IMG/VR virus record: IMGVR_UViG_2671180724_000008
Origin: a virus
Taxonomy: Duplodnaviria; Heunggongvirae; Uroviricota; Caudoviricetes
Length of the DNA: 64,000 nt
Strand: one strand, 5' to 3'
Positions within the stretch are counted from its first letter, which is position 1, and each line of letters starts with the position of its first letter. The translations under genes and the position numbers were made by a program. A model generated the notes under the pieces. The model searched no databases. It saw nothing but the letters and a program-made list of their open reading frames with translations, and was not told the origin of the DNA. Shown in pieces: positions 1 to 64,000 of this stretch.

Positions 1-1
1 T

Positions 2-265
2 GGCGCAAAAATCTGGGCCGGTCCATTAATGCGAACAGGTGATGTAAGAATTTACAACGCAAAAACTGAGACGTTCGAGGATGTGTTAGGCGAATATGGG
101 ATGGGAAAAGAAACCGGCTTTTTGCCGTGGAACAGAGGATTGTTACTTGATCCAGAATTAAGCTCTTGGTTTCCAAATAAGGTGCAAGTTAACGTTGAGA
201 AATTTATCGTACTTATCATCTCCCGCAAAACAAGAACCCCAGTTGGTTTATATCTAAAAGATTAA
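2..265 (+). CDS. Hypothetical protein, C-terminal part of a gene starting upstream of the window
   Basis: Frame open from position 2 with no upstream stop; followed by hairpin plus T-run at 267-294. Confidence 0.35.
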   Translation, partial: GAKIWAGPLMRTGDVRIYNAKTETFEDVLGEYGMGKETGFLPWNRGLLLDPELSSWFPNKVQVNVEKFIVLIISRKTRTPVGLYLKD

Positions 266-266
266 C

Positions 267-294
267 AATTAGGCGACTTCTGTCGCCTTTTTTG
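267..294 (+). terminator. Rho-independent terminator (GGCGAC-ttct-GTCGCC then TTTTTT)
   Basis: GC hairpin followed by T-run directly after stop codon. Confidence 0.7.
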
Positions 295-390
295 TTAACA
301 GCCATTGATTCTCGCCTAAAAATTCTAAGGCAGCACCTACCATTTAACCTTTACACAGCAGCCGTAGGCATTTAGGCTATATCACATATA

Positions 391-409
391 AGAAAACAAG
401 TTGTTTCAG
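391..409. promoter_or_regulatory. Copy of recurring palindromic motif AGAAAACAAgTTGTTT upstream of parA
   Basis: Same motif recurs upstream of at least eight other genes in the window. Confidence 0.4.
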
Positions 410-441
410 ACAATAATAATAGACGCAAAGGGAACTCTCCA

Positions 442-1110
442 ATGACCAAGATCTTTGTGGTTGGCGGCACAAAGGGCGGGCCTGGCAAATCCACTGTTGC
501 CCAGCAAATTGCCGTTTGCCTGAAAGTCAAAAAGAAGAAGAAGGTTTATATCACTGATATAGATATTCAGCGCACGACAACAAGCTGGTGTGAAGACCGT
601 CGACAGAACGAAGACCTTGAGCTGATTCCTTTTGCCTACGTTCAGGATGACATCATTAAGCACCTAAAATCGCTTCAGGGTAGAGCTGAGTTTGTAGTGG
701 TAGATGCTGGTGGCTTTGACTCCGAAATTCAGCGACAAGCGATGCTGATGGCCGACGTTATCATTATCCCGCTGCGTCCTAAGCGTCGTGATTTGAAATC
801 TCTGCGTGACATCGATCCTATTATCGACAATGTTCGTAATGTAAACGATAAAGTGAAGGTCCGCGCGGTCATGAACCAGTGCCCGGCTTTGCCATCACAA
901 GTGTCTCGCATTCTGGCGGCTAAAGAGATTGTCGAGACGTTTGGCATCGAGTCTGCGCCAGTCAATCTATATAACCGCAACGTCTACGATGATGCGGAAG
1001 AGTCTGGTCGTTCTATCTTCGAAATGACCGGTAGCGAGCGCGACAAAAAGGCTGAAGCCGAGTTTGAAGAATTTGTAGATTATCTGTTGAGTCTGGAGGA
1101 AGAAGAATAA
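442..1110 (+). CDS. parA: ParA/MinD-family partition ATPase
   Basis: Deviant Walker A GGTKGGPGKST near N-terminus; about 220 aa; followed by overlapping small gene. Confidence 0.8.
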   Translation: MTKIFVVGGTKGGPGKSTVAQQIAVCLKVKKKKKVYITDIDIQRTTTSWCEDRRQNEDLELIPFAYVQDDIIKHLKSLQGRAEFVVVDAGGFDSEIQRQAMLMADVIIIPLRPKRRDLKSLRDIDPIIDNVRNVNDKVKVRAVMNQCPALPSQVSRILAAKEIVETFGIESAPVNLYNRNVYDDAEESGRSIFEMTGSERDKKAEAEFEEFVDYLLSLEEEE

Positions 1111-1469
1111 TGTCCATGAAAATGGGTGACCTAGCAAAGCGCAAAGAGCCTGATGCACCGGCTAAGAACACAACTCCTTTGCGCCAACCAGTCAGACCAC
1201 AGGGACGCCCGACTCGTGGCAAAGAGAAAATTAAGAGCCGCACGATGTCACTGGAGGACGAATACTTCGAACTGCTGGAGATGATGAAGTTCATCCCTCG
1301 TTTCGAGAAATTCACCCGTTCAGACGTGATTCGCGCAGCCATTTTCCATCTGGCAGAGAAGTCACCGCAGGAAATCGAGGACATCGTGAAACTTAACGAG
1401 GCGATCACAGCTGCCGATGTCACGATGCGTACCGATGAAATCAAACGAGAGTTGATGAAAAAAGGTTAA
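1110..1469 (+). CDS. Small basic protein, putative partition partner (ParB/ParG-like centromere-binding protein)
   Basis: Start overlaps parA stop (ATGA-type coupling); basic N-terminus; no motif recognised. Confidence 0.4.
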   Translation: MSMKMGDLAKRKEPDAPAKNTTPLRQPVRPQGRPTRGKEKIKSRTMSLEDEYFELLEMMKFIPRFEKFTRSDVIRAAIFHLAEKSPQEIEDIVKLNEAITAADVTMRTDEIKRELMKKG

Positions 1470-1475
1470 AAATCA

Positions 1476-1508
1476 TGCATTGGCGCAATGTACGCGCCAA
1501 TGCATGAC
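1476..1508. terminator. Strong 13-bp hairpin (CATGCATTGGCGC-aatgtac-GCGCCAATGCATG) between convergent genes; possible bidirectional terminator
   Basis: Perfect inverted repeat between the parA-operon stop and the stop of the minus-strand GIY-YIG gene. Confidence 0.55.
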
Positions 1509-1521
1509 TACAGTGTCAGCT

Positions 1522-2289
1522 TTATGCCGCGCTAACACTATGTTCAGTCCTAACCACCCCAACCTTCACAAAAGGGCTACCGTAGCTTGGTGGCTTCTTG
1601 ATTAATTTGCCTACATACAGTTTTCTAATATGCTCATCGGCTATTCTGCCAACAAATTCATAACGTTTTGTGTCGGGGCCAAGAGCTATATCCCTTGTAA
1701 AGTACTGCTGAGAACCGGCTTTGACCCAGCATTCAATCCGATAAACTTCCATTATCAGCCCACCATATGTAGCGTAGGCATATTTGAGATTCTCGTCTCT
1801 TGGAACCTTTGCCCATACGCCACGCGTAGCTTCATATAATGCCAGAGCGGACATTCCTGACTTGTAGGTGCTGTTTAGCAGGAAGGCAAGACCGGCGTGC
1901 TCAGGAGCAATTTCAGTTTCCTCTTGCAGCACTAAGTGATGGTAGGCGTCCAGTGATATTCTGCCCATCATGGAACCACTTCCTCGTACCTTATTCGTAA
2001 GCTCTCCGACCCCCATAAGGTCGATGCATGTCGCCTCAACAAGTTTGGCTGTGGTTTCATCCATACCATGACGAAGTATATCTATGCCTAATTTTTTATT
2101 AGCCAAAAGTTCTTTGATCCGCATGGATTTGGGAGAGTCATCGGGATACTTGATGTGATCGAGACAACGAGTCGATTTGCCTTTTCCTATGTAAAACGGT
2201 CTTTTCATCTTGTCTTCTGTATCATAGAGACAGTAAACATAGTATTTAGCCTTATCCAATGATCTCGCGTATACCGATAAATCGTCCAT
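1522..2289 (-). CDS. GIY-YIG nuclease-domain protein, possible free-standing homing endonuclease
   Basis: N-terminal YVYCLYD...PFYIGKGK...R...H matches the GIY-YIG signature; encoded opposite to the surrounding genes. Confidence 0.55.
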   Translation of the reverse strand: MDDLSVYARSLDKAKYYVYCLYDTEDKMKRPFYIGKGKSTRCLDHIKYPDDSPKSMRIKELLANKKLGIDILRHGMDETTAKLVEATCIDLMGVGELTNKVRGSGSMMGRISLDAYHHLVLQEETEIAPEHAGLAFLLNSTYKSGMSALALYEATRGVWAKVPRDENLKYAYATYGGLIMEVYRIECWVKAGSQQYFTRDIALGPDTKRYEFVGRIADEHIRKLYVGKLIKKPPSYGSPFVKVGVVRTEHSVSAA

Positions 2290-2400
2290 TATTGCATCTC
2301 TTAGCTACTGACTAATGCGTTCTATTTTACACATAAGTTTTTAATCAATTTAACAGGCTCAAAGTGTAGAGCTTCTGGGCGTCTAAGACGACAAGTTATG

Positions 2401-2458
2401 CCTGCTTCCGTATATATAAATAATAAGTAACTTATTAAATATATACAGAAGCAGGTCT
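2401..2458. repeat. Long hairpin element (CCTGCTTCCGTA, AT-rich loop about 35 nt, TACAGAAGCAGG) with T-run; similar copy at 49095-49153
   Basis: 12-bp stems in two related copies; loop of this copy contains the ATAAGTA..CTTAT palindrome. Confidence 0.5.
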
Positions 2459-2562
2459 TTTAAAAGACACCACCAGAACAACTCCCTTCCGTTTCCACTT
2501 CCAAAAACTGCCACCAGTCGCTATCATCCGCCCATTGTGATAAGTAAGTAACTACCTACCAG

Positions 2563-3312
2563 GTGAGCCACATGAGCCAAATCTTTTTCGACACCATCGA
2601 CAACGACCAGTACGACTTCATGACAGAGTGGAATACCGCTGTTATGGATAAGTGGGTTGCTGAAAACATTGGTTTGTCGCGTTGCAAAGACGAGGCTGAA
2701 CTCTTCGATACGAAGTGGTTTGATTACCGCGACATGCATCCTCTTATGGCCACCTGTCTGTTTACAGAGGCATACAAACGTCAGTACTCAAATATCATGC
2801 TGACGCACGGTCGAGAACACTTTGAAACAGCTCCGTTCACCACCGGGTTAAAACGCCTGCCTTATCAGGAGTTGTCGACTGCCAATAAAACGTCGCTATG
2901 GAAAGCACGCCAGTTTGCTGACCGCTATTGCTGCTCATACGACTACTTTATTTCCACCGTTCTTTCCGCAGCTGCACGACGACTGTGGGACAAGCTGCCG
3001 CGTCCGCAGCATTTGTGGCAGCCAGAACTGATTGAGATATTCGAAGATAAATTAGCCAGACGCGCAACAACCCGTCTGGATGACTCTCTGGTTAGCTTTA
3101 AGCATATGGGAGACATGCAGTTCAACCCGATTCAGGAAAGCTATTTTGAGTGGATTCTGGAGCGTTTACGCGCCATCCCCCGCAGCAAGCGCATACGCGC
3201 AATTTTCTCCGCTATCTGGCTAATGGAAATCGTTCCAGAGCGCCTTATTTCCGCCCACTTTCCAGAAGAACTGGAAGAAGCACGGCGGTTTATTGATCCC
3301 CTATCTAATTAA
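2563..3312 (+). CDS. Hypothetical protein (directly upstream of the helicase)
   Basis: 249-aa ORF; no motif recognised. Confidence 0.5.
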   Translation: MSHMSQIFFDTIDNDQYDFMTEWNTAVMDKWVAENIGLSRCKDEAELFDTKWFDYRDMHPLMATCLFTEAYKRQYSNIMLTHGREHFETAPFTTGLKRLPYQELSTANKTSLWKARQFADRYCCSYDYFISTVLSAAARRLWDKLPRPQHLWQPELIEIFEDKLARRATTRLDDSLVSFKHMGDMQFNPIQESYFEWILERLRAIPRSKRIRAIFSAIWLMEIVPERLISAHFPEELEEARRFIDPLSN

Positions 3313-3355
3313 CTAATACTAGAAAACAATTTGTTTAAAAAACAAAGGAAAGCAC

Positions 3356-4696
3356 ATGACCGAACTTTGCCATACAGGACGCGGGCTGTCCGAAGAGTTT
3401 GATGAAGATTTCCAGAACAGACTGACGGCATATTTTTGTCGTGATCACGAGTTTCTTACTCGTGCGGGAGATCTGGTTGTGCCTAGCCAATTTGCCAATG
3501 CGGCCAATGCCATATTGGTTAATATGGTTTCGGGCTATTACCGTATGTACAAGAGCGCGCCCTCTTCATCTGCAATTCTGGATATGCTTAAGCGTGCGAA
3601 ACGCGATAAGACTATCCGTGAGGAACTATTCGCCGATGTTGTTGCTGCGTTTAAGCGCATCCTTGCAGAAAAATTGTCCGATACCTCGTACATGGTTGAC
3701 CAGGTATCAACCTTCGCAAAAAGCGTAGCGTTTGATGATGCTCTGATTAAGGCTGCTGAACTGAAAGAGAAGGGCGACTTTCAGGGGGCGATGGCAATCA
3801 TGGCCAAGGTTCAGCAGATTGGATCGAATGAAGCGACCGGAATCTATGACTACTACACCTCCGCAAGTGAGCGATTGAAAGCGCGTGAATATGAGGCTTC
3901 AGAGGAGTATGTACCAAACAGTATTACAACTGGACTCCCTCTTCTCGATAGGTTGCTGTACCAAAAAGGCTGGGCAAAGCGCGAAATGGTGCTCTTCATG
4001 GGGTTCGCTAAATCCGGTAAATCGACCGCAATGGGTGAGTTTTCCATAAACGCAACGCTTGCCGGCTACAATGTTCTGTATCTCTCGCTGGAGGTTCACA
4101 CCAACATTTTGTCCGACCGCTTTGATGCAAGATTGTCGGAGACGGAAATGTCCAAGCTGGTGGAACGGCGCGATGAAGTTCATCGTAAGTTGGCAGAGTT
4201 GGGAGCCACGAAGGGGATTGGTAGTTTGTGGGTTGTTGAGCGTCCGTCAGGAAGTATGTCACCGGCCGATCTGGACCGTATGCTTAACAGTATGAAAGCC
4301 AATGGCATGGTGCCTGACATGGTTGTTGTCGACTACGCAGATTTGATGCGTGCCAGTTATGACCTTCGTGATGATCGCGCCAATATTCGTAGTATCTACA
4401 CCGATTTACGTGCTCTTTATGACAAACATAACGTTGCTGGGATCACGGCATCGCAGACAAACCGTGAAGGTGGCGCGTCAGAAGTTGCCACAATGATGCA
4501 CGCTGCCGACAACATCGAAAAAGTACGTATTGCTGACCTGGTAATAACGATCAACAAAACCGAAGAAGAAGAAGCGAAAGGAGAGGCTCGTCTCTACTTT
4601 GCTGGTTCGCGTAACCAGCAGGGAGGGATCAGCATTCGCGTTAAACAAAACCTCGAACAAATGCGCTTCATTGAGCGAATCTTAGACGTTACCTAA
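3356..4696 (+). CDS. DnaB-family replicative DNA helicase
   Basis: RecA-fold Walker A GFAKSGKST and Walker B-like MVVVDYADLM; conserved AAAGGAAAgCACATG initiation context. Confidence 0.8.
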   Translation: MTELCHTGRGLSEEFDEDFQNRLTAYFCRDHEFLTRAGDLVVPSQFANAANAILVNMVSGYYRMYKSAPSSSAILDMLKRAKRDKTIREELFADVVAAFKRILAEKLSDTSYMVDQVSTFAKSVAFDDALIKAAELKEKGDFQGAMAIMAKVQQIGSNEATGIYDYYTSASERLKAREYEASEEYVPNSITTGLPLLDRLLYQKGWAKREMVLFMGFAKSGKSTAMGEFSINATLAGYNVLYLSLEVHTNILSDRFDARLSETEMSKLVERRDEVHRKLAELGATKGIGSLWVVERPSGSMSPADLDRMLNSMKANGMVPDMVVVDYADLMRASYDLRDDRANIRSIYTDLRALYDKHNVAGITASQTNREGGASEVATMMHAADNIEKVRIADLVITINKTEEEEAKGEARLYFAGSRNQQGGISIRVKQNLEQMRFIERILDVT

Positions 4697-4701
4697 AAAA
4701 T

Positions 4702-4726
4702 AAGCGTGGAGAACACCTCCACGCTT
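4702..4726. other. Hairpin AAGCGTGGAG-aacac-CTCCACGCTT in the helicase-primase intergenic region
   Basis: Perfect 10-bp stem; T-run lies on the minus-strand side, so not a plus-strand terminator. Confidence 0.4.
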
Positions 4727-4777
4727 GATTCATTGGTGAAACAACTTTTCTTTTGCCAAACCACAAAAGAAAAACAC

Positions 4778-5959
4778 ATGAGCCTTTATGTTATATCAAC
4801 ATTTAGGTTGGTCACAATATTGCCTGTTAAAAGTGGAATTATCGTGAGCGAGCTGAAAGAGCTAATTACCGAATTAGATTTTGAACAATGGTTGGACACT
4901 GAAGGTATCGTTTATCGACGTGGAGGTGTGAGTGCTCGCGGTCGTGAAGTGAATATCAAGGAGTGTCCGGTATGCGGCAGCTCCAACTGGAAGGTATATT
5001 TCAATCTGACCAGTGGCGTCGGCAAATGCTTCGCTGGTGATCATCCCGAAGAGATTCAGTTCAATAAGCTGGTCTTCCTCAAGCACTACAGCGGTAAATC
5101 ACGACGACAGTTCGAGGAATATGTGCAGAACGCTCTTCTTTCCCAGGGGTGGGCACCAAAGAAAGAAGAGATAGTGCTTGCAAGCACAGTCGAGTTAGAG
5201 GGACCACTTGCACTCCCTCGTCATTACGAGCTTCCTATAGATGGCCGTCTTCCAGACTATCTGGTTGAACGAAACATATCACCTGAAATGGCAAAGTATT
5301 TTGACCTACGATACTGCGTCGAAGGCAAGCACGCTTATGTAGATCCGTATACAGATCAGGTAAAAGGACAGATATTCGATATGCGAGTACTGATACCGGT
5401 TTACGATCTGGATGGGGTAATGAAGACATTTCAGGGACGAGACATTACCGGTACAGCAGACCGCCGCTACCTCTTTCCTATGCAGCTTCCAGCTTCAGGT
5501 AAGTTTCTCTACAACGGCCATAATGCGGTCGGCAAACAGACTGTAGTTGTCTGTGAGGGGGCGTTCGATGTTATGGGGGTTAAACGAGCTATTTTTGATG
5601 AAGAAACATTACGTGATTACGTGGAACCGATAGGAACGTTCGGGATGCATCTATCTGGTAACACCACTCAGGATGCAGAAGATCAGTTAGGCGCGTTCCT
5701 GACGCTCAAGGCGCGTGGGTTACGTAATGTGATCATGATGTGGGATAGTGAAAAGCAAGCTATACGCAACACTATGGCCGCAGCCAGGCGACTGACCAGT
5801 ATCGGTCTTAATGTCAAAGTTGCGTGTTTGGGTGAGGAAGGACTCGACCCAGGCGGTGCAACGCCAGAACAAATTATCAAAGCCTATTATCGGGCAAAAC
5901 CGTATACCAAACAGTTGGAGTTGCAAAGCAAGGTTTTGGGCATTAAGGCTCTATCGTAA
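4778..5959 (+). CDS. DNA primase (zinc-ribbon plus TOPRIM, DnaG-like)
   Basis: CPVCGSS...GKC zinc motif and VVVCEGAFDVMG TOPRIM-like motif; start set at 4778 by the conserved AAAACACATG context. Confidence 0.75.
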   Translation: MSLYVISTFRLVTILPVKSGIIVSELKELITELDFEQWLDTEGIVYRRGGVSARGREVNIKECPVCGSSNWKVYFNLTSGVGKCFAGDHPEEIQFNKLVFLKHYSGKSRRQFEEYVQNALLSQGWAPKKEEIVLASTVELEGPLALPRHYELPIDGRLPDYLVERNISPEMAKYFDLRYCVEGKHAYVDPYTDQVKGQIFDMRVLIPVYDLDGVMKTFQGRDITGTADRRYLFPMQLPASGKFLYNGHNAVGKQTVVVCEGAFDVMGVKRAIFDEETLRDYVEPIGTFGMHLSGNTTQDAEDQLGAFLTLKARGLRNVIMMWDSEKQAIRNTMAAARRLTSIGLNVKVACLGEEGLDPGGATPEQIIKAYYRAKPYTKQLELQSKVLGIKALS

Positions 5960-5973
5960 CAAACGCCGTTAAA

Positions 5974-5994
5974 ATAAGTAGATGATTACTTATC
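5974..5994. promoter_or_regulatory. Copy of intergenic palindrome family ATAAGTA-N-TACTTATC
   Basis: One of about 15 dispersed copies, all intergenic. Confidence 0.4.
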
Positions 5995-6034
5995 TTTCTG
6001 TAAGAATACTTTCATCTGTTAGCTAGGAGTTGGT

Positions 6035-6817
6035 ATGAAAGACGAAATTCAGAAATTAGCCTGCGACATCATTGATAAAACTGGTTTAGAAATCAGCGAG
6101 AGCAATCGACTAGACATCATTGAAAAAGCGGTAAAAACAGCAATGGATCATATCGCCACTCGTTTGGTTGAGATCCCGCTACCAGGGCTACCTTATCTGA
6201 AGGTTGAGTTACACGTATGGGGTGAACCTTCTTGTGCACGGCGTTCTGCATTAGTTGTTTTTATTAGCAAAGAAAACCCGCTCAGTCTTAAAGTGCAGGT
6301 TGGTGCATGGATGGATGGAAAAGTGATCTACACAAATACCGTTTTTTGTGCGCCAAACGACAGTATTATTGAAGAGGCTATTCAGGAATCACTTCTAACT
6401 ATGCATAGCTTAGTTTTGCTGGAAGACAAGCAAAACTACGAAGAGTACTTACGGTCGATAAAAGGTGAGAGAACATTGTCACTTAAAGCCGATTTTGTTA
6501 CCCCGACAAACCTGTTGGAAGTCTTGCTTAATAAAGGGGCTAATGATGCCGTAAATGTAATCAGAGAGAGTGAGTATGCGTCTCTTTGCGACATGTGCAA
6601 AAGCCAGTTGGATCTGGTGCATATCGTTATTGATGCTGGGAAGGCATGTGATGGCGTAATGGCGGAATTTGCTGGGAAGATGGTCAGGATTGCTAACGAA
6701 TTACCGATGATAGAGCAAGAGGCTAAATCATACGCCACCAATCATGTCACAGAGCTTCTTGTCCCCTATCGCTTAGAAAGCAATCAGCGCAAGATGGTTA
6801 GCTGGGGAAGTTGGTAA
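6035..6817 (+). CDS. Hypothetical protein
   Basis: 260-aa ORF with GGAG RBS. Confidence 0.5.
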   Translation: MKDEIQKLACDIIDKTGLEISESNRLDIIEKAVKTAMDHIATRLVEIPLPGLPYLKVELHVWGEPSCARRSALVVFISKENPLSLKVQVGAWMDGKVIYTNTVFCAPNDSIIEEAIQESLLTMHSLVLLEDKQNYEEYLRSIKGERTLSLKADFVTPTNLLEVLLNKGANDAVNVIRESEYASLCDMCKSQLDLVHIVIDAGKACDGVMAEFAGKMVRIANELPMIEQEAKSYATNHVTELLVPYRLESNQRKMVSWGSW

Positions 6818-6872
6818 TCTCTCCGCGCGTCGTTTTTTACGCAAATAACGATAGGTAAGTACAAGATTATTT

Positions 6873-7355
6873 ATGGCGGTAGTTGTGAAAGCTGATTTGT
6901 CAAAAATCCCCTCTATTTCAGGAAATAATGGTTATTCACTTCGTTGTGAGGAAGTAAAGATAAACGGTGAGTCGGCATATTGCAGCTACTCCGTTTGCCA
7001 GCACACCATTCTTGCCTTCAAAGAAAACCGTCTTCCTCGAACTTCATTCCAGTCGTGCGCAACCACTATCAAAGCAGGCAAATGCAAGGCGTTAAAAATG
7101 ATGGTTGAAGAGATTCGTAAAGGAGAATCTCTGTATTTCGAAGATATGACCGCGCTCATTAAGGAGGTTGAAGAACGGAATAAACAAGCCAGAACTATAA
7201 AACGAAAACGTGACAGTGTAACGATTAATAGCATGGTTAAGAAGAGCACCACATCACAAACAGCGATCACTGACGTGTATGCGGCGTTGCTTGAAGAAAC
7301 AACAAAAGAAACACATGAGCAAATCGATCAACATATGGAGGCAAAACAACAATGA
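6873..7355 (+). CDS. Hypothetical protein
   Basis: 160-aa ORF; stop overlaps the ligase start. Confidence 0.45.
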   Translation: MAVVVKADLSKIPSISGNNGYSLRCEEVKINGESAYCSYSVCQHTILAFKENRLPRTSFQSCATTIKAGKCKALKMMVEEIRKGESLYFEDMTALIKEVEERNKQARTIKRKRDSVTINSMVKKSTTSQTAITDVYAALLEETTKETHEQIDQHMEAKQQ

Positions 7356-8674
7356 AAAAGTTGATCGCACTTAAGCATAAGCTGGACGAAATGAAAGCTA
7401 TGGGAACCAATGCAAAAAAAGAGGCATTGGCCAACATGGATGACTTCGAGCAAAGCATGGTTTCATTGATGCTCAACCCTTTCATCCGTTTTGGGGTAAA
7501 GAAATACAAAGTGGCAGAGCCGCTTAGTGAGTCCGTCCCAAGTGACGAAAAAGCCATTGATATACTGAATAAGCTGGCCTCTCGCGAGCTGACGGGGAAC
7601 GCAGCAATAGCTGCTGTTGAGTCTATCGTGGCGTCAATGTGCGCCGATGGGCAGGACGTGTTCCGTCGTTTCCTCTTAAAAGATCCGAAAGCTGGCGTTG
7701 GGATTAGCCTATGCAACAAGGTTTTTGAAAATCCCATTCCGAAATTCGAGGTGCAGCTGGCGTCACCGTATAAAGAAAAAGGCGACAAATACCCCTTCAA
7801 GCCAAATCCTAAAGCAAAATGGCCGATGATTGGCAGCCTTAAGCTCGATGGTTTGCGAGTAATTTGCGAGGTTATTGTTGACGAGGAAGAGGTGAACTTC
7901 CTTTCTCGTACTGGTAATCCAATCACGTCTCTCGATCACCTAAAGCCAGCCATGCTCGAATTAGGCAAACTTTCAGGCCACAAACACATCTTCTTCGATG
8001 GTGAAGGAACAGCCGGTTCATTTAACAAGTCCGTATCTGCATTGCGCAAAAAGAACGTGCAGGCAATTGGCGCTATTTATCATGTTTTCGACTTCTTCCT
8101 ACCGGAATGGCGGGCACAGGCTAAATCCAAAGAGTATGCAAAGACAGGTATGAAGCTGAAAGAGCGCCTGGCTATTCTCGTGGCGTTGTTCAAAAACGAT
8201 CGCAGTGAAGACTACGCGCAAGACATTCACCTACATCCGTTCTACATCATCCATAGCCACGAAGACTTCATCGAACGCTTCATGAAACGCCTGGACGATA
8301 ACGAAGAAGGGGAGATGGGCAAAGATCCGAACTCTGTTTACGAGTTTAAACGTACCCGCAGCTGGTGGAAGTTAAAAGACGAAGATTCAGAAGATGGTGA
8401 AATTATCGACTTTGAGCCGGGCGACCCGGACTCTGGTTTTGCCAACACACTTGGAAAAATTGTTATTCGTCTTGAAAACGGCGTCATCGTTCGTGCGAGC
8501 GGCATTAAGCATAAATATCTGGACGAGATCTGGAACAACAAAGAGAAGTACCGTGGTCGTATTGTCGAGGTTCATTGTCACGAGAAAACACCGGACGGCA
8601 GCTTACGCCACCCACGACTGAAATGGCCGCGTTGCTTACGCGATACAGAAGATCGAATCGGAGATAAAGAATGA
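7352..8674 (+). CDS. ATP-dependent DNA ligase
   Basis: Adenylation motif I KLDGLR and WWKLK-type motif V. Confidence 0.8.
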   Translation: MKKLIALKHKLDEMKAMGTNAKKEALANMDDFEQSMVSLMLNPFIRFGVKKYKVAEPLSESVPSDEKAIDILNKLASRELTGNAAIAAVESIVASMCADGQDVFRRFLLKDPKAGVGISLCNKVFENPIPKFEVQLASPYKEKGDKYPFKPNPKAKWPMIGSLKLDGLRVICEVIVDEEEVNFLSRTGNPITSLDHLKPAMLELGKLSGHKHIFFDGEGTAGSFNKSVSALRKKNVQAIGAIYHVFDFFLPEWRAQAKSKEYAKTGMKLKERLAILVALFKNDRSEDYAQDIHLHPFYIIHSHEDFIERFMKRLDDNEEGEMGKDPNSVYEFKRTRSWWKLKDEDSEDGEIIDFEPGDPDSGFANTLGKIVIRLENGVIVRASGIKHKYLDEIWNNKEKYRGRIVEVHCHEKTPDGSLRHPRLKWPRCLRDTEDRIGDKE

Positions 8675-8850
8675 TGCTCGGCTGGATGATTGCATTTTTA
8701 GCGGTTGGTTTTTTAATCGGTATTGTGGTGATGTCCAGTTGCATCAATGACTACATTAAAAGCGGTGTTATAGAACGACGCGGTCGTATTTATCGCATTG
8801 TAGAAATAACCCACACAGTGAAGGAGATTAAGGATGATCGTATTAAGTAA
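8671..8850 (+). CDS. Small membrane protein (59 aa; below track cutoff)
   Basis: ATG overlaps ligase stop; hydrophobic helix MLGWMIAFLAVGFLIGIVV; C-terminal RRGRIYRIVE shared with next small protein. Confidence 0.4.
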   Translation: MMLGWMIAFLAVGFLIGIVVMSSCINDYIKSGVIERRGRIYRIVEITHTVKEIKDDRIK

Positions 8851-9049
8851 GCGGGAGAAGGAAACGCTTCATGAAATCAGTAAGTGGCCGGAGTTCCCTG
8901 AGTACTGGAAGCCTAAAACGCGGGCTAAGTTAGAGCGGTTAGGGTTGGTTGCAAACGTTTCTGAAACGTGGTGTTCGGCCAACTACCAGTTAACTGATAA
9001 AGGGAAAGTATTGCTACAGCAATTAGTAGAATCAGGAGCGTTCAAATGA
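8834..9049 (+). CDS. Small hypothetical protein
   Basis: 71-aa ORF in a chain of overlapping small genes. Confidence 0.4.
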   Translation: MIVLSKREKETLHEISKWPEFPEYWKPKTRAKLERLGLVANVSETWCSANYQLTDKGKVLLQQLVESGAFK

Positions 9050-9198
9050 TTCCATACATCTCATTAGCTTTTATGGGTGGCTTCCTTATTGGCTTCGGCA
9101 TCTGTCGTGATTTAATTAAGCAGGAACTTAAAACCAAAACACTGTGCATCGGAAAGCGTGTGTATCGGGTAGTTCATGAAACAAAGGTGAAAAAATGA
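9046..9198 (+). CDS. Small membrane protein (50 aa; below track cutoff)
   Basis: Hydrophobic helix plus GKRVYRVVHE motif resembling the 8671 ORF. Confidence 0.35.
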   Translation: MIPYISLAFMGGFLIGFGICRDLIKQELKTKTLCIGKRVYRVVHETKVKK

Positions 9199-9485
9199 GC
9201 AATTTAACTTCTTGGGAATGGTGGTTGGCCACCTATTTCTTAGCGGCCGGAGTCGCATTCGCCTTTTACGTAGGTCAGTTAGTCGTAAAACTGTTGCTGA
9301 TTAAATTTGCTAGTCATAAACGTATCGATGATGGTCTGTGGCGTCTTGGCACCCTGGTGGAAACTCGCTACGGGCAACTTAAGGAGAACGAAACCATTAC
9401 TATCCAAGCGAAACGATTCACTGCCACCATCACAAGAACACCTAGTCGTAGAGTGGCATTGATCAAAAAAGTCACAACCGAATAA
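9195..9485 (+). CDS. Small membrane protein
   Basis: N-terminal TM helix WWLATYFLAAGVAFAFYVGQLVV. Confidence 0.45.
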   Translation: MSNLTSWEWWLATYFLAAGVAFAFYVGQLVVKLLLIKFASHKRIDDGLWRLGTLVETRYGQLKENETITIQAKRFTATITRTPSRRVALIKKVTTE

Positions 9486-9494
9486 AAACATATT

Positions 9495-9516
9495 GATAAG
9501 TATTTACTTACTTATC
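9495..9516. promoter_or_regulatory. Copy of palindrome family GATAAGTAtttacttaCTTATC followed by TTTT
   Basis: Perfect 8-bp AT-rich arms. Confidence 0.4.
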
Positions 9517-9875
9517 TTTTGTGTATAAGATGACTTTGTTTTCGTTGAGACGCGACTGTTTGAACTTAAATACAAGTGCAAACGAAGAAGTCTATCTGGC
9601 AGTAGCCTAATAAGCCAAACACCAGCGAGGTCAGTTTCCAGCCTCGTTACCGAAATGGGACACACTGAGCGAGTGTGATTGCAGAACGCAGGAGGGAACA
9701 TTCATGTTCCCTCCGATGAAGTAACAGAATGGGCGGTTGGTATATTTTCAACTCCATATGACTCCCGGATTCTTAGCCACTGACCGCCCATCCTGTTACG
9801 TCATTTTGTTCAATTATGTCGTTTATACTGGGTTAAAAAGCGGCGACGTAGCCCGGCTGGTATGGTTAGCCAGCA

Positions 9876-9997
9876 CACAACGTTGAGGCCATTACATTTT
9901 TATCAATTCTAAGGTTCTATTCACAGAGATACCGGCGAGCGTTGATATGTAACATGTTGGGCAAACATTCAATCGGAGTAGTGGCCTCAACGTTGTG
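9876..9997. repeat. Stem-enclosed element: 16-bp inverted repeat CACAACGTTGAGGCCA / TGGCCTCAACGTTGTG around about 90 nt
   Basis: Perfect long-range inverted repeat; stem related to elements at 10519 and 11268. Confidence 0.55.
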
Positions 9998-10263
9998 AAG
10001 ACGGGATTGTTGTGTAGGTTTAACCACTGTTGCCATTGGTGCCTGTTTTCACAACAAATGATTCCATACATCACATTGTATAAATTACAAAGTAGGTGCT
10101 GTCCTCAGAAACATCATCTACTTAAAGATTTTGCCTTCTACTATTGAGCGAAGTCGAAAGCGTCTGGCACTAACGAAAAGTGCAAGTAGCGGTGCGTTTC
10201 CTGGCAGAAACTAAACCGTCGCGATTGGCACTGTTGAGTAATAAATACTGGCAGTGCTGAATT

Positions 10264-10339
10264 GATGGTGTAGCTCAGCGGTAGAGCAGTTGGCTGTTAA
10301 CCAACTGGTCGGTGGTTCGAATCCACCCACCATCGCCAA
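10264..10339 (+). tRNA. tRNA-Asn (anticodon GUU)
   Basis: Cloverleaf by hand: acceptor GATGGTG/CACCATC, anticodon stem GTTGG/CCAAC with loop CTGTTAA, T-arm GGTGG-TTCGAAT-CCACC, 3' CCA. Confidence 0.8.
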
Positions 10340-10343
10340 TTTA

Positions 10344-10430
10344 GGGGAGTTAGTCCGTAGAGGTAGCGGTGTAGACTGTAAATCTACTGTCATTGCGACT
10401 CGGGTGGTTCGACTCCATCACTCCCCACCA
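10344..10430 (+). tRNA. tRNA-Tyr (anticodon GUA), long variable arm
   Basis: Acceptor GGGGAGT/ACTCCCC, anticodon stem GTAGA/TCTAC with loop CTGTAAA, T-loop TTCGACT, 3' CCA. Confidence 0.7.
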
Positions 10431-10434
10431 AATT

Positions 10435-10510
10435 GCCGGTTTAGCTCAGTTGGTAGAGCGCCTGCCTTGTAAGCAGGATGTCAGCGGTTCGTGTCCGTTA
10501 ACCGGCACCA
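10435..10510 (+). tRNA. tRNA-Thr (anticodon UGU)
   Basis: Acceptor GCCGGTT/AACCGGC, D-arm GCTC-AGTTGGTA-GAGC, anticodon loop CTTGTAA, T-arm AGCGG-TTCGTGT-CCGTT, 3' CCA. Confidence 0.8.
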
Positions 10511-10518
10511 ACATAATA

Positions 10519-10598
10519 TTGAGAACATTGGCGTAACGGGGTCATATCCCAATCTATGAATAAATGTTACGTTGCCGCGTGACAACCAGTGTTCTCAA
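10519..10598. repeat. Stem-enclosed element (TTGAGAACATTGG / CCAGTGTTCTCAA) with nested CGTAAC/GTTACG stem
   Basis: 13-bp inverted repeat; same CACAnnGTTGAG stem family in inverted orientation. Confidence 0.5.
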
Positions 10599-11178
10599 CA
10601 TTGTGGTGAATGCACAGGCTGATGTGCCGCAACTACAGTAGTGCGCGCTTTGCGGGGCTTGCTACAACCCTGTGTCGGAGATCAGCGCCGACCATCACAA
10701 TTTGGCTCTCTTGCAACAGCATAACGCTGAAATATGTCCAACCTGGTGCGGCCTGTTCACCCGCCGTTAGCTCCACGAAACGGAGCGCACAACAGATAAG
10801 AGAACTTCCCATATGGGGCTTGGCTTAAATGCATCGAGTTCTCTTATCGCTGTGTCACAGACAAATTTCCGACAGCCCTGTTTATCATCGGACGCAACCT
10901 AAAAGGTCGAGGCAAAGCCAGGTAATAGCGGAGGGAGTGACACAGCACACAACAGGTAAGAGCATTTGTAGAGTTCGACTCTCTACCGTGGGCTTTTTCC
11001 CGCGATGCGAGCCATAAATGCTCTTTCCGTTGTGGTGGATTCGCAGACTGATGCGATAGCTTTCTTGGATGTTAGGGAAATGCGGCCGCAAATCTTCCCT
11101 TTCGCGAGCGGTGATCGTCCGTAGTCCTAATTGGCTGCACCGTATGCCGGAGATTCAGTACCGGCCACCACAACGGCC

Positions 11179-11265
11179 GGAGAGTAGGGAGCATGGTGCT
11201 CAAGCGGTCTTGAAAACCGTCCCATTGTGCAAACGATGATGGTTCGATTCCATTACTCTCCGCCA
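11179..11265 (+). tRNA. tRNA-Ser (anticodon UGA), long variable arm
   Basis: Acceptor GGAGAGT/ACTCTCC, anticodon stem-loop GGTCTTGAAAACC as in enterobacterial tRNA-Ser(UGA), T-loop TTCGATT, 3' GCCA; D-arm atypical. Confidence 0.65.
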
Positions 11266-11267
11266 GA

Positions 11268-11345
11268 CACAGCGTTGAGCGGTTTGGCCTTTTAATCAAC
11301 TCGATTAAGACTCCGCTAACATAAACCAGACCGCTCAACGCTGTG
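11268..11345. repeat. Stem-enclosed element directly 3' of tRNA-Ser (CACAGCGTTGAGCGGT / ACCGCTCAACGCTGTG)
   Basis: 16-bp perfect inverted repeat around about 45 nt. Confidence 0.55.
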
Positions 11346-11420
11346 ATAGACAATTACGGCAGACGTTCTTAACCATAGCTTGCTAACATCCTAGCAACAC
11401 TTTTTTTCAGCGCAAAATTC

Positions 11421-11443
11421 AAAGGGGCTTCGGCCCCTTTTTT
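11421..11443. terminator. Bidirectional rho-independent terminator (GGGGC-TTCG-GCCCC flanked by A-run and T-run)
   Basis: GC stem with tetraloop; T-run on both strands; just past the stop of the minus-strand gene 11461-12795. Confidence 0.8.
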
Positions 11444-11460
11444 GAAAGCAATGGGCAAGT

Positions 11461-12795
11461 TCATGCCAAATTATCCAGATTTCTTTTCTTTTTTTCAATT
11501 ATATTTCTCGCGCCAGAAAAAATTTTACTCAAAATAATTGATTTGCTTGCTCTATTATTAAGATGTAACAACGCGCTATAAAATACATAGTTATCTATTT
11601 TACTATTTAAAGTATTCCCAAGCTTCCCGTTATATGTGCTATTAATAGTATTAAAATATACATGTTCAGGACCTATATTACAAATACCCCTATCAACTCG
11701 CTTTAAATAATGTTTAACTAAAGAAATAGCATCTTCCTTATCATTAATAACATAAAGTCCTGAGCGTTTACCTAGCTTGCTGTCCGAGAATAATTTATAA
11801 CCAACAAGTTCATTTAACGTATTATCCACTTTTGTCAACTCTTTGTTGGCAATCTCCAAATAATACTCAATCTCTTTCTCCATATTACTTATTAAAGAGT
11901 TAAATTCTGCTCGTAACAAATCACCACCAGGTGATTTATAACTCCATAAAATTGAATTGGTAATACGTACTACGTCAGATACTTCTGGTTTCTCTGAATA
12001 GTTTTTGTATCTAGTGCAAATAATGCTGTGCTTTATATATTCTCTAACTAATGATCGATAATCCCTTTCGAAAAGGTTTTTGACATCTAGTCTTCCATTG
12101 CTTGTTGTTATTAAGGTGGTGTTTAAAACTGGGTCGCCTTCAAAAAAATTATATTTATTTAGTAATCGTTTTAGCTTGTGTGAATTATGTGATGTTTCGC
12201 CATAATAATTTATCCCAAAAATAGCAATTATTAGCATAACATCAGGAGTGATGAAATGTCGTAATTGCTCGGCATAAACTTTTTTATCTTCGATTTTCGA
12301 AGATGGAGAGTAAAAACCTTTGTCTATATATTCTAATATTGAAACAATATTACTAACATAACGTATAAAAACTTGATTCATTACAACGGAATCATAAACC
12401 TGATGCAAATAATCTACTCTCAAGTTGTTTTTTATTTTTTCCCCTGTACTAGATGATAACTCTTCTTTTACCTGCCCAAGTAGCTTTTCGTGGTGCTCCA
12501 GCAATGTTTTAAACCATTGTTCAAATGATGATTTTCTTGCCTCAGTTAATGAATCTGATGTTATCTGGACAGCTTTCATAGCTGCTTTCGCACTTTTCTT
12601 TGCTTCATAAGCGTTCCATGCTGAAGCACAAAAAGCTGCCGCCGTGATGCAACTGGTAAAAATAGAAATCCTATCTGCAACATTCAAGCTCCAGAACCAA
12701 TCAGACGATGAAATCAAAACCACAGATATTACGGGAACAATGAAAATCAAAACAGGCATGTATGTACTCGCTCTAATAGTTATTAGTCGAGGCAA
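11461..12795 (-). CDS. AT-rich membrane-anchored protein of unknown function; candidate superinfection-exclusion, abortive-infection or defence gene
   Basis: Gene visibly much more AT-rich than neighbours; two N-terminal TM helices then about 380-aa soluble region; own AT-rich promoter region and terminator; opposite strand. Confidence 0.6.
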   Translation of the reverse strand: MPRLITIRASTYMPVLIFIVPVISVVLISSSDWFWSLNVADRISIFTSCITAAAFCASAWNAYEAKKSAKAAMKAVQITSDSLTEARKSSFEQWFKTLLEHHEKLLGQVKEELSSSTGEKIKNNLRVDYLHQVYDSVVMNQVFIRYVSNIVSILEYIDKGFYSPSSKIEDKKVYAEQLRHFITPDVMLIIAIFGINYYGETSHNSHKLKRLLNKYNFFEGDPVLNTTLITTSNGRLDVKNLFERDYRSLVREYIKHSIICTRYKNYSEKPEVSDVVRITNSILWSYKSPGGDLLRAEFNSLISNMEKEIEYYLEIANKELTKVDNTLNELVGYKLFSDSKLGKRSGLYVINDKEDAISLVKHYLKRVDRGICNIGPEHVYFNTINSTYNGKLGNTLNSKIDNYVFYSALLHLNNRASKSIILSKIFSGARNIIEKKKRNLDNLA

Positions 12796-12854
12796 ATATT
12801 ATATAAATCTCGTTATGATTTACAGACATGTATACGTATTGCTAATTATCACCA

Positions 12855-12888
12855 ACAAATGATAGGTGTGTACATATCTATCATTTGT
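12855..12888. promoter_or_regulatory. Palindrome ACAAATGATAG-N12-CTATCATTTGT in promoter region of the minus-strand gene
   Basis: Perfect 11-bp inverted repeat; half-site related to the GATAAGTA family. Confidence 0.45.
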
Positions 12889-12937
12889 TGTAAAATTAAT
12901 GTATACGCTATGAATACACTAATAATATGAGGTAATC

Positions 12938-13183
12938 ATGACTATCGTTATCTACGGACGAGATAACTGTTCATACTGCAAACGTGCGGTCGAGCTGGCG
13001 AAGCAACTAAAGGGACATGGCTACGGTGATTATGAGTACATCGACATCACTACTACCGGTATCGATAAGGAAAAACTTAGCGAAATTGTTGGTAAACCGG
13101 TAGAGACTATACCCCAGGTACTGATCGATGGCCAGCCGATTGGCGGATACACAGAACTGGCTGCATACGTCAGCACCCTCTGA
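12938..13183 (+). CDS. Glutaredoxin (NrdH/Grx-like redoxin)
   Basis: CSYC active-site motif near N-terminus, 81 aa. Confidence 0.75.
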   Translation: MTIVIYGRDNCSYCKRAVELAKQLKGHGYGDYEYIDITTTGIDKEKLSEIVGKPVETIPQVLIDGQPIGGYTELAAYVSTL

Positions 13184-13187
13184 TTTT

Positions 13188-13211
13188 AACGGCTCACAGG
13201 AGCCGTTTTTA
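13188..13211 (+). terminator. Rho-independent terminator (CGGCTC-acag-GAGCCG then TTTTT)
   Basis: Hairpin plus T-run after glutaredoxin stop. Confidence 0.7.
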
Positions 13212-13349
13212 TTCCCACCAAACTCACTCCCGTTTCCCTTAAAATTCAAAAAACAACGTCAAAATGATTCCATACCTACTATGTATGGAATCATTCGTGA
13301 AAATGAGTTACTTTTACTCTTGATCCTATAAGAATCTATGCCTAATATA

Positions 13350-13365
13350 CTGTTTACTTATACAG
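13350..13365. promoter_or_regulatory. LexA (SOS) box CTGTTTACTTATACAG, about 29 bp upstream of the recombinase start
   Basis: Matches CTGT-N8-ACAG with AT-rich spacer. Confidence 0.6.
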
Positions 13366-13393
13366 TGAATCGGCGTAACTCGGTGATTGTCAT

Positions 13394-14497
13394 ATGAAAA
13401 ATAGCTTTGACAGAGCACGCGCTGCGGAGAACACCTCAAAAGAGGCGATTGAGTATCTCGAAAGAGCATCTCAAATGCAGGCCGTTATGATCTCGCAGGT
13501 TAGCAATGACATGAGATTCTCGGACGCATTCATGTTATTCACTCGCTTATCTCTGCTTATAACCAGACGTCGGCCAGAGATCGCTGTTCATTGTATTTTG
13601 ATACATGTTTTGCCGCACATTGCTGATGTAAAAGTAAGTGACATTAATAGGTTCATGGTGAACCAACTGGTAAACCCACTAATACTGGATGGCAAAATTG
13701 TTATGGGCCGCCGCGTTTTCTCTCTGATGAAGCAGTTCCTTAGCTGGTGCGCCTTCCAGGGGATGATAGACGTGTCACCGTTAAACGATATGTCACTAAA
13801 CAAAGTTGCCGGTGGCGCAAAGCCCACACCTCGCGAGCGGAAGCTGACCGACGCAGAGGTATGGGTGTTCTGGAATATATGGGACTACTTCAATGTGTGC
13901 GCTGGTACAAAATGGGCGGCCAGGCTGTGTCTTGTATCAGCAAGACGACCTGACGAAGTACTGCGGGCTAAAAAAAGTGAGTTCAATCTTAAGCGTGGGG
14001 TTTGGAATCAAGGCAAGAGAAACAAGTCAGCACGTGAGCATTCGCTGCCTTTAAGCACATTAATGCGCACATGCATTGAAGAGTTGTTCGAATACGGTAA
14101 AGACAGCCAGTGGCTCGTGCCTTCGAATAAAAAAATCGGGAAAGACCTTCCTATGTCTAAAGTGGCAATAGCCCAGGCATTACGTCGTATTCTGGAACGA
14201 CCAGAACTGATGGAGCTTGAGCCATTTACACCCCGAGATTTGCGCCGTACTGCGCGTAGTTACTTCCCAGCATTAGGCATAAGCCAGGAGGTATCACGCA
14301 AAATCATGAACCACAGTCTTGAGGGGATAGATCGGGTCTACGACCGGCACGATTATATGGACGAGATGCGAGACGCCTTAGAAAGTTTCTCGACGTACAT
14401 CGCATCAATCGTAGAGCAACCGGATTTAGACGAAATTGACCACAAATTCAAGGGAGATCGTCTATCAACAGAGCTTATTCGTGTAAATTTTTCATAG
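13394..14497 (+). CDS. Tyrosine recombinase (phage integrase family); integration versus dimer-resolution role unresolved
   Basis: C-terminal motifs RDLRRTARSY and HSLEG...RVYDRHDY resembling P4-type integrase R/H-x-x-R/Y signature, recalled from memory; no obvious N-terminal arm-binding domain. Confidence 0.65.
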   Translation: MKNSFDRARAAENTSKEAIEYLERASQMQAVMISQVSNDMRFSDAFMLFTRLSLLITRRRPEIAVHCILIHVLPHIADVKVSDINRFMVNQLVNPLILDGKIVMGRRVFSLMKQFLSWCAFQGMIDVSPLNDMSLNKVAGGAKPTPRERKLTDAEVWVFWNIWDYFNVCAGTKWAARLCLVSARRPDEVLRAKKSEFNLKRGVWNQGKRNKSAREHSLPLSTLMRTCIEELFEYGKDSQWLVPSNKKIGKDLPMSKVAIAQALRRILERPELMELEPFTPRDLRRTARSYFPALGISQEVSRKIMNHSLEGIDRVYDRHDYMDEMRDALESFSTYIASIVEQPDLDEIDHKFKGDRLSTELIRVNFS

Positions 14498-14878
14498 AGA
14501 CTTTATGGCCTCAACAACCTTTTGTGATGCGCCTTTCTCTTTACCGAATCGCTCGTTATATGCAGCAAGAACCTGTTTTTCGTCCTCGTTAAGAGGAGCG
14601 GTGCCTTCTTTGTATAAAAATGCTGCGAGTTCAGGTTGGCGTTCTTCCAGCACCATCATCATAAGACGACTTGGCTCAATACCCAGCGCCAGCGCCAGCG
14701 GACGAACCTTATCGATAGGCAAAGGAATTTTGCCACTTTTAATTAAAGAAAGGTTGTTGGCATTTTTATAACCAATAAGTCTGGCTATTTGGGCCTGACT
14801 CATAGGTGAGGATTCAATCAGCCCTGCGATAAAAGCAGCATAGCGACTTTCTATAAATTCAATCTTGTTGTCAGACAT
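14492..14878 (-). CDS. XRE-family helix-turn-helix transcriptional regulator
   Basis: HTH region SQAQIARLIGYKNANNLSLIKSG; divergent from downstream plus-strand genes. Confidence 0.7.
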   Translation of the reverse strand: MSDNKIEFIESRYAAFIAGLIESSPMSQAQIARLIGYKNANNLSLIKSGKIPLPIDKVRPLALALGIEPSRLMMMVLEERQPELAAFLYKEGTAPLNEDEKQVLAAYNERFGKEKGASQKVVEAIKSL

Positions 14879-15129
14879 TGTTACAACCTTTGCGCGTTTA
14901 ATTCTCTCTGGTAAGTGCTTACCGATATTACATCAAAGGTTAGGGTTGTAAAGCTATTATCATTTTTTTCGGCAGGCACTTGTAAGACCGAGCAAAGGTC
15001 CATGCATGGAGAAAAACTAGCCCAAAATAGGTAAGAAAATTAACTTGCATCTGATATAGATGTATTCAGTATTGATACAAATTTTAGTAGTATTCCTTAC
15101 CATAGTATAAGTTAGAATGGATTGATTGA

Positions 15130-15342
15130 ATGAAAACCACTATTTCCAGCCTAATCGCTCTTGAGATCGGACACGTACAGAAATTAGCTGATGAGTGTGT
15201 AGCTGACATCCTCACCGATCTACCGAATGAGCAGATTCAGGTTGGTGTGAATGACACAACTGGCTTTATATTCGAACTTAACAACAAACGCTTCACGCTT
15301 CTCAATACCGGCTCCGGGTCTTTAGCCGTCAGAATCTGTTAA
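15130..15342 (+). CDS. Small hypothetical protein
   Basis: 70-aa ORF divergent from the XRE regulator. Confidence 0.4.
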   Translation: MKTTISSLIALEIGHVQKLADECVADILTDLPNEQIQVGVNDTTGFIFELNNKRFTLLNTGSGSLAVRIC

Positions 15343-15440
15343 CCCCTCTTCTCCCTGCGCGAATGGCTTAGTTCCCTGTTCGCGCAGTGCTACATTAAAC
15401 ACACTAGTAAATAATTTGTTTTCATAACAAAGGATTAGCC

Positions 15441-17549
15441 ATGTCTAAAAAACGTTCCATCAAAGAGGTTCAGGACTTCCGTGACAGTGTAAAACGAGTA
15501 GTCGCTCTCCTTTCAGGTAAAAACATCCCTGTTGCAGAACGAGGGGACGACGCTTATGTACGCTATAACGATGATGGAGAGCCAATTCTCGTAAACATCC
15601 CATCAATCCCGGATAACGCAACACCGGCATTGATGAATGCTGTGCGCGGATTTCTCGATCATGAGGTTGCTCACATTTTGTTTACCGATATTCGTGTGTC
15701 CAACAAAATGAGAGAAAAAGGACGCGTTCCTTCCTGGTCGCTATGGAATGCCTTAGAAGACGTGTTCATCGAGCGAAAAATGGGGCAGGTCTTTAACGGA
15801 ACAAGACGTAATCTGATGGCAACTCAGCGCCTTATAATCGAAAAAGTCTTTAAACCAAAGGCTTCAGAGGCTATTGCTTATTGTGGCAAAGATCAGCGCG
15901 CGCTTTTTCTAAACTTCTTTCTCTGTCCGGTTGTAAGAGCCTGGGATGGCCAAGCACCGTTCGTAGATTTCATGGATGAATACTGGCCTGTCATTGAGAA
16001 ACCAATTTCATTATTAAAAGAACATGGTATCGATGTGGCCGTGCGTAACATGTCTTGCACCGAGGATTGTGTAAAGGTGGCTGCGACCATAGCTAAGATC
16101 CTCAAAGACACTGAAAGTGAAAGCAAAGGTAAGGAGTCAGCTCCGGGAAAAACTTCCGATCCTTCAGACGCTGACCAGACGGATGCCTCTGGAGAAAACA
16201 ATGAAGACAACGAAGATCATGAGACACCCTCAGCGTTAGATAATCACAAATCTATCGAATCAGAATCACACAGTAAGCACAAACATGATAATAACGACAG
16301 TGATGATTCAGATAATTCTGAATCATCAGAAACAATATTCGATGATACAGAAAATGATAAAGAGGTATCAGATTCTGATGCTTCTGATAACGCGGCGTCA
16401 GAATCATTAACCGCTGGCCACGAAAAAAGAAAAACGACAGAAGACGGCTCTTCAGATATTCCAACTCCGTCAAAAATGAGTCTGGAAGAGGCTTTAGAGG
16501 AGCTGGATAGCATAGAAGATGAAGTCGGAGGCATGACAGAAGATGCTCTATCCGAAACGATTAAAAGCGAGTTAACAGAAAGCTCGAAAAGCGAATACAG
16601 GCCATACAATCGCTCATACGACTTCATCGGCTCGATTGATCAGGCAGAAGCCCATATCAAACGGCTTATTAAAACATTCTCCGATATTGATTTAGGAGGA
16701 TATCCAATCAGCCGCTATCGCATCGTTCCTGAAGGCAACCAGCTCTTCGACAAATATATTGAAAAGCATCTTTCGTCAGGTGTTTCGTCGACGCTGGCAA
16801 AAGACCTGGAGCGAGCAATAGCAAGCAGAAACAGAGTTCAGTTTATACCGGGCCAGCGTCGGGGGCGCATTCATGGTTCTAGTATCTACAGATTAGCAAT
16901 GAATGATGATCGCGTGTTTCGTAAAAAAGAAGAATCTAAAGCCGTTAACGCCTGTGTTCAACAAGTGATTGATTTATCAGGTTCAATGAGTGGCGAAACG
17001 ATAAAACTAGCTCTTGCAAGTGCATATACCATCGCCGATGCTCTTGATCGAATAAATGTTCCCAACATTATCACCGGCTTCACTACATTTGGCAGTCATC
17101 TGGCAGCGATAGAACTTAAGGCTATCAAGTATGAGTTCTCTCGCTTTGAATCTTTAATGCTACCTATCATCAAAAATTGGAATGAAAAAGCAAATTCTCG
17201 CGAAGTTCGCTCACGTATGGGGTGCGTAGGCTACACATTCCCACTTCTTAATAACGTGGATGGTGAAAGCATAGCCAGCCTTGCATCGTTATTTTCCGGT
17301 CGCATGGAGGACAGGAAGATCATGCTTGTTCTGAGCGATGGCGAGCCGCTGGCTGTTGGGAGAGGTTTTGACGCTCATTTGCGTTCGGTTGCGAAGCAAA
17401 TTGAAACGCAGACTGACATTGATTTGATGGCAATTGGCATCATGACTGACGCACCGGAGAGATTTTACGCAAATCATGCCCTGGTAACGAGCGTTGATAG
17501 TCTTGGTTCATCTGTAGTTACTGAACTATCTCGTATCATTTTGAAGTGA
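15441..17549 (+). CDS. CobT-like protein with C-terminal vWA domain and acidic Ser/Asp-rich linker
   Basis: MIDAS-like DLSGSMSG motif in C-terminal third; long low-complexity acidic insert; adjacent to AAA ATPase. Confidence 0.6.
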   Translation: MSKKRSIKEVQDFRDSVKRVVALLSGKNIPVAERGDDAYVRYNDDGEPILVNIPSIPDNATPALMNAVRGFLDHEVAHILFTDIRVSNKMREKGRVPSWSLWNALEDVFIERKMGQVFNGTRRNLMATQRLIIEKVFKPKASEAIAYCGKDQRALFLNFFLCPVVRAWDGQAPFVDFMDEYWPVIEKPISLLKEHGIDVAVRNMSCTEDCVKVAATIAKILKDTESESKGKESAPGKTSDPSDADQTDASGENNEDNEDHETPSALDNHKSIESESHSKHKHDNNDSDDSDNSESSETIFDDTENDKEVSDSDASDNAASESLTAGHEKRKTTEDGSSDIPTPSKMSLEEALEELDSIEDEVGGMTEDALSETIKSELTESSKSEYRPYNRSYDFIGSIDQAEAHIKRLIKTFSDIDLGGYPISRYRIVPEGNQLFDKYIEKHLSSGVSSTLAKDLERAIASRNRVQFIPGQRRGRIHGSSIYRLAMNDDRVFRKKEESKAVNACVQQVIDLSGSMSGETIKLALASAYTIADALDRINVPNIITGFTTFGSHLAAIELKAIKYEFSRFESLMLPIIKNWNEKANSREVRSRMGCVGYTFPLLNNVDGESIASLASLFSGRMEDRKIMLVLSDGEPLAVGRGFDAHLRSVAKQIETQTDIDLMAIGIMTDAPERFYANHALVTSVDSLGSSVVTELSRIILK

Positions 17550-17565
17550 TTAAAACAGCCTTAAC

Positions 17566-17587
17566 GATAAGTAACTACTTATGATAG
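17566..17587. promoter_or_regulatory. Copy of palindrome family GATAAGTAACTACTTAT
   Basis: Intergenic. Confidence 0.4.
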
Positions 17588-17644
17588 TTAATGATATATT
17601 TATATAAGAAGTTGAACGCTCATTAGAGAACAAAGGAAAAACGC

Positions 17645-18880
17645 ATGACTACTACTGCACTGCAAAATGAAAAAAATCCTTCTGATTACCTTGTTTGCAA
17701 GTGGTGCGGAAAATCATTTCACTATTTTAAGTCCCATGTAGCCTATGGTAATTGCGAGGGCATTCCTGAGTCGGTAAAAGATGCCGATCCTGACACCGTA
17801 CTGAAAATGTACACAACGCAGTTTCCAGATGAACCAACGCTATCGAAAAAGGCACTTGATGCAATTCAAGCTAAACGTGCCGAGCAAAAAAGCGAAATGG
17901 CCAAATCTTCTGGTGTGACCAGTAGCCCAGGCTACATAGGCACAGTTGAGTACAAGACAGATCTGGTCGCAGCTCACGAACTGCTAGACGTAACGGTGGA
18001 AGAACTCGGAACAAAACGTGGGACGCCGCTCATGGTTAGCGTCAACGTCAATACGCCGTTTCCAGAGTTCGTTCCTGAAGTGAAGAAGGGCTACGTATAT
18101 GGCGACTTCGAACTGATCAAAGACATTTTCATGATGCTTGAACTTGGCATACCAGGCTATTTGTGGGGACATGCAGGAACAGGCAAATCGTCATTGCCTA
18201 CACAGCTATGTGCTTTGCTCAATCGTCCGTTGATCCGTGCCCAACATACAGCATCAATGGAAGAAGCTCATGTTACGGGTCAAATTCTGGCGCGTGATGG
18301 CTCTACGTATTTCGAGCCAGGCTTGCTTGCGCTCGCAATGAAGCATGGCTGGGTTTACCTCGCGGATGAATACGACTTTGCGTTTCCACAAATTCTTGGC
18401 GTGTATCAGCCAGTGCTGGAAGGTGAAGCGTTGGTCATCAAAGAGGCGACACCAGAATGGCGTCGCATTACTCCGCATAAACGGTTTGCTTTTATTGGCA
18501 CTGGCAACACGAACGGATCTGGTGATGAAACCGGCTTGTACCAGGGTACAAACATCCAGAACGCCGCGAACTTTTCGCGTTTTGGCATCGTTTCGAATGT
18601 GAAATACATGAGCAAAGAGGCAGAGATCAACATGTTGATAAATGCCGGCATTGTGGATGAGTACGCTGAAAAGATGGTTAAGTTTGCCGGTATCGTTCGC
18701 GATGGTTACGAAGAACACAATATCAGCCAACCGATTGGGCCTCGTGAGCTTTTGTTGTCGGCCAAGATTGGAATGATGCGAGGCGACTTTGTGACAGGTA
18801 TTGAGCGTTCTTTCATTAACAAACTCCCTTCAGCTTCTGCACAAGCGGCTCGTGAAGTTGTTCAAAAAATATTTGGTTGA
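17645..18880 (+). CDS. CobS/MoxR-like AAA+ ATPase with N-terminal zinc-ribbon
   Basis: Walker A GHAGTGKSS; N-terminal CxxC...C motif; paired with vWA protein. Confidence 0.65.
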   Translation: MTTTALQNEKNPSDYLVCKWCGKSFHYFKSHVAYGNCEGIPESVKDADPDTVLKMYTTQFPDEPTLSKKALDAIQAKRAEQKSEMAKSSGVTSSPGYIGTVEYKTDLVAAHELLDVTVEELGTKRGTPLMVSVNVNTPFPEFVPEVKKGYVYGDFELIKDIFMMLELGIPGYLWGHAGTGKSSLPTQLCALLNRPLIRAQHTASMEEAHVTGQILARDGSTYFEPGLLALAMKHGWVYLADEYDFAFPQILGVYQPVLEGEALVIKEATPEWRRITPHKRFAFIGTGNTNGSGDETGLYQGTNIQNAANFSRFGIVSNVKYMSKEAEINMLINAGIVDEYAEKMVKFAGIVRDGYEEHNISQPIGPRELLLSAKIGMMRGDFVTGIERSFINKLPSASAQAAREVVQKIFG

Positions 18881-19060
18881 TCGTGCGTAAAGGATGTTTC
18901 GGCTCTCTTATCGCTGCTTCTGAAACTGGTAAGGCTTGTCTGGTGTGTCCAGACAAGCCCGATTGTCACCAATCAGCAAAAGAAGTTGCGATTTCGATGC
19001 ACGGGAAGTTCGTAGGCTTCCCAAATGACAAAATCAAAAAAACCAGAAAGGTAAAAACAC

Positions 19061-22000
19061 ATGAAGGCACTGATGGTTCGAACTGACTTCTCACTTGGGG
19101 AGTCGGCTTTAAAAGCGGAAAACGCGGTGAAGATTGCCAGAGAAGCTGGCTACACCGCTGTAATTTCAGCAGATAGCATGAATATTGCGAGTGTTATTCC
19201 ACTACAACGTGCCGCTGGTGACGACATGGCGGTTATTTGTGGTGTGAAACTAAATATCGTTGATGATCCCACATACGAGTACCGGGCTAAACTTGCTAAA
19301 GAGTCTAAGGGATGTATGGAATCATTAGAGCGAGGACGTAACTACTCGTTTACCGCTCTAATTAAAAATGAGCAAGGATATCGCGACATCTGCGAACTAA
19401 TGACGGTGGCCAACACACGAGAACAGTTCTACTTTGTACCGCGTCTCTCGCTCGAACAGTTGGTTTCTACATATGCCAAAGGCAACATCATCCTGCTCAC
19501 TTCCGACATCGGTAGCGTGTTCCAACGCAACGATTTTGCAAAAATCATAAGCACACTGATTACAGCGGGTGGAAAAGACAACTTCTATAGTGTGGTTTAT
19601 CCGCACCCTACCCCATTCTACGACCAGATTAACGTCCGGGCGATGAAAGTCGCCAGCGCATTGAAAATAGAGCCAGTGGCGTTCTATCCCGCTTATTACG
19701 AATCGATCGACGATGCAGACATTAAAGACATTGCGCACATGGTTACGAACAACATCAAAATCGACCAGCCGCATCGTCTGCGTATCCCCCACCAGCGAGA
19801 TAACGCCGTCAATGGTCGCCGCCATCTCCTTGAGGCTCTTAAAGCCTTCTCCGTTCGCATGGATGTGCCGGTAACAGCTGCAATGGCCTCAACAACGCAG
19901 GATACCATTATCGATGCCTGCACATGGCGCTGGCATGAATTGCCGCCAGCACTGCCAAAGATGGCAGACGACGAGCCTGCAACGCTTATGAAACTGGCTG
20001 TTGCAGGGCTGCGTAAACGTCTTACCACAAAAGAGTTTGGCTACACACCACCTGCTTCTGAGAACAGGGTTTATGTTGAGCGGCTAAAGTACGAAATGGA
20101 CACGCTGACTCGCCTGGGATTTTGTGGTTACTTCCTGATGGTACGCGATCTGATGAATCACAGCCGTGAAACTGGCATTCCTGTCGGGCCTGGTCGTGGT
20201 TCCTCCGCTGGATCTCTGGTGGCATGGTGCATAGGCATAACCAACGTCGACCCAATCCGTCACGGTCTTCTGTTTGAACGTTTCATCAACCCTGAGCGTC
20301 TCGACTTGCCGGATGCGGATTTGGACTTCAGCCAGGCACGTCGCCATGAAGTGATCGAGTATTTGAATGAACGCTACGGCGAAGATTACGTTGCGGGTAT
20401 TCCGAACTTCACATATCTGGGCGCAGCCTCTGCACTACGTGACACCGCTCGTATTTATGGTGTGGAGTCCGCAGATATGGCGGTATCAAAAGAACTGAAG
20501 AACGTCGAGGATGATAGCCTTCCATTGGAAGAACTGCGCGAACAACTGGCAAGTCTCGACAAATACGCAACAAAATATCCTGATGCATTCAATGCAGCCT
20601 GCAAGTTACAAAGCCTTATGCGTGGCTTTGGTAGACATGCGGCAGGGATGATCGTAGCAGGTGTTCCTCTGACAGAACGTACACCGGTTGAGCGCCGTGG
20701 TGACGCGCGTTGTATCGCATTTGACAAGCGTTACTGCGAGGCTATGGGCCTAATTAAGCTGGACGTGCTTGGCCTGGCAACTCTCGATTTGCTCGATAGT
20801 GCAAAACGCTACATAAAAGAGAACACAGGTGAAGATATCAATCTTGATGCCATTTCTCTTGAGGATCGCAAGGTGCTGGATGGTTTTGCTGCTGGGTACA
20901 CTCAAGGTGTTTTCCAGCTTGAATCAGGCCCAATGCGCAAGCTGCTTAAAGATTTAGGTGGTGGAATTGAGCCAATGAGCTTTAAAACGGTTGTTGCTAC
21001 GACTGCGCTCTTCCGGCCGGGGCCAATTCAGTCAGGCATGTTGGATGATTATGTTTCTGTCGCCAAAGGCTTTATGACGCCGGAATCATTACACCCCGTT
21101 CTTGATGAACTTACCGCAGAAACAAATGGCGTGATTCTCTATCAGGAACAGACGATGAACGCGACTCGATTGCTTGCTGGCTTCACAATGGCTGAAGCTG
21201 ACGGTGTTCGTAAAGCGATCGGCAAAAAAGACATGGAAAAAATGAAGAGCATGGGCGAGAAGTTCATCGTTCAGGCTCAAGCTGGCTGGATAGACGTTGA
21301 GCTGGAAGATGGCACTACACAGCGCATTCACCGTGCGGAACATTTTAAATGCGAAGACGGAACTCTGAAAACTGTCGAAGAGGCACTTGAGTACGGCGCA
21401 AAACTACCTATAAACGCAGTACGCGTTACAGCGTCACATCCAGGGCTATCAGAGATGAAAGCGAAGGAGATCTGGACCGCATTCGAAAAGAATGGTGCCT
21501 ACCAGTTCAACAAATCACACTCTGTTGCTTACTCCTTAATCAGTTATCAATCTATGTGGTTGAAAACTCATTATCCCGCAGAGTTTTTCGCTGCTGCTCT
21601 CACTATTCTTGGCGAAGATAAACACCAGGGGCTGGTTAAAGATGCGCTGACCTATGGTATTCGCGTATTGCCACCAGACGTTAACGTGTCATCTAACCGA
21701 ATCGAGATCCGCACGCTTGAAGATGGCAGCCAGGTGCTGTATGCGCCCTTCTCTGCTGTGAAAGGTTGTTCTGAGAATGGCTGCCAGGCCATCATGAGAG
21801 CGCGAGAAAAAGTTGGCGGCAAATTCGAGTCACTGGCGCAATTCGAAGAAGCTGTCGAGAAACGTGCCTGTAATAGTCGAGTGCGCGAATCACTGCAAAA
21901 AGTAGGGGCGTTTGCATCCATCGAGCCAGGTAGTCTGCCAGCAACTGATCCAGAGCGTCTCCGCGACCAAGCTGAATTGATGGGAAACCTTGTCATAGAC

Positions 22001-22579
22001 GCAGTTAAAGCCTCACGTCCGTTTGAGATGAACCCCAAACGTTCGGCTGAGATTAACGTGCTCATGACACGGATGGCGGCTGAAATGGGATTAGGTGATG
22101 AACTAATCCGCCCTAGCATTGGCATTAAGCCGAAAATCATGATCATTCTGGACAATGCAAACGGCAATGATGCTCGAACCGGTTACTTTATGGAGAACGG
22201 ATACGACGATTTTAAGGCCAAGCTGTTGACGGCTGGGGATTTGCGCATGGGCGATCTCTATGTCACAGGCGTTTGCAAAAAGGTGAAAGACAAAGAAAAG
22301 GACTACACCAAAGACGAGATCGGCCAGTTCACCGACTTTATGCGTGAAGAGATCAATCTGGTGCGCCCGACCTATGTGCTGACGTGTGGCAGCCGGGCAA
22401 CGGCATTGTTTAACAACAAAAACAAGCCATCCGATTTGGTCGGCAGGAAGGAGTACCTTCCAGACCTTGACGTTACTGTCTTTTACGGGTTTAACCCCAA
22501 CATTCTTTACTTCAGACCTGAAGAGGGAGAACGACTAGAAGCGATATTAGCCGACGTAGCAGAAACCATTAAGACGTGA
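19061..22579 (+). CDS. dnaE: DNA polymerase III alpha subunit (DnaE-like replicative polymerase)
   Basis: 1172 aa; core motifs GPGRGSSAGSLVAWCIGIT and NPERLDLPDADLDF typical of DnaE. Confidence 0.9.
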   Translation: MKALMVRTDFSLGESALKAENAVKIAREAGYTAVISADSMNIASVIPLQRAAGDDMAVICGVKLNIVDDPTYEYRAKLAKESKGCMESLERGRNYSFTALIKNEQGYRDICELMTVANTREQFYFVPRLSLEQLVSTYAKGNIILLTSDIGSVFQRNDFAKIISTLITAGGKDNFYSVVYPHPTPFYDQINVRAMKVASALKIEPVAFYPAYYESIDDADIKDIAHMVTNNIKIDQPHRLRIPHQRDNAVNGRRHLLEALKAFSVRMDVPVTAAMASTTQDTIIDACTWRWHELPPALPKMADDEPATLMKLAVAGLRKRLTTKEFGYTPPASENRVYVERLKYEMDTLTRLGFCGYFLMVRDLMNHSRETGIPVGPGRGSSAGSLVAWCIGITNVDPIRHGLLFERFINPERLDLPDADLDFSQARRHEVIEYLNERYGEDYVAGIPNFTYLGAASALRDTARIYGVESADMAVSKELKNVEDDSLPLEELREQLASLDKYATKYPDAFNAACKLQSLMRGFGRHAAGMIVAGVPLTERTPVERRGDARCIAFDKRYCEAMGLIKLDVLGLATLDLLDSAKRYIKENTGEDINLDAISLEDRKVLDGFAAGYTQGVFQLESGPMRKLLKDLGGGIEPMSFKTVVATTALFRPGPIQSGMLDDYVSVAKGFMTPESLHPVLDELTAETNGVILYQEQTMNATRLLAGFTMAEADGVRKAIGKKDMEKMKSMGEKFIVQAQAGWIDVELEDGTTQRIHRAEHFKCEDGTLKTVEEALEYGAKLPINAVRVTASHPGLSEMKAKEIWTAFEKNGAYQFNKSHSVAYSLISYQSMWLKTHYPAEFFAAALTILGEDKHQGLVKDALTYGIRVLPPDVNVSSNRIEIRTLEDGSQVLYAPFSAVKGCSENGCQAIMRAREKVGGKFESLAQFEEAVEKRACNSRVRESLQKVGAFASIEPGSLPATDPERLRDQAELMGNLVIDAVKASRPFEMNPKRSAEINVLMTRMAAEMGLGDELIRPSIGIKPKIMIILDNANGNDARTGYFMENGYDDFKAKLLTAGDLRMGDLYVTGVCKKVKDKEKDYTKDEIGQFTDFMREEINLVRPTYVLTCGSRATALFNNKNKPSDLVGRKEYLPDLDVTVFYGFNPNILYFRPEEGERLEAILADVAETIKT

Positions 22580-22586
22580 TCCCATA

Positions 22587-22612
22587 AACATGGCCTCTAT
22601 GGCCATGTTTTC
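22587..22612 (+). terminator. Rho-independent terminator (AACATGGCC-tcta-TGGCCATGTT then T-rich)
   Basis: Hairpin after dnaE stop. Confidence 0.6.
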
Positions 22613-22704
22613 CCTTATCCCCTCATATCCCCTATCCTCGAACTCCTTGCCTTATCATCACAATGATATAATCAATATAAAATGATAAGTAAAAAGGAAA
22701 GCAC

Positions 22705-23136
22705 ATGATCACCGATATTTACGAGAAAATAATGTCTGATCTCGAGTTTGACCGAGACAATCTGGAGGAAGTCTGGCGTAGACAACCCCGCCTTTTAATG
22801 GAGTATGGCTCAAAACTCGCTCATGCAGAAAGAAGTGTCGCAGAGGCAAAACTTAACCTTGAAGCTGTTGAAGCAAAGCTATACGACACAGAGCGTAAGA
22901 ACTTGAGTATGAACGGCATTAAGTTCAACGAGTCTGTACTGGACGCTAAGGTTAAAACAAACCCACAGTATCTGTCTAAACGGCAGAAGTTGGATGAAGC
23001 ACGGCACATCGCAGACATATACAAACATGCTGTCGCCGCCTTTTCGCATCGCCGAGACATGATCGTTCAGGCGTCGAAGATGGCCATCGTTGAGTTAGAT
23101 CGATTAGGCTCTGAACGCTTTATTACTCCCCGTTGA
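22705..23136 (+). CDS. Hypothetical coiled-coil protein
   Basis: 143-aa ORF with conserved AAAGGAAAGCACATG context. Confidence 0.5.
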   Translation: MITDIYEKIMSDLEFDRDNLEEVWRRQPRLLMEYGSKLAHAERSVAEAKLNLEAVEAKLYDTERKNLSMNGIKFNESVLDAKVKTNPQYLSKRQKLDEARHIADIYKHAVAAFSHRRDMIVQASKMAIVELDRLGSERFITPR

Positions 23137-23253
23137 TTTTTGATAGATAATAAGTAAGTACTGATCTATCATTTAACAGCTCGAAAGAGCCACGAATGAA
23201 CGAAAGCCCAACGCGCATAGCGCCATCGGCCAAATCACAACAAGGAGAAACAC

Positions 23254-24276
23254 ATGTCTAAGACATTACTTGATTTGCTTAACAAAACTCGTGAAGACAT
23301 TGCCGCCAAACGTGGCAAAAACACTGATTTGACCCGCTTAAAAGACGGCATCAACTATATCCGCATCTTCCCTAATAAAGACGACCCGAATGGTAAGTTC
23401 TTCCAGACTTTTGGTATGCACTACATTAAGTATCAGAACGAGGAAGGTAAAGAAGCAACCAATGCTTATATTTGTGAGCAACATACTCACGGTCGCGCTT
23501 GTCAGCTATGCGAAATGGTGATGGAAGGTCGCGCTCGTCACAAGGGTAACAAAGCAATGGAAGAGCGCATCGGTCAAATGCGTGCAACCCCTCGCTACCT
23601 GGTAAACGGCATTCTTTCAACTCGTGAGGATTTCTCCGATGCAGAGAAATGTCAGTTAATCGAACTGCCTTCCACTGTGTTCGATGATATCTGCAAAGCA
23701 ATCACCGAAGACATCGCTGACGATATCGGCAATCCATTAAGCAAAGAGGAAGGTTACGCATTTCAAATTAAGCGCACAGGCTCTGGTCGCGATACAGAAT
23801 ATGACGTTTCACCAAAACGTAAAGTCTTCAAAGGTGATATCGAAGATAAATTCTGGAACAACCAACATGACCTGATTGCTTATGTGAATCAGGCCGATGA
23901 AACTCGCCTTCTTGCGACAGTTCGCACTATGGGTCGTCTGATTGGCATCGCTGCACCAACTGCCACTGCATCGGCACCAGCAATTTCCTCAACAGCGAAA
24001 ACATCGGCCTCTGCACTGCCTGGATTTGGCTCGATCACTGGTCATACGGAAGGAGCGACGGCTGTAGCAACCGCCCACACTCCAGCTTCTGAACCAACCA
24101 GTCTGGTTGATGAAGAAGTCCTGCGAGCAATGGAATCTGAATTTAAATCAGAAACAAGTTCTGCTGCCACATCAGCCAAAGAGTCTGAAGCAGACGCAAC
24201 GACATCTGTAGCAGCCGCATCTGCGGCGGAAGATGAAGGTATTGATGACCTGCTGAAAGAACTGGAGTCTCTGTAA
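23254..24276 (+). CDS. Putative single-stranded DNA-binding protein (gp32-like)
   Basis: Cys/His cluster CEQHTHGRACQLCE and acidic Ala/Ser-rich C-terminal tail; position between polymerase and recombination genes. Confidence 0.4.
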   Translation: MSKTLLDLLNKTREDIAAKRGKNTDLTRLKDGINYIRIFPNKDDPNGKFFQTFGMHYIKYQNEEGKEATNAYICEQHTHGRACQLCEMVMEGRARHKGNKAMEERIGQMRATPRYLVNGILSTREDFSDAEKCQLIELPSTVFDDICKAITEDIADDIGNPLSKEEGYAFQIKRTGSGRDTEYDVSPKRKVFKGDIEDKFWNNQHDLIAYVNQADETRLLATVRTMGRLIGIAAPTATASAPAISSTAKTSASALPGFGSITGHTEGATAVATAHTPASEPTSLVDEEVLRAMESEFKSETSSAATSAKESEADATTSVAAASAAEDEGIDDLLKELESL

Positions 24277-24292
24277 TCCCATTACGTGACCA

Positions 24293-24321
24293 GTAAGGCG
24301 TCTACGGACGCCTTACTTTTT
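24293..24321 (+). terminator. Rho-independent terminator (AAGGCGTC-tacg-GACGCCTT then TTTTT); member of AGGCGTCC hairpin family
   Basis: Hairpin plus T-run; lies inside the 5' end of track ORF 24286. Confidence 0.7.
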
Positions 24322-24336
24322 GGAAGGAATGTACCG

Positions 24337-25281
24337 GTGAATTATCTCTTCGTAGATGGCAATAGCCTGGGTTATTACCACCAACAATCTGACAAATTGC
24401 ACAACGGCGAAATGGAAGTACAGGCTGCTTTCGGCTTTGTTAAGAACGTCCGTCGTTATGCCTCCATCCTCCATGCCCGACCTATGATTCTTTGGGATGG
24501 ATTTAGTGACAAGCGTCGCGACTTTTACCCGGACTACAAAGCAAATCGCGACGACGATCCTGATATGAAAAAGATGAAGGAAGGCTTTGCTGTCCAGAAG
24601 CCATACATCCTCAAAATGATGACCGCGCTTGGTGTTAACCAAATCATTGCAAAAGATGCAGAAGCGGATGATCTGGCCGGGCTGCTGGTATCCCGCATGG
24701 CACCGCAGCCAACCGTTGAACACATCTATCTGTTAACAGGCGATAGCGACTGGCTTCAGTTAGTTCGCGAAAACGTAAGCTGGGTAAGCCTGCGTGAAGA
24801 CGCCAAAAACAAGCAGGTTAATTTTGAGCAATTTGCGGAGCTGACAGGATTCGCCACGCCTCGCGCATTTTTGGAAGCAAAAGCATTACAAGGCGATAAC
24901 TCGGACAACATTAGCGGTGTTGGTGGCATTGGTGCTGGCGGCGCGAAAGAGCTGCTGCATGAATGGGGAAGTGTCGCAACGATGGTACGCGGCATCAACG
25001 ACGGCTCAATCGTGGTTAATAAAGGGCGTCATAAGACCGCCTTCAACAAACTAGCGAAGAATGCCTTCAACGAGAAAACAGGCTGTCGAATGCTCGAAGC
25101 GTTCAAGAGAAACATCACGCTAATGAACCTGATTGAGACGAAGTTTCCGCCTACCGAAATCGAAACAATCAAAGGCAATCGTGACGTGAAAGCATTCGAG
25201 CAACTGTGCTACGAGCTGAATTTCCGTTCGTTCCTTGAAGACCTTGAAGTGTTTGTTCTTCCATTCGAAAGGTATTGCTAA
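24337..25281 (+). CDS. 5'-3' exonuclease / flap endonuclease (FEN family)
   Basis: H3TH-type motif GDNSDNISGVGGIG; start reassigned to in-frame GTG at 24337 after the terminator with GGAAGG RBS. Confidence 0.8.
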   Translation: MNYLFVDGNSLGYYHQQSDKLHNGEMEVQAAFGFVKNVRRYASILHARPMILWDGFSDKRRDFYPDYKANRDDDPDMKKMKEGFAVQKPYILKMMTALGVNQIIAKDAEADDLAGLLVSRMAPQPTVEHIYLLTGDSDWLQLVRENVSWVSLREDAKNKQVNFEQFAELTGFATPRAFLEAKALQGDNSDNISGVGGIGAGGAKELLHEWGSVATMVRGINDGSIVVNKGRHKTAFNKLAKNAFNEKTGCRMLEAFKRNITLMNLIETKFPPTEIETIKGNRDVKAFEQLCYELNFRSFLEDLEVFVLPFERYC

Positions 25282-25547
25282 TGCTTAAATCGATTATTAA
25301 TGGCGCTACCACCACCCCTACCCAACTGGCAAAAGAGATTGTCTTTTATCACGGTGAGTACGCTGTCATCGCACTGCCGTCAATTCTAGGCGCTGCCGGA
25401 ATGAAAGCGACAGATCGCGAGTTTGGATTAGTCAGCGAGCAGGTCGTAAAAATCCTCGCTCGTGTATCCAAACACCTTAACCACGATGCGATTGTATTCG
25501 ACGAATCCGCCGCTTTAAAACGAATCAACAAAACAAAAGGAGCCTGA
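25275..25547 (+). CDS. Hypothetical protein
   Basis: 90-aa ORF coupled to flanking genes. Confidence 0.4.
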   Translation: MLMLKSIINGATTTPTQLAKEIVFYHGEYAVIALPSILGAAGMKATDREFGLVSEQVVKILARVSKHLNHDAIVFDESAALKRINKTKGA

Positions 25548-25549
25548 TC

Positions 25550-26623
25550 ATGGCAAAAGGAAAATCCGCACTGGCACTTGCTCTGAAAAAGAAAATCGGT
25601 AGCAACGACGAAATTCAGAAAGTAACCCATTGGATTGACACAGGCTTTCCTCCGTTAAACAAAGCTATTTCAGGTCGTTACGATGGCGGTTTCCCATGTG
25701 GTCGTATCGTAGAAGTATTCGGGCCGCCAAGCGCGGGGAAAACCTTTTTGGCAACAGCAGCAATGATCTCCGCTCAGAAACAAGATGGTCTGGCGGTATT
25801 CCTCGATCATGAGAACAGTTTTGACGTTGGCCTGGCGGTAGCCAATGGCCTGAATGCAGATGAGGATGACGGCCAGTGGGTATACAAGCAGCCTGATACC
25901 TTCGAAGACTCTGTAGAGTTGATCGGCACAATACTTAAATTGGTACGTGATGAAGAGCTTATCCCTGAATCAGCACCTATCTGTATCGTGGCTGACTCAC
26001 TTGCGTCTATGGTTCCGAACTCCAAAGCCGAGAAGTTCGAAAAGATGGCTGAAGGCACTGCCAAAGACAAAGATCAGCTAAACATGAACGACAATACGGC
26101 GCTTGCTCGTGCGACGAGCGCGAACTTCCCCACTCTGGCTTTGTGGGCACGCAAATATAACGCCTGCATCATCTTCTTGAATCAGGTTCGCACAAAAATC
26201 GGTGTAATGTTTGGCGACCCTACGACGTCACCAGGCGGCGATTCACCGAAGTTTTACGCTTCTGTGCGCATCCGTCTCGGTGCATCGGTGATGAAGGATG
26301 GTAAAGAGAAGATCGGTCAGGACGTAGGCGCAGAGTGCATCAAAAACAAAGTTGCACCACCGTATGGCAAATGCACCTGGAAATTCTACTTCGATCCTAC
26401 TCGTGGCCTCGACGTTATCGAGTCGCTCGTCGAGTACATGCTGGAAGAAGGATACCTGCCAAAGAACGCCAGCGGGCGCGTAGAAATTGGTGACAAGAAA
26501 TACACCAAATCACAGATCGTCGAGATGTATCGGGAGAAGCCACTAGCTGAAATCATTGCGGCTTTACAGGCAATCGACGACCGGAGATCAAAAGACAATC
26601 CCACCGAGTCAGTAGAAGAGTAA
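25550..26623 (+). CDS. RecA/UvsX-family recombinase
   Basis: GRIVEVFGPPSAGKTFLA closely resembles the RecA Walker A region. Confidence 0.85.
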   Translation: MAKGKSALALALKKKIGSNDEIQKVTHWIDTGFPPLNKAISGRYDGGFPCGRIVEVFGPPSAGKTFLATAAMISAQKQDGLAVFLDHENSFDVGLAVANGLNADEDDGQWVYKQPDTFEDSVELIGTILKLVRDEELIPESAPICIVADSLASMVPNSKAEKFEKMAEGTAKDKDQLNMNDNTALARATSANFPTLALWARKYNACIIFLNQVRTKIGVMFGDPTTSPGGDSPKFYASVRIRLGASVMKDGKEKIGQDVGAECIKNKVAPPYGKCTWKFYFDPTRGLDVIESLVEYMLEEGYLPKNASGRVEIGDKKYTKSQIVEMYREKPLAEIIAALQAIDDRRSKDNPTESVEE

Positions 26624-26628
26624 ACACA

Positions 26629-26652
26629 AGGCGTCCACAGGACGCCTTTTTT
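26629..26652 (+). terminator. Rho-independent terminator (AGGCGTCC-acag-GACGCC then TTTTTT)
   Basis: Hairpin plus T-run. Confidence 0.75.
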
Positions 26653-26665
26653 ATCTCTTGAAAAT

Positions 26666-26686
26666 ATATAAGTACTTACTTATCAT
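26666..26686. promoter_or_regulatory. Copy of palindrome family ATAAGTACTTACTTATC
   Basis: Between terminator and next start. Confidence 0.4.
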
Positions 26687-26715
26687 TTTCACATAACAAC
26701 CACATAGGAAAACAC

Positions 26716-26916
26716 ATGATCAAAATCTATCTATTGGCAGTAGCCACAGGCCTTTCAGTGGCTCTCATCTACGGATTACTGGTTCCGTCGCTGATTTCTG
26801 CAAAGAGTGATTTGGCCGTCATGCTTGGAGTTCTCGTTGGTTTTGGTACTCCTGTAATCGGTCTTATTGCTGGTCGTAAGTTTATTAACTCATTAATCAA
26901 AGCAAAGGGGAAATAA
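26716..26916 (+). CDS. Small two-TM membrane protein (possible NfeD-like partner of the SPFH protein)
   Basis: 66 aa, two hydrophobic helices; stop 4 bp before SPFH gene. Confidence 0.5.
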   Translation: MIKIYLLAVATGLSVALIYGLLVPSLISAKSDLAVMLGVLVGFGTPVIGLIAGRKFINSLIKAKGK

Positions 26917-26919
26917 GTA

Positions 26920-27750
26920 ATGAAGAAACGTTTACCTGTAATTGCTCTGGCGGCTATTTGCACAATGGGTATTATTGGCTATGACCGCGTAGAACCTGGA
27001 TTTGTTGGCATCAAAGTAAACAAAGTAGGTGAAGATAAAGGGATTGGTGAAGTTGTTGGTGTTGGCCACCAATGGGTAGGCATTAACACTGAACTTTATG
27101 TATTCCCGACCTTCAAACAAATGAAGATCTACGACGAGCCGTTCACATTCCAGATGAGTGACGGTACTGCTATCGGTCACAAAATTGGCGTTACGTATCT
27201 GGTTAATCGTGACAAGGTAACGACAGTGTTCCAGACCTATCGCAAAGGCGTAGACGATATCACCGAATCAGATCTGCGTCAGAAAATTGCCGACTCTCTA
27301 AACCGTTTGGCCAGCCGTATGACCACTGACTCATTTATCGACGGTGGTAAGGCACAATTGCTGGACAACGCACTGAAAGATATTCAGAAAGAGATGTCTC
27401 CGGTTGGTATTGAGGTACTGAGCCTGTCATGGGTTGGAAAACCTGATTACCCAAAAACCGTCATTGAATCCATCAACGCCAAAGTAACGGCTAACCAGCG
27501 TACTCTGCAACGTCAGCAGGAAGTCGAACAACGTAAAGCTGAGGCGAATATGCTGCGTGAACAGGCTAATGGTGAAGCTGATGCTATCCGTGCTCGTGCG
27601 CAAGCAGAAGCAGACGCCATTCGTCTGCGCGGTGAAGCTCTGCGTCAAAACCCGAACGTTATGGAACTGGAAGCCATCAATAAATGGAATGGCCAGTTAC
27701 CGCAGTACATGACTCAAGGGGCTAACACTCCTTTCATTACCGTGAAATAA
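26920..27750 (+). CDS. SPFH/band-7 (prohibitin-like) membrane protein
   Basis: N-terminal TM helix, SPFH core and C-terminal Ala/Glu-rich coiled coil. Confidence 0.75.
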   Translation: MKKRLPVIALAAICTMGIIGYDRVEPGFVGIKVNKVGEDKGIGEVVGVGHQWVGINTELYVFPTFKQMKIYDEPFTFQMSDGTAIGHKIGVTYLVNRDKVTTVFQTYRKGVDDITESDLRQKIADSLNRLASRMTTDSFIDGGKAQLLDNALKDIQKEMSPVGIEVLSLSWVGKPDYPKTVIESINAKVTANQRTLQRQQEVEQRKAEANMLREQANGEADAIRARAQAEADAIRLRGEALRQNPNVMELEAINKWNGQLPQYMTQGANTPFITVK

Positions 27751-27767
27751 CTCTCTTTGAGAAGTTC

Positions 27768-27791
27768 AGGCGTCCAGTTGGACGCCGTTTT
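27768..27791 (+). terminator. Rho-independent terminator (AGGCGTCC-agtt-GGACGCC then GTTTT)
   Basis: Hairpin plus T-run. Confidence 0.7.
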
Positions 27792-27845
27792 ATTCTCGTT
27801 ATTATCACATACAAGAAAACAATTTGTTAAAAGGTTAAGTTAATT

Positions 27846-28670
27846 ATGCCCAACCACATTACAAACGAAATCCGAGTCATAGGTGGCACAAATAAACAAC
27901 GCTTAGATTTCATACGTGCCATAACTAACAAAAAAGGTCTAATTGACTTTAATACCATTTGCAGACGTCCGAAAAGTATAGAAATGGAAGAAAACAATCA
28001 TATCAGGCGCATGGCCTCTGCAATGGCGGGCGAAACAGTTTACGACTACATGTTCGGTGAATTAAAGACTCCAGAACAGCTCGAATTAGCTATGCGTGAA
28101 TCAGGAATGACACGCAAGGAAATTCGCAAAATCAAAGAGCAGGCTCTTATGCGGCTTGAGAATTATCGTCGCTATGGCTATTACTCATGGTTTGACTGGT
28201 CGCGAGCTAATTGGGGAACAAAATGGAATGCCTACAACATCGAAATGCCCGTAAAACGTATCCCTACACGTATTAAGTACGGCCATAATTTCCGCCATAC
28301 ACACGTTCGAGCATATGCAAAACGAATCTATAAAAAACGTCTTGCAAGACATGCCGCAACTGGTGGTGAGTTGGTGATTCGCTTTGAAACAGCCTGGTCT
28401 ATGCCAAAACCAATTTATCAAGCGATGGCTAGAAAGTTCCCGCACCTTGAGTTTGTAATACGTTATGCAGACGAAGACTTCGGCAATAACTGCGGATTCA
28501 TTTTACTTCGCAACGGCAAATGGGAATATGACTACATTGCACCGGCGAATAACGAACAATCGTCAGAAGAAAAAATCAAATGGCGCAAGTTCGCCTTTGA
28601 GTTATGTTGTCCTGGTATCACTCCACAAGAATACGGTCTAAATGAAGAATACGAATACGCCGGATATTAA
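27846..28670 (+). CDS. Hypothetical protein
   Basis: 274-aa ORF preceded by the AGAAAACAATTTGTT motif. Confidence 0.5.
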   Translation: MPNHITNEIRVIGGTNKQRLDFIRAITNKKGLIDFNTICRRPKSIEMEENNHIRRMASAMAGETVYDYMFGELKTPEQLELAMRESGMTRKEIRKIKEQALMRLENYRRYGYYSWFDWSRANWGTKWNAYNIEMPVKRIPTRIKYGHNFRHTHVRAYAKRIYKKRLARHAATGGELVIRFETAWSMPKPIYQAMARKFPHLEFVIRYADEDFGNNCGFILLRNGKWEYDYIAPANNEQSSEEKIKWRKFAFELCCPGITPQEYGLNEEYEYAGY

Positions 28671-28716
28671 AAAAATTGTCATTTAGCTTTACGCATGAAG
28701 CATAGAGGTTAATAAG

Positions 28717-29457
28717 ATGAAAAGAAAAATTGAAGAACCAAAAACGACCCTTAATAAACATGGGGAAAAAATTCAAACACATCCAGCGTTCGGTCTTGTG
28801 AAAACAAGCCGTGTTAGCACAACTGGCATTCGCCTATTTGATTCAGAACTGGAACATAGAGACTATATTGAAATAGGCGTTTACGAGGCGGAACTGTCCT
28901 TAGACAATGAACGAACCCGGCCACAAAGAAGTAGCAATAGACGGCCTTTAGTTGAAATCAGACTTAGTCAGGCACAATGGGCTGCTATGGTTAGCAGTTT
29001 TGGTGTGGGCGAAGGTGTGCCATGCACTATTTCATATAAAACCATTGGCGACTCAATTAGAGTTCATGATATTGCCGAGCAAAAAAGTATTCGGCAAAAA
29101 TTCAACGATCAAATAAAGGCAGCTACGAATAGTGAGATTGATCGACTTAATCAGCAAGTTTCAGAGCTAGGTGAGCTTGTGAAAAAAGGAAGAGCTGGAA
29201 AACGTGACCTTGAAGAACTATATAGAAAACTTGCATCTGCTGTAGCTAACCTTCCTGAAAATCTGTGCTTTGCTACCGAATTAATGCAGGAGCAAATGGA
29301 TGAAATTGTCTCATCTGGAAAGGCGGAGATTGAGGCGTATGTTGCGGGCACGGTTATGCGTAAAGGGTTAGCAGCATTAGGCACAGAATCATGCATTAAC
29401 GATGATCCTACTGTCTCTATCACCAAAATGGAAAGCGGTAAAGAATTACTGCCATAA
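28717..29457 (+). CDS. Hypothetical protein
   Basis: 246-aa ORF. Confidence 0.5.
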   Translation: MKRKIEEPKTTLNKHGEKIQTHPAFGLVKTSRVSTTGIRLFDSELEHRDYIEIGVYEAELSLDNERTRPQRSSNRRPLVEIRLSQAQWAAMVSSFGVGEGVPCTISYKTIGDSIRVHDIAEQKSIRQKFNDQIKAATNSEIDRLNQQVSELGELVKKGRAGKRDLEELYRKLASAVANLPENLCFATELMQEQMDEIVSSGKAEIEAYVAGTVMRKGLAALGTESCINDDPTVSITKMESGKELLP

Positions 29458-29477
29458 ATGCATCTGAGGTACTGACA

Positions 29478-29867
29478 ATGCTTTTAATTCAACCTGGGTT
29501 CGGTTTAAAGATAAAAAAAGGGCATATGTTTGGTGAGCGAGATTCCAAACGAAAAATTCTGTCTATTCGATTACCATTTATCACCATTCATTGGTTAAAC
29601 AGAGAGTCAACCGATTATTGGTATAAATGCGCAAGAGCAGCATTTAACGACCCTGACTGGTTTGTAGAAAATCACCACGCGGTTCGTCAGGCAAAAAGAA
29701 AGGCTAATACGACATATATGAAGGCATATCAGGATGCCTGGGAAGAACATCGTGGCCGATACCAAAAAAACATTGAAAAACTTGAATCAGAAAATATGGA
29801 CCTAAGAAGAAAACTTGGTGAAGCACGTCGAGACATCGAAGCATATAAACGTCTTGTATCGGAGTGA
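29478..29867 (+). CDS. Hypothetical protein (basic, coiled-coil C-terminus)
   Basis: 129-aa ORF; start uncertain. Confidence 0.4.
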   Translation: MLLIQPGFGLKIKKGHMFGERDSKRKILSIRLPFITIHWLNRESTDYWYKCARAAFNDPDWFVENHHAVRQAKRKANTTYMKAYQDAWEEHRGRYQKNIEKLESENMDLRRKLGEARRDIEAYKRLVSE

Positions 29868-29929
29868 ATATATCTTTGCTTTATTTTTTCAAAGGTGATT
29901 ATTTTCCTATTTATAAGGAGAAGTAAAAC

Positions 29930-30355
29930 ATGGCAGCAATTAAGAAACTCTACGATGCCGCAAACGCGGCTCTGGATGTTATTGATGATGAAGTATCAAA
30001 AGGCTTTCCTGAACCTGATTGGGCGCATCAGCTACGAAACGCTATCGCCGAAATGAATCCACCAGATCCGACCACCGACGAGACAGACTGGCAGCGATTT
30101 ATCCGTATGTACGCTCAGGAAATAGGTCCAACGCCAACGGCAGAGCAAGCAATGCTGCTGAAATACTTCAAAGAGGCGGGAGAGGATTTACCAATTGATG
30201 ACTCAGCATATTGGTTCCACTGCGCATGGCGTAAGTATGACGTGATATTCACACAAGGCATGGGGAGCAAAGATATGGTTGTGTGGCATCTACTCCATAT
30301 AGACACAGCCGTTGACAGAGTTATTGAACAGTTTTTCCCTAAACAAGAAGATTGA
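29930..30355 (+). CDS. Hypothetical protein
   Basis: 141-aa ORF. Confidence 0.5.
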   Translation: MAAIKKLYDAANAALDVIDDEVSKGFPEPDWAHQLRNAIAEMNPPDPTTDETDWQRFIRMYAQEIGPTPTAEQAMLLKYFKEAGEDLPIDDSAYWFHCAWRKYDVIFTQGMGSKDMVVWHLLHIDTAVDRVIEQFFPKQED

Positions 30356-30410
30356 TCGCCTATTCATAACTAACAAAATAAGTAAACACTAACCACAAAA
30401 GGAAAAACAC

Positions 30411-30686
30411 ATGAGAGTTTTAGTTCGAATCGTTACCAGCACTGTCTATGACGTGTTTCCGCTTTTTATGGTCAAAGCCGATGGTCTTAACGACGAAGAA
30501 ACTGACGCGCTGATCCAGCGTATTCTCGTTGAATATACAGGTCATGACGCTGATTCAGTGATGGTTGATGATGATGGTGTTTGTTGGCATAACGGCAACT
30601 GTTGGTACGTAGAAGAGACTCAACAAATCAGTGATGAAGATGCCGCACATCTTGAGCGTATTTTAAGCATCAGCACTTTTGAGTGA
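30411..30686 (+). CDS. Hypothetical acidic protein
   Basis: 91-aa ORF with conserved initiation context. Confidence 0.5.
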   Translation: MRVLVRIVTSTVYDVFPLFMVKADGLNDEETDALIQRILVEYTGHDADSVMVDDDGVCWHNGNCWYVEETQQISDEDAAHLERILSISTFE

Positions 30687-30725
30687 GTTTACAGTAAAAT
30701 TTATATAAGTTAGTATCTACCTATC

Positions 30726-30905
30726 ATGAAGATTTTTATTGAATACTTGTTACTCATCGTGTCAATAGCTTTTGTCATCGACTGCATTTTCACTGGTGTC
30801 ATTCGTAAAGTCTTTTCCCCGGTGAACGACGTAGTAATAAACGCTTTGGCTATCGTGCTCGTATTTAATTCAGCATTTGATGTAATCAAAGAGGTGGCAG
30901 CATGA
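30726..30905 (+). CDS. Small membrane protein (59 aa; below track cutoff)
   Basis: Two hydrophobic segments; stop overlaps next ATG. Confidence 0.35.
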   Translation: MKIFIEYLLLIVSIAFVIDCIFTGVIRKVFSPVNDVVINALAIVLVFNSAFDVIKEVAA

Positions 30906-31237
30906 AGGCCATCCCATTCGCGCTGTTGTTCCTTTCTTCGATCGTTGTGGCCGACACCACTGTTTATCAGTGTGAAATGTCTGTAGCCGACGTTAAGAAT
31001 GGCGCTCTTACCGACGTCATAAAAGCACCATATGGAGCGATGGTCGTAGACAGCGGCGACCAGTTCTATGTTGTGCGTGACGATCGAGTATTGTCATCCC
31101 CATATCTCACAAACCGTAATGGCAAATTAACCGGCGTTGGAGAAGACCACTTCGTATACAACAAATACAAGGGCTTCTATGGCGTTCACGCTTCTCAGCA
31201 AAGCTACCTTTTCGATGACTGCAAGGAGGTTGGATAA
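30902..31237 (+). CDS. Secreted/periplasmic protein with N-terminal signal peptide
   Basis: N-terminus MKAIPFALLFLSSIVVADTT resembles a Sec signal peptide. Confidence 0.5.
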   Translation: MKAIPFALLFLSSIVVADTTVYQCEMSVADVKNGALTDVIKAPYGAMVVDSGDQFYVVRDDRVLSSPYLTNRNGKLTGVGEDHFVYNKYKGFYGVHASQQSYLFDDCKEVG

Positions 31238-31449
31238 TGGCATTAACACTGGCAGGTCTGGAAATCGAGAAAACAAGCGGCTACTGGCGTGCTAAGGGTT
31301 TCAAGCAGCCAGGCATTCTTGAGCGTCTGGAACGTGAAGATGGGTATATCGTCCACCAGCGGCGTGAATGGCGTATGTACGATCCAGAAACAGGAAAACT
31401 GACTACAAAAGCCGGAACACTCTGGGGTCTGTTGAAGAAAATACACTAA
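31237..31449 (+). CDS. Small hypothetical protein
   Basis: 70-aa ORF coupled to upstream gene. Confidence 0.45.
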   Translation: MALTLAGLEIEKTSGYWRAKGFKQPGILERLEREDGYIVHQRREWRMYDPETGKLTTKAGTLWGLLKKIH

Positions 31450-31496
31450 ATGCAAACTGACTGCGGCTCGTTCCGCAGTCATATTTCATAGTCGTC

Positions 31497-32029
31497 ACCG
31501 CTGACAGCATACACAATCAACTACCGCTGATAGCATATCGAGAGTCTATCTTACCGCTCACAGCATACTTTACTCGATTTTTTACCGCTGACAGCATACT
31601 TAAGACATTGCATGAATAATGTGTACCGGTATGGGTATAACCAGAACAAAATTACCGCTGGCAGCATACGAAGGTCTGACATATACCATTAATTACCGCT
31701 GATAGCATATCCAAACAAAAATTCCTCAATAAAACACCGCTGACAGCATACGTTCTATCAGGGAGCAGCAGGCAATAAATGCCTTTCACTACAAGCAATC
31801 AGCGCAATAGCAATAGAATGTTAGTGAGCGCAAACCTATATGGAATGCACTCTTCGAGGTTAGTAACCACTGGGGAGGTATGACAGAGCATTGAGTGGTG
31901 ATAGATGATTTACCGCTCACAGCATACGTTCATCTCACTATACCGCTGGTAGCATATCTTTAACCGTTCACAGCATACTTTTCAGAAAAATAGCCGCTGA
32001 TAGCATACATTTCACCGCTGACAGCATAT
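31497..32029. repeat. Iteron array downstream of repA (incA-like): about 12 copies of 17-bp TACCGCTGACAGCATAC in two clusters
   Basis: Direct imperfect repeats at roughly 31497, 31522, 31553, 31583, 31653, 31694, 31735, 31911, 31941, 31962, 31991, 32013; irregular spacing. Confidence 0.85.
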
Positions 32030-33123
32030 CAAAGCAGTTTGAGACTATTGGAAAGGATCTCAATCATCTTGATATTTTCAGGCGTCAAATTCTGCGAAAG
32101 TTCGGTTATCTTGTTGATAATGTTCTGTTTAGCATCAATTTCCCCGGCTTTCTCATCTGGTTTTTTGGGTTCGATGTCTTCAGGTTTTGGCGGTGCGACT
32201 TTAAGTTTTGGATTACGGCTGTGAATCTGGATATAGATCGACCGCCCTCGCTTAATCTCGCTGTATTCGAGATAGCCCAAATCTTGGAGAGCTTTTAAGC
32301 CGTTACGTATAGTCTGATTCTGCGAGCTGACATTCCTGCTACTCAAATTGAGTCGCGCACGCAATCGAGCAAGCGATACCGGCGCAGGCTTGGTTGGAAG
32401 ACTTTCGATGAAGGTGTACAGAGCCTGTGCTGTTTCTTTGCGTGGTAGCTTATTGATAACCTTTAACTGCAAAAGAACCTTATGGTCAAAGCGATATAGT
32501 TCGGCCAGCTTCGGTTCTGCATAGAACACCACCGTATCTTTCTGCTCGTTGTAGTCCACGCTATTGATGAGGTGCACCATCAGAAGCGAGATCTTGTTAG
32601 AGCCGTCGACGTTCTTTTCTTCATACGTTCTCTGGAAAGACAGAGTTGTACGCATGATCTTCAAAAGACTGTTTGTAAGCCGGTCGCGGAGTGTTTTGCG
32701 GATCTGTGACGATGGATAGCCACAAAACTTCGCAAATTTCGTGATGCTTAACTCGACACGACCGTTAGGTTCGCCGTATTCTGCCAGCGAACGCACAACG
32801 CCCACCCACGTTTTGAAATCATGATCCATGTCGAGACGAGGACCGGTTATCTTGATGTCGGAATAGCCTTCAGAACGGGCTACTTCGAGCTGAACAAGCT
32901 CCTTTGAAGCATCGATTTCATTTGGCTTGTTACGCTTGCTGTATTTTGTCCCCTTGAGCGTGGGCACGAACAACCCCAGCCGCATCAACGCAATTGGTTG
33001 GACTGTATTGTTGCTATTAGGGACAAGTTCCCCTGTGTACAATTCAAGGGAACCTTCTTCAAAGTTGTCGAGATTATCTTCTACTTCTTTGTTATTTTTA
33101 CCTTTTTTATTTTTTGTGGACAT
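32029..33123 (-). CDS. repA: Plasmid replication initiator RepA (P1/RepFIB-type)
   Basis: Iteron arrays on both sides; motifs NSNNTVQPIALMRLG, ITGPRLDMD, ALYTFIESLP, HSRNPKLK resemble P1 RepA as recalled; start placed at 33123 so the gene does not overlap upstream iterons. Confidence 0.85.
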   Translation of the reverse strand: MSTKNKKGKNNKEVEDNLDNFEEGSLELYTGELVPNSNNTVQPIALMRLGLFVPTLKGTKYSKRNKPNEIDASKELVQLEVARSEGYSDIKITGPRLDMDHDFKTWVGVVRSLAEYGEPNGRVELSITKFAKFCGYPSSQIRKTLRDRLTNSLLKIMRTTLSFQRTYEEKNVDGSNKISLLMVHLINSVDYNEQKDTVVFYAEPKLAELYRFDHKVLLQLKVINKLPRKETAQALYTFIESLPTKPAPVSLARLRARLNLSSRNVSSQNQTIRNGLKALQDLGYLEYSEIKRGRSIYIQIHSRNPKLKVAPPKPEDIEPKKPDEKAGEIDAKQNIINKITELSQNLTPENIKMIEILSNSLKLL

Positions 33124-33141
33124 GTGGACACCTTTGTCATT

Positions 33142-33245
33142 CAACCGCTGACAGCATACTTGATTTGCCGCTGGCAGCATACAAAAAACAGTTGGCAGCA
33201 TACGGCGAACCGTTGACAGACTATCAATTACCGCTGACAGCATAC
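33142..33245. repeat. Iteron array upstream of repA (origin/incC-like): about 5 copies
   Basis: Copies at about 33142, 33166, 33190, 33209, 33229, between repA start and GATC cluster. Confidence 0.8.
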
Positions 33246-33279
33246 ATGAACATGGCTTCAGACCAGTCGTGGCGCGGCT

Positions 33280-33361
33280 TACAGCGATCGGGGATCTTAT
33301 TTGATCTATACAAGGATCTATCTATGGATCTCTTTATTAGGATCTATCCTGTGGATATGTG
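33280..33361. promoter_or_regulatory. Putative plasmid origin core: six GATC sites in GGATCTA-like repeats plus DnaA-box-like TGTGGATAT
   Basis: GATC at 33286, 33293, 33303, 33315, 33327, 33341; DnaA-box-like 9-mer at 33351-33359; layout matches P1 oriR as recalled. Confidence 0.6.
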
Positions 33362-33444
33362 AATAATTAAAACAGGCATTTACTACCTTCGGCGCACCTG
33401 GTGGGTTATCGTTGCCTCGGCTAACAATCACAGAAAAATGACAT

Positions 33445-34089
33445 ATGGATCTAAAACGCACGCGCTGGGTTCGTCGTCTTGAAGACGGCTCATACACTAT
33501 CGAATCAAATTCCAACCTGAATAAGCAGAAGTTGCTTTGTGACATCTGCGGTATAGCGGCGAAGTGCCCGATCTACGAAACCAGAATAAAACTTGATAAG
33601 GCTGGTGTGAATTTTCATTTAAACAGTTGCATCAGGTACGTTCCATTGCTCGCATTTCGTAAACCGATCATCGGATTGGATGCCCCCTACTTCAACACAC
33701 TCCGTTCAGGTGTGACGTGGCGAGATCGTTTATCACCAGACAAGCTGATTTGCCTTGTATCCGCAGACACAGGGAAAATCATCCGTTTTGGGAAAGTAGA
33801 CAAGGTTTACTCAGGTCCAGTAGACGAAATGTTGCGGAAACACAGCCGGTTTAATCATCTCTGTATGGGTGGTGAGAAAATCGAAAAGGTGGAAGAAGTG
33901 ATCCGTAAATCCTACGGACACTTTCTGACCAAAGATAGCCTGCTCACCGCAATCTACATCAGACATGTAAAACGTGAGTTCGACCTCGAATACCACAGCG
34001 AAGAAGAGCTTAACCTTGTTGACCCACGTCCAAAAGCTGGCGTCATAAGCATAAACGCAGCGCGTAAAAAGCCCACTGACGCGCTGTAA
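33445..34089 (+). CDS. Hypothetical protein
   Basis: 214-aa ORF. Confidence 0.5.
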   Translation: MDLKRTRWVRRLEDGSYTIESNSNLNKQKLLCDICGIAAKCPIYETRIKLDKAGVNFHLNSCIRYVPLLAFRKPIIGLDAPYFNTLRSGVTWRDRLSPDKLICLVSADTGKIIRFGKVDKVYSGPVDEMLRKHSRFNHLCMGGEKIEKVEEVIRKSYGHFLTKDSLLTAIYIRHVKREFDLEYHSEEELNLVDPRPKAGVISINAARKKPTDAL

Positions 34090-34343
34090 CCCTCCAGATC
34101 GTATATTGGCGTAGATAGAATCTACGCCCCCTCAAAATAGCTCTCATAGCGTTCTACAGTGATCCTGTCTTATTTTTAGTCATACAGGCAAGCAAAGTTG
34201 CGCCACAACAAATAGGTATATACTTACTTATAAATTTTGTATATTAAGACGCTCGTTTCATTCCTAACATACCGTTATGCATAGTTGTTTACCTTCTCAT
34301 TGCTCTTAAAATTTGTATCAAAATAACCACAAAGGAAAAACAC

Positions 34344-35429
34344 ATGACTTTGCCATACGGCGTCATTTCTGACTGCCACTACCACAAATGGGATGCGTTC
34401 TCCACGACGAACGCTGAGGGGCTTAACTCCAGACTTGAAATACAGTTGGAAGCAACGAAAGAAGCAGCCATCGCCATGAAGAAGGCCGGTTGTAAGTACA
34501 TGTTGGTTGCCGGTGATACATTTCACGTCCGAGGAACTGTGTCCCCTTCTGTTTTGCATTACGTAACTGAAACGTACAAGTGGATTATCAACGAGCTTGA
34601 TCTGACAGTAGTAATGCTGGCCGGTAATCACGATCTTGAAACCAACGATTCAGTATATAGCGCCAACGCAGCAGCATCGCTGAGTTCTATCGGCGTGGTA
34701 ATCGTATGTGGCAAGCGCCCACACTCAATAAAAATTGGTGATGTGACTGTCCACCTGATTAGCTGGCGTAACAATCATGCGGAGCTTATCAGCGATCTGA
34801 AAGCATTACGTAAGAGCGTAGAAGGTGATAATCATGACGTTGTTATCCATACATCCATTAACAAAGCCATTCCAACAATGCCTGACGTCGGTATCGATGC
34901 GCAGGAGTTAAAGGATATCGGCTTTCGTCTCGTGCTTAGTGGGCATTACCACAACCACAAAGAGGTCATTCCTGGTGTTATCAGTGTCGGTGCGCTGACC
35001 CATCAAAATTGGGGAGATGTTGGATCTCTGGCTGGTTACATGATCGTAAACCCGGACGGCAGTTTCAGTCACTACGAAACCAGTGCGCCTAAATTCATTA
35101 ACCTGGAAGATTATGTTGCCGATGACCAAATTCGCGGCAACTACGTGCGTTTCCGCGCCGTAATTGAGAACGATGAAGAAGGCATTAAGTACCAGAATAT
35201 CCTCAAAACAATGGGCGCAAAAGGTGTCGTGTGCAACTTCATCCGTAAGTCATCAATGATGGAAGGGACAGCAAGCACAACGGAAACCAGCAAAATCGAT
35301 AGCTTGGGAGAGTCGGTATCTGCTTATTGCAAGATTGTCCACGATACTGACGGCGGATTTGATCTGAGCAAGTTGGATATTTTGTGTCAGGAAATCCTCA
35401 CCGAAGCGGAGAGTTCGGAGGCTGTGTGA
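34344..35429 (+). CDS. SbcD/Mre11-family nuclease (calcineurin-like phosphoesterase)
   Basis: Metallophosphatase motifs SDCHYH, VAGDTFH, LAGNHD, SGHYH. Confidence 0.8.
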   Translation: MTLPYGVISDCHYHKWDAFSTTNAEGLNSRLEIQLEATKEAAIAMKKAGCKYMLVAGDTFHVRGTVSPSVLHYVTETYKWIINELDLTVVMLAGNHDLETNDSVYSANAAASLSSIGVVIVCGKRPHSIKIGDVTVHLISWRNNHAELISDLKALRKSVEGDNHDVVIHTSINKAIPTMPDVGIDAQELKDIGFRLVLSGHYHNHKEVIPGVISVGALTHQNWGDVGSLAGYMIVNPDGSFSHYETSAPKFINLEDYVADDQIRGNYVRFRAVIENDEEGIKYQNILKTMGAKGVVCNFIRKSSMMEGTASTTETSKIDSLGESVSAYCKIVHDTDGGFDLSKLDILCQEILTEAESSEAV

Positions 35430-35658
35430 GGCAAAGTCGTTATGGGAGCTTTCGAGACTTTGCCATCACGATGAAAAGACTTGAACGAGGCCAGACGGTG
35501 ATGTTTCACAAGCCCTACCCGCCACAAGGAAATCCCGTAGCGTTTTATCTTGGAAGGTTAACAAGAAAAGGCGTATTGAGACGCAGATCCTTCCCGGCGC
35601 ATACGGAGTTCAGATTGAAAGAAGGTCAAAAGCTAACACACGGTATCAAAGGTGTTAT

Positions 35659-37575
35659 ATGAAGTTTTTAAAGCTCCAGGTTGAGAATTTTATGGCTATC
35701 GCCAGCGCGGAGGTCGAGTTAGATCAGCGTGGTTTAGTGCTAATTCAGGGCGTTAATAGTGATGATAGTTCCGCATCAAGTAATGGCTCTGGAAAGTCAA
35801 CTCTAATGAATAGCCTGATGTGGTGTCTTTATGGCGAAACAGCTCATGGTGTGAAGGGTGACGATGTGTTGTCTACCGACCATGAAAAGAACTGTCGTGT
35901 TGCAGTAACCATCGAGGATGAAGGCAAGAGATATGCGATCATTCGTCACCGTAAACACAAAGAGTTCAAAAATCGTCTTATCGTTCGTGGTGAAGATGGC
36001 GATATGACGAAAGGCAAAGATGCGCTGACGCAGGAGTTCGTCGAGCGTCTGATCGGTGCATCTAAAGAGGTTTTCATGGCTTCCATCTATGCGAGCCAAG
36101 AAGCTATGCCAGATTTACCTGGAATGTCCGACAAAAACCTCAAAACCATCGTAGAAGAAGCCGCTGGCGTTGACAGACTGACACGCGCCTACGCTATTGC
36201 TCGTGAGCGAGCTAATGCAGCTGCCGCACGTATGGATGTGGTTAAAACCAAATTGGAGTCGACAATCTCGACCATTGAGGCAACACAGTCAGAAATTGAG
36301 TCCGCGAAAGCCTCCTCTGAATCATGGGAACAAGAGCGTTCTAAACGTTATGACGATGCCTTGGCTGGGCTGGCAAGTGCCGAAGTTGAGTTAACGGAAG
36401 TTGAACTTGAGATCCGCACTCTTCCCGAACAGATCCGTGATACCGAGAAGGCAATCGAAAGTGAGCGCAAAAAGTTAGCCTCAAAAGAAGAACATGACGC
36501 CAAGTTGCTCAAAGTGCGTGGTGCGATAACTGATATTCGGGCAAGCATCAAAGCTACAGAAAATAGTCAGGCTGATGCAATGAGCCGCGCGCGCAATTTT
36601 AAGACTAAAGCAGAAGAGGTTGGTACTAAAGTGGGATCGCCATGCCCTACTTGTGGCAAAGCCTACTGCGAAGAAGATCTATCAACGGTGAAGGAGAATT
36701 TCATTGAACAAGCACGTCAGGAAATTGGTCAGGCGAAGACACTTGCAGAGGCAATGGCTAAACACAAAACGAATCTTGAGAAAGCGTTAAGCATTGAGTC
36801 TGCCCTTGTTAAAACGACACCTGATGTAACGGCTATCATTGCACGGATTGAAGAGCTTACTAAACAACTCTCATCTTTGCGTCATCGTGAGAAGGAGGTT
36901 GTTGCTATTGAGTCTCTTGTTACTCGTGCTCGTGCAGAGGTAGATCGTATCTCAAAAGAGGTTAATCCGTTTATTGCACTTATCGCCAGACACGAAGATA
37001 ACCTGGCATCCAGTAAGTCTACCTTCAAGTCCTTAAAAGATGAGTTGAAGGCTATTCAGGAACAAACGTTGCTATTGGAAAAAGCTCGTCAGGTCTACTC
37101 TCCTGCCGGGGTGCGTTCTCATATTTTGACGTCTGTTACGCCTTTCCTGAATACACGTACAGCTGAGTATCTCAATACGTTGTCTGACGGGAATATTACT
37201 GCTGAGTGGTCGACGATGGATGTCACTAAAAAAGGTGAGTATCGCGACAAATTCAACATTAGTGTGCAGAAGAAAGGTTCAAGTAAGTCGTTCCAGACCC
37301 TCTCTGGTGGTGAGAAGCGGAAGGTTCGCATTGCGTGTTCTTTGGCATTGCAGGATCTGGTTAGTAACCGGGCGAGTAAAAACATCGATTTGTTTATCGG
37401 CGACGAAATTGACGATGCACTCGATACAGCCGGTCTTGAACGCCTCATGGGTATTCTGGAGTCCAAAGCTCGCGAGCGAGGTACTGTGCTGATTATCTCC
37501 CATAAAGAGATGAAGTCATGGTTCCGGGAAACTATTACGCTGGAAGTTAAAGAGGGGCGCAGCTATGTCGTTTAA
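35659..37575 (+). CDS. SbcC/Rad50-family ATPase
   Basis: N-terminal Walker A GSGKST, long coiled-coil middle with CxxC hook-like motif, C-terminal signature LSGGEKRK and Walker B. Confidence 0.8.
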   Translation: MKFLKLQVENFMAIASAEVELDQRGLVLIQGVNSDDSSASSNGSGKSTLMNSLMWCLYGETAHGVKGDDVLSTDHEKNCRVAVTIEDEGKRYAIIRHRKHKEFKNRLIVRGEDGDMTKGKDALTQEFVERLIGASKEVFMASIYASQEAMPDLPGMSDKNLKTIVEEAAGVDRLTRAYAIARERANAAAARMDVVKTKLESTISTIEATQSEIESAKASSESWEQERSKRYDDALAGLASAEVELTEVELEIRTLPEQIRDTEKAIESERKKLASKEEHDAKLLKVRGAITDIRASIKATENSQADAMSRARNFKTKAEEVGTKVGSPCPTCGKAYCEEDLSTVKENFIEQARQEIGQAKTLAEAMAKHKTNLEKALSIESALVKTTPDVTAIIARIEELTKQLSSLRHREKEVVAIESLVTRARAEVDRISKEVNPFIALIARHEDNLASSKSTFKSLKDELKAIQEQTLLLEKARQVYSPAGVRSHILTSVTPFLNTRTAEYLNTLSDGNITAEWSTMDVTKKGEYRDKFNISVQKKGSSKSFQTLSGGEKRKVRIACSLALQDLVSNRASKNIDLFIGDEIDDALDTAGLERLMGILESKARERGTVLIISHKEMKSWFRETITLEVKEGRSYVV

Positions 37576-38308
37576 ATTAAGCCGCTCGCAGTTTTTGCAG
37601 GTATTTGCAGTGATGCAGTCGATAAAACTGATCAATGGGCATACTTCCAATAGTGCGGCTCCACGTATTCTGTGGGGCAGCAATAATATTGACAAAGCAC
37701 AATTCGCCCCGTTGCTTGGTCTAATATCCGAGACACCATTGATGCAAAGTTTGGAATCACTACCGTCTGGATGTATTGCGCCGATCTTGATTAATCCTTT
37801 TGTTGAGGGGGGATATCTTCCCAACGTCGGACCTGGGTTTATCGCAACCCATGAAACTGAAGATCTTAACATTAATAGCGAAGGGTTCTTTGGGGCAATG
37901 GATGCGCATCTCTGTATGGCTTTCACGAACCTTATTCGACTTGCCAATAAGCGGGCGGATAGTTTGGCATCGCCAGGTGATGCTTTTACTGGTTTCCTTA
38001 TCCAAAGGAGGGATAAAAAGTACAGTGCGGACAAACTACAGTTTGTTGGTAAGTATGGAGAAATGGTAGAAATCGAACTTCAGCTCCCTCATGTTTTAGC
38101 AAACGATAGTGCAGACAGTCGGAGGCTGTTGGGCATCATGCGTCATTTCATAGCAAGTGGCGTTAAACATGCCGTAGATAAACGTGTCACGCAGGAAAAT
38201 GAGTATTCAGACTTTGCAAGCTATCCCCAACCAACGTTGCAAACGGCAATAGTAGCCAATTCGTTGGAGGCGAGATTATTGGAAAACCCTATATGGGGAA
38301 CATGGTAA
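37565..38308 (+). CDS. Hypothetical protein
   Basis: 247-aa ORF overlapping SbcC-like stop. Confidence 0.5.
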   Translation: MSFKLSRSQFLQVFAVMQSIKLINGHTSNSAAPRILWGSNNIDKAQFAPLLGLISETPLMQSLESLPSGCIAPILINPFVEGGYLPNVGPGFIATHETEDLNINSEGFFGAMDAHLCMAFTNLIRLANKRADSLASPGDAFTGFLIQRRDKKYSADKLQFVGKYGEMVEIELQLPHVLANDSADSRRLLGIMRHFIASGVKHAVDKRVTQENEYSDFASYPQPTLQTAIVANSLEARLLENPIWGTW

Positions 38309-38317
38309 GGAGACTAT

Positions 38318-38887
38318 ATGAGTAAAAAAATCAGCGTAGTTGGTGTTGATCCCTCAATGAGCAACTTTGGGCTTGCTGTGGGCACTTTAGACCTTGAAAC
38401 GGACGAACTTGAGATTCACGGCCTTACTCTTGTTGAGACTAAAGCGGGGAGTAACAAAAAGACAGTTCGTGTGAACAGTGACGATCTGCGCCGTGCCAGT
38501 GAAATATGGCGTGTTGCGAAGCCAATCATTGATAAGGCAAATATGGTTTTTTGTGAGCTACCGGTTGGGAGCCAAAACTCTCGTTCGCAGACGTCTTACG
38601 GTATTTGTATCGGTGTACTTGCGTGTGTGGATAAGCCATTGATCCAGGTCACTCCAAACGAAATTAAGCATTTTGTCGGCAATAAACTTACTACATCGAA
38701 AGAAGAGATTATCCAGTGGGCTACGAAAAAACACCCTAAAGCACCGTGGCTGCGTCGTAAGCAATCTGGACAGGATGTTCTCGTGAACAAAAACGAACAT
38801 TTGGCTGATGCGGTGGCTGCCATCCATACCGGTATGCAAACGGATCAGTTCCGCCAGGTGCGCGATGTTCTTAAGTCTCTCATTTGA
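38318..38887 (+). CDS. RuvC-family Holliday-junction resolvase
   Basis: N-terminal VVGVDPS and C-terminal EHLADAVAAIHTG resemble RuvC catalytic regions. Confidence 0.6.
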   Translation: MSKKISVVGVDPSMSNFGLAVGTLDLETDELEIHGLTLVETKAGSNKKTVRVNSDDLRRASEIWRVAKPIIDKANMVFCELPVGSQNSRSQTSYGICIGVLACVDKPLIQVTPNEIKHFVGNKLTTSKEEIIQWATKKHPKAPWLRRKQSGQDVLVNKNEHLADAVAAIHTGMQTDQFRQVRDVLKSLI

Positions 38888-38893
38888 TTTCAT

Positions 38894-38917
38894 TGATAGG
38901 TAAGTGCTTATCTATTA
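38894..38917. promoter_or_regulatory. Copy of palindrome family TGATAGGTAAGTGCTTATCTA
   Basis: Intergenic upstream of nrdA. Confidence 0.4.
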
Positions 38918-38960
38918 ACATGGGCCACTATATTTAGTGGCCCTCTTTATTTGGTGATAC

Positions 38961-41276
38961 ATGATAAGCATCGTAAAACGTAACGGCCAAACAGAGCCGT
39001 TATCCGAAGAAAAATACAACCGCGTCGTAATGTATGGCGTAGAAGGCATTCGTGGTGTAAGCGCATCCGCTGTAGCAATGGGAGCTGCGGCCAGCATTTT
39101 TGATGGGATTACCACCAGCCAGTTGCATGAGGCTTTGGTTAAATCTGCCGCTGATTTGATCTCACCAGATGCACCAAATTACTCGCAGGTGGCTGCCCGC
39201 CTGAACATTTTTAAAATCCGCAAAGATGCCTTCGGTCGTTACGACTATCCGAACTTCTACCAACACATTGTCAAGAACGTTAACAAGGGCGTCTATGACA
39301 AGGATTTGCTGACACATTATTCATTTGAAGAGATCGAAGAACTCGGCAATTACATTAAGCCTAAACGTGACGATCTTTTTGGCTATGCAGCTACGGTGCA
39401 ATTGCAAAGCAAATATCTCGTTCAAAACCGTGTTACTGGTGAGATTCATGAGGGGCCGCAACATATCTATATGCTGGTAGGCATGTGTCTGTTCCAGAAT
39501 TGGGAAGACGACTGCGCTGGCAAAACACGTATGGAGATGGTCAAAGGTTTCTATGACGTTACAAGTACGTTCAAACTGTCTCTGCCCACACCAATCATGG
39601 CCGGCGTCCGTACTCCAACCCGTCAGTTCTCCAGTTGTGTGCTGATTGAGTCTGGCGATAGTCTGAAAGGTATTAGTGCAGCTTCAGCCGCAATTATCGA
39701 CTACGTTTCACGTCGTGCTGGAATTGGTATTGGTTTTGGCCGTATCCGTGCGCTGGGCAGCGAGATCCGCAATGGTGAAGCCACCCATACCGGAGTTATT
39801 CCATTCCTGAAGCATTTCCAGACGGCTGTTAAATCTTGTTCGCAAGGTGGTGTTCGTGGTGGCGCAGCAACAGCGTTTTACCCGATCTGGCATCTTGAAG
39901 TTGAAAGTCTGCTGGTGGTGAAAAATAACCGTGGTATTGATGAAAACCGCGTTCGCCATCTTGATTACGGCGTCATGAGTAACCGTCTAATGTACCGTCG
40001 ACTCGTCAGAAGCGAGAACATCACTCTGTTCAGCCCGCATGATGTGCCTGATATGTACGAAGCCTTCTTCACAGACCAGGATCTGTTTGAAAAGCTGTAC
40101 CATAAATACGAAGCCGATGATTCAATTCGCAAGAAGTCAGTACCTGCCATTGAGCTGTTCTCATCTCTGATGCAGGAACGAGCGTCCACGGGCCGAATTT
40201 ATATTGCGAACGTCGATCATATTAATGAGCATGGCGCTTTCATTCCTGCTCTTGCACCTGTCCGCCAGTCAAACCTGTGCATGGAGATCACTCTACCCAC
40301 TCGTCCACTGGCATTTACCGACGACCCGAACGGTGAGATCGCGCTATGCACTTTATCCGCTTTTAACCTCGGAGCCATCCGTTCACTGGAGTCTCTTAAA
40401 GAGGTGGCGTTCTATGCCGTTGCTGCACTGGATTCGTTACTGGATTATCAAGACTATCCGATGGAGGCAGCCGAAGTGCCTGCCAAAGCTCGTCGTAGCC
40501 TGGGAATCGGTGTAACCAACTTTGCTTATTACCTGGCAAAGAATGGCGTTCGTTATTCTGATACCGCTGGCAATAAACTGGTGCATGAAACGTTCGAAGC
40601 TATCCAGTATTACCTTCTTGATGCCAGCTGCCGACTTGCTGAAGCAAAAGGTGAGTGTGACTGGTTTGAGCAGACCAAGTACGCAATTGGTCAGTTGCCG
40701 ATCGACCATTACCGTTCTTCATTAGACGAAAGTGACGAAACCAACTTTGAGTTAAAGATGCCGTGGGAAGAACTGCGTGAACGTATTGCGAAATACGGCC
40801 TTCGCAACTCCACACTGACGGCACAAATGCCATGTGAGACTTCCAGCCAGATCACTAATTCCACCAACGGCATCGAACCGCCTCGTGGCCCGGTGTCGGT
40901 GAAATCTTCTAAGGACGGCATCGTTAAGATGGTCGTGCCTGAGTTTGAAAAACTGAAGGAACAGTATGAATACCTGTGGGATATGCCGGACAACCGCGGC
41001 TATCTGACAAAGGTGGCGATCATCCAGAAGTTCTTCGACCAGGCTATTTCAGCCAATACCAACTATGACCCTTCTCGCTTTGAAGGCGATAAAGTCCCAA
41101 TGATGACGCTACTGTCAGATTTGCTTCTCGCCTACAAGATGGGAGTTAAAACGCTTTACTACCACAACACCAGAGATGGGGCAGGAAAGCGTGATGACGA
41201 CGAACCGCAGAATCCACTGACGCAAGCTGTAGCCGTCGAGCCAGAAGATGAGTGCGACGGAGCCTGCAAAATCTGA
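38961..41276 (+). CDS. nrdA: Ribonucleotide reductase large subunit (class Ia, NrdA)
   Basis: 771 aa with N-terminal ATP-cone-like segment; followed by NrdB. Confidence 0.9.
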   Translation: MISIVKRNGQTEPLSEEKYNRVVMYGVEGIRGVSASAVAMGAAASIFDGITTSQLHEALVKSAADLISPDAPNYSQVAARLNIFKIRKDAFGRYDYPNFYQHIVKNVNKGVYDKDLLTHYSFEEIEELGNYIKPKRDDLFGYAATVQLQSKYLVQNRVTGEIHEGPQHIYMLVGMCLFQNWEDDCAGKTRMEMVKGFYDVTSTFKLSLPTPIMAGVRTPTRQFSSCVLIESGDSLKGISAASAAIIDYVSRRAGIGIGFGRIRALGSEIRNGEATHTGVIPFLKHFQTAVKSCSQGGVRGGAATAFYPIWHLEVESLLVVKNNRGIDENRVRHLDYGVMSNRLMYRRLVRSENITLFSPHDVPDMYEAFFTDQDLFEKLYHKYEADDSIRKKSVPAIELFSSLMQERASTGRIYIANVDHINEHGAFIPALAPVRQSNLCMEITLPTRPLAFTDDPNGEIALCTLSAFNLGAIRSLESLKEVAFYAVAALDSLLDYQDYPMEAAEVPAKARRSLGIGVTNFAYYLAKNGVRYSDTAGNKLVHETFEAIQYYLLDASCRLAEAKGECDWFEQTKYAIGQLPIDHYRSSLDESDETNFELKMPWEELRERIAKYGLRNSTLTAQMPCETSSQITNSTNGIEPPRGPVSVKSSKDGIVKMVVPEFEKLKEQYEYLWDMPDNRGYLTKVAIIQKFFDQAISANTNYDPSRFEGDKVPMMTLLSDLLLAYKMGVKTLYYHNTRDGAGKRDDDEPQNPLTQAVAVEPEDECDGACKI

Positions 41277-41281
41277 CATAT

Positions 41282-41308
41282 GGTGGGGGGTATCCCCACC
41301 TTCTCTTT
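41282..41308 (+). terminator. Rho-independent terminator (GGTGGGG-ggtat-CCCCACC then T-rich)
   Basis: Hairpin after nrdA stop. Confidence 0.65.
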
Positions 41309-41381
41309 GATTTGTAAGCCTTGTTTAAACAAATAAGATAACAACTTGTTTAAACACATCAAAAAGCAAAAGGAAAAACAC

Positions 41382-42524
41382 ATGTCATATTCAACGTTCC
41401 GTTTGGGTGCTAATGATGCAACCAAAGAGCCTATGTTCCTCGGACAATCTGTCAACGTGGCACGTTACGATCAGCAAAAATACCGTGATTTTGAAAAGTT
41501 GATTGAACGTCAATTGTCTTTCTTCTGGCGGCCGGAAGAAGTTGATATTTCGAGCGATCGCATCGACTTCAATACGAAGCTGCGGGACCACGAACGCCAC
41601 ATTTTCCTGAGTAATCTCCGTTATCAAACGTTGCTCGATTCAGTTCAGGGACGTAGCCCAAATGCAACGCTGCTGCCGCTTATCTCTATTCCTGAACTGG
41701 AAACGTGGGTTGAAACGTGGTCTTTCTCTGAGACTATCCATAGCCGTAGCTACACCCACATTATTCGTGGCATGGTGGACGATCCGAGCATTGTTTTTGA
41801 CGGTATTGTTACGGATGAAGAAATCATCAACCGAGCGATCAGTATCTCTGCTGAATATGACAGGCTTTATGGGATGACATGCGAGCGCCAGTCGTTAGGT
41901 GAGAAGGAGTTTGAACGTCTGTACGTAAATGAATATGGCTGGGAGCCATACCCTTTGCACCGTCAGCTTTTCCGCACGTTGGTGTCCATTAATGCGCTTG
42001 AGGCGATCCGTTTCTATGTAAGTTTTGCATGTACGTTTGCCTTTGGCGAACGGAAGTTGCTTGAGGGTAACACCAAAATTATGCGCTTTATTGCCCGTGA
42101 TGAAGCTCTGCATTGCGAAGGAACTGAACGCATGATCCGCTTCATGCGTACCGGTCGAGAAGGTTTATTGTGGAAAGAGATTGCTGCTGATGAAGAAAAC
42201 GTCATTTACGACACCATGAAATCAGTCGCCGAACAAGAAATGAACTGGGCAGACTATCTCTTCAAAGACGGTTCGATGATTGGTTTAAACGCGGATATTC
42301 TCAAAACCTATGTAAAATACCGCACCAATCTGGCTATGAATCGTCTTGGCCTGAAGGCTTTATTTCCAGAAGTTACCACTGATCCGCTGGTCTGGATGAA
42401 CAAGTGGTTGTTAACCGACACACTGCAAATTGCACCACAAGAGGCAGAGCAAAGCACATATCTGGTAGGTCAGATCGATTCTACCGTGGATAAGGCTTCT
42501 CTAAGCCAGTTTGCAGACCTGTAA
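41382..42524 (+). CDS. nrdB: Ribonucleotide reductase small subunit (NrdB)
   Basis: Ferritin-like di-iron protein directly after nrdA; start set at 41382 by AAAAGGAAAAACACATG context. Confidence 0.85.
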
Positions 42525-42601
42525 ACCGATACAAAGCATTATGTGGCCTGGCAACGCTGGGCCACAATGGATCACAAGAATTAAGAAGGAACAAAACTAG
42601 C

Positions 42602-43471
42602 ATGAACTTTACCAAACTGACTGACCACCTGAAACTTGCCACCGATCGACTCATTGGATTTAAGCCAGAACCATATGAGTTGCATGAAGGTCATGGTGTA
42701 GCTACTGAAAGTATTTACAAGATGGTCGATCAGTTTCATGAACTCTTCCAGCATCCGAGACGCGTTATGCCGACACCAGAGCTGCTTCGTCTCCGTGCAA
42801 GCCTGATTCATGAAGAAGCTGTAGTGGAAGGTATTCCAGCCGCAATGAATGGGGATATTGAGCAACTGCTGGATGCAATGGCCGACTTTTTATACGTTGG
42901 TGTTGGTACGATGGTCGCCATCAAAGGTGGTATTTCTACCGGCATGACCTATTACACGCAGGAACAGAGCATTGATCGCTTTATGCAGACAATTTTTGTG
43001 CCTGGTAACACTGTTTTCGATGATATGGCAATGCCATTTCAGGAAGCTCGTGAGGCGTCATGTATGCTCGAAGAGCTGGCAGATAAACTTGAGAACAAGA
43101 CTGTTAAGGATTCTGAGCTGATTCAGGAACTGCGCCGTGTAATGAACAAAATCTATGTGGCGTGCATGATGACCTATCGACTGGCTGATTTCCTCGGTAT
43201 CAATGTCGTCGAGCTGGTTGGCGAAATTCATCGGTCCAACATGACAAAATTATGGCCTGCAGATGCCGAAGAGCGTCGCCATGCTGTGGCCAACTGCAAA
43301 TACGACTCTTCTGACCTGGGATTTCGCCATGCTGATGGCACCGATAAGATGATCGGTTTTCGAATTTCCGATGGAAAGATTCTGAAGTCTCCAACCTATA
43401 GTGATGTCGATTTATCCTCCTTTGTTGAGCAAGCTAAAGCCTCAGCAATGTACGGAATGATCAAAAAATAA
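42602..43471 (+). CDS. Hypothetical protein, possibly MazG-like nucleotide pyrophosphohydrolase
   Basis: Weak match to MazG EExxE...D pattern (LIHEEAVVEG ... DAMADFLYVGVG). Confidence 0.3.
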   Translation: MNFTKLTDHLKLATDRLIGFKPEPYELHEGHGVATESIYKMVDQFHELFQHPRRVMPTPELLRLRASLIHEEAVVEGIPAAMNGDIEQLLDAMADFLYVGVGTMVAIKGGISTGMTYYTQEQSIDRFMQTIFVPGNTVFDDMAMPFQEAREASCMLEELADKLENKTVKDSELIQELRRVMNKIYVACMMTYRLADFLGINVVELVGEIHRSNMTKLWPADAEERRHAVANCKYDSSDLGFRHADGTDKMIGFRISDGKILKSPTYSDVDLSSFVEQAKASAMYGMIKK

Positions 43472-43540
43472 TTGTAGGTAGTTATCTATCTGTGTATATT
43501 GCATTGGCGCGTTAAATTTCTGAAACAACTATTCGTTTTT

Positions 43541-43566
43541 GGTGGCCTATGGCCACCATTTTTTTA
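43541..43566 (+). terminator. Rho-independent terminator (GGTGGCC-tat-GGCCACC then TTTTTTT)
   Basis: Hairpin plus T-run. Confidence 0.75.
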
Positions 43567-43642
43567 TCTATCTGGTCTTGTTCGCTCAATAAATGTAAAC
43601 TCACATAATGAATAAGTAGTTACTTATCTTTGTGAGGTTTTT

Positions 43643-44746
43643 GTGTCACTCCTTTTGAATCGTGAGCATACGAACGGTCAGGTAACAAACGCATCGTATG
43701 CAAAAGTTATTGAGACGGTGCTTAAAAGCGGCGTGCAGGCTGATGATCGCACAGGCACTGGTACTTTAAGCACCTGCTACGTTCCCTCTTACTACATGCT
43801 TACTGGTGGGACTGTGCCGCTTATTTCTGGAAAGGCGGTAAATCTTAAGCCACTACTTGTCGAACTTGAGTGGTATCTGAAAGGCACGGGCAACATCCAA
43901 TTTCTCAAGGATAACGGCGTTAAGATTTGGGATGCATGGGCCGATGAGAATGGCGATTTGGGGCCGGTTTACGGTAAGCAGTGGCGTCGCTGGGAAGATA
44001 CCCGCATCGTGAGCCATAGTGAGTATCTGAGCAAGATCGATACGTTCCGTGAACGCGGGTACAAAGTCGAGGGATACCTGGGTATCAGTGAAGATCGCGT
44101 AGTGCTGTCCCGTGAAATCGATCAGCTACAGCGTATTGTCGATACACTGCGCACGAACCCTACCGATCGTCGCATCATGCTTAACGCATGGAACGTAGGC
44201 GAGCTTGAGGATATGAAACTGCCACCTTGCCACTTTGTCTTCTCTTTGTGGAGTCGTGAGCTTGATTTTGAAACCCGTTTAACGATGGCAACTGACATTG
44301 GTCTTCAACACAGTCGCCTCGGTTACGAGTCTATCTACACCAAGATGCTATACGATCTGGAGATGGTCGGCAGTGTTACTGAAACTGAACTGGATGAACT
44401 TGGAATCCCCAAACGCATCCTCAACTCCTGCCTCGTACAGCGTAGCGTAGACACTTTTGTTGGTATGCCATTCAATATTGCTGGTTATGGCATTCTCACT
44501 CATTTTCTCGCGAAGATTACGGGTCACATGGCCGGTGCCTTTGTGCATTTTGGCTTTGACGTGCATTTGTACAATAACCACATGGAAAGTGTGTGTGAGC
44601 TAATGAAACGACAGGCTCCAGAGCATTCAGATCCGGTCGTTATTTTCCCTCATGAATGGTCTGAGCTGGATGATTTCAAATGGGACGATATTCTGATTCT
44701 TGGCTATGACCCTCTACCGTGGATCAAGGTTCCAGTGGCGGTGTGA
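43643..44746 (+). CDS. thyA: Thymidylate synthase (ThyA) with two insertions
   Basis: Motifs DRTGTGTLS, LPPCHF, QRSVDTFVGMPFNIAGYGILT; about 100 aa longer than E. coli ThyA. Confidence 0.9.
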   Translation: MSLLLNREHTNGQVTNASYAKVIETVLKSGVQADDRTGTGTLSTCYVPSYYMLTGGTVPLISGKAVNLKPLLVELEWYLKGTGNIQFLKDNGVKIWDAWADENGDLGPVYGKQWRRWEDTRIVSHSEYLSKIDTFRERGYKVEGYLGISEDRVVLSREIDQLQRIVDTLRTNPTDRRIMLNAWNVGELEDMKLPPCHFVFSLWSRELDFETRLTMATDIGLQHSRLGYESIYTKMLYDLEMVGSVTETELDELGIPKRILNSCLVQRSVDTFVGMPFNIAGYGILTHFLAKITGHMAGAFVHFGFDVHLYNNHMESVCELMKRQAPEHSDPVVIFPHEWSELDDFKWDDILILGYDPLPWIKVPVAV

Positions 44747-44747
44747 T

Positions 44748-45161
44748 ATGGCAAGAGGTATGTATGTCTTATGCGAAATTGAAGGTGTGCTGGCAAATAC
44801 CAGCCATCGTAAATCTGTATCTGACGCGGATGCAGGCCAGCTCATTGCCGGTGATGAACTCATTTTCCCTACCAGCCGTATGTTGCGTGGTTTTGCTCGC
44901 TCAGGGGCTGAAGTGGTGCTTATCAGTAGCCGCTCTGAAACCCTTGAAGCGCCCACTAAACGATGGCTGAAAGATTTTGGTGTTGATTACGACTGGCTTC
45001 ATCTCGTACCGAATGGCATCAGTTATGAGAAGCATATTAAGCGCACATTAGCGGAGCATAAAGGCGATCTGCTTATCGCTGCGCTGGTGCACGATCCTCG
45101 ACTCCGTGCCGCTTTAGCTGACTCTCATCATAGACCGGTCATCTATGAGGTGGGCAAATGA
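44748..45161 (+). CDS. Hypothetical protein
   Basis: In-frame ATG at 44748 just after thyA stop; stop overlaps DHFR start. Confidence 0.45.
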   Translation: MARGMYVLCEIEGVLANTSHRKSVSDADAGQLIAGDELIFPTSRMLRGFARSGAEVVLISSRSETLEAPTKRWLKDFGVDYDWLHLVPNGISYEKHIKRTLAEHKGDLLIAALVHDPRLRAALADSHHRPVIYEVGK

Positions 45162-45634
45162 AGATGATAGCTGCTGTTGGCCGTAATTATGAGATCGGTA
45201 GAGCGAACGAACTGCCCTGGCGTTGCTCTACCGATCTGAAGCTATTTAAGAGACTCACCAAAAACGCCACTGTCGTTATGGGACGTAAAACGATGGAAAG
45301 TCTCAAACGCCCTCTTCCAGAGCGTCATAATCTCGTTTTGACGCGCTCTCATGGCTTTGTACCAAATGGATTCTACCCTGCTGGTGTGGATGATGTGTTG
45401 CGATTACCAGAGCCTGTGTGGGTGATTGGCGGGGAACAAATTTACTCGCTATTCATGCCGCATGTTGAAGAGATTTGGCTCTCCCACATCGGCGTTGATG
45501 TACCAAACGCTGATGCATTCTTCCCGGCAAGCATGATGCGTAACTTAGGCTTTGTGCCTGTTGAAACAGCTTATACCCAACGAGCCAGCGAGGAAGAGCC
45601 TGGCTTTTCGCAGATCGTATACAGAAGGTCGTAA
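45158..45634 (+). CDS. folA: Dihydrofolate reductase
   Basis: N-terminus MIAAVGRNYEIG...LPW and VVMGRKTMESL resemble FolA. Confidence 0.85.
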   Translation: MKMIAAVGRNYEIGRANELPWRCSTDLKLFKRLTKNATVVMGRKTMESLKRPLPERHNLVLTRSHGFVPNGFYPAGVDDVLRLPEPVWVIGGEQIYSLFMPHVEEIWLSHIGVDVPNADAFFPASMMRNLGFVPVETAYTQRASEEEPGFSQIVYRRS

Positions 45635-46278
45635 TGGATTACCGGATTGGGATCACTGGTGCTCAGGGCAGTGGGAAAACAACCCTGGCTAAATATATCG
45701 ACAAACATTACGGAATCCCTTACGTGGATGCTGGTGTCGGAAGTTTGATGAGCCGCCTCGGTGTTCGAGTAGGTGAGTCTATGCCTCTATATGAGCGGCT
45801 TCAGATTCAAATGGAAATAGCAAAGCATATAGAGCTACTTACGCGTGGTGTTGAAGGCTTTGTTATCGATCGTACACCTGCTGATGTTATGGCCTACACG
45901 TTGGATTTGGTCGGCCATACAAATGAAGAGCGGTGTATTGAGTTAGCCCTCGATATCGAAAAGTTTTGCCACAAAACTGCCATTTCAAACTTTAACGCCA
46001 TTGCTGGCTTACGCCCGGGAGTCGCTCTCTCAGAGCGAGATTACTTGCGATCACAACGAGCATCATTAGACCGTCTGTATGTTGCTCGTATTGATGCGTT
46101 GATGTGCGGGGAACTGACAAAAATTCACCTGCATCCGCAAAGGGGAGATCTGCAAACCTTCGTCGTTTCCAACCGATATCGCACGGTTGAAGCAAGAGCC
46201 AGATCAGTGATGAGAATGCTAGATAACGCTGTAGAAAAGATAGAAAACCGGTTCTGTGGCCGAGTGACCGTTCATTAG
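45634..46278 (+). CDS. P-loop NTPase, putative (deoxy)nucleoside monophosphate kinase
   Basis: Walker A GITGAQGSGKTT at N-terminus; context among nucleotide-metabolism genes. Confidence 0.5.
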   Translation: MDYRIGITGAQGSGKTTLAKYIDKHYGIPYVDAGVGSLMSRLGVRVGESMPLYERLQIQMEIAKHIELLTRGVEGFVIDRTPADVMAYTLDLVGHTNEERCIELALDIEKFCHKTAISNFNAIAGLRPGVALSERDYLRSQRASLDRLYVARIDALMCGELTKIHLHPQRGDLQTFVVSNRYRTVEARARSVMRMLDNAVEKIENRFCGRVTVH

Positions 46279-46339
46279 AAATTGTTCGCCTCTTCTACAT
46301 TGCGACAATAAAACTCTCAAAATGGGTTAAGGATAAAAA

Positions 46340-46759
46340 ATGTTTAGTGAAATGTTGCTTGAAGATGAACTGGATCGGAAAACAACAGAGGCTTTGATTC
46401 GTGTGGCGGACGAACATTCTCGGTCGTTTATGAGCGATCGAGAGGCTCGTCTGGCTATTCGTGCCATATTCGAAACTGCGCAAGGGCTTGTTGGCGCACA
46501 AGTAGGTGAAGCCATTAACATCGCCATGTCTCAGTTCAGTGAAGGCAGTAAAAAGCCTCTGTTTCCTATGCATTTGATGCTGGCTGGTGGCACGGTGCTT
46601 TATATCTCTGTTTGTCTGGATAGCAACCAAATCAATATTCTCAACACTGCGTCAGGTAAGTGGAAAGATCCGATTGTCTGTGAAACCAGTGAAGAAACTT
46701 TGAAAAAAGCGGCTCAATTTGTACGTAGCGCACTACTTAAGGGCGCTAAGAAGTTGTAA
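46340..46759 (+). CDS. Hypothetical protein
   Basis: 139-aa ORF. Confidence 0.45.
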   Translation: MFSEMLLEDELDRKTTEALIRVADEHSRSFMSDREARLAIRAIFETAQGLVGAQVGEAINIAMSQFSEGSKKPLFPMHLMLAGGTVLYISVCLDSNQINILNTASGKWKDPIVCETSEETLKKAAQFVRSALLKGAKKL

Positions 46760-46768
46760 GGAGTTCTG

Positions 46769-47326
46769 ATGACAACGATTGTTGCAGGCATCGATATCGA
46801 GTCTACGGGACTGGATTTCCTTGCTGGTCATAAAATTATTGAAATCGCAATTACCCGCTATGAACTGGAGACACAGAGACATATTGATAGTCTGGAGATG
46901 CGTTTTAACCCTCGCAGAAACATAGATCCGAAAGCTCAAGCCGTTCATGGCATTTCATTGGAACAGCTCGCAGCTGAACCTTTGTTGTCAAATCATGCCA
47001 GCGAAATTGGCGCTTATATGGGGGCATGTAGTGCGTGGATTGCTCATAACGGCGAAGCGTTTGATATACCATTTATTCGGCACGAGTTTTCAGGGTATGG
47101 AGTAAGACTGCCAGACGTTCCTGTTATAGATACTATGTTATCGGGATTGTGGGCCACAGAAGACGGTAAACGCCCCCGCCTTGAAGAGTTGGCCTTCTCT
47201 CTTGGCTTTATATACGATCATGCCAAAGCACATAGTGCCTTATATGACACAAACTTAATGATGCAATGCTTCTTTAAGGCACGTAATAAGTACGGATTTT
47301 TTAAATTACCCTCTGAAATTGTGTAA
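46769..47326 (+). CDS. DnaQ-like 3'-5' exonuclease (DEDD), candidate proofreading subunit
   Basis: Exo motifs DIESTGLD, HNGEAFDIPF, HSALYD. Confidence 0.8.
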   Translation: MTTIVAGIDIESTGLDFLAGHKIIEIAITRYELETQRHIDSLEMRFNPRRNIDPKAQAVHGISLEQLAAEPLLSNHASEIGAYMGACSAWIAHNGEAFDIPFIRHEFSGYGVRLPDVPVIDTMLSGLWATEDGKRPRLEELAFSLGFIYDHAKAHSALYDTNLMMQCFFKARNKYGFFKLPSEIV

Positions 47327-47330
47327 AACA

Positions 47331-47368
47331 AAAGCCTACTTTAAAAAGTTTAAAGTAGGCTTTCTTTT
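47331..47368. terminator. Bidirectional terminator (AGCCTACTTT ... AAAGTAGGCT flanked by A-run and T-run)
   Basis: 10-bp stem with T-runs on both strands. Confidence 0.7.
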
Positions 47369-47484
47369 AAAGAACAGTCGCCTTTCAATCATTTCCTGCC
47401 TGTATTTAATACTTTTCCGCCTGATAGGTTTAGTCAAAATGTAGCCATCGAAACGCAAATGTAACCAAACAGAAGGAGACTTAC

Positions 47485-48294
47485 ATGAGTTCGGTTGAAA
47501 ATGTAATGACAAATGATGATCTGGACGAGCTGACAGCCATGTTGCAATCACTTGATGAACCAGTAAAAAAAGCTGCACAGGTTGAAAATACTGATGATAT
47601 TGACGATCTGCTGCTCGGCCTCGATGCTGGCGTAGCCATGAGTTCTGATGATGTTGCCGAAGAACTGTTCAATGAAGAAAAAGCAGGTGATTTCAGCTCT
47701 GCTTTAAATGAGTTGGAGTTAGCGCATGAGCCTATAAACGTAATTAACGCTGAAAGTGGTGAAGCTGCCGAAAATGAGCCAGAACAGTTGGGGATCATTG
47801 AGGTTGAAGAGTGTGTTGAGGTTAATGATGAATTAAAAGTTCAACAGTCAAATGATAGCAATACAAATAAAAAAACTCGTGCTGCAAGAGGTCCTCGTTT
47901 TACTTTAAGTGATAAAGATGATTCGTTTTTCAATAAAGCAGGCTTAGAAAAAGATATTTTCTTAGACGCTTACGAAAACGCGCCTGTCAAAGCGAAGGAT
48001 AAGATATTAAACCTTCTTAATTGGTTTAGCGGAGGTCCAGATATTAGTGTTTACACGGTAATTTCCATGAGACACCTTCTTACAGAAAAGAAGGCTACAA
48101 GTAATAGTATTAAGATTGCTTTAATGAGCAATCCAGAAAAACCGTATCCGCTTAACACTGCGTCAACTCAGGCTGGGCAAATGATGGCTGTATTTCCAGC
48201 TACAGGAATTGCCGTTAGAGACGGTGGAAATCTAACATTGAACGAAGAATCACCGATCGTTAAGAAGTTTGTCGCGGAGTACACTATTGGATGA
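47485..48294 (+). CDS. Highly acidic protein of unknown function
   Basis: N-terminal about 110 aa very rich in D/E; C-terminal half AT-rich; sits upstream of the Dam-type methyltransferase. Confidence 0.5.
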   Translation: MSSVENVMTNDDLDELTAMLQSLDEPVKKAAQVENTDDIDDLLLGLDAGVAMSSDDVAEELFNEEKAGDFSSALNELELAHEPINVINAESGEAAENEPEQLGIIEVEECVEVNDELKVQQSNDSNTNKKTRAARGPRFTLSDKDDSFFNKAGLEKDIFLDAYENAPVKAKDKILNLLNWFSGGPDISVYTVISMRHLLTEKKATSNSIKIALMSNPEKPYPLNTASTQAGQMMAVFPATGIAVRDGGNLTLNEESPIVKKFVAEYTIG

Positions 48295-48370
48295 CGTTCC
48301 CCTACTGAAAATAAAGCCCATAGAGAGCTTTATAGTGCTGGGTAAGCTAATCACATACCCAGCACCATAA

Positions 48371-48418
48371 AAACGCGCCAGAGAGCTTCTTGTTCGCATT
48401 TCTGGCGCGTTTTATTTG
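48371..48418. terminator. Bidirectional rho-independent terminator (ACGCGCCAGA ... TCTGGCGCGT then TTTTATTT)
   Basis: 10-bp GC-rich stem plus T-run. Confidence 0.75.
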
Positions 48419-48477
48419 ATTGCCATACATAAAATCAAATGCAAAAATAGGTAATCACTTACCTATCGAGAAAGAAG

Positions 48478-49071
48478 ATGATTGCAGCCGAAAAAATCAA
48501 ACAGCGAAAGCGCGACAACTCTCTTCGTGACCTCTGGAGAACACCTGATTGGCTGTTTTCTGCCATTCAACGTTATCTTGGAGTGACATTTGATGTTGAC
48601 GTTGCCTGCAACAAGGACAATGCAAAGCTGCCTAATTTCATAGGCATTGAGCGTGATGCTTTGAAATCTGAATGGGGACAGCCAGGTACAATTGCCTTCC
48701 TCAATCCACCCTACTCCAAAATCTCCCCCTGGATTGATGCGGCTATACGTGAGCAGGCTCGCGGAGTTACAACAGTGATGCTAATTCCTCAATCCCTCGA
48801 TACAAAGTGGTATGAGCGTGCAACAGAGTATGCGAATGAGACGATTATTCTGTCTGGTGGCCGCGTAGCGTTTGTCGAGCCTGACGTCAATTTGGGTCAG
48901 GTAGAAGTAAACATCAACCCCGGTGGCAGTATGCTCGTTGTTTTTCGAGGATTCTGTCAGGACGCTGGGCACTCTATAAGCAAGATCCCTTTGGACGTCA
49001 TGAAAAGTCTGGGAGGGTATGATCCTGCGAATGTGGTCAGGAAAAAAAGACCATCAAAGAAGGCTGCTTAG
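48478..49071 (+). CDS. Phage-type DNA N6-adenine methyltransferase (Dam family)
   Basis: WRTPDWLF, FDVDVA and NPPYS motifs. Confidence 0.8.
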   Translation: MIAAEKIKQRKRDNSLRDLWRTPDWLFSAIQRYLGVTFDVDVACNKDNAKLPNFIGIERDALKSEWGQPGTIAFLNPPYSKISPWIDAAIREQARGVTTVMLIPQSLDTKWYERATEYANETIILSGGRVAFVEPDVNLGQVEVNINPGGSMLVVFRGFCQDAGHSISKIPLDVMKSLGGYDPANVVRKKRPSKKAA

Positions 49072-49094
49072 TTTGTTCTGGCGAGTGTAATTAA

Positions 49095-49153
49095 CCTGCT
49101 TCTGTAAATAAATAACTACATATTAATTATTAATATACGGAAGCAGGCTGTTT
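49095..49153. repeat. Long hairpin element (CCTGCTTCTGTA, AT-rich loop, TACGGAAGCAGG); second copy of the 2401-2458 element
   Basis: Near-identical 12-bp stems. Confidence 0.5.
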
Positions 49154-49256
49154 TGTATCAGAGACTCCCAGACCTGAACACCACTACAGAATCCACTAGA
49201 ACCCCTTCTCAGACGCTTTAAAATCGATTTTATGAACCACTTTAAGGAAAACTAAC

Positions 49257-49487
49257 ATGTCATACCCGACCAATGTTGTTGCGCTCGTAGAGAGCGATTT
49301 TCTGGCTAAGGCTCGTGAAATGATGAAAGATCGCGAGCAGGCTTTCAACTTGTACGAATGGGCAATTAAGTGCTTGCATCTTGGGGAGCATCGCGAACTT
49401 GTTGAACAGCTTTTAGGTGAGTTGATCAACGAGGTGTTTGCCTTGAATGTTCAACTACATGGTCGAGAAAATAATCAATCGAAATGA
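49257..49487 (+). CDS. Small hypothetical protein
   Basis: 76-aa ORF. Confidence 0.4.
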   Translation: MSYPTNVVALVESDFLAKAREMMKDREQAFNLYEWAIKCLHLGEHRELVEQLLGELINEVFALNVQLHGRENNQSK

Positions 49488-50069
49488 TAGATAAGTACAA
49501 ACTATTCATAAGATGAATTGTAAGTGCTAAGATCTGATAGTTTCCAGTCATAGACTGGAGACTCGACCTGATGGGTGGGGGTAAGCGTCACTGGCGTCAG
49601 GTTTAAAAAAGCTCACTACCAGCGTAGAACCGGTGCCGTTTAGGTGTCGGGGAAGGGGGAACCAAAGTGAGCAGAGACAAGGGTCACTTTATGATTGTCG
49701 AGTCTGGGGTGTTTCGAGAGGTTGAATCCAGTACTCCCCTTCATAAAGTGTGGGAAGATCTCGGTTCTGGGGTGCTGTCATCCATAACTTCCCAAGTCTA
49801 AGCTGGCAGTAGACTTAGACCATAGCTTTTCAGGTTATGAAACGACCAGGTTGGTGAGGAATTTTATACTCACCTCCCTGGGAGAGTATTACCTGAAAAG
49901 ACAACCTCTCACTTCGTTCGAGGTGAACTTCACTCACTTCGTTCGTTCAGTTCAGGTTTATAAAAACCTGTACTGGGAAGTAATTTGTTTATTTTAATAA
50001 TTATTACACGCACGCGTGTGCGCACGCGCGAGGAAAAAAATAGGCGCGGCGCTTGATTCAGGAGTTTAT
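49488..50069. other. ORF-free structured region (about 0.57 kb) upstream of rnhA with hairpins, short direct repeats and a 25-nt alternating purine-pyrimidine tract
   Basis: No plus-strand ORF of 60 aa or more; hairpin CCAGTC-ata-GACTGG; repeats CACTTCGTTCG x2 and TCTGGGGTG x2; tract ACACGCACGCGTGTGCGCACGCGCG at about 50008-50032. Confidence 0.5.
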
Positions 50070-50660
50070 ATGACGTCGAAGACACCAGCCCGGTCGCAAG
50101 CAAAAACTCGCAAAAAAGACAAAAACAAAAATTCTCCCCGCACCAATCCCACAACGCCTGTCGTAGAGTTCAATCCCCAGCTTAAAACCGTGAAAATCTT
50201 CAGTGATGGCTCTTGCCTTAAAAATCCGGGTGGCCCGGGCGGTTACGGTATAGTTCTCCAGTATCGTGGTGAGGAACGCGAGTTCTCAGATGGTTTTCAT
50301 AGCACCACCAATAACCGCATGGAGATGATGGGGGCACTTATCGGGCTGGAGCGTTTGAAATATCCATGCAACGTTATTTTGCACTCTGATAGCCAGTATC
50401 TGAAAAACGGCATGACACAGTGGATGAAATGGTGGAAACGCAATGGATGGATGACTTCTGACAAAAAACCGGTAAAGAATGTTGATCTGTGGAAGCGTCT
50501 GGATGAGGCCGCAAGTCGACATAATGTTCGCTGGAAGTGGGTTAAAGGTCACGCCGGGCATCGTGAAAATGAAATATGTGATCGACTCGCGAAGATCGCA
50601 GCTTTTTCAGCAGCAGATATGCCTCACAAGAAAGATATTGGTTTTGTTTATAACAATTAG
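50070..50660 (+). CDS. rnhA: Ribonuclease HI with basic N-terminal extension
   Basis: Near-colinear match to E. coli RnhA motifs [35 protein letters not shown]; start set at 50070 (AGGAG RBS). Confidence 0.9.
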
Positions 50661-50808
50661 TAAGTAAGTATTTACCTATTATTTTAAATCATGTATCTTA
50701 TCGGCGTCAGGATGACAATGTGTCGGTAAGACACAGTTCCAGGATGGAACGAGAAAGGCGGCTGGCAATCGCCAGCCGCAACTCTTTCTGACACTGGATG
50801 GAGTCCAC

Positions 50809-51303
50809 ATGGCACGTCAAACCTATTTCACTTCTGCAACTAAACGTCCTCGTTCTTTACGTCAAATTTTGGCCGAATTATTTAGCGGTCGTGTTATGTC
50901 ACGTCTTGATGAACTAGAGACTACCGTTCGGTTGCTGAATGAACGTTTAGATAATCAAGCGTCAGTTGTTGCGAACGTGGGGGCGATTGTTGCCTCTGGT
51001 TCTTCACGCGAAGCGAAAAATGCACGGCCTTTAGTGAAGGAGAAAAACAACAAGGACAGTTCGAATGGAAAATTTTCAAAGAAAGAGGCTGAAACCAATG
51101 GCCTACGTTCTCATTATAGTTTCACTGGCGACGGTAGCAGTTCCAGCCGGTCAGAGCCTTTTGATGCCGGATTCATCCATCACCACACCTTCGTCGACGA
51201 CAATTACCACCACTCCAGTGGAGCGTCCTGTCACTCTGGATGGGATGGCGGTGGATGCGATACCTCAAGTTCATCCAGTTACTCAGGATCATGCTGTGAC
51301 TAA
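50809..51303 (+). CDS. Hypothetical protein; C-terminal half overlaps an alternative-frame TM ORF, so gene model uncertain
   Basis: Coiled-coil N-terminus then Ser/Gly/His/Cys-rich tail; alternative frame 51098-51316 encodes TM helix plus Thr/Pro-rich tail. Confidence 0.3.
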   Translation: MARQTYFTSATKRPRSLRQILAELFSGRVMSRLDELETTVRLLNERLDNQASVVANVGAIVASGSSREAKNARPLVKEKNNKDSSNGKFSKKEAETNGLRSHYSFTGDGSSSSRSEPFDAGFIHHHTFVDDNYHHSSGASCHSGWDGGGCDTSSSSSYSGSCCD

Positions 51304-51312
51304 GGCGGTTGT

Positions 51313-51501
51313 ATGAACTGGTTTTCAAATCACTTTGGAAAAATTTGGCTGGCAATTCTGGCCCTCATGGCCGCCGGTTGGGTATCGAACATTATAAAAC
51401 TTGTTTGCTCTGGCGATCTCCAGTTTCAGGCTGGCATGACCTTGGCTCGTGTAGTTGGGATTTTTATTTTTCCAGTCGGTTCGGTACTTGGTTACTTCTG
51501 A
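51313..51501 (+). CDS. Small membrane protein
   Basis: 62 aa with two hydrophobic helices. Confidence 0.4.
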   Translation: MNWFSNHFGKIWLAILALMAAGWVSNIIKLVCSGDLQFQAGMTLARVVGIFIFPVGSVLGYF

Positions 51502-51594
51502 CGGTTGTTAGTGCATATGCATTGACCGTCTTTGCGTAAGCAATTTATTTAACTAGAAAACAACTTGTTTTGACAAATAACAAAAGGAAAACAC

Positions 51595-52020
51595 ATGTTA
51601 GGTTTCTTCAAAAAGAAAACTCGTAAAGCAGTTATCGAAGTCAAAAAAATGGAGAACCGTGATGCGGTTGAGGCCACCGTGTGGGGCGCGTACATGATCT
51701 CCTATGCCGACGGCACATGTGACGCAAAAGAAATTGCCATTCTTGAGAAGACAATTGCAGCTCTGCCTGCGTTTTCTCCGTTTGCTGGTGAGATTGCCCA
51801 AATGAGCGCCAATATCCGTGCTCGTTACGAAGCGTCCCCTCGTTCCGCTAATGCACAGGCTATGCGTGAGCTGGCTGATATTGCGGGCACTCCAGAGGCG
51901 GTCGATGTTCTGTGTCTGTGCCTTGATATTGCCGACCAGGACGGCATTGGTGAACAAGAAGAGCAGGCACTGAAAAAGATCGCCCAGGCGCTTCAGTTGT
52001 CACTGGATGCTTATCTCTAA
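51595..52020 (+). CDS. TerB-like domain protein (tentative)
   Basis: Pattern YADGTCDAKEIAILEK ... ALQLSLDAYL reminiscent of TerB/DjlA-N family; conserved promoter and RBS motifs upstream. Confidence 0.4.
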   Translation: MLGFFKKKTRKAVIEVKKMENRDAVEATVWGAYMISYADGTCDAKEIAILEKTIAALPAFSPFAGEIAQMSANIRARYEASPRSANAQAMRELADIAGTPEAVDVLCLCLDIADQDGIGEQEEQALKKIAQALQLSLDAYL

Positions 52021-52178
52021 TGCTTGAGAGATTCCGGCTTGTGACCGTCATTGCTCTTCTGGTGATGGCGGTGTTGGTGGATTTTACGGGAAAGATGATG
52101 TCTGTCATTTCTGATGGCGTCCTCATTGGTCTGGCGATCTACTTCGCTTACCCGCTAGTCCGTAAAGCAACGTGTTAA
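52020..52178 (+). CDS. Small membrane protein (52 aa; below track cutoff)
   Basis: ATG overlaps TerB-like stop (TAATG); two hydrophobic segments; terminator follows. Confidence 0.35.
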   Translation: MLERFRLVTVIALLVMAVLVDFTGKMMSVISDGVLIGLAIYFAYPLVRKATC

Positions 52179-52181
52179 TGA

Positions 52182-52208
52182 CAAGGGCCAAATGGCCCTT
52201 GTGTTTCG
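52182..52208 (+). terminator. Rho-independent terminator (CAAGGGCC-aaat-GGCCCTTG then T-rich)
   Basis: Hairpin plus T-rich tail. Confidence 0.65.
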
Positions 52209-52317
52209 TTGACCGAAATAGAGAGTTTGCACCTTTACGTTTAGCTTGCTCCCCTTTTATGCCACATCACAATAAAGCCAATAAGAAAACAACTTGTTTA
52301 AGCATTAAGGAAAACAC

Positions 52318-52884
52318 ATGTGCGAGAAATGCAAAGCAATAGCTGATGAACAAAACGCCCTATTCGAAGAAATGGATGCTAATGAACTTGTCAAAATGTT
52401 AGGCATTGTTCGGGGAACAGAAGACGTTTCCATATTTGAGAGACTGTTTACAGTACTTAATTTTAATTCCACCTTTGAAGAACCAACTCAGGTTGTAGCT
52501 TTAGCACATCATTTCGGCGTTCATTACCTTGCTGAAAAAGAGAGAGCTGATAAGTTGCAAGCGACTTTGGATATGGTGAGCGAGACTCAAGGAACTCATG
52601 ACGGTAACAAAAGTGAGACGATTATTGCCAGCAAAGATCGTGAAATTGCCGGACTTAAGTCTTCTCTAACGATGTTGATGTCTGCATTCAATCTGATGTC
52701 TTCTAAGGCGGGTTATAAAATGCCGTCACTAAACAGTGACGATCCAATGGCCGTTCGTCAGCTTTTGGGAGCAATGGCCGACCAGCTCGACGACACAAAG
52801 AGTCGCCTTGAAGACATGATGCGGGAGCTCACGCATCGCCATGACTTGAATAAGCAGCCGCACAAAACGCAATACGCACTCTAA
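52318..52884 (+). CDS. Hypothetical protein
   Basis: 188-aa ORF with conserved promoter and RBS motifs. Confidence 0.5.
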   Translation: MCEKCKAIADEQNALFEEMDANELVKMLGIVRGTEDVSIFERLFTVLNFNSTFEEPTQVVALAHHFGVHYLAEKERADKLQATLDMVSETQGTHDGNKSETIIASKDREIAGLKSSLTMLMSAFNLMSSKAGYKMPSLNSDDPMAVRQLLGAMADQLDDTKSRLEDMMRELTHRHDLNKQPHKTQYAL

Positions 52885-52902
52885 TACTGCACCAGTCGAC
52901 AG

Positions 52903-52926
52903 GGGGCGAAAGCCCCCATTTTTACG
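52903..52926 (+). terminator. Rho-independent terminator (GGGGGC-gaaa-GCCCCC then ATTTTT)
   Basis: GC stem with GNRA-like loop plus T-run. Confidence 0.75.
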
Positions 52927-53025
52927 CCTTAAATCTGCTGTAACGCCTATGAATGCAGCTTTTATGCCTTTTCAAGTTTGCGATAATTACACCAATAAGA
53001 AAACAAATTATTTAATGGTGTAATT

Positions 53026-54711
53026 ATGAATACAGCCCTTTCCATCATCGACGATGCCAGCTCAAACACGGCTATCGACTATCGTCAGGAAATGAATGTC
53101 ATCCACGAAATCGTGGCCGAGTGCGAGAAAGAGATCGCCTTCATGTATCAGGTACACGACTTCGTTTATGGCGACGAACGCCACAACATGATTAATCGCC
53201 TGCTGCGACTAAACCATCGACCAGATGAAGATCGCTCGCGTTTAAATCGAGGTTGGTTGGATAAAGTCGATCTGGAATGGGTGAAACAGAATATTTGGGC
53301 CGAGTACTGGAGGAAGGTCACGGACATGACTAACGTTTTGCTGATCATGCCAGCTTCCCGTCGAGATGAGTGGCGCGAGCAGTTTATAGAGGGCAAACAG
53401 GAAGTCATCAAAACTGACAGAACCGGCTACCAGATGAAAGTTAAAGAGTTCGTTGGTGTACCGGAGTTCAAAGCAGAAACGGTCATACCCACGATGCTTA
53501 ATTTGCTGAATGACAGGCACAAATATCTCTCTGAGCGCGTGTATGGCTTGTTTAAGGCGCTGAGTCCTGCGCACAAGACAAATAAGACAAACGGTTTCAG
53601 CGAGCGGCTGATAATCGCTGACTGCATTTCTGATTTCTGGCGGGACAGCGTTAGCGTGAACTATCGCAAAGAGGACTACATCGACGATCTGCGTGTCTTG
53701 CTTCATTTCTTCGCGCACAAAGAATTTATTACCATCAACCGCACTGCTGAGGTGCTATCAGCTGCGTATAGGGCAAACGACTGCCAGACCGGTGACTGGA
53801 TGAACGTCGATGGAAATCTGATGCGCGTGAAGATGTTCAAGAACGGCAACGTTCACTTTGAAATACATCCTGACGTGGCCTGGAAGTTGAATGAGGTGCT
53901 GGCTTACAGTATGCCTGCTGCAATCCCCGCGCCATGCCGCACTGCGCCAAAAACACGGGCACCAAAGCAGTTCGGGTTAATCCAGAAGACGATCTCCGTG
54001 CCGGTTCGCACTGCGCTTCGTGACGGGCGATTGAGCAAAGACAAAGGCGTATGGTACTTCTCTGATTCAGCTCTCCAGAAGTCGCAGGTGGAAGAGCTTG
54101 AGCGCACACTGAGCTTCATTGGCGGCGTGCAGGAGAAAAAGCACTGGCAGTTCCCGTATGACATCGGCCATACGCTAAATACGATTGTGGCTACCGGTTT
54201 AATACCGGATACAAAATCACACCAGTTCTACCCTACCCCACGCTTGATTGCTGAGTACGTTGCCAGAGCCACTGAATTGAAGCCTGGTGAGAAGCTGCTG
54301 GAGCCTCAAGCCGGACGTGGGGATCTTCTGGCCTATATTAACGCCGATCTGGAAGATGTTACCTGCATAGAAATCGCACCTCTCTTCGCTGATATCCTGC
54401 GTGGAAAAGGGTATACGAACACGATTTGCTGCGACTTCATAAAGTGGTCTGAGGACAACGCAGGTTATCAGTTCGACAAAATCGTTATGAACCCGCCGTA
54501 CTCGCTTGGTCGTCATAGAGAGCACACGATGGCTGCGCTGGGGCATCTGAAAGTCGGCGGGCGTCTTGTAGCAGTATTGCCGGGCACTGCGCCAATACTG
54601 GACTGGATGACGATGGATAATTACGTTTATGCCAGAGGGAAGTCGTTTACCAACGAGTTTGAAGACACAGGGATCACAGTCAGCGTATACGTTTTCAAAC
54701 GCGTTAAATGA
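53026..54711 (+). CDS. Two-domain protein: about 400-aa N-terminal region of unknown function fused to C-terminal N6-adenine/N4-cytosine-type DNA methyltransferase domain
   Basis: C-terminal motifs FYPTP, EPQAGRGDL (AdoMet binding) and NPPYS (catalytic). Confidence 0.7.
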   Translation: MNTALSIIDDASSNTAIDYRQEMNVIHEIVAECEKEIAFMYQVHDFVYGDERHNMINRLLRLNHRPDEDRSRLNRGWLDKVDLEWVKQNIWAEYWRKVTDMTNVLLIMPASRRDEWREQFIEGKQEVIKTDRTGYQMKVKEFVGVPEFKAETVIPTMLNLLNDRHKYLSERVYGLFKALSPAHKTNKTNGFSERLIIADCISDFWRDSVSVNYRKEDYIDDLRVLLHFFAHKEFITINRTAEVLSAAYRANDCQTGDWMNVDGNLMRVKMFKNGNVHFEIHPDVAWKLNEVLAYSMPAAIPAPCRTAPKTRAPKQFGLIQKTISVPVRTALRDGRLSKDKGVWYFSDSALQKSQVEELERTLSFIGGVQEKKHWQFPYDIGHTLNTIVATGLIPDTKSHQFYPTPRLIAEYVARATELKPGEKLLEPQAGRGDLLAYINADLEDVTCIEIAPLFADILRGKGYTNTICCDFIKWSEDNAGYQFDKIVMNPPYSLGRHREHTMAALGHLKVGGRLVAVLPGTAPILDWMTMDNYVYARGKSFTNEFEDTGITVSVYVFKRVK

Positions 54712-54772
54712 TAGGTAAATACTTACTTAATTTGTGTAAGAATGTAGTAACTAAACGATAAGAGAAAAACAC

Positions 54773-55477
54773 ATGAACAACCTCCAGTTAGAGCATTTTA
54801 ACGTCACAGGCCATTCTGATTTTCCTTTCAAGTTTACATTGAAAGGTTATGCAGAGGATGCGGTAGGCCAGATCATTATTGATAAAGGCATCGTTAAGTT
54901 TGAGGGGAATTTTGATGAATCCGCGAAAACATTCATAGACTTCGTTGCCAAACGTTGGAGCGAGCAATGGAAAGACCTGGAAAAGCGCGCCAATGAGTTT
55001 GATCGGTTCATGGATGCAATGGATACAGCAAAAGAGGCTCTGGCTGCCGGGACTCCGTTAGATCTGGAGTCACTTTTCAACGGCGAAGTGGCCTCTGCAA
55101 TGTTCGCCACCATGTTCGCGGGTGAGTTCGTCCGCAGCGGTGCCAAAAACTACCTTGAGCTGGATTACAACGTCCCTGCAATTGGCGATTTCGTCGTTAC
55201 CATCCAACGCAAAGAAGGTAAGACGCCAGGTGAACGCGTCGCAGAGCTTGAGGCCGTTGTGGATCAGCGTAACGGAGAGTGTGACCGTTTGATCAACGAG
55301 CTTCATGCACTTCGGGAAGAAAGAATATGCGCGGGTAGCAATACACGTAATGCAGCGGATATCTACTTCCAGTTAGTTGAGGAATGCCAGATTCCACCAG
55401 GTGGCTCTCTTGTCGATTACGTAAGACATTTAATGGCGGAAGTTAGCTCCAGCCATAAAGATGGTGAGGTGCGCTGA
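54773..55477 (+). CDS. Hypothetical protein
   Basis: 234-aa ORF. Confidence 0.5.
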   Translation: MNNLQLEHFNVTGHSDFPFKFTLKGYAEDAVGQIIIDKGIVKFEGNFDESAKTFIDFVAKRWSEQWKDLEKRANEFDRFMDAMDTAKEALAAGTPLDLESLFNGEVASAMFATMFAGEFVRSGAKNYLELDYNVPAIGDFVVTIQRKEGKTPGERVAELEAVVDQRNGECDRLINELHALREERICAGSNTRNAADIYFQLVEECQIPPGGSLVDYVRHLMAEVSSSHKDGEVR

Positions 55478-55857
55478 TGTTTGGCATTGACGCACAGCGT
55501 ATAGCCGCTTTTGCAAAAAGCCCTCTTGATAATCCCTTGTCTCGTAGTGAGCAAATGGAGCTGGCAAGGCTTTTTCTTCATATTCAAAAACAGTCAGACG
55601 TTTTCAATAACATGCCTGATCAACCTATTCTGGATGGTCACATCCAGATGGTCATTAACAGTCATGAGAAAGGCTGGGCTGCAATCGTCCCCAGCACAAT
55701 TACATACAAGTTGGCGAAAGAGGTTCAAGAGTTTCGAAAAGCCAGTGTCGAATCGGAGTCTACCAAAGCCGCAATAAACACTCTTATTCGCATGGGATTC
55801 ACATGGAACGGTGGAGCCTACTGGCAAGCACCTCACCCCATTTTATCCGGCAATTAG
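55477..55857 (+). CDS. Hypothetical protein
   Basis: 126-aa ORF coupled to upstream gene. Confidence 0.45.
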   Translation: MFGIDAQRIAAFAKSPLDNPLSRSEQMELARLFLHIQKQSDVFNNMPDQPILDGHIQMVINSHEKGWAAIVPSTITYKLAKEVQEFRKASVESESTKAAINTLIRMGFTWNGGAYWQAPHPILSGN

Positions 55858-55976
55858 ACGCTACAAATCCTTCTGCGTGAATAAATAAAGGCCATAAGTT
55901 GTGGCCTTAAATAAATTGTTTTCTGCCTTTTCTTATTTGTGAAAATAACCACAACTAGAAAACAACGGAGTTAAGA

Positions 55977-56618
55977 ATGTCTAGTATTTCCGAAGCTCAT
56001 ATGTTCGCCGCTGGCGCTCATGGTGGCGTTGGTCAGAAAAGAAAATATACCGGCGAAGACTACATCAACCACCCGGTTGCTGTCCGAGAGATTGTTGCAT
56101 TGCATGACGGAACCGTGGAGATGCAAATCGCGGCGCTTCTGCATGATGTGGTCGAAGACACCCATGTAACCATAGAGATGGTTCGTGATCACTTCGGTGA
56201 GCGCGTAGCTGAAATGGTTCAGGCTCTGACCAACATTGCAAGGCCAGAAGACGGCAATCGAATACAGCGTTTCATCATCAATGTCCGGGAGCTGGAGCAA
56301 AATCTCGACATGCAGACGCGCATGATCAAGCTGGCTGACCTGCTCGACAATACCTCTTCTATCGTGAGTCGCGATCCCGAGTTTTCAGCTGTCTACCTCG
56401 CAGAGAAAGAACTGATGCTGGACGTACTCTTTCACGGCAAAGAGATTGGTGCCAACGCTGATGTTGTCGAGTACATGGAGAGGAAAGGTATAGAACACCC
56501 GTTGCTATTAAGTGCAATGGCGAAAGTCACTGAAGGTATTGCGCTTCTGAAACCGGTACACATCAAACGTTATGAAAAACACAAATCGCTGATCTGGAGC
56601 GCGTGGGAGGCTGCATGA
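55977..56618 (+). CDS. HD-domain protein resembling the (p)ppGpp hydrolase domain of SpoT/RelA (small alarmone hydrolase-like)
   Basis: AHGGVGQKRKYTGEDYINHPVAV and AALLHDVVEDT match the SpoT/Mesh1 HD motifs as recalled. Confidence 0.6.
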   Translation: MSSISEAHMFAAGAHGGVGQKRKYTGEDYINHPVAVREIVALHDGTVEMQIAALLHDVVEDTHVTIEMVRDHFGERVAEMVQALTNIARPEDGNRIQRFIINVRELEQNLDMQTRMIKLADLLDNTSSIVSRDPEFSAVYLAEKELMLDVLFHGKEIGANADVVEYMERKGIEHPLLLSAMAKVTEGIALLKPVHIKRYEKHKSLIWSAWEAA

Positions 56619-57157
56619 AGGTCGAAAAAATAGATGTTCTTTCCTTTGTGCTGACGGATCTGGAACGCCTCGATCCGGTTCGAGTGATGATTGAAAACTA
56701 CGAACCTGGTAAGGGAAGAATCACCATCACCTGCTACGGAAAAGCCTGGACAGCGGCTTGGTTTGCTATGGGCGGTGATGATGTGCAGACGTTCATTAAG
56801 CGAGTTAGCAACGACTATCTAATCGACAATTTCGACCCTCAACTGCTAAGCACGGTCGACGATGACAACGATGCAAATCTGCTTTTCGTGAAGTCAGAAA
56901 TCATAAAGTTACGAAGAGAGAGAGAAATCGACGCCGTACAGGCTCGCGAAATGTGGGACGAGGCGGAAAACGCTGATGACGTAAAAGAAAGCTGCTGTTG
57001 TTTCGGCGTCGGTAACAAACTGCTGAATCTCTTTGGTGATGATCCGTGGTATGCCGACTGGCCAACTGTACCAAACCCGAAATACCAGTATCTGGAACGC
57101 ATTGTGAACGCGGTACGTGAAGGGCTGAAAGAGTTAGACAAGTTAGAGGCATTGTAA
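56603..57157 (+). CDS. Hypothetical protein
   Basis: 184-aa ORF. Confidence 0.45.
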   Translation: MGGCMKVEKIDVLSFVLTDLERLDPVRVMIENYEPGKGRITITCYGKAWTAAWFAMGGDDVQTFIKRVSNDYLIDNFDPQLLSTVDDDNDANLLFVKSEIIKLRREREIDAVQAREMWDEAENADDVKESCCCFGVGNKLLNLFGDDPWYADWPTVPNPKYQYLERIVNAVREGLKELDKLEAL

Positions 57158-57612
57158 TGAGAGAGAAAATCAAGAACCCGGTCGTCGTATTGTATAAACG
57201 GGAAACCAGCGATTCTTATGCGGTATCCATCACTGATGGAAGCCAGAACATGCACGATGGCCTGCTAATGGCTTCAGTGTCTCCCGATGAGGCAGACAAC
57301 TCTTTTGCCGTTTTCGCTATGGTTGGTTACTACATGGCTGCCGAAATTGAGAAGTTGCGGGCGCAGAGAGATGCATTAGCGGCGGAGAATGCAGCCCTGA
57401 AAGAATCTGAGCGAGCATTCGATGAGATGTGTGCCGAGGAACACGGAGATAATTGGGTTAGCGAATTAACGGAGACTCCAGCCACCGATGCTTTTCTGGC
57501 TGAAGTACGTGCGCAGGGCGTGGAGATGTTTGCTGAGTGCGCATACACATTTGAACATCATGATCACGCAGTAGCTTTTGCCGCTGAGCTTCGTAAAGGA
57601 AATAAACAGTGA
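57157..57612 (+). CDS. Hypothetical protein
   Basis: 151-aa ORF. Confidence 0.45.
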   Translation: MREKIKNPVVVLYKRETSDSYAVSITDGSQNMHDGLLMASVSPDEADNSFAVFAMVGYYMAAEIEKLRAQRDALAAENAALKESERAFDEMCAEEHGDNWVSELTETPATDAFLAEVRAQGVEMFAECAYTFEHHDHAVAFAAELRKGNKQ

Positions 57613-58145
57613 ATGAGATTTACTACCTGACGTTACGTGAACGTTATTTACCAAAACCAGCGCCTAAATGCTCTGTTTGTGGCGAGGAAATGTCAATACA
57701 GCGCATATCTGGTGCACATGTTGTTTATGCCTGTTCCGGTGAGGGTGATGACGGATATTTTAAGATAGGGCGTACTTTTGCAGACGAACATTATGAAAAA
57801 TCACGCGTAACAGTAGTTGATGATTGTGATCCCGATGTGATTGCACTGCTGGACGAACTGGATAAAAGACAGCAACACATCCGACGTCTTGAGCAGGAGA
57901 ACGTAGAGATGGCCCTAACGCTTGAGAAACTGCGTGTTGAGCTGGAGACCGTTAAACAGCGGGAAAAGGATCTGTTTATGGAAAATGTTCGACTTAAGTC
58001 AGGTATAGCAGGTCTGATACACCTCGGTATTCGATATGCGGATGTCGAAGTCATGAAAATAGCTGGAGATGCCCAGCTTTCTACTCCATGCACTGACAGC
58101 ATCATAAACAGCATTGCAGCAGGCATTCGCATTACAGCAGAGTGA
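57609..58145 (+). CDS. Hypothetical protein with N-terminal zinc-ribbon and coiled coil
   Basis: CSVCGEE...YACSGEG motif. Confidence 0.45.
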   Translation: MNEIYYLTLRERYLPKPAPKCSVCGEEMSIQRISGAHVVYACSGEGDDGYFKIGRTFADEHYEKSRVTVVDDCDPDVIALLDELDKRQQHIRRLEQENVEMALTLEKLRVELETVKQREKDLFMENVRLKSGIAGLIHLGIRYADVEVMKIAGDAQLSTPCTDSIINSIAAGIRITAE

Positions 58146-58348
58146 GTGATATGGATAAAAATACCCCTGCTTACTGGAGTTTATCACTTGATACCGAATG
58201 CCCAAAATGCGGTCACAATTTCGATCTGCTTTGTGATGCTGATTTTTGGGAGTTTTCGGGAGCAAAACAGGCGTGTGAAGAAATAGAAGGTTACGAAACA
58301 TGCTGTCCAGAATGCAACCATGAATTTAAAACTGATTTTGTGTATTGA
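58142..58348 (+). CDS. Small zinc-ribbon protein
   Basis: CPKCGH ... CCPECNH four-Cys pattern. Confidence 0.4.
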   Translation: MSDMDKNTPAYWSLSLDTECPKCGHNFDLLCDADFWEFSGAKQACEEIEGYETCCPECNHEFKTDFVY

Positions 58349-58358
58349 AGCATAGCAC

Positions 58359-58880
58359 ATGACCGCCTTTACCAAAGAACAACTAATTGATCATATTAAT
58401 GATCGCAAAGATGTCCGTCAGAGAATGTTGGATACCGCGACGGTTTCTTCTGGATTCCGAGAATATCTTGAAAGAGAACTTGCCACCGATCAGATTGCTC
58501 TGGCGTCGCTGGAAGCTGAACCTGTCCTGTATCAGTCCTGCACTCGCCCCACCTGGAATAGCGGTGTTCCGTGGACGGAATGGAAAGAACGTAGTCGTGA
58601 GGGCTACGAAGACGATTTGCGCTTTACAGACACGCCTGATCATGCCGGTTGGATAAACAAATGTCGAAAACTATATACCACTCCGCCAGCGCCACTGCTA
58701 CCTGATGGACTGGTTAAAGCAGTGCGCTTCTATGAACAGGTTAAGCGTGAAAATCCGCCAGTCGAAACCGGAGCATGGAAAGACGCGGTTGACTGGGTGC
58801 TTAAAGAGGCTTTCCAGGCTGTATCAGTGTTGGAAAGCAGCAGAGAACACGAAGTTATTAGCCAGCAGGAGAAGGCATGA
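58359..58880 (+). CDS. Hypothetical protein, paralog family member A
   Basis: N-terminus MTAFTKEQLIDH shared with the 59075 ORF. Confidence 0.45.
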   Translation: MTAFTKEQLIDHINDRKDVRQRMLDTATVSSGFREYLERELATDQIALASLEAEPVLYQSCTRPTWNSGVPWTEWKERSREGYEDDLRFTDTPDHAGWINKCRKLYTTPPAPLLPDGLVKAVRFYEQVKRENPPVETGAWKDAVDWVLKEAFQAVSVLESSREHEVISQQEKA

Positions 58881-59065
58881 GACAACTTTACACCATTGTT
58901 ATCGCATTTGTTTTTGGTTTTGGCGGCATTTGCGTCGGTGAGAGTGCTGGCTATAACCGTGGATTAAGTGAAGGAGTTGCTATCAGCAAGGGGGATAAGT
59001 GGGATTGTGCTTACTCATACGTGACTGGATTCCTTATGTGTGATCGAACCCCAAAATATAAGTAG
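58877..59065 (+). CDS. Small membrane protein
   Basis: 62 aa with N-terminal hydrophobic helix. Confidence 0.3.
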   Translation: MRQLYTIVIAFVFGFGGICVGESAGYNRGLSEGVAISKGDKWDCAYSYVTGFLMCDRTPKYK

Positions 59066-59074
59066 AGGCTATCA

Positions 59075-59656
59075 ATGACCACCTTTACCAAAGAACAGTT
59101 AATCTCCCATGCACGCGAAAGCGTTAGTTATCTGGAAAACTTGAAAGGACGTGTTAGCAAAGAAGGTGCGGACTGCAAAGTTGTTCTTGAGATGGTTGAA
59201 CAAGATCTAAAACTGGCACGAATTGCACTGTCCTCGCTTGAGGCAAAACCAATAGGTGCATTCCACATTGCAGAACAGCAAGTTGACGGTACAAGTGACT
59301 ACCTCAAGGATGGAGAATGGCCTATTGATAATGGAATTATTGAGGTCTACGCCGCTCCACCCGTTCCAGTAGTACCGGAAGAAAAACTAATGCCGAACCC
59401 TCTTAGCAGATATGCGGTTGATGCGGTTGCAGCTATTGCAGAGGTGAGAGGCTGGAACGCCTGTCGTGCTGCTATGCTTCAGAAGAATGCTAATAACACA
59501 CCAGAATGCGACAACCTAGTTACAGAGTTAGCAATGTGGGTTAAACGGTTAGTCAGCCAATTGAAGAAAGCGAAGCCGGACTGTGACTTACCAGATAAGG
59601 CAATGAACTACCTAGAGCAGCACAGATTGGTGGGCGTGGAGGATGCCCTACGATGA
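59075..59656 (+). CDS. Hypothetical protein, paralog family member B
   Basis: MTTFTKEQLISH and LSSLEAKP motifs parallel member A. Confidence 0.45.
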   Translation: MTTFTKEQLISHARESVSYLENLKGRVSKEGADCKVVLEMVEQDLKLARIALSSLEAKPIGAFHIAEQQVDGTSDYLKDGEWPIDNGIIEVYAAPPVPVVPEEKLMPNPLSRYAVDAVAAIAEVRGWNACRAAMLQKNANNTPECDNLVTELAMWVKRLVSQLKKAKPDCDLPDKAMNYLEQHRLVGVEDALR

Positions 59657-60240
59657 TTGAAATAACAAAAGAAGAACTAACACAGGCAACAAAGGAGTAC
59701 GGGAAAAAGCACATCGCGCATCGTATGGCGAATGTGTTACTGGCCTTGTCTGAACAAAAGCCATCTGCGTTTGTAATGAAAGATGATTTGGCCGATCCGG
59801 CAATTGTTTCGACTCCGGCATATTTAGATATTGAGGATGCGGAACAAAAAACGATTGGGGATATTGTCGCGCTTTATGCCGATCCCTTTCCTGTCATCGG
59901 TGACACTACTGCTCTTGTGGACGATATTTTAAACATTCTCGCGCTTCTTGAGGCTGGCGATTGGTCAGAACATTGCACTAAAACGGAGTTAGGCGGTCGG
60001 CTTGAAAGAGAGATTACACAACTTATTGGTGATGCCCAAAATGATTTGTCACCTGAGCATCTCCCCTGCGATGTAGTCCTTGTGCCAGGGATGAGGATAC
60101 ACGAAGGCGTCAGAACGAAAACATTATTAACCGCATTACAGAGAAGAGCCGAACTAAGCTCGCGGATAAAGTTGATGCCATCCAAAATATTTGATGTCGT
60201 CAAATTTACGCCATCACAACATACTGAGAGAGATAAATGA
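59653..60240 (+). CDS. Hypothetical protein, possibly a distant third paralog
   Basis: N-terminal IEITKEELTQA weakly resembles members A and B. Confidence 0.45.
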   Translation: MIEITKEELTQATKEYGKKHIAHRMANVLLALSEQKPSAFVMKDDLADPAIVSTPAYLDIEDAEQKTIGDIVALYADPFPVIGDTTALVDDILNILALLEAGDWSEHCTKTELGGRLEREITQLIGDAQNDLSPEHLPCDVVLVPGMRIHEGVRTKTLLTALQRRAELSSRIKLMPSKIFDVVKFTPSQHTERDK

Positions 60241-60863
60241 GCACGGTAGCGAAAGATCTCACAGAAGATATTCTCAATGAAATTATTGCTGGTGCGAATA
60301 CCTCGCTTGAGCAACTTCTTGCGTTAGCACTGAGAGCCGAACGTCGAGACAGAAATCGTTTTTATGAGCGATTACCAGGGAAACGACCAGATAGATCAGA
60401 TGAAGATGGTTGCGATATAGACTACATGGAGCCTTCAGAGATTTATCAACTTGGTAAAGATGACGGCTGGAACGCTTATCACGATGCTGTGATGAAGTTG
60501 GATGAAAAAGTTAAACCTCTTTCTCGACCGGTAGATCACGGTTTCCGCGATAACTGCGAATGCTCTAGTTGCCAGACCACGGCCCGTATTTGTTCCGAAT
60601 TGACAGATAAATCCAGCCTAATCTACGAAGTTAATGTAGGCGGTAATACATGGGTCGAATGCACAAGAGCTGCATACGTAAGAGCAAAAGACAAGGGTGA
60701 ATTAACCAGAGTTGTTGCCCATCACCCAAATAATGAGCTTAAAGATCACCAAATTCGAGAACTGGTGAACGAGTTGAGGGATATTGCGGTTCAGTACCAC
60801 GGAACGCAGCAATTGCGGGAGAAGATTGCCAGAGCAGTGAACAACTCAGTCCGTAAAAAATAA
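60237..60863 (+). CDS. Hypothetical protein
   Basis: 208-aa ORF; last phage-like gene before the non-coding junction region. Confidence 0.45.
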   Translation: MSTVAKDLTEDILNEIIAGANTSLEQLLALALRAERRDRNRFYERLPGKRPDRSDEDGCDIDYMEPSEIYQLGKDDGWNAYHDAVMKLDEKVKPLSRPVDHGFRDNCECSSCQTTARICSELTDKSSLIYEVNVGGNTWVECTRAAYVRAKDKGELTRVVAHHPNNELKDHQIRELVNELRDIAVQYHGTQQLREKIARAVNNSVRKK

Positions 60864-61076
60864 GCAATAGTACGATAAAGAGGCCCCATGCTCTTGATGG
60901 GGCCTGTAGCAACTAGCGTTATGGACGCTGGTTTACGTACTCAATGATCGCTTTGATAATCGCGAACATCGGCGGCACGATTTTGAACAGTAAGTTAACC
61001 ATAACAGGCCTCACTTAGTTTTATCGCGCCTAGCTGCAAATACCTTTGGGCTTGCCTTTGCAGTTGCAATATCTGT

Positions 61077-61096
61077 AGTCGCCAGATACTTACGGC
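61077..61096. repeat. 20-bp direct repeat AGTCGCCAGATACTTACGGC (copy 1)
   Basis: 19/20 identical copy at 61250-61269; each copy next to a short hairpin. Confidence 0.6.
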
Positions 61097-61249
61097 ACGA
61101 TTTCGAGTTAAGGTAAGGTTTTAGAGTCACCAAAAACCTGGACTTAAATCTTCTTTGAGAACAACGATGTTTAGTAAATGGTCATTATTACCTGGTATGA
61201 CCACTCAACGTTTCTTGATGAATCCAGTACATTCGGTTAATCTTAATTC

Positions 61250-61269
61250 AGTCGCCAGATACTTATGGC
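61250..61269. repeat. 20-bp direct repeat AGTCGCCAGATACTTATGGC (copy 2)
   Basis: See copy 1. Confidence 0.6.
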
Positions 61270-61302
61270 TCAGGAACAGAGCCGCAAACTCTGTTTCCTT
61301 TT

Positions 61303-61333
61303 AAAAAGCCCAGCCTAGTCAACTGGGCTTTTT
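61303..61333. terminator. Bidirectional rho-independent terminator (AAAAAGCCCAG ... CTGGGCTTTTT)
   Basis: 8-bp GC stem flanked by A-run and T-run. Confidence 0.75.
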
Positions 61334-61631
61334 AATGTCTATTTTTAACCCAATGAACCTTCAATACCGCAACATCAGTGTCTTGCGAATTAAGATAGTG
61401 TGTATAGGTTATACATGCAAGTGCATAACTCTGTGGATAACTCAGGAAGGAAAAAGTAGCTTCCGCGCAATTTAGGCCAGACAAGGCTTTCGCAAAAATC
61501 AACGGAGAGAAAAAAATTTGTTAAAAATAACGTTTGTTGGAATTGTATATATTTATGCCTTTCAATAGTTAGCATCTTATTAACATCTTTTTTAAGAGAT
61601 AGAGTTCAAAAATATATAGCTTCAACATATA

Positions 61632-61647
61632 CTGTATGCATATACAG
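61632..61647. promoter_or_regulatory. LexA (SOS) box CTGTATGCATATACAG upstream of the UmuD'-like gene
   Basis: Perfect CTGT-N8-ACAG within TACTGTATGCATATACAGTA, about 20 bp upstream of ATG 61666. Confidence 0.8.
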
Positions 61648-61665
61648 TATTAAGAGGCGAGTATT

Positions 61666-62055
61666 ATGGGCTTCCCTTCTCCTGCGGCGGATTATGCTGA
61701 GAGCCGTATTTCTCTTGATCAGCAGATAATTAGACATCCTTCAGCGACCTACTTCTTGAGGGCAGCTGATAGCCATCATCGTGAGGGAATATTGCAGGGT
61801 GCATTGCTGGTGGTCGATTCCTCACTCACTCCTGTTGATGGATCTCTTCTTGTATGTGCTCTGGATGGGGAATATCGCGTAAAAAGATACCGGAAGTATC
61901 CACGTCAGCATCTGGAGGATTTAAGAACTGGTAAGAAGGAAGCATTGCCAAAGGATGATGATGGATGCACGGGCAGCAATGCCGTGTTTGGTGTGATCAC
62001 TCACATTATCAACGACGCAAGAAGTGGCGAGTTTGATGATTGTCCTGTGATGTAG
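61666..62055 (+). CDS. UmuD'-like protein: UmuD homolog encoded without the N-terminal pro-peptide, starting at the residues that follow the UmuD self-cleavage site
   Basis: Begins MGFPSPAADY, colinear with UmuD after Cys24-Gly25; retains DS and VKR catalytic-region residues; comparable to P1 HumD as recalled. Confidence 0.8.
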   Translation: MGFPSPAADYAESRISLDQQIIRHPSATYFLRAADSHHREGILQGALLVVDSSLTPVDGSLLVCALDGEYRVKRYRKYPRQHLEDLRTGKKEALPKDDDGCTGSNAVFGVITHIINDARSGEFDDCPVM

Positions 62056-62092
62056 GAGAACTGTTTAGGTGGTGCATTGCACCACCTTTTTA

Positions 62093-63193
62093 TCACACTG
62101 CGCGGAATGCGATTTCGCCAGGTATTACTTCACCTTGCCAATACATTTGGGCAGCAACGCGATCTGCGAGGTCACGATAAATAGCCGTAAATTCGCTATC
62201 TGGACGACTAATAACGGTTGGTGTTCCGTTATCCAGATCCTCACGAAGAGAGATATGAAGTGGCATTTGGCCTAACAACTGCGTGTTGTATTTCTCGGCC
62301 AGTTTCTGTGCGCCACCGGTGCCAAAAATTGGCTCGTGATGACCGCAGTTACTGCAAATATGCACACTCATGTTTTCGACGATACCTAGTACCGGCACTT
62401 CGACTTTTTCGAACATCACAATGCCTTTCTTCGCATCGATCAGCGCGATGTCTTGCGGCGTAGTTACCACAACCGCACCAGTTACAGGAATGTTCTGCGC
62501 CAGCGTCAATTGAATATCACCAGTGCCCGGCGGCATATCGAGAACGAGATAGTCCAGATCAGGCCACAGTGTTTCCTGCAACATCTGCATCAGCGCCTTG
62601 CTGGCCATCGGTCCACGCCACACCATTGCATTGTCGTCGGTGACCAGATAACCAATAGAGTTGGTTGCCAGGCCATGAGACATGATAGGTGCCATGTGAG
62701 TACCGTCCGGTGAGGTTGGACGTTGGTTTTCCGCACCCAGCATGGTTGGAATTGATGGACCGTAGATATCGGCATCCAAAATACCAACTTTCGCACCTTC
62801 AGCAGCCAACGCCAGTGCCAAGTTTACTGCTGTGGACGATTTGCCTACACCGCCCTTGCCTGAGCTGACGGCGATGATGTTCTTAACGCCATTAATGCCT
62901 GGTTGGTTTTTGACGCGCTTAAGCGTGGCAATGTTGTACGACAGCTTCCAGTCGATAGCCTTTGCGCCAGTGATACGGAGCAGATCACCACTACATTGCT
63001 CTTTCAGGTCTTCAAAAGGCTTATTCCACACGAAAGGCATGATTAGTTCGACATGCAGTGTGTCATCCATCAACGCAACATGGTGTAACGCTTTAAGCGT
63101 AGTCAGGTTGTGCTTCAGGGTTGGGTGCTGAAAATTAGCCAGCGTACCGGCTACCATTGCTCTCAGGGCATCCGGCGATTTGGACTCGCTCAT
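62093..63193 (-). CDS. apbC: Fe-S cluster carrier ATPase Mrp/ApbC (host chromosomal)
   Basis: Near-identical over most of its length to enterobacterial Mrp as recalled (SGKGGVGKSSTAVNLA, CxxC motif); divergent from metG as in E. coli. Confidence 0.95.
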   Translation of the reverse strand: MSESKSPDALRAMVAGTLANFQHPTLKHNLTTLKALHHVALMDDTLHVELIMPFVWNKPFEDLKEQCSGDLLRITGAKAIDWKLSYNIATLKRVKNQPGINGVKNIIAVSSGKGGVGKSSTAVNLALALAAEGAKVGILDADIYGPSIPTMLGAENQRPTSPDGTHMAPIMSHGLATNSIGYLVTDDNAMVWRGPMASKALMQMLQETLWPDLDYLVLDMPPGTGDIQLTLAQNIPVTGAVVVTTPQDIALIDAKKGIVMFEKVEVPVLGIVENMSVHICSNCGHHEPIFGTGGAQKLAEKYNTQLLGQMPLHISLREDLDNGTPTVISRPDSEFTAIYRDLADRVAAQMYWQGEVIPGEIAFRAV

Positions 63194-63350
63194 CCCGTCT
63201 CCTTTATTTTAATTTGCGCAATTGTCGCCTTGTAGTGTACTCCAGCTACGACATTTAATCATTTATGAGAAATGCTGTTATCACATGGCAGACATAAGGC
63301 CATTTTGTTACTATCAAGCCCCTTTTCACTACAAAGAAGTAATGCCTACT

Positions 63351-64000
63351 ATGACCCAAGTCGCGAAGAAAATTCTGGTGACGTGCGCGCTGCCGTACGC
63401 TAACGGCTCAATCCACCTCGGCCATATGCTGGAGCACATCCAGGCTGATGTCTGGGTTCGTTACCAGCGAATGCGCGGCCACGAGGTTAATTTCATCTGT
63501 GCCGACGATGCCCACGGTACGCCGATCATGCTGAAAGCACAGCAGCTTGGTATCACACCGGAACAGATGATTGGCGAAATGAGCCAGGAACACCAGACTG
63601 ATTTCGCAGGCTTTAACATCAGCTATGACAACTATCACTCGACGCACAGCGAAGAGAACCGCCAGCTGTCTGAGCTTATCTATACTCGCCTGAAAGAGAA
63701 CGGTTTTATTAAAAACCGCACTATCTCTCAGTTGTACGACCCGGAAAAAGGCATGTTCCTGCCGGATCGTTTTGTGAAAGGCACCTGTCCGAAATGTAAA
63801 GCGCCAGATCAATACGGCGATAACTGTGAAGTTTGCGGCGCGACCTACAGCCCGACTGAACTGATTGAGCCGAAATCGGTAGTTTCTGGCGCTACGCCGG
63901 TAATGCGTGATTCTGAACACTTCTTCTTTGATCTGCCCTCTTTCAGCGAAATGTTGCAGGCATGGACCCGCAGCGGTGCGTTGCAGGAGCAGGTGGCAAA
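63351..64000 (+). CDS. metG: Methionyl-tRNA synthetase, 5' partial (runs off window end)
   Basis: N-terminus [35 protein letters not shown] with HIGH-type motif and zinc knuckle CPKC...CEVC, matching E. coli MetG. Confidence 0.95.

Follow-up and report, generated by a model that had tools for sequence, protein, structure and literature searches.

Members of the NorQ/NorD, CbbQ/CbbO and CobS/CobT families serve to insert metal centres or to activate enzymes. In the Brucella CobST complex, the CobT shaft goes into the CobS ring and helix alpha10 of CobS is part of the interface with CobT_N, the crystal structure of which was described as M48C-like (bioRxiv 10.64898/2026.07.21.739949). For phages, Liu et al. 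2021 interpreted cobST as a B12 auxiliary pair that hijacks the host CobN (PMC8651126), and Iyer et al. 2021 proposed that a jumbo-phage pair of a MoxR ATPase and a metallopeptidase-vWA protein is a virion-assembly chaperone (PMC7824862). A published experimental function was not found in the literature for any phage CobST pair, as had also been stated in the initial annotation of the locus described here.

The window, i.e. the whole stretch of 64,000 nucleotides that was analyzed, is an SSU5/pHCM2-type phage-plasmid with 97.8% identity to Escherichia phage Cyrano. The host of the phage-plasmid is E. coli, and the database labels for the gene pair refer to vitamin B12 (cobalt chelatase). The pair consists of a CobT-like adaptor gene (15441..17549, + strand; 702 aa, ATG start; Pfam CobT and CobT_C, PHROG 1576) and a CobS/MoxR-like AAA+ ATPase gene (17645..18880, + strand; 411 aa, ATG start; Pfam AAA_5, PHROG 249), which are separated by 95 bp. 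It is located at the head of an operon that faces a divergently transcribed gene for an HTH repressor, a CYRAN_45 homologue (14492..14878, - strand; ORF, Pfam and Cyrano comparison). For the CYRAN_45-type repressor, expression in lysogens of 10-fold over background has been published. According to the ORF list and PHROG matches, the first gene of the rightward operon is a 70-aa ORF (15130..15342, + strand; phrog_2627, unknown function), and a 69-aa Cys-rich ORF (18877..19086, + strand; phrog_6337), which is not kept in distant relatives, overlaps with both the 3' end of the ATPase gene and the 5' end of dnaE. Directly 3' of the pair, a DnaE-type DNA polymerase III alpha is encoded (19061..22579, + strand; domains PHP, pol3_alpha, finger and HHH_6). 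In all related loci that were retrieved, the adaptor and ATPase ORFs were intact, and dN/dS values of 0.03-0.3 across every part of both proteins revealed purifying selection throughout; therefore, the two ORFs are not chance reading frames.

By profile comparison, the pair was assigned to a large cobST family of phages comprising PHROG 1576 and PHROG 249. The adaptor matched PHROG 1576 with an E value of 4e-299 (profile positions 2-729 of 729), and the ATPase matched PHROG 249 ('porphyrin biosynthesis') with an E value of 2.8e-106 (positions 4-375 of 380). The succession of a CobT-like and a CobS/MoxR-like protein, which had been recognized in the initial annotation, was verified by matches to Pfam, PHROG, the PDB entries 9uka and 9ujv, and by Foldseek. 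The occurrence of such pairs in pHCM2-type elements, which the initial annotation had mentioned, was confirmed by 454 plasmid and 48 phage records of pHCM2/SSU5-type elements. In all phage loci that were examined, the two genes were adjacent. At 30-35% identity, phages of Pseudomonas and Rhizobium and phages from metagenomes still have the order helicase-primase-ligase-...-cobT-cobS-(small)-dnaE, and in ICP2 the pair is located just 5' of primase, helicase and polymerase. Phages with other polymerases, lacking DnaE, also carry the pair, and the synteny with dnaE may be due to shared ancestry within a single large lineage of siphoviruses. In Cyrano, the structural genes are grouped in a block of their own; its last gene, which encodes the tail fibre, is at a distance of about 16 kb from the pair. 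The pair is not among the Cyrano genes that have been published as expressed in lysogens, in a list that by design left out typical phage-cycle genes.

The adaptor matched Pfam CobT with residues 9-294 (E 1.3e-27) and Pfam CobT_C/vWA with residues 492-701 (E 3.4e-82). The latter region is a vWA domain (16914..17543, + strand), which also matched the PDB CobT structure 9uka (E 9.6e-17). Its MIDAS residues D511-x-S513-x-S515, N605 and D633 were invariant in an alignment of 43 sequences with 28-48% identity, and were aligned to the MIDAS of Brucella CobT (D422/S424/S426/N518/D546). The domains of the adaptor are connected by an acidic, Ser/Thr-rich low-complexity linker of 215 aa (aa 226-440; 16116..16760, + strand), in which D+E account for 26% of the residues (56 D/E versus 21 K/R, with 48 S/T), compared with 12.5% in the remainder of the protein. 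Thus, a 702-aa protein with a C-terminal vWA/MIDAS motif and a long acidic insert had been described correctly. The linker is the fastest-evolving part of the adaptor, with a dN/dS of about 0.3, and in the experimental structure of CobT the corresponding linker is disordered (bioRxiv 10.64898/2026.07.21.739949). Upstream of the vWA domain, a conserved segment (aa ~454-505; 16800..16955, + strand) was aligned to residues 347-420 of Brucella CobT, including the shaft (Q373-R413). K454, E457, R458, G471, G475, L482, D489, R491 and F493 were invariant or nearly invariant in the 43-sequence alignment, and by homology the segment would have the shaft function. The CobS-contacting motif R69-G70-x-x-D73 is also kept in the adaptor.

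The N-terminal domain of the adaptor (aa 1-225; 15441..16115, + strand) has an M48/M56-like, zincin-like fold in the predicted structure, with one helix, a three-stranded sheet and then a helical bundle. It contains an HExxH motif, HEVAH (H74, E75, H78; 15660..15674, + strand), which is directly preceded by the invariant D73 and for which a metal-binding or catalytic role is predicted. A candidate third metal ligand is found in E106-D107-x3-E111 (15756..15773, + strand) on the helix after next; either E106 or E111 would serve as this ligand. H74, E75, H78, E106, D107 and E111 were invariant in two alignments, at a mean column identity of about 31%. As is typical for zincins, the HExxH is located on a helix (62-81 in the model) and is followed by downstream acidic residues (helix 97-117). 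Beyond the motif, a sequence relationship to M48/M56 gluzincin metallopeptidases was not detected. Of 146 diverged representatives of the adaptor family, 143 contained HExxH, as did the more distant proteins of Gordonia phage Anamika, ICP2 and CRP-810, three phages with other gene contexts and from outside the DnaE-siphovirus group. In contrast, all five cellular CobTs examined have D[SA]xALR at this position, while the rest of the fold is kept; they retain the equivalents of E106 and E111, but not of D107. We found no description in the literature of this contrast between phage and cellular proteins. However, Iyer et al. 2021 observed independently that in jumbo phages the vWA partner of a MoxR ATPase has a metallopeptidase at its N-terminus (PMC7824862), whereas Liu et al. 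2021 called the peptidase annotation of a cyanophage cobT a mistake (PMC8651126). In Pseudomonas phage nickie and in 3 of the 146 representatives the HExxH was lost and the pair was kept; therefore, catalysis cannot be essential in every family member.

The AAA+ module of the ATPase (aa 141-411; 18065..18877, + strand) was aligned to residues 39-315 of Brucella CobS, and residues 173-293 matched Pfam AAA_5 (E 1.7e-15). Walker A (175-182, with G175-K181), Walker B (D241/E242), sensor-1 (N288), the Arg finger (R312) and sensor-2 (R367) were invariant in the alignments. The protein matched CobS of PDB 9ujv with an E value of 3.8e-26, and a Foldseek search with the model retrieved NorQ (E 6.5e-16, TM 0.85-0.87) and likewise CbbQ; CbbQ_C was matched by 88 of 105 ATPase homologues. 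An intact AAA_5/CbbQ-type module and an adjoining vWA gene with a complete MIDAS place the pair in the MoxR class. The CobS_N domain (PF12556) was not matched, the C-terminal helix alpha10 is missing, and the N-terminal extensions of the ATPases differ between lineages.

In the window, this extension is a predicted Ros/MucR-type zinc-finger domain (aa 11-88; 17675..17908, + strand) with the motif C18-x2-C21-x9-H31 and C37 or a His as fourth ligand. C18, C21 and H31 were invariant in 105 sequences. For the fourth ligand, the family consensus is HLxxxH, and SSU5-like members have C37 in this region, so that in SSU5-like elements the ligand is probably this Cys, following a 12-residue insertion. 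Pfam ROS_MUCR (PF05443) was matched by 31 of the 105 homologues (best E 1.3e-6). The ATPase of the window by itself was below Pfam significance for PF05443 and had a BLASTP match to MucR with an E value of 0.004, and the family profile aligned with Sinorhizobium meliloti MucR with a probability of 82.5% and an E value of 9.7e-6 (hhalign). The AlphaFold2 model of the finger is beta-beta-alpha-alpha-alpha with a pLDDT of 84-96, and is followed by a disordered linker (89-98). A zinc ribbon was rejected, as it requires two CxxC knuckles, and C2H2 spacing was seen. The AAA+ ATPase and the N-terminal metal motif of the initial annotation were thus retained, but on sequence grounds the motif is a Ros/MucR-type prokaryotic C2H2 finger and not a zinc-ribbon. 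The pI of the finger is near neutral (about 6.3-6.9), compared with 9.7 for the MucR DNA-binding domain, which argues against DNA binding. A MucR-type finger on the ATPase, or a dnaE-adjoining position, was not found described in the literature.

The invariant AAA+ and MIDAS residues, the NorQ/CbbQ match, and the conservation of the shaft and RGxxD support the interpretation of the two proteins as motor and adaptor. We tentatively propose, with slightly less than even confidence, that a phage-type MoxR-class motor and its vWA/MIDAS adaptor remodel and probably cleave a client in lytic growth, and are not a cobaltochelatase. In analogy to the CobST and NorQD complexes of known structure, a ring would be formed by six ATPase subunits, the N-terminal domain of the adaptor would dock onto the small subdomain of the ATPase, and the pre-vWA shaft would enter the pore. 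From the conservation of the shaft segment and RGxxD, we infer both the ATPase-adaptor complex and the remodelling of a client. ATP hydrolysis would pull on the adaptor, while its MIDAS face would hold the client protein, which would be remodelled and cut at the HExxH...E zinc site of the M48-like domain (hold, pull, cut). Cleavage is proposed because the adaptor, unlike true CobT, keeps HExxH...E. The machine would most likely act early in lytic growth, because the pair heads a repressor-controlled lytic replication operon beside dnaE, and the client would be a host or phage protein tied to replication or takeover. The Ros/MucR-type finger may serve to target the ATPase to DNA or to a partner protein.

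Several other explanations have to be weighed against this motor-adaptor proposal. A true auxiliary metabolic pair, in which the phage CobS and CobT join the host CobN and raise B12 synthesis during infection, would agree with the real homology to both subunits and with the hypothesis published for tailed viruses generally (PMC8651126), but we regard it as highly improbable. The NCBI equivalog cut-offs are 759.05 bits for TIGR01651 and 558.55 bits for TIGR01650, and the adaptor and ATPase reached only 67.6 and 87.2 bits, respectively, whereas the controls passed, with 1141.7 (Shinella), 838.8 (Sphingomonas) and 808.2 bits (Cereibacter) for TIGR01651, and 651.1 bits for Shinella CobS, with CobS_N present, for TIGR01650. 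CobN was not found in the 64,000-nt window, the largest ORF of which has 1172 aa; the sole CobN-sized ORF is DnaE. The complete genome of Cyrano contains no cob genes including CobN, and its ribonucleotide reductase, NrdAB, is of class I and does not depend on B12. Enterobacterial hosts including E. coli are not known to have an aerobic B12 pathway. It has been published that B12 synthesis in Salmonella follows the anaerobic route, and that the cobalt-chelation step in E. coli required heterologous cobN, cobS and cobT. Furthermore, the phage ATPase has neither CobS_N nor the C-terminal helix of CobS, and the peptidase-type site of the adaptor is lacking in chelatase CobTs. The scores below the cut-offs and the absence of a CobN/cob context lead to the conclusion that, as judged from sequence, the pair is homologous but not orthologous to CobT/CobS and is not a cobaltochelatase. 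Orthology to bona fide subunits in a cobalamin context, which the initial annotation had set against its own view, was thus found neither in the window nor in Cyrano.

Of the roles that had been considered initially, only the chaperone-like one gained support, and its non-proteolytic form is a maturation chaperone that remodels a target enzyme to insert or exchange a metal centre or to activate it. A replication enzyme encoded nearby could be the client, for example the DnaE of the phage with its PHP domain, or NrdAB. The closest structural kin (NorQ-NorD, CbbQ and CobST), the kept position beside the PHP-domain DnaE, and the retention of the pair in lineages that lost HExxH are in line with this explanation, and the adaptor HExxH could hold a metal for delivery instead of catalysis. 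Besides NorQ/NorD, CbbQ/CbbO and CobST, CoxD/CoxE is a model for such chaperones. However, HExxH with its invariant general-base Glu and a downstream Glu is a catalytic zincin signature, true CobT provides force for metal insertion yet has lost exactly the HExxH residues, and phages that have no DnaE carry the pair as well, so that we consider maturation rather unlikely, at about one chance in four by our estimate. A virion-assembly chaperone or processing protease has been proposed from comparative genomics for the MoxR-vWA pair of Acidianus two-tailed virus and the peptidase-vWA/MoxR pair of group 2.2 jumbo phages (PMC7824862), and the architecture of metallopeptidase, vWA and MoxR ATPase is found here too. 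Such a role is nevertheless quite unlikely for the pair of the window, with the pair in a replication/early operon beside repressor and dnaE, the structural block separate, and the replication-side placement repeated in distant relatives. Just as unlikely is a counter-defence or host-takeover device that would remove or destroy an immunity or nucleoid protein of the host, or a prophage-encoded defence system. vWA-MoxR modules have been reported in bacterial conflict systems, expression with early lytic genes would fit counter-defence, and the lineage-specific N-terminal extensions of the ATPase would be expected for shifting targets. Against this stand the absence of a PADLOC match for the ATPase, an insignificant match of the adaptor to DrmE only (E 7.9e-4; residues 340-536, largely the low-complexity linker), and the absence of both genes from the reported lysogen-expressed genes. 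Anti-defence genes are typically variable accessory genes, whereas this pair has a conserved core position and is under strong purifying selection over hosts with very different defence repertoires. The defence role that had also been raised was therefore not supported by PADLOC, the lysogen list or the conserved position in the replication module.

The proposed phage motor and adaptor can be compared with several known systems. They resemble Brucella CobS/CobT (PDB 9ujv, 9uka) in the adjacent genes, the H2 and PS1 inserts and the AAA+ catalytic residues, and the adaptor resembles CobT in the M48-like N-domain, the acidic disordered linker, the shaft, the vWA/MIDAS and RGxxD, at about 25% identity over the ordered domains. 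They differ in that cobaltochelatase has a CobN partner and a cob pathway, cellular CobT has D[SA]xALR instead of HExxH, CobS has CobS_N and alpha10 where the phage ATPase has the Ros/MucR finger, and the cellular gene order is S-T and not T-S. The phage cobST and jumbo-phage MoxR families are equally uncharacterized and have the architecture of the pair in common. NorQ/NorD and CbbQ/CbbO also have a vWA/MIDAS partner next door, but the identity is only 17-22%, and the phage-plasmid has neither nitric oxide reductase nor Rubisco, on which they act; to our knowledge, NorD and CbbO have no zincin N-domain, unlike the phage adaptor. Midasin/Rea1 has AAA_5-type modules that match the phage ATPase (E 8e-12) and a D/E-rich linker to its MIDAS domain, and it pulls a client off a complex. 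Unlike the two-gene phage pair, however, the eukaryotic Rea1 is one giant polypeptide, in which six AAA modules are fused and a peptidase domain is lacking. In contrast to the M48/M56 gluzincins Ste24/ZMPSTE24, HtpX and BlaR1, the phage N-domain is a soluble domain that lacks transmembrane segments, and it occurs in fusion with a vWA domain. The finger has the C-x2-C-x9-H spacing, the flanks CxxCG...HL...H..T.E.Y and a predicted beta-beta-alpha-alpha core in common with Ros/MucR, and one ATPase relative contains the known Cys-Asp variant. However, the Ros/MucR finger is strongly basic and fused to an oligomerization domain, whereas the phage finger is near neutral and fused to an AAA+ ATPase.

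Both open reading frames of the initial annotation were found in place: the gene for the CobT-like adaptor (15441-17549, +, 702 aa) and, after a gap of 95 bp, the gene for the CobS/MoxR-like ATPase (17645-18880, +, 411 aa). They are the second and third members of a rightward gene string that starts with a 70-aa ORF (15130-15342, +). The string continues with a Cys-rich 69-aa ORF (CLVCPDKPDC..., phrog_6337; 18877-19086, +), which overlaps both the ATPase stop codon and the dnaE start, and with a DnaE-type polymerase of 1172 aa (19061-22579, +). An HTH repressor gene (14492-14878, -) is divergent and, like the integrase gene, lies opposite to this string. Promoter and terminator scans around the operon did not yield consensus sites more often than in shuffled sequence, and therefore no operon boundaries are claimed from them. 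About 215 C-terminal residues of the DnaE did not match any Pfam family. Its homologues on metagenomic contigs (e.g. L156 11076-14450) have a C-terminal match to uracil-DNA-glycosylase (UDG), and the stretch in the window may be a degenerate UDG-like domain.

The window represents a phage-plasmid of the SSU5/pHCM2 type. Identity over the 4.2-kb region was 97.8% to Escherichia phage Cyrano and 99.5% to E. coli plasmid AP026520.1, and the region was matched in 454 records of plasmids of Escherichia, Enterobacter, Yersinia, Salmonella, Citrobacter, and Klebsiella. Elsewhere in the element, a 255-aa ORF (1522-2289, -) adjoins the parA/relE-like partition region. Judging from its match to the PADLOC model PD-T4-3 (E 1.6e-23; ORF residues 11-231, model residues 11-238 of 256), it is likely a gene of the phage-plasmid for defence against phages. 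Another ORF, of 444 aa and starting with TTG (11461-12795, -), is located between the tRNA cluster and a glutaredoxin gene, close to the lowest-GC 2-kb bin of the window (0.395, 12001-14000). It gave a borderline match to the abortive-infection family putAbiC in Pfam (21.7 bits, cut-off 22) and no match in PADLOC. In Cyrano, this position is taken by a different gene, of 184 aa, which is the top-expressed one in lysogens (723-fold), and the position looks like a variable moron slot. Four tRNA genes were found at 10264-11265 (Asn-GTT, Tyr-GTA, Thr-TGT, and Ser-TGA), of which only Asn, Thr, and Ser are annotated in Cyrano.

Of the "auxiliary metabolic genes" of tailed viruses, those named cobS and cobT are some of the most widely reported, and they are counted toward viral B12 synthesis. 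Such genes already fill thousands of database entries, and in earlier work the phage cobST cluster was found to be widespread in tailed viruses, with hijacking of the host CobN proposed and the "peptidase" label of a cyanophage cobT called mistaken (PMC8651126). Both proteins matched phage families end to end, the adaptor PHROG 1576 (E 4e-299) and the ATPase PHROG 249 (E 2.8e-106). Because the locus and first homologue searches were filled by near-identical SSU5-like elements, diverged relatives were drawn from contig look-ups, from tblastn with spread rows, and from a search of representatives. Of 1.84 billion cluster representatives searched exhaustively, 5166 were adaptor relatives at E <= 1e-3, 529 of them at E <= 1e-30. 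Among sequenced phages, the pair is present in SSU5-like elements, the Vibrio cholerae podovirus ICP2, Roseobacter phage CRP-810, Gordonia phages, and siphoviruses of about 110 kb that infect Pseudomonas (nickie), Rhizobium (RHEph10), and Stenotrophomonas. A match in the poorly annotated genome of Xanthomonas phage JGB6 coincides with fragmented "DNA polymerase III" annotations and was left uninterpreted.

The domain architecture initially described was confirmed for both proteins, with the exception of the N-terminal metal motif of the ATPase. The adaptor matched the Pfam families CobT (residues 9-294) and CobT_C/vWA (residues 492-701, E 3.4e-82), and its linker comprises 215 aa (residues 226-440) with 26% Asp plus Glu. 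The MIDAS residues D511, S513, S515, N605, and D633 were invariant in relatives at 28-48% identity and could be aligned with the MIDAS of Brucella CobT. The ATPase is an AAA_5-type AAA+ protein with all catalytic residues, and its predicted structure (pLDDT 88.5) had TM-scores of 0.85-0.87 to NorQ and CbbQ. The AAA+ module had a dN/dS ratio of 0.03-0.05 and the vWA domain one of about 0.1, compared with about 0.3 in the N-domain, the finger, and the linker.

The N-domain of the adaptor contains a protease-type metal site. In Brucella, the fold of CobT_N is like that of peptidase M48C, and this domain docks onto the CobS small subdomain, a "shaft" directly before the vWA domain inserts into the CobS ring, CobN is bound on the MIDAS side, and the CobT linker is disordered; the text of that preprint mentions neither zinc nor HExxH (bioRxiv 10.64898/2026.07.21.739949). 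In the adaptor of the window, residues 74-78 read HEVAH. H74, E75, H78, E106, D107, and E111 were invariant in alignments with a mean column identity of only 31-33%, and among 146 full-length representatives (30-60% identity), 143 had HExxH. It also occurs beyond the DnaE-siphovirus group, as HECYH in ICP2, HEAGH in CRP-810, and HEIGH in Gordonia phage Anamika. The motif was lost in the remaining three representatives and in Pseudomonas phage nickie (SEISK). In contrast, all five cellular CobTs analyzed (Shinella, Cereibacter, Sphingomonas, Pandoraea, and Caballeronia) have D[SA]xALR at these positions, while the fold markers G70, D73, E106, E111, G120, and N124 are kept. As far as can be judged from the alignments, the pattern fits an active enzyme family in phages, of which cellular CobT would be a pseudo-enzyme offshoot. 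Foldseek did not find a match for the N-domain, and a phmmer search with this domain against PDB sequences returned nothing but spurious matches to HLA class II and superoxide dismutase. A profile comparison with the M48 peptidase HtpX of E. coli aligned only the HExxH motif, at a non-significant probability of 0.65%, and therefore M48 membership is not claimed at the sequence level.

What was initially described as a zinc ribbon in the ATPase is best read as a zinc finger of the Ros/MucR type. In 105 ATPase homologues at 40-91% identity, C18, C21, and H31 were invariant and H26 nearly so, with the consensus KIxCxICGAxVHSIQxHLxxxHPxxTxExY. The C-x2-C-x9-H spacing is that of Ros (C79, C82, H92, H97), and the Rhizobium phage finger has C-x2-D, which is a known variant in Ros homologues of Mesorhizobium. 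The Pfam family ROS_MUCR was matched by 31 of the 105 homologues (best E 1.3e-6), though not by the ATPase of the window alone, and in hhalign the family profile matched the Sinorhizobium meliloti MucR finger with 82.5% probability (E 9.7e-6). A retroviral-type zinc knuckle (CX2CX4HX4H through H26) had been considered and was dropped after the Pfam and hhalign evidence; the Ros/MucR assignment does not account for the nearly invariant H26. Residues 11-88 were modelled confidently as beta-beta-alpha-alpha-alpha, followed by a disordered linker. The MucR domain has a pI of 9.7, whereas the phage finger is near neutral (median pI 6.3, window 6.9). This charge comparison argues against a DNA-binding role, and tethering to DNA by the finger was downgraded accordingly. 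MucR is regarded as an alpha-proteobacterial family. In a tblastn search of plasmids with the 73-residue finger, 74 Klebsiella, 38 Escherichia, and 28 Enterobacter records were matched, which may represent SSU5-like ATPase fingers or separate MucR-like genes.

The finger is found throughout the DnaE-siphovirus group and is missing in ICP2, CRP-810, and cellular CobS. Elsewhere, the N-terminal extension of the ATPase is different and longer, with several CxxC motifs in the 519-aa protein of Anamika (L161 3209-4768) and a total length of 617 aa in CRP-810 (L160 1827-3680). Because the extensions differ between lineages, the N-terminal module of the motor has been exchanged between groups of phages, a pattern that a targeting domain would be expected to show.

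Cyrano, nickie, RHEph10, and two unrelated metagenomic contigs, the adaptors of which are only 30-35% identical, share the order helicase-primase-ligase-...-cobT-cobS-(small gene)-dnaE. Part of this synteny may be due to shared ancestry within one phage lineage. In ICP2, the pair is directly upstream of a primase, a helicase, and a polymerase of a different type. The 69-aa phrog_6337 ORF is kept in SSU5-like elements; nickie and RHEph10 have unrelated genes there, including a sigma-70-like factor in RHEph10. We did not find a literature account of the clean division between phage adaptors with HExxH and cellular CobTs that lack it, of a MucR-type finger on the motor, or of the conserved placement of the pair at the head of a replication operon. 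Experimental work on the phage copies was likewise not found, in line with the initial statement that their role in phage biology is unknown.

A role as a B12 auxiliary-gene pair is highly improbable. On the NCBI equivalog models, the adaptor scored 67.6 bits against CobT (cut-off 759) and the ATPase 87.2 bits against CobS (cut-off 558.55). Cellular cobS-cobT pairs were recovered as positive controls, and their CobTs reached 1142 (Shinella), 839 (Sphingomonas), and 808 bits (Cereibacter), and the Shinella CobS 651 bits. The Shinella CobS has a CobS_N domain, whereas the ATPase of the window lacks it. The catalytic subunit CobN was not found in the 64-kb window, nor was CobN or any cob gene in the whole annotated Cyrano genome, and the ribonucleotide reductase of Cyrano is of the B12-independent class I. 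With scores below the cut-offs and CobN absent, clear cobaltochelatase orthology in a cobalamin pathway context, the finding that would have spoken against the initial annotation, was not obtained. The deposited Cyrano labels (L001 16443-19882) read "dimethylbenzimidazole phosphoribosyltransferase" and "cobalamin synthetase", which are the functions of the unrelated Salmonella enzymes CobT and CobS. In our view this looks like a name collision, an error that could propagate. To our knowledge, the hosts of the element have neither CobN nor an aerobic B12 pathway. E. coli makes B12 only with heterologous cobN, cobS, cobT, and the rest of the aerobic pathway, and Salmonella uses the anaerobic route (Fang et al. 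2018). Because of these host properties and the protease-type site kept by the adaptor, the cobS/cobT annotation is very probably wrong for the SSU5-like lineage and doubtful for phage copies in general. The safest statement is that the pair belongs to the phage cobST family as a MoxR-class motor and adaptor and is not a chelatase.

We tentatively favor a hold-pull-cut mechanism that would act during lytic growth, because the zincin site has been retained under strong constraint. By homology with CobST and NorQD, a hexameric ATPase ring would hold the adaptor shaft, and the adaptor N-domain would dock on the ATPase. The adaptor has kept the RGxxD contact motif, and the ATPase is devoid of the C-terminal helix that completes the Brucella interface. 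The MIDAS face would grip a client protein, and the zincin site would cut it. A non-proteolytic chaperone for maturation or metal insertion, possibly serving the adjoining PHP-domain polymerase, is somewhat unlikely. Virion assembly has been proposed in a comparative study for jumbo phages, in which a MoxR ATPase is paired with a vWA protein that has an N-terminal metallopeptidase domain (PMC7824862); for the present pair, located with replication genes, we regard it as improbable. The same low likelihood is assigned to defence or counter-defence. The defence role initially considered was rejected, because PADLOC gave no meaningful match for the pair and the Cyrano copies, CYRAN_47 and CYRAN_48, are not in the list of genes whose expression was 5-fold or more over background in the LF82 lysogen transcriptome, which includes the adjacent repressor (10-fold).

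The HExxH split, the MucR-type finger, and the replication-operon placement bring an old annotation puzzle within reach of direct tests in a tractable E. coli element. The analysis also suggests a course of evolution for the chelatase adaptor, which may have started as an active peptidase-vWA cochaperone and become a pseudo-enzyme. A core lytic function would be of practical interest, because the element family is common in clinical Enterobacteriaceae, as the number of plasmid records indicates. A more specific version of hold-pull-cut, to which we assign only a small chance, is that the pair is a replication-coupled, AAA+-driven metalloprotease, the phage counterpart of SPRTN/Wss1 with p97. 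The finger would lead the machine to DNA or to a DNA-bound partner, where the MIDAS would seize and the zincin site would cut a DNA-associated protein. Candidate clients would be a nucleoid silencer, the initiator or partition complex of the plasmid mode, or a roadblock or crosslink before the phage DnaE. If this is true, B12 metabolism is not what the widespread "cobS/cobT" auxiliary-gene calls in viromes report, and the CobT of cobaltochelatase would be a pseudo-peptidase descended from a machine of this type.

Follow-up and report, generated by a model that had tools for sequence, protein, structure and literature searches.

The SSU5/pHCM2/pMT1 phage-plasmids form a described supergroup (Pfeifer et al. 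2021, PMC7969092). The DnaE-UDG architecture has already been reported, as a DnaEX variant on Y. pestis and Salmonella enterica plasmids (Timinskas et al., NAR 2014, PMC3919608); it is covered there in one sentence, and that passage does not discuss the PHP state, a phage-plasmid origin or a DnaQ-like partner. Elsewhere, the parts of the paper that deal with proofreading report that PHP integrity in bacteria anticorrelates with a separate epsilon, and that the PHP sites of DnaE2 and DnaE3, inferred to be without any proofreading, are also dead.

The window, which is the whole 64,000-nucleotide stretch of virus record IMGVR_UViG_2671180724_000008, belongs to an SSU5/pHCM2-type phage-plasmid of E. 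coli that is already known and annotated, which the earlier note had not recognised. The element was 98% identical in nucleotide sequence to Escherichia phage CMS-2020a and 85% identical to SSU5, and its gene order was that of the SSU5/pHCM2/pMT1 supergroup and of related phages (nickie, RHEph10). The replication genes that the earlier note had placed alongside the polymerase were all confirmed: a DnaB-like helicase (3356-4696, + strand; Pfam DnaB_C) and a DnaG-like primase (4706-5959, + strand; Pfam DNAG_N, Toprim_2), in an order common to SSU5 and nickie, an ATP-dependent ligase (7352-8674), an RNase H (50016-50660) and, downstream of dnaE, a flap endonuclease (24286-25281, + strand; Pfam 5_3_exonuc_N/C). 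A gp32-like SSB (23254-24276, + strand; Pfam gp32, 6e-65) was also found downstream of dnaE. With DnaE, these genes give the element its own replication machinery, which presumably serves lytic growth. The element showed no clamp or clamp loader, its small ORFs of unknown function having been searched in part, and no theta was recognisable alongside the polymerase and exonuclease. A nucleotide-metabolism block contained RNR (38961-42524), ThyA, DHFR and a dNMP-kinase-like gene (45634-46278); the element also encoded a MazG/PRA-PH-like pyrophosphatase and a recombination set (RecA-like, Mre11/Rad50, RuvC-like).

The dnaE-like gene (19061..22579, + strand) encoded a 1172-aa C-family DNA polymerase homologous to Pol III alpha, on which Pfam, NCBIfam, PDB and PHROGs agreed, as the earlier note had proposed. 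Pfam matched DNA_pol3_alpha (1e-73), finger (3e-44), HHH_6 (2e-16) and PHP (8e-13), NCBIfam TIGR00594 scored 632 bits (cut-off 434), the PDB matches were headed by the Pol III alpha subunits of Taq, M. tuberculosis and E. coli (E 1e-109 to 1e-122), and phrog_405 "DNA polymerase" matched over the full length. Because the E-values were very low, for both ORFs and for the other module genes, chance is not an issue. The gene was 98.4% identical (nt) to that of CMS-2020a. The N-terminus had been quoted in the earlier note from the second Met; the ORF begins MKALMVRTDF, and the upstream start is supported by a 60%-identical homologue (P0008, MKSVMIRTDF).

In the polymerase core (palm, thumb and fingers; aa 309-740, 19985..21280, + strand), the catalytic residues D418, D420 and D568 aligned to E. 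coli alpha D401, D403 and D555, and K566, R407, R379, G380 and S381 aligned to K553, R390, R362, G363 and S364. All eight residues were invariant in 39 clade members, and judged by this alignment the polymerase active site is intact. At aa 741-791 (21281..21433, + strand), a gap against Taq alpha marked some 52 extra residues in the fingers compared with the DnaE of Taq and M. tuberculosis, at a site where relatives have inteins or a gene split in two (P0042 and P0113 carry intein/LAGLIDADG domains there, and relatives of about 390 aa begin there). The distal fingers and the (HhH)2 duplex-binding domain followed (aa 792-955, 21434..21925, + strand; Pfam HHH_6 at aa 866-955; Taq 789-946). The linker motif Q970-AELMG-975 (21968..21985, + strand; clade consensus DQxEL[ML]PGL, with the Q conserved in at least 90% of the clade) was located between the HhH and C-terminal domains, where DnaE clamp motifs sit. 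The MAFFT alignment placed it opposite 897-RAALMNSL, a helix of the E. coli protein, instead of opposite QADMF 920-924, and it was a helix in the AF2 model; it is a weak candidate for a beta-clamp-binding motif, not an established one.

The PHP domain (aa 1-300, 19061..19960, + strand) was compared by HMMER alignment to M. tuberculosis DnaE1 and by MAFFT alignments. The earlier note had claimed that the paired His residues were lacking, and the result was stronger than the claim: M5 and R7 stood in their place, and none of the nine canonical ligands (H, H, D, H, E, H, C, D, H) was present, the sites being M5, R7, E14, S39, K63, S96 or a gap, S148, P210 and Y212. An intact metal-binding site had been set beforehand as a possible refutation, and the alignment showed that the site was not intact. 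The loss was clade-wide, with 0-1 of 9 ligands kept by members and with conserved replacements (R, E, T, R, P). The distant DnaE-UDG relatives P0133 and P0134 had 8/9 ligands, which indicates that PHP decay took place within the phage-plasmid lineage. Since all metal ligands are lost, the PHP of this DnaE would be unable to edit, and the domain is probably structural only.

The C-terminal domain (aa ~988-1172, 22022..22576, + strand) was a family-4 UDG-like domain, which the earlier note did not mention; it takes the place that an OB fold and a tau-binding domain have in DnaE1. It was modelled by AF2 with a pLDDT of 91.4, its best Foldseek matches were the family-4 UDG of T. maritima, S. tokodaii and T. 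thermophilus and UdgX (E 2e-11, TM 0.65-0.77), and its clade profile matched 4zbx at 6e-19; phrog_17 (PolA) matched it weakly. The element's own sequence did not reach the UDG cut-offs of Pfam or NCBIfam. Motif A GEAPG was changed to LDNAN, with an invariant D1031 at the Glu position; the uracil-recognising Asn of Y-x-T-N was Gly and was variable in relatives; motif B HP was N1145-P1146, the Pro being invariant and the His replaced by N, S, T or G across relatives. Motif inspection found no Fe-S cysteines in the element's domain, and some relatives kept the CxxC Fe-S motif. These changes suggest that the domain is probably catalytically degenerate. Kazlauskas and Venclovas (2011, PMC3201878) proposed that UDG-like domains serve as intrinsic processivity factors, and the domain found here is most likely a built-in DNA-binding or processivity module, not a glycosylase. 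In cellular DnaE1, the two domains that it replaces make the connection to template ssDNA and to the clamp loader; as both are absent, this DnaE would be unable to couple to the host clamp loader.

The dnaQ-like gene (46769..47326, + strand) was located inside the nucleotide-metabolism block, 24 kb from dnaE, and encoded a 185-aa DEDDh 3'-5' exonuclease with the catalytic domain only (Pfam, PDB, NCBIfam, PHROGs). It matched Pfam RNase_T (1e-20) and phrog_192 "DNA polymerase exonuclease subunit" (9e-51), and its closest characterised relative was E. coli epsilon (best PDB match, 1.5e-10). The Exo motifs described in the earlier note were recovered: D9, E11, D99, H155 and D160 aligned to epsilon D12, E14, D103, H162 and D167, and the DEDDh residues were invariant in 85 homologues. 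The nearest characterised relatives were Pol III epsilon, PolC-exo and DinG-exo; clustering with host-interaction nucleases, which the earlier note had set as a refutation, was not seen. The protein fell well short of the epsilon cut-offs of NCBIfam (71.5 vs 196 bits; TIGR00573, 52.7 vs 71.5). In the alignment to E. coli epsilon, the protein stopped at residue 185 and lacked the alpha-PHP-binding C-terminal segment, which counts against a canonical core; the polymerase "core" of the earlier note is not supported as a physical unit.

Alignment of homologues revealed a C-terminal peptide, G176-FFKLP-181 (47294..47311, + strand), directly past the last helix, where epsilon carries its clamp-binding motif QTSMAF, with F178 aligned to epsilon F187. 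Among the 85 homologues, G was conserved in 72, F/L in 78, F in 75, L/I in 63 and P in 67, and the DnaQ-like protein of the unrelated phage Ss1 ended in ...GMIKL. The peptide is a weak candidate for a clamp or docking motif. A 139-aa ORF (46340..46759, + strand) adjoined the gene on the upstream side. Neighbourhood comparison showed weak homologues of it abutting or overlapping dnaQ upstream in Pseudomonas nickie, Stenotrophomonas ANB28 and Xanthomonas JGB6 phages, and near dnaQ in Rhizobium phage RHph_X66. The ORF had no Pfam match and belonged to phrog_5373 (function unknown); a role as accessory partner of the exonuclease is speculative.

The UDG-type C-terminal domain was present in 32 phage records, 31 being complete genomes, and all 31 complete genomes carried both this dnaE and the exonuclease. 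The 31 best exonuclease matches (at least 39% identity) came from exactly these genomes, whose hosts spanned Enterobacteria, Rhizobium, Pseudomonas, Stenotrophomonas and Xanthomonas; the dnaE-to-dnaQ distance (~25-36 kb) and gene order were conserved in related phages. In PLSDB, the domain was found in 976 plasmids and the exonuclease in 882, with co-occurrence in roughly 880/976 (domain/exonuclease: Klebsiella 346/343, Acinetobacter 137/136, Enterobacter 91/89, Salmonella 49/49). Y. pestis pFra/pMT1 had an intact dnaE ORF and no exonuclease; this was a block deletion beside IS1541 in a decayed non-phage plasmid, not a specific loss. In the unrelated Cronobacter phage Ss1, the PHP was degenerate and a DnaQ-like gene overlapped dnaE by 4 nt, while the DnaE of Streptomyces phage Aaronocolus had 9/9 PHP ligands and no DnaQ-like ORF was found in its entire genome. 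Inside a single syntenic clade, co-occurrence mostly reflects common descent and does not count as a series of independent events; as a genomic pattern, it favours a functional polymerase-exonuclease link.

The feature is real, but ordinary and already annotated, and the functional link is plausible. Taken as a whole, a phage-plasmid replicase with a dead PHP, a UDG-like module and an exonuclease that proofreads in trans is the best explanation, held with moderate confidence. DnaE would synthesise with its intact catalytic centre, without self-editing by a PHP that has no metal ligands, and the co-inherited 185-aa exonuclease would probably supply 3'-5' proofreading in trans. As it lacks the alpha-binding tail of epsilon, its recruitment would have to differ; speculatively, it may occur via the GFFKLP peptide, with the host beta clamp or the polymerase as a possible docking partner, and perhaps via the conserved small upstream ORF. 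The earlier note's view that PHP loss fits proofreading in trans is supported indirectly, by the co-occurrence and by the contrasting states of Ss1 and Aaronocolus; a dead PHP alone does not imply a trans proofreader, given DnaE2 and DnaE3 as described in PMC3919608. Counted against proofreading in trans were these two polymerases, the missing epsilon-type tether, the sub-cut-off epsilon scores, the weak candidate clamp motifs, the shared descent behind the co-occurrence, the place in the nucleotide-metabolism block at a 24-kb distance, and pFra/pMT1.

Phage T4 DexA is a stand-alone 3'-5' exonuclease for DNA breakdown. Rather unlikely here, though deserving weight, is an exonuclease that likewise acts independently of the polymerase, in nucleotide salvage, host-DNA degradation or repair/recombination, with a DnaE that either makes use of host epsilon or replicates with no proofreader dedicated to it. 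The exonuclease gene sits among those for nucleotide metabolism and not beside dnaE, its product has no epsilon-type tether, pFra/pMT1 keeps dnaE without it, and the recombination set could use an exonuclease. However, the families that it matches best are those of Pol III epsilon and "DNA polymerase exonuclease subunit", it is co-retained with the dead-PHP DnaE over very divergent hosts, dnaQ and dnaE overlap in Ss1, and the pFra loss is a non-specific block deletion.

Activity of the UDG-like domain as a glycosylase, or as a uracil/modified-base sensor tied to synthesis, is improbable; the exonuclease would then remove flagged bases instead of simply editing mismatches, in a base-surveillance replicase. 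Loss of the uracil-recognising Asn, of the motif-B His and of the Fe-S cysteines, together with the sub-cut-off UDG scores, outweighs the true family-4 homology, the invariant D1031 and motif-B Pro, the CxxC motif kept by some relatives, and the presence of ThyA, DHFR and the pyrophosphatase, from which dUTP/dTTP control seems important. Least credible, and very improbable, is a defence-related "DEDDh" accessory nuclease of the CRISPR-associated type. This label of automated defence finders comes from PADLOC model PDLC01247 (8.7e-25), and DEDDh proteins are among the defence systems predicted for phage-plasmids of the SSU5 group in a 2025 preprint (10.1101/2025.09.12.675607); the model, however, describes a generic DEDDh domain of 139 positions and is DnaQ-like too, neither the window nor those related genomes that were inspected showed cas genes, and the gene is a conserved part of the replication/nucleotide module in lytic relatives such as nickie.

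Compared with known systems, the element did not differ from the SSU5/pHCM2/pMT1 supergroup, of which it is a member. Its DnaE showed no substantive difference from the DnaEX variant as outlined in PMC3919608, sharing its family and layout (PHP, Pol3 core, (HhH)2, and an archaeal-type, family-4 UDG in place of OB and CTD), and the Y. pestis pFra protein was 95.9% identical in the C-terminal domain. Like the E. coli Pol III core (alpha-epsilon-theta on the beta clamp, PDB 5FKU/5M1S), the element combines a non-editing PHP with a separate epsilon-type DEDDh exonuclease that has a short conserved hydrophobic peptide after the exonuclease fold, at the clamp-motif position. Unlike it, the exonuclease has no alpha-binding C-terminal segment, theta is not recognisable, and DnaE has no OB or tau-binding domain and an uncertain internal clamp motif; in the same alignment, the PHP ligands were 0/9 in the element and 4/9 in E. 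coli. The family-A polymerases of SPO1-like/T5-like phages and vaccinia D4/A20 (PMC3201878) likewise have a UDG fold on a replicative polymerase and no recognisable sliding clamp, whereas the element's domain is C-terminal and on a family-C polymerase, the processivity role being putative in both. Mycobacterial and Thermus DnaE1, with PHP proofreading, and actinophage DnaE, such as that of Aaronocolus, belong to the same polymerase family and have all nine PHP ligands with no DnaQ needed; the DnaE of this element represents the opposite state.

Comparative analysis identified the window, from its sequence, as about 64 kb of an E. coli SSU5/pHCM2-type phage-plasmid, because both the nucleotide identity of dnaE and the gene order matched reference members of that group. 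The dnaE ORF (19061-22579, plus strand, 1172 aa) shared 98.4% nucleotide identity with that of Escherichia phage CMS-2020a, 96.6% with PhiR41_1 and 84.9% (about 85%) with that of Salmonella phage SSU5, and PhiR41_1 and SSU5, as well as the more distantly related Pseudomonas phage nickie, had the same gene order. The element carried ParA and an integrase in the window, and a Rep3-type initiator was found on the minus strand (32029-33243). Four tRNA genes (Asn-GTT, Tyr-GTA, Thr-TGT and Ser-TGA; 10264-11265, plus strand) lay in a non-coding stretch between the ligase gene and a minus-strand ORF, whereas only tRNA-Asn is annotated in the equivalent stretch shown for SSU5.

A long plus-strand block held replication, recombination and nucleotide-metabolism genes, and the helicase, primase, ligase, flap endonuclease and RNase H that the earlier note had listed were all found in the window. 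The T4-like recombination set (22705-26623 and 34344-38887, plus strand) comprised a gp32-like SSB, a RecA/UvsX-like protein, Mre11/SbcD-like and Rad50/SbcC-like proteins and a RuvC-like resolvase; the ORF at 22705-23136 was UvsY-like, with a weak match. The presence of this set suggests recombination-dependent replication of the element. Directly upstream of dnaE the window encodes a 702-aa CobT-like VWA protein and a 411-aa CobS-like AAA_5 ATPase (together 15441-18880, plus strand), a pair with the same position in SSU5, in Y. pestis pFra and in Pseudomonas phage nickie. The thymidylate synthase ORF (43643-44746, plus strand, GTG start) was matched by its Pfam model in two stretches; an overlong ORF call or an inserted segment may explain why its 367 aa exceed the 266 positions of the model. 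Neither a sliding clamp nor a clamp loader was recognised when the larger ORFs were searched with Pfam and PHROGs, and the annotated genes of SSU5, nickie and pFra included none.

The polymerase was a DnaE-like alpha subunit, as the earlier note had claimed, and Pfam, NCBIfam and PDB matches agreed on this. The Pfam models PHP, DNA_pol3_alpha, finger and HHH_6 all scored above their cut-offs in the 1172-aa protein, the NCBIfam Pol III alpha superfamily model TIGR00594 gave 632 bits (cut-off 434), and the solved alpha subunits of Taq, M. tuberculosis and E. coli were matched at E values of 1e-109 to 1e-122. Residues D418, D420, D568, K566 and R407 aligned with D401, D403, D555, K553 and R390 of E. 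coli; the catalytic Asp triad and the neighbouring palm residues were thus intact, and they were invariant in 39 relatives. The cut-offs of the NCBIfam alpha equivalog models were all missed (e.g., 679 against 1002 bits). The OB fold and the tau-binding domain of DnaE1 were absent, and a UDG-like domain stood in their place.

Compared with Taq and M. tuberculosis DnaE, the fingers contained a 52-aa insertion (21281-21433, plus strand; aa 741-791). At this site some relatives, such as P0042 and P0113, two DnaE proteins from the exhaustive search with the C-terminal domain, carried inteins with LAGLIDADG domains. Many other relatives were split there, giving a separate HhH+UDG protein of about 390 aa, and the split forms on Acinetobacter plasmids were annotated as 'UDG family protein'. 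A Rosetta-stone fusion of exonuclease and DnaE was considered for P0042, P0113 and a third such relative, P0133, and was rejected: their extra length consisted of inteins or LAGLIDADG domains and included no exonuclease.

The metal-binding site of the PHP domain was lost. The known ligands of M. tuberculosis DnaE1 (H14, H16, D23, H48, E73, H107, C158, D226 and H228) agreed in residue identity with the alignment, where the window protein had M5, R7, E14, S39, K63, a gap or S96, S148, P210 and Y212. None of the nine canonical ligands (H, H, D, H, E, H, C, D, H) was therefore retained, and the paired His residues that had been described as missing were M5 and R7. Alignment of the domain with DnaE references, proposed in the earlier note as a check, revealed no intact metal-binding site: a MAFFT alignment that included E. 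coli DnaE and the clade of UDG-tailed relatives gave 0/9 in the window protein, 0-1/9 in almost all relatives and 4/9 in E. coli. The substitutes at these positions (R, E, T, R, P) were conserved in the clade, which suggests that the domain is retained for structure, through folding or contacts, and not for catalysis. Judging from the sequences, the ligands were lost inside the lineage of the window DnaE itself, because P0133 and P0134, distant DnaE relatives with the UDG-type tail, still hold 8/9 of them. No genomic locus of P0133 was found in viral contigs.

The C-terminal region (aa 956-1172) had no Pfam coverage at default thresholds. A word-indexed search with this domain returned 6 fragments, while an exhaustive HMMER representative search returned 141 clusters; in these the region was always C-terminal, in proteins either of DnaE length (about 1080-1170 aa) or of about 390 aa starting just before the HhH. 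An AlphaFold2 model built with 33 homologues reached a pLDDT of 91.4, and Foldseek matched it best to UdgX and family-4 uracil-DNA glycosylases, at E 2e-11 and a TM of up to 0.77. A profile of the domain from the clade matched the S. tokodaii UDG 4zbx at 6e-19; the window sequence alone stayed below the cut-offs (Pfam 18.8 against 24.3 bits; TIGR00758 34.6 against 125.3 bits).

The active-site motifs of this fold were altered. Motif A, GE[AQ]PG (GEAPG), was replaced by LDNAN, whose Asp (D1031) at the acidic position is invariant; the Y-x-T-N strand had Gly instead of Asn in the window, a position that varied across the clade; and motif B, HP, was NP, with the His changed to Asn in the window and to S, T, G or H in relatives. 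The 4Fe-4S cysteines were gone from the window domain, and a CxxC was still present in some relatives. By sequence and predicted fold, the domain is a degenerate family-4 UDG homologue that replaces the OB and tau-binding domains of cellular DnaE1. In Yersinia pestis and Salmonella enterica, according to Timinskas et al. (2014, PMC3919608), an 'unusual variant' has an archaeal-type UDG domain instead of OB and CTD. Kazlauskas and Venclovas (PMC3201878) drew on vaccinia D4 to propose that a UDG-like domain serves family-A phage polymerases as an intrinsic processivity factor, and this is inferred to be the most likely role of the window domain. Literature searches on a phage DnaE-UDG fusion or on the pHCM2/pMT1 polymerase returned nothing beyond the 2011 and 2014 papers of the Venclovas group.

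The exonuclease (46769-47326, plus strand, 185 aa) had the full DEDDh set, so the three Exo motifs reported for it were confirmed: in the alignment with E. coli epsilon, D9, E11, D99, H155 and D160 fell on its catalytic residues, and all five were invariant in 85 homologues. Its best PDB and NCBIfam matches were proteobacterial epsilon, followed by PolC-exo and DinG-exo, and its PHROGs family was 'DNA polymerase exonuclease subunit'. Epsilon models scored best, yet below their thresholds (NF004316, 71.5 against 196 bits; TIGR01406, 65.7 against 222.7; TIGR00573, 52.7 against 71.5). PGAP named the two genes 'dnaE' and '3'-5' exonuclease'.

The two genes were almost always inherited together. 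In the phage collection the UDG-type tail occurred in 32 records, and the exonuclease found its 31 best matches (39-100% identity) in precisely the complete genomes among these, 31 in all (12 SSU5-like, 10 Rhizobium, 6 Pseudomonas, 2 Stenotrophomonas and 1 Xanthomonas), with conserved gene order. PLSDB showed the tail in 976 plasmids; the exonuclease was found in 882, and the counts per genus agreed closely. The main exception was Y. pestis pFra/pMT1, which keeps an intact 1174-aa dnaE and lacks the RNR-ThyA-DHFR-kinase-exonuclease block; at the pFra locus (NZ_CP151628.1, 61601-64006) an IS1541 transposase lay at the junction after the RuvC-like gene.

The state of the PHP domain and the presence of a DnaQ-like gene were compared in three lineages, whereas about 1,370 phage genomes carry a DnaE. 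An unrelated phage of 42 kb, Cronobacter phage vB_CsaP_Ss1, has a DnaQ-like gene of 189 aa (annotated as hypothetical) that overlaps by 4 nt the start of a 931-aa dnaE (23301-26662, minus strand); the PHP domain of that DnaE is degenerate. In Streptomyces phage Aaronocolus the PHP site is complete (9/9), and no DnaQ-like ORF was found in the 49.6-kb genome. These two unrelated lineages fit the expectation that a dead PHP goes with a DnaQ-like gene and an intact one does not, and they mirror the bacterial pattern of PHP integrity against a separate epsilon that PMC3919608 describes.

That the exonuclease proofreads in trans for the window DnaE, as the earlier note had proposed, is a reasonable but unproven interpretation, which we somewhat favour from the sequence comparisons. 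The epsilon-like best matches, the PHROGs assignment, the genomic co-occurrence in phages and PLSDB, and the patterns in Ss1 and Aaronocolus all argue for it. However, the protein lacks the C-terminal tether of epsilon and scores far below the curated epsilon thresholds, its gene lies among the nucleotide-metabolism genes, 24 kb away from dnaE, and co-occurrence inside one syntenic clade mostly reflects common descent. Moreover, DnaE2 and DnaE3 have a dead PHP with no need for compensation, according to PMC3919608. A defence-related, CRISPR-associated DEDDh nuclease would be another identity for the exonuclease, since the generic 'DEDDh' (CRISPR-associated) model of PADLOC matched it and a 2025 preprint (10.1101/2025.09.12.675607) counts DEDDh proteins among the defence systems of the SSU5 group. 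This is unlikely, because the PADLOC model consists of a DnaQ-like domain alone, the window and the inspected relatives showed no cas genes, and the gene is a member of a conserved replication and nucleotide module. The 'DEDDh defence' calls in that preprint probably refer to exonucleases of the window type and are probably false positives.

If the exonuclease does proofread for the polymerase, its recruitment may involve a short peptide. Right after the last helix it carries G176-FFKLP-181, which is conserved in distant orthologues, and F178 aligned with F187 in QTSMAF, the clamp-binding motif of epsilon; GFFKLP is a candidate clamp motif at the position of QTSMAF but without the Gln. The Ss1 DnaQ-like protein ends in GMIKL. 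In DnaE, the motif DQxEL[ML]PGL (QAELMG in the window) was conserved in the Pro-rich linker between HhH and the UDG-like domain and resembled clamp-binding motifs; on its sequence, QAELMG is a candidate motif of this kind, and AlphaFold2 modelled the segment as a helix. A first reading of QAELMG (aa 970-975) as the internal clamp motif was reduced to this candidate status, since its MAFFT partner in E. coli was 897-RAALMNSL and the residues opposite QADMF were unconserved.

An ORF of 139 aa (46340-46759, plus strand) ended 10 nt before the exonuclease gene. Weak homologues were found at the same position in nickie, ANB28 and JGB6 (phages of Pseudomonas, Stenotrophomonas and Xanthomonas), and in ANB28 and JGB6 they overlapped dnaQ. 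AlphaFold2, with close homologues only, gave a pLDDT of 63.7, and Foldseek with this low-confidence model returned no match below E 0.2; no likeness to theta/HOT could be shown.

Use of the host clamp, or clamp-independent synthesis by means of the UDG-like domain, is possible. A tentative and rather doubtful model is a minimal, clamp-loader-independent Pol III-like replicase with a tail-less epsilon that is recruited in a new way. The dead-PHP DnaE would hold DNA, or sense uracil, through its degenerate UDG domain in place of the OB and tau-binding domains; the tail-less epsilon would dock either on the host beta clamp, with GFFKLP in the second cleft, or on the UDG-like domain; and the 139-aa protein encoded upstream may assist this docking.

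The module was already known, widely sequenced and annotated, and the finding is a correct reading of annotated genes. What is added here is the complete, conserved loss of PHP ligands, the dissection of the UDG-like domain, a tail-less exonuclease with a conserved C-terminal peptide, near-perfect co-inheritance and a conserved small upstream ORF; together these are a testable hypothesis and not a surprise. Phage-plasmids of the SSU5/pHCM2/pMT1 type are abundant in clinical Enterobacteria and Acinetobacter, some with resistance genes, and literature searches found no functional study of their replicase. If the tail-less DnaQ proofreads, the system would offer a compact, genetically tractable model of in-trans editing for C-family polymerases without an epsilon tether and of the job of the UDG fold on a replicase, and automated 'defence system' calls on the exonuclease would be corrected.

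E. coli epsilon runs to residue 243, and its C-terminal segment tethers it to the PHP domain of alpha; in contrast, the window exonuclease stops at residue 185, where the catalytic domain of epsilon ends, and has no such segment. If the minimal replicase model were true, this element would represent a second, independently evolved way to build an alpha-epsilon proofreading core.

Follow-up and report, generated by a model that had tools for sequence, protein, structure and literature searches.

A two-gene operon of an SSU5-like phage-plasmid that pairs a prohibitin-type SPFH protein with a small two-helix membrane protein

Described SPFH systems and the closest relatives of the pair

SPFH scaffolds (prohibitin, stomatin, flotillin and HflK/C) have been much studied; bacterial prohibitins have no characterised member. 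HflKC together with FtsH, and prohibitin together with the m-AAA protease, control the access of membrane proteins to the protease or shield them from it. E. coli HflK/C is a periplasm-facing SPFH cage of the inner membrane, built as a hetero-oligomer of two TM-anchored paralogues, and mitochondrial prohibitin (PHB1/PHB2) is oriented to the intermembrane space. A periplasmic orientation and a link to FtsH have been predicted for prokaryotic prohibitins (SPFH4), with no member studied (PMC2636767). The same source reports that SPFH3 (hflKC) and SPFH4 are mutually exclusive. Hundreds of phage genomes carry annotated SPFH genes to which no purpose has been assigned. Our literature search yielded only annotations and speculation on them (PMC10269572, PMC13239085, PMC7150955) and found no functional study of phage SPFH proteins, of N4 gp20 or of the pMT1 and pHCM2 homologues, which agrees with the original prediction that the function of the present locus is unknown. 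What the SPFH gene does for phages is still described as 'unclear' in a 2026 phage paper (PMC13239085), and an HflK/C-like SPFH protein of a Pasteurella prophage island features in a virulence study (PMC9872710).

Membrane proteins accompany SPFH proteins in several described systems. In the NfeD–SPFH systems (YbbJ–QmcA, YqiJ–YqiK and YuaF–FloT of B. subtilis), a membrane protein is co-transcribed with, and presumably binds, the SPFH scaffold; the E. coli gene order is qmcA then ybbJ. YjeT (DUF2065), a two-TM protein of about 65 aa, is encoded beside hflKC, but downstream. In Kayviruses, the small, basic-tailed membrane protein MbpV (102 aa, one TM helix) is encoded beside the SPFH protein MbpS, within the lysis module of these phages of Gram-positive hosts (PMC7150955). 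The operon described here likewise couples a membrane protein gene to an SPFH gene, but the small gene comes first, its product has 66 aa and two TM helices, and a single SPFH gene follows instead of two paralogues.

The direct homologues of the pair are gp19/gp20 of the virulent podophage N4, where they are among the early and middle genes, and their counterparts in N4-like phages (gp30/gp31 of Shigella virus Moo19), with identical order and spacing. N4 gp20 is 61% identical to the SPFH protein over its full length (E = 7e-126), and N4 gp19, of 68 aa and the same two-TM layout, is 41% identical to the small protein over 49 aa (E = 2e-8). The present comparison shows that the phage SPFH gene travels with a specific, conserved two-helix partner and that the same pair is present in bacterial chromosomes.

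A compact operon between two matching terminators

The window, i.e., the whole stretch of 64,000 nucleotides that was analysed, is by its sequence an SSU5-like E. coli phage-plasmid: its DNA is 96% identical to that of Escherichia phage CMS-2020a, 91% to that of Cyrano and 77% to that of SSU5, and the gene order is shared. Positions 26716–27750 are an autonomous, compact two-gene operon comprising promoter, small gene, SPFH gene and terminator. The features of the locus are as follows.

26628..26648, + strand: intrinsic terminator hairpin AAGGCGTCC-ACA-GGACGCCTT, then TTTTTAT (terminator scan, RNA fold, conservation)
26658..26686, + strand: sigma-70-type promoter-like element TTGAAA-17-TATCAT (promoter scan, 10/12 matches)
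26668..26683, no strand assigned: perfect inverted repeat ATAAGTA-NN-TACTTAT, a dispersed repeat that overlaps the promoter spacer and the -10 hexamer
26716..26916, + strand: gene for the 66-aa two-TM inner-membrane protein, homologue of N4 gp19 (ORF, PHROG 1130, dN/dS, alignments)
26920..27750, + strand: gene for the 276-aa prohibitin-type SPFH protein, homologue of N4 gp20 (Pfam, PHROG 200, PDB profile, AlphaFold/Foldseek)
27769..27795, + strand: intrinsic terminator hairpin GGCGTCC-AGTT-GGACGCC (27769–27786) with a T-rich tail, which ends the operon (scan, fold, conservation)

The original prediction of a genuine two-TM gene tightly coupled to an SPFH gene, with both ORFs at these positions, agrees with the ORF list, dN/dS and the PHROG matches. 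It also gave the gap as 4 bp; the tight spacing holds, 4 being the stop-to-start distance, while only 3 nt (GTA) lie between the small-ORF stop, which ends at 26916, and the SPFH ATG at 26920. The small ORF is preceded by AGGA 6 nt 5' of its ATG, and the SPFH gene by AAAGGGGA (26904–26911), which lies within the end of the small ORF, 9 nt 5' of the ATG. The short gap and the location of this second site inside the small ORF are consistent with translational coupling. As proposed originally, the operon lies between recombination genes and genes of unknown function: Pfam/PHROG-type searches identified the upstream genes, of recombination and replication, as those for a gp32-like SSB, a FEN-type 5'-3' exonuclease and a RecA/UvsX-like protein. 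The genes downstream of the operon have no assigned function.

The matching terminators said to bracket the pair were likewise recovered. The motif GGCGTCC-N3-6-GGACGCC occurs in two copies only in the 64 kb window, against 0 expected (100 shuffles), and both copies are predicted to fold stably, at -14.7 kcal/mol (z = -5.4) for the hairpin at 26628–26648 and -14.3 kcal/mol (z = -5.2) for that at 27769–27786. Of the SSU5-like relatives examined, nearly all have both hairpins around the operon and every one has the downstream hairpin; among these relatives the loops vary and the stems are constant, with a compensatory stem change (GGCGCCC/GGGCGCC) in the upstream terminator of Y. pestis pMT1. 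As read from the sequence, the 26628–26648 terminator ends the transcript of the preceding RecA/UvsX-like gene and so separates the operon from it.

The promoter-like element is placed between this terminator and the small ORF. The block 26658–26687 is almost invariant in six SSU5-like elements, among which amino-acid identity of the small ORF falls to 61%. The inverted repeat inside the block has 29 matches at ≤3 mismatches, compared with 2.7 expected, including three perfect copies (17567, 26668 and 43612). Its best-matching copies stand in inter-ORF gaps just 5' of + strand genes, and it recurs before the genes for SSB, ribonucleotide reductase and thymidylate synthase and before other + strand genes. 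The repeat may be an operator or a promoter element common to these genes, and its presence at both the operon promoter and the replication genes suggests that the operon is expressed during lytic growth and not in the lysogen.

The SPFH protein and its two-helix partner

The SPFH assignment, which the original prediction had left to an HMM search, was upheld: the 276-aa protein matches Pfam Band_7 (PF01145) over residues 23–209 and the full profile, at E = 2.3e-29 and 103.1 bits against a cut-off of 23.6 bits, and PHROG 200 at E = 5.5e-102. Among PDB sequences, a profile of the family ranked PHB2 (1.6e-13) and PHB1 (1.8e-12) first, ahead of QmcA (1.4e-7), erlin-2 (2.2e-7), HflK (3.7e-6) and HflC (1.3e-5). 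By sequence comparison, the protein is prohibitin-type, nearer to prohibitins than to stomatin/QmcA, flotillin or HflK/C, and it probably belongs to the SPFH4 'p-prohibitins'. The AlphaFold model (pLDDT 78) consists of a helix at residues 4–17, a mixed beta/alpha region at 20–176 and one helix at 179–243. The top Foldseek matches were full-length and were all cage subunits (HflC/K, erlin1/2 and PHB1/2; E about 1e-12 to 1e-13), with identities of 15–18%. As modelled, the protein has the architecture of a cage former, comprising an anchor, an SPFH domain, a coiled-coil helix of ~65 residues and a C-terminal segment, in the same anchor/SPFH/long-coiled-coil order as in prohibitins. The C-terminal 33 residues, which would close the cage, are modelled with low confidence.

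The family also has features of its own. Its conserved C-terminal motif, KW(N/D)GxLP, is absent from HflK/C and prohibitin, its members are mostly lipid-anchored rather than TM-anchored, and its identity to prohibitins is only ~15–18%. The two-TM operon partner is unmentioned in the 2009 survey of SPFH proteins (Hinderhofer et al., PMC2636767). The SPFH gene has dN/dS values of 0.02–0.2.

A lipobox, L-(T/V)-G-C, is present in 27 of the 35 SPFH clusters, and the remainder carry hydrophobic N-terminal anchors. N4 gp20 retains the lipobox Cys (LTSC-Y). The window copy does not: it reads IIG-Y at the site of the LTG-C of SSU5 and Cyrano and does not fit the pattern [LVI][ASTVI][GAS]C. The upstream 'AAIC', with Ile at -1, does not fit a lipobox either. 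Close homologues have Cys at position 21 in ~100 of 120 cases, Tyr in 14, Trp in one and Phe in one. Given the change of Cys21 to Tyr and the missing lipobox, the 'lipoprotein' label of PHROG and RefSeq does not apply to the window copy. This copy is probably held by an uncleaved signal-anchor helix; the loss of Cys could instead permit signal peptidase I to cleave after IIG, giving a soluble periplasmic protein. With either a lipid or a signal anchor, the SPFH domain is predicted to lie on the periplasmic side of the inner membrane. Under the lipoprotein sorting rule of E. coli, the residue after the lipid-modified Cys decides between inner- and outer-membrane destinations; this residue is not Asp in several phages, and such copies could be sent to the outer membrane. 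Against a cage by analogy with HflK/C, the cage of HflK/C includes their TM helices, and an SPFH protein held by a lipid has no such helix.

The small protein has hydrophobic segments at residues 4–22 and 33–51, separated by a short, conserved and predicted periplasmic loop (VPSLISAKSD; 9–12 residues in the family), and a basic C-terminal tail of 13–15 residues after the second helix. Over 30 family members, the K/R density is 0.20 at the N-terminus, 0.056 in the loop and 0.27 at the C-terminus, a distribution that fits the positive-inside rule and predicts an N-in, C-in topology. A natural in-frame fusion of 347 aa, P0023, joins the C-terminal tail of the small protein directly to the signal sequence of the SPFH protein; the join is topologically consistent only with a C-in tail and an exported SPFH domain, which supports the predicted orientations of both partners. 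The fusion could be a frameshift artefact. The small ORF matches PHROG 1130 (E = 7.6e-26), which belongs to the PHROGs category 'moron, auxiliary metabolic gene and host takeover'. Across SSU5-like copies its dN/dS is 0.1–0.25 and its length is constant at 66 aa; judged by these sequences, it is under purifying selection.

The original prediction likened the pair to an NfeD–SPFH operon of bacteria. The resemblance extends to the tightly coupled order of small membrane protein gene first and SPFH gene second, as in nfeD–SPFH operons, and the SPFH protein is detectably, though less closely, related to QmcA (E = 1.4e-7, as above). On this reading, a minimal NfeD would activate or oligomerise a stomatin-like partner on the cytoplasmic side. 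The NfeD domain search, however, found no NfeD in the small protein: Pfam gave no match at E ≤ 0.01 and none consistent at E ≤ 1 among nine family members, and hhalign against E. coli YbbJ gave a probability of 1.5%. Two TM helices and so short a tail leave no room for an OB-fold (PF01957). The cage of QmcA, which is NfeD-partnered, faces the cytoplasm (PMC13086221, PMC2636767), whereas the SPFH protein here is not of the cytoplasm-facing stomatin/flotillin type: it is prohibitin-type, with an exported, lipoprotein-type N-terminus in relatives, and so is predicted to be periplasmic. The published survey lists no NfeD partner for SPFH4 (PMC2636767). The literal NfeD–SPFH reading is largely refuted by these domain and topology tests, and we regard a genuine operon of that kind as highly improbable; what survives is a loose analogy between unrelated partners. 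The small protein was also rejected as a YjeT/DUF2065 protein, with a probability of 1.2% in hhalign against E. coli YjeT and no DUF2065 match in Pfam.

Distribution of the pair and its possible roles

The small protein is alignable with the SPFH-gene partners of seven other phage lineages. A whole-library profile search with it recovered 27 cluster representatives at E ≤ 1e-3, one of which, the repeat protein P0156, is a false positive, and comparison with solved structures gave chance-level matches only (E about 6). Because the family evolves too quickly to be followed by sequence searches, pairs were also traced by the hydropathy of the upstream ORF. Of 173 fetched loci scanned with the small-family HMM, 98 have a member ≤30 nt from the SPFH start; another 4 have one at a greater upstream distance, and IS1 splits two of these 4. 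By hydropathy, a two-TM ORF of about 50–85 aa stands directly upstream in 24 of the 35 SPFH clusters (clustered at 80% identity). The paired clusters span N4-like and PVP-SE1-like phages, phiE125, Vibrio phages and lambdoid and Pseudomonas prophages, as well as Caulobacter, sphingomonad, cyanobacterial and acidobacterial chromosomes; in lambdoid prophages, the small ORF upstream of the SPFH gene is unannotated. By sequence, the window pair is homologous to N4 gp19/gp20, PVP-SE1 gp115/gp117 and phiE125 gp44/gp43. No constant gene neighbours that would hint at a function were found, the flanking genes being different in every lineage examined. Non-prophage copies in Caulobacter and Acidobacteriota lie amid the housekeeping genes lgt, proC, ubiD and fabF.

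As a structural description, we consider it probable that the operon encodes a periplasm-side, prohibitin-like scaffold and a dedicated two-TM membrane partner. By analogy with HflK/C, prohibitin and erlin, copies of the SPFH protein would associate by way of the long coiled-coil helix, and the resulting ring or cage would enclose an area of the inner membrane. The small protein would cross this membrane twice as a hairpin, its termini cytoplasmic and the conserved loop periplasmic, and may serve as the membrane-embedded partner of the cage, in the niche of NfeD but unrelated to it. Gene linkage and one fusion suggest that the two proteins are in physical contact. This pair, with its predicted periplasm-facing orientation, is a concrete unit available in tractable hosts (N4, SSU5-like phage-plasmids and E. 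coli).

As to its role, the operon, presumably expressed with the phage replication genes, may gate the access of membrane proteins to a membrane protease of the FtsH type, or shelter them from it, and thereby maintain an inner membrane that serves the phage in the replicative phase. We consider such a role in FtsH-linked proteostasis the most likely, by a narrow margin, and still hold it tentatively, as an extrapolation from relatives of 15–18% identity. Somewhat more speculatively, the two-TM family may be a hitherto unnoticed partner of prokaryotic prohibitins, in a bacterial module that many phage lineages, virulent as well as temperate, captured to build a periplasm-side cage of their own. 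Such a cage would either seize or rival the HflKC-type regulation of FtsH and of membrane-protein turnover in the infected cell, or exclude rival phages. If phages did capture a prohibitin module, the function of bacterial prohibitins could be studied conveniently in E. coli with N4 gp19/gp20. Re-routing of FtsH-dependent proteostasis, or a block to superinfection, would make the module a takeover or exclusion device of a new kind for phages; a module that does no more than stabilise the membrane would be ordinary accessory cargo.

A role in stabilising the membrane generally, or in the timing of lysis, appears distinctly unlikely to us. Here the scaffold would preserve the inner membrane and the proton-motive force during a long, high-yield infection, or would curb a holin-like function of the small protein, as an SPFH regulator added to a holin/antiholin. 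The SPFH family is indeed common in large virulent phages (N4-like, PVP-SE1-like and phiCbK-like phages, Bacillus and Staphylococcus myoviruses, and Lak megaphages), some of which have long latent periods. The small protein is also shaped like a class II holin, with two TM helices, a predicted N-in, C-in topology and a basic tail, although no consistent holin match was found in Pfam among nine members of its family. In Cyrano, a close relative at 91% identity, a complete lysis cassette (holin, endolysin and Rz/Rz1) lies about 30 kb from the pair, and more than 60 rapid-lysis mutants of N4 map to gp61, gp63, the vRNAP gene and the terminal repeats, in a paper that does not mention gp19 or gp20 (bioRxiv 10.1101/2025.11.12.688109); the small protein was rejected as the primary phage holin on these two grounds. 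A holin would, moreover, be superfluous for the chromosomal copies of bacteria. A lysis-associated precedent is the Kayvirus lysis module, with its holin-like MbpV and SPFH protein MbpS (PMC7150955); Kayviruses apart, the pair adjoins lysis genes in no locus examined. SPFH genes of Staphylococcus phages are distant tblastn matches to the window protein, at about 25% identity.

Superinfection exclusion or protection of the envelope is a further alternative. The hairpin and the periplasm-side protein would then block DNA entry or envelope damage, with a division of labour similar to that of T4 Imm, a small membrane protein, and Sp, a periplasmic one, to which they have no homology. The pairs of a lambdoid prophage (PPompW in the Stx2a record) and of a Pseudomonas prophage lie downstream of a cI-like repressor gene on the same strand, the place of lambda rexAB-type genes. 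The Moo19 pair follows a gene annotated 'superinfection exclusion', and in the Vi01-like phage PhiSH19 an SPFH gene adjoins another (PMC3220722), but both neighbours are known as exclusion genes by annotation. The insulated promoter-to-terminator unit and the PHROGs category of the small protein would also suit such cargo. Neither protein is homologous to a known exclusion or defence protein, and the hint of a defence locus in the original prediction found no support in PADLOC-DB 2.0, where neither of them, nor either of the two downstream proteins tested, had a match at E ≤ 0.01. The shared promoter repeat argues for lytic-phase expression, and the Caulobacter and Acidobacteriota copies amid housekeeping genes argue for a general membrane function. 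We rate exclusion as rather unlikely, below the FtsH-linked role. On the side of exclusion, a multi-omics study singled out two pMT1 genes of Y. pestis, YPMT1.49c and YPMT1.49Ac (PMC3521224), which suggests that they are expressed from the resident plasmid. The phiE125 record names YPMT1.49c as a homologue, and YPMT1.49Ac would correspond to the small ORF.

Operon structure and genomic setting

The 1.25 kb around the two genes share 96% DNA identity with Escherichia phage CMS-2020a, 91% with phage Cyrano and 77% with Salmonella phage SSU5. In all three, as in the window, genes for a gp32-like SSB, a 5'-3' exonuclease, a small ORF and a RecA/UvsX-like recombinase precede the pair. Based on this identity and the matching gene order, the window is assigned to an E. 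coli phage-plasmid of the SSU5-like kind. Many E. coli and Shigella assemblies contain contigs of approximately 105-112 kb that encode an identical SPFH protein. The RecA-like gene of Cyrano (locus L001, 3672-6011) is annotated as a single 779-aa protein; in its place, the window (25275-26623) and SSU5 have a 90-aa ORF and a separate recombinase of 357 aa, and the approximately 330 residues found only in the Cyrano protein could represent an intein or an inserted homing endonuclease.

Features of the operon and associated repeats (window coordinates)
26716-26916, + strand: small two-TM ORF, 66 aa
26920-27750, + strand: SPFH gene, 276 aa
26980-26982: SPFH codon 21, where Tyr replaces Cys
After the first hairpin, 5' of the small ORF, + strand: promoter-like site TTGAAA-17-TATCAT, near-invariant among relatives
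9496, 14912, 17567, 23150, 26668, 34212, 38896, 43612, 49108, 50664, 54711: inverted repeat copies, about 16 bp each
17567, 26668, 43612: perfect copies, ATAAGTA-NN-TACTTAT

Both ORFs were found where the original prediction had placed them. They are tightly coupled, with 3 nt between the stop codon of the first and the ATG of the second, and each ATG is preceded by a Shine-Dalgarno sequence. That the first ORF is a genuine gene is shown by its fixed length of 66 aa, a dN/dS of 0.1-0.25, a match to PHROG 1130 and homologues at the same position in unrelated phages; the SPFH gene is likewise under purifying selection. The matching terminators predicted to bracket the pair are also present: the two flanking hairpins (approximately -14.5 kcal/mol) are the only ones with GGCGTCC/GGACGCC stems in the 64 kb, where none is expected by chance. 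Nearly all SSU5-like relatives examined keep this bracketing, with fixed stems and variable loops. The upstream terminator of Yersinia pestis pMT1 (L095, at approximately 5712 of the locus by analogy with L093/L094) carries a compensatory double change, GGCGCCC...GGGCGCC versus GGCGTCC...GGACGCC, which supports selection on the hairpin. The pMT1 homologues of the pair were flagged by Y. pestis omics work (PMC3521224). The promoter-like site is near-invariant even among relatives whose small proteins differ by 39%. Taken together, the hairpins and this site define the pair as an insulated cassette running from a predicted promoter to a terminator.

Directly 3' of the operon terminator, the window carries three extra genes (27846-29867; DUF1281_C/Api92-like, PHROG 6452 and PHROG 1511). 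These are missing from Cyrano, where a DUF7238 gene (99% identical; window 29930-30355) adjoins the terminator, and the segment seems to mark a site of variable insertion.

The perfect inverted repeat at 26668 overlaps the spacer and -10 region of the predicted operon promoter. With up to three mismatches, the window contains 29 matches to this repeat, versus 2.7 expected. The best-matching copies, those listed, lie between ORFs immediately 5' of + strand genes, including those for SSB, ribonucleotide reductase and thymidylate synthase (names assigned by comparison with Cyrano). The phage-plasmid P1 has a dispersed set of repressor operators, and the repeat, a candidate operator, resembles such a set; its copies look like the operators, or a common promoter element, of a regulon in a phage-plasmid. 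The shared repeat suggests that the operon is co-switched with replication and recombination genes, which agrees with the early or middle position that the pair has in N4-like and PVP-SE1-like phages. The arrangement differs in lambdoid and Pseudomonas prophages: there the pair lies 3' of a cI-like repressor gene and shares its strand, a place typical of lysogen-expressed genes. In the lambdoid prophage PPompW the pair has the cI region on one side and xis/int on the other, and is encoded on the cI strand.

The partner protein and conservation of the pairing

The pair had been likened to NfeD-SPFH operons, a comparison that failed: the small protein belongs to no Pfam family and shows no relationship to NfeD/YbbJ. 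A relationship to YjeT/DUF2065 was also sought and rejected as undetectable, and no relative was found among solved structures. The protein is a two-helix hairpin. Its N-terminus, loop and C-terminal tail have K/R densities of 0.20, 0.056 and 0.27, respectively, over 30 family members, from which cytoplasmic ends and a periplasmic loop of 9-12 residues are predicted. The sole conserved motif, [FY]G-x-x-VP-x-L-[IV]-S-[AS]-[KS]-[SD], lies in this loop and the adjoining end of TM1.

Direct homologues of the pair are N4 gp19/gp20, Moo19 gp30/gp31, phiE125 gp44/gp43, a pair in Vibrio phage CKB-S1 and, with one intervening small ORF, PVP-SE1 gp115/gp117. In the Stx2a record LC567820 (PPompW; L003 3804-3992) and the P1 variant MH445380 (L004 3784-4020), the small ORF overlaps the SPFH start and is unannotated in GenBank. 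With an HMM of the small family, 98 of the 173 fetched loci proved to have a member no more than 30 nt from the SPFH start, and four more members were found farther upstream, two of them split off by IS1 (Shigella, E. coli). In these chromosomal prophage copies (L096, Shigella flexneri; L097, E. coli), an IS1-like insertion of approximately 770 bp (locus positions ~5230-6000) lies between the two genes and alters the C-terminus of the small protein.

After clustering at 80% identity, and using hydropathy where sequence similarity fades, a two-TM ORF of 50-85 aa was found directly 5' of the SPFH gene in 24 of 35 clusters. These include chromosomal copies from Caulobacter, sphingomonads, a cyanobacterium and an acidobacterium, flanked by housekeeping genes (lgt, proC, histidine kinase, ubiD, fabF). 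Since the pairing spans both phage lineages and bacterial chromosomes, it looks like an old bacterial operon acquired repeatedly by phages. P0023, a 347-aa protein from enterobacterial assemblies (eight member sequences; related locus L004 3784-4828), joins both proteins in frame, the cytoplasmic tail of the hairpin leading into the SPFH signal sequence; it may be a Rosetta-stone fusion, hinting that the two proteins associate physically, or the product of a frameshift within their 20-nt overlap.

Class and membrane anchoring of the SPFH protein

The predicted SPFH assignment held in the HMM search, with a full Band_7 domain in the 276-aa protein, which also matches PHROG 200. Relatives were detected by tblastn in 465 phage records, among them N4-like podophages, PVP-SE1/rV5-like myophages, Stx2a records bearing lambdoid prophages, the P1 variant, phiE125, Pseudomonas Bruynogheviruses, phiCbK-like phages, Bacillus and Staphylococcus myophages and Lak megaphages. 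With a profile of twelve diverse members, prohibitins were the best matches among all solved structures (PHB2, 1.6e-13), and QmcA, erlins and HflK/C were weaker by several orders of magnitude. In the AlphaFold model (pLDDT 78), the SPFH fold is preceded by a helix at the N-terminus and followed by a single one at residues 179-243; the top full-length structural matches of the model are cage subunits of HflK/C, erlin and prohibitin. The C-terminal 33 residues are modelled poorly, yet include the stretch that is best conserved across the family, with invariant K255, W256, G258 and P261 in the motif KW(N/D)GxLP. The protein probably belongs to the 'p-prohibitin' group SPFH4 of Hinderhofer et al., for which a periplasmic orientation and a link to FtsH were predicted and no NfeD partner was found, no member having been studied at that time (PMC2636767).

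Export signals are present at the N-terminus. In SSU5 and Cyrano it reads MKKGLLAVALAAICTMGLTGC-DRVEPG, with an LTG-C lipobox; the Stx2 copy has LVGC-D, the P1-variant copy LTGC-D and N4 LTSC-Y. A lipobox occurs in 27 of 35 cluster representatives, and most others have a plain hydrophobic N-terminal helix. The window protein reads MKKRLPVIALAAICTMGIIGY-DRVEPG, with Tyr in place of the lipid-modified Cys (IIG-Y), so the database label 'lipoprotein' is wrong for this copy. Seven of its 15 amino-acid differences from Cyrano, this replacement among them, fall within the first 21 residues, adding a positive charge and raising hydrophobicity. The Cys-less form is the usual one in the E. coli clade to which the window belongs (P0001, 50 contigs; P0003, 175 contigs). 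Among 120 close homologues, the Cys is replaced in 16, only by aromatic residues (Tyr, Trp, Phe) and sporadically outside this clade. The lipid anchor has thus probably been exchanged for an uncleaved signal anchor; alternatively, signal peptidase I may cleave after IIG. The SPFH domain is predicted to be exported in every N-terminal variant. This orientation is shared with HflK/C and prohibitin and opposite to that of the NfeD-partnered QmcA (PMC2636767; PMC13086221).

Novelty and possible function

The genes themselves are not new, given existing annotations as 'SPFH/band 7', 'lipoprotein', 'stomatin-like', 'serine protease' and 'membrane protein', and an SPFH scaffold with an operon partner is a known kind of system. 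The searchable literature yielded no report of a systematic coupling of prokaryotic or phage prohibitins with a dedicated non-NfeD two-TM partner, of common ancestry of the phage and chromosomal pairs, or of recurrent loss of the lipobox Cys. Nor was a functional experiment on any family member found in published work, and a 2026 paper on an N4-like phage calls the reason for the presence of the SPFH gene unclear (PMC13239085).

By analogy with all solved relatives, the SPFH protein would assemble into a ring or cage at the periplasmic side of the inner membrane. The hairpin would act as its partner within the membrane, probably touching it through the conserved loop. We tentatively propose that the pair could control the access of membrane proteins to FtsH, or shelter them, during phage development, as this is most consistent with the nearest characterized relatives, HflKC-FtsH and prohibitin-m-AAA. 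That the pair serves superinfection exclusion seems unlikely to us, and general membrane stabilization or a part in lysis timing is quite improbable: with regard to lysis, neither gp19 nor gp20 is among the N4 rapid-lysis mutants (bioRxiv 10.1101/2025.11.12.688109), and Cyrano encodes a complete lysis cassette elsewhere in its genome.
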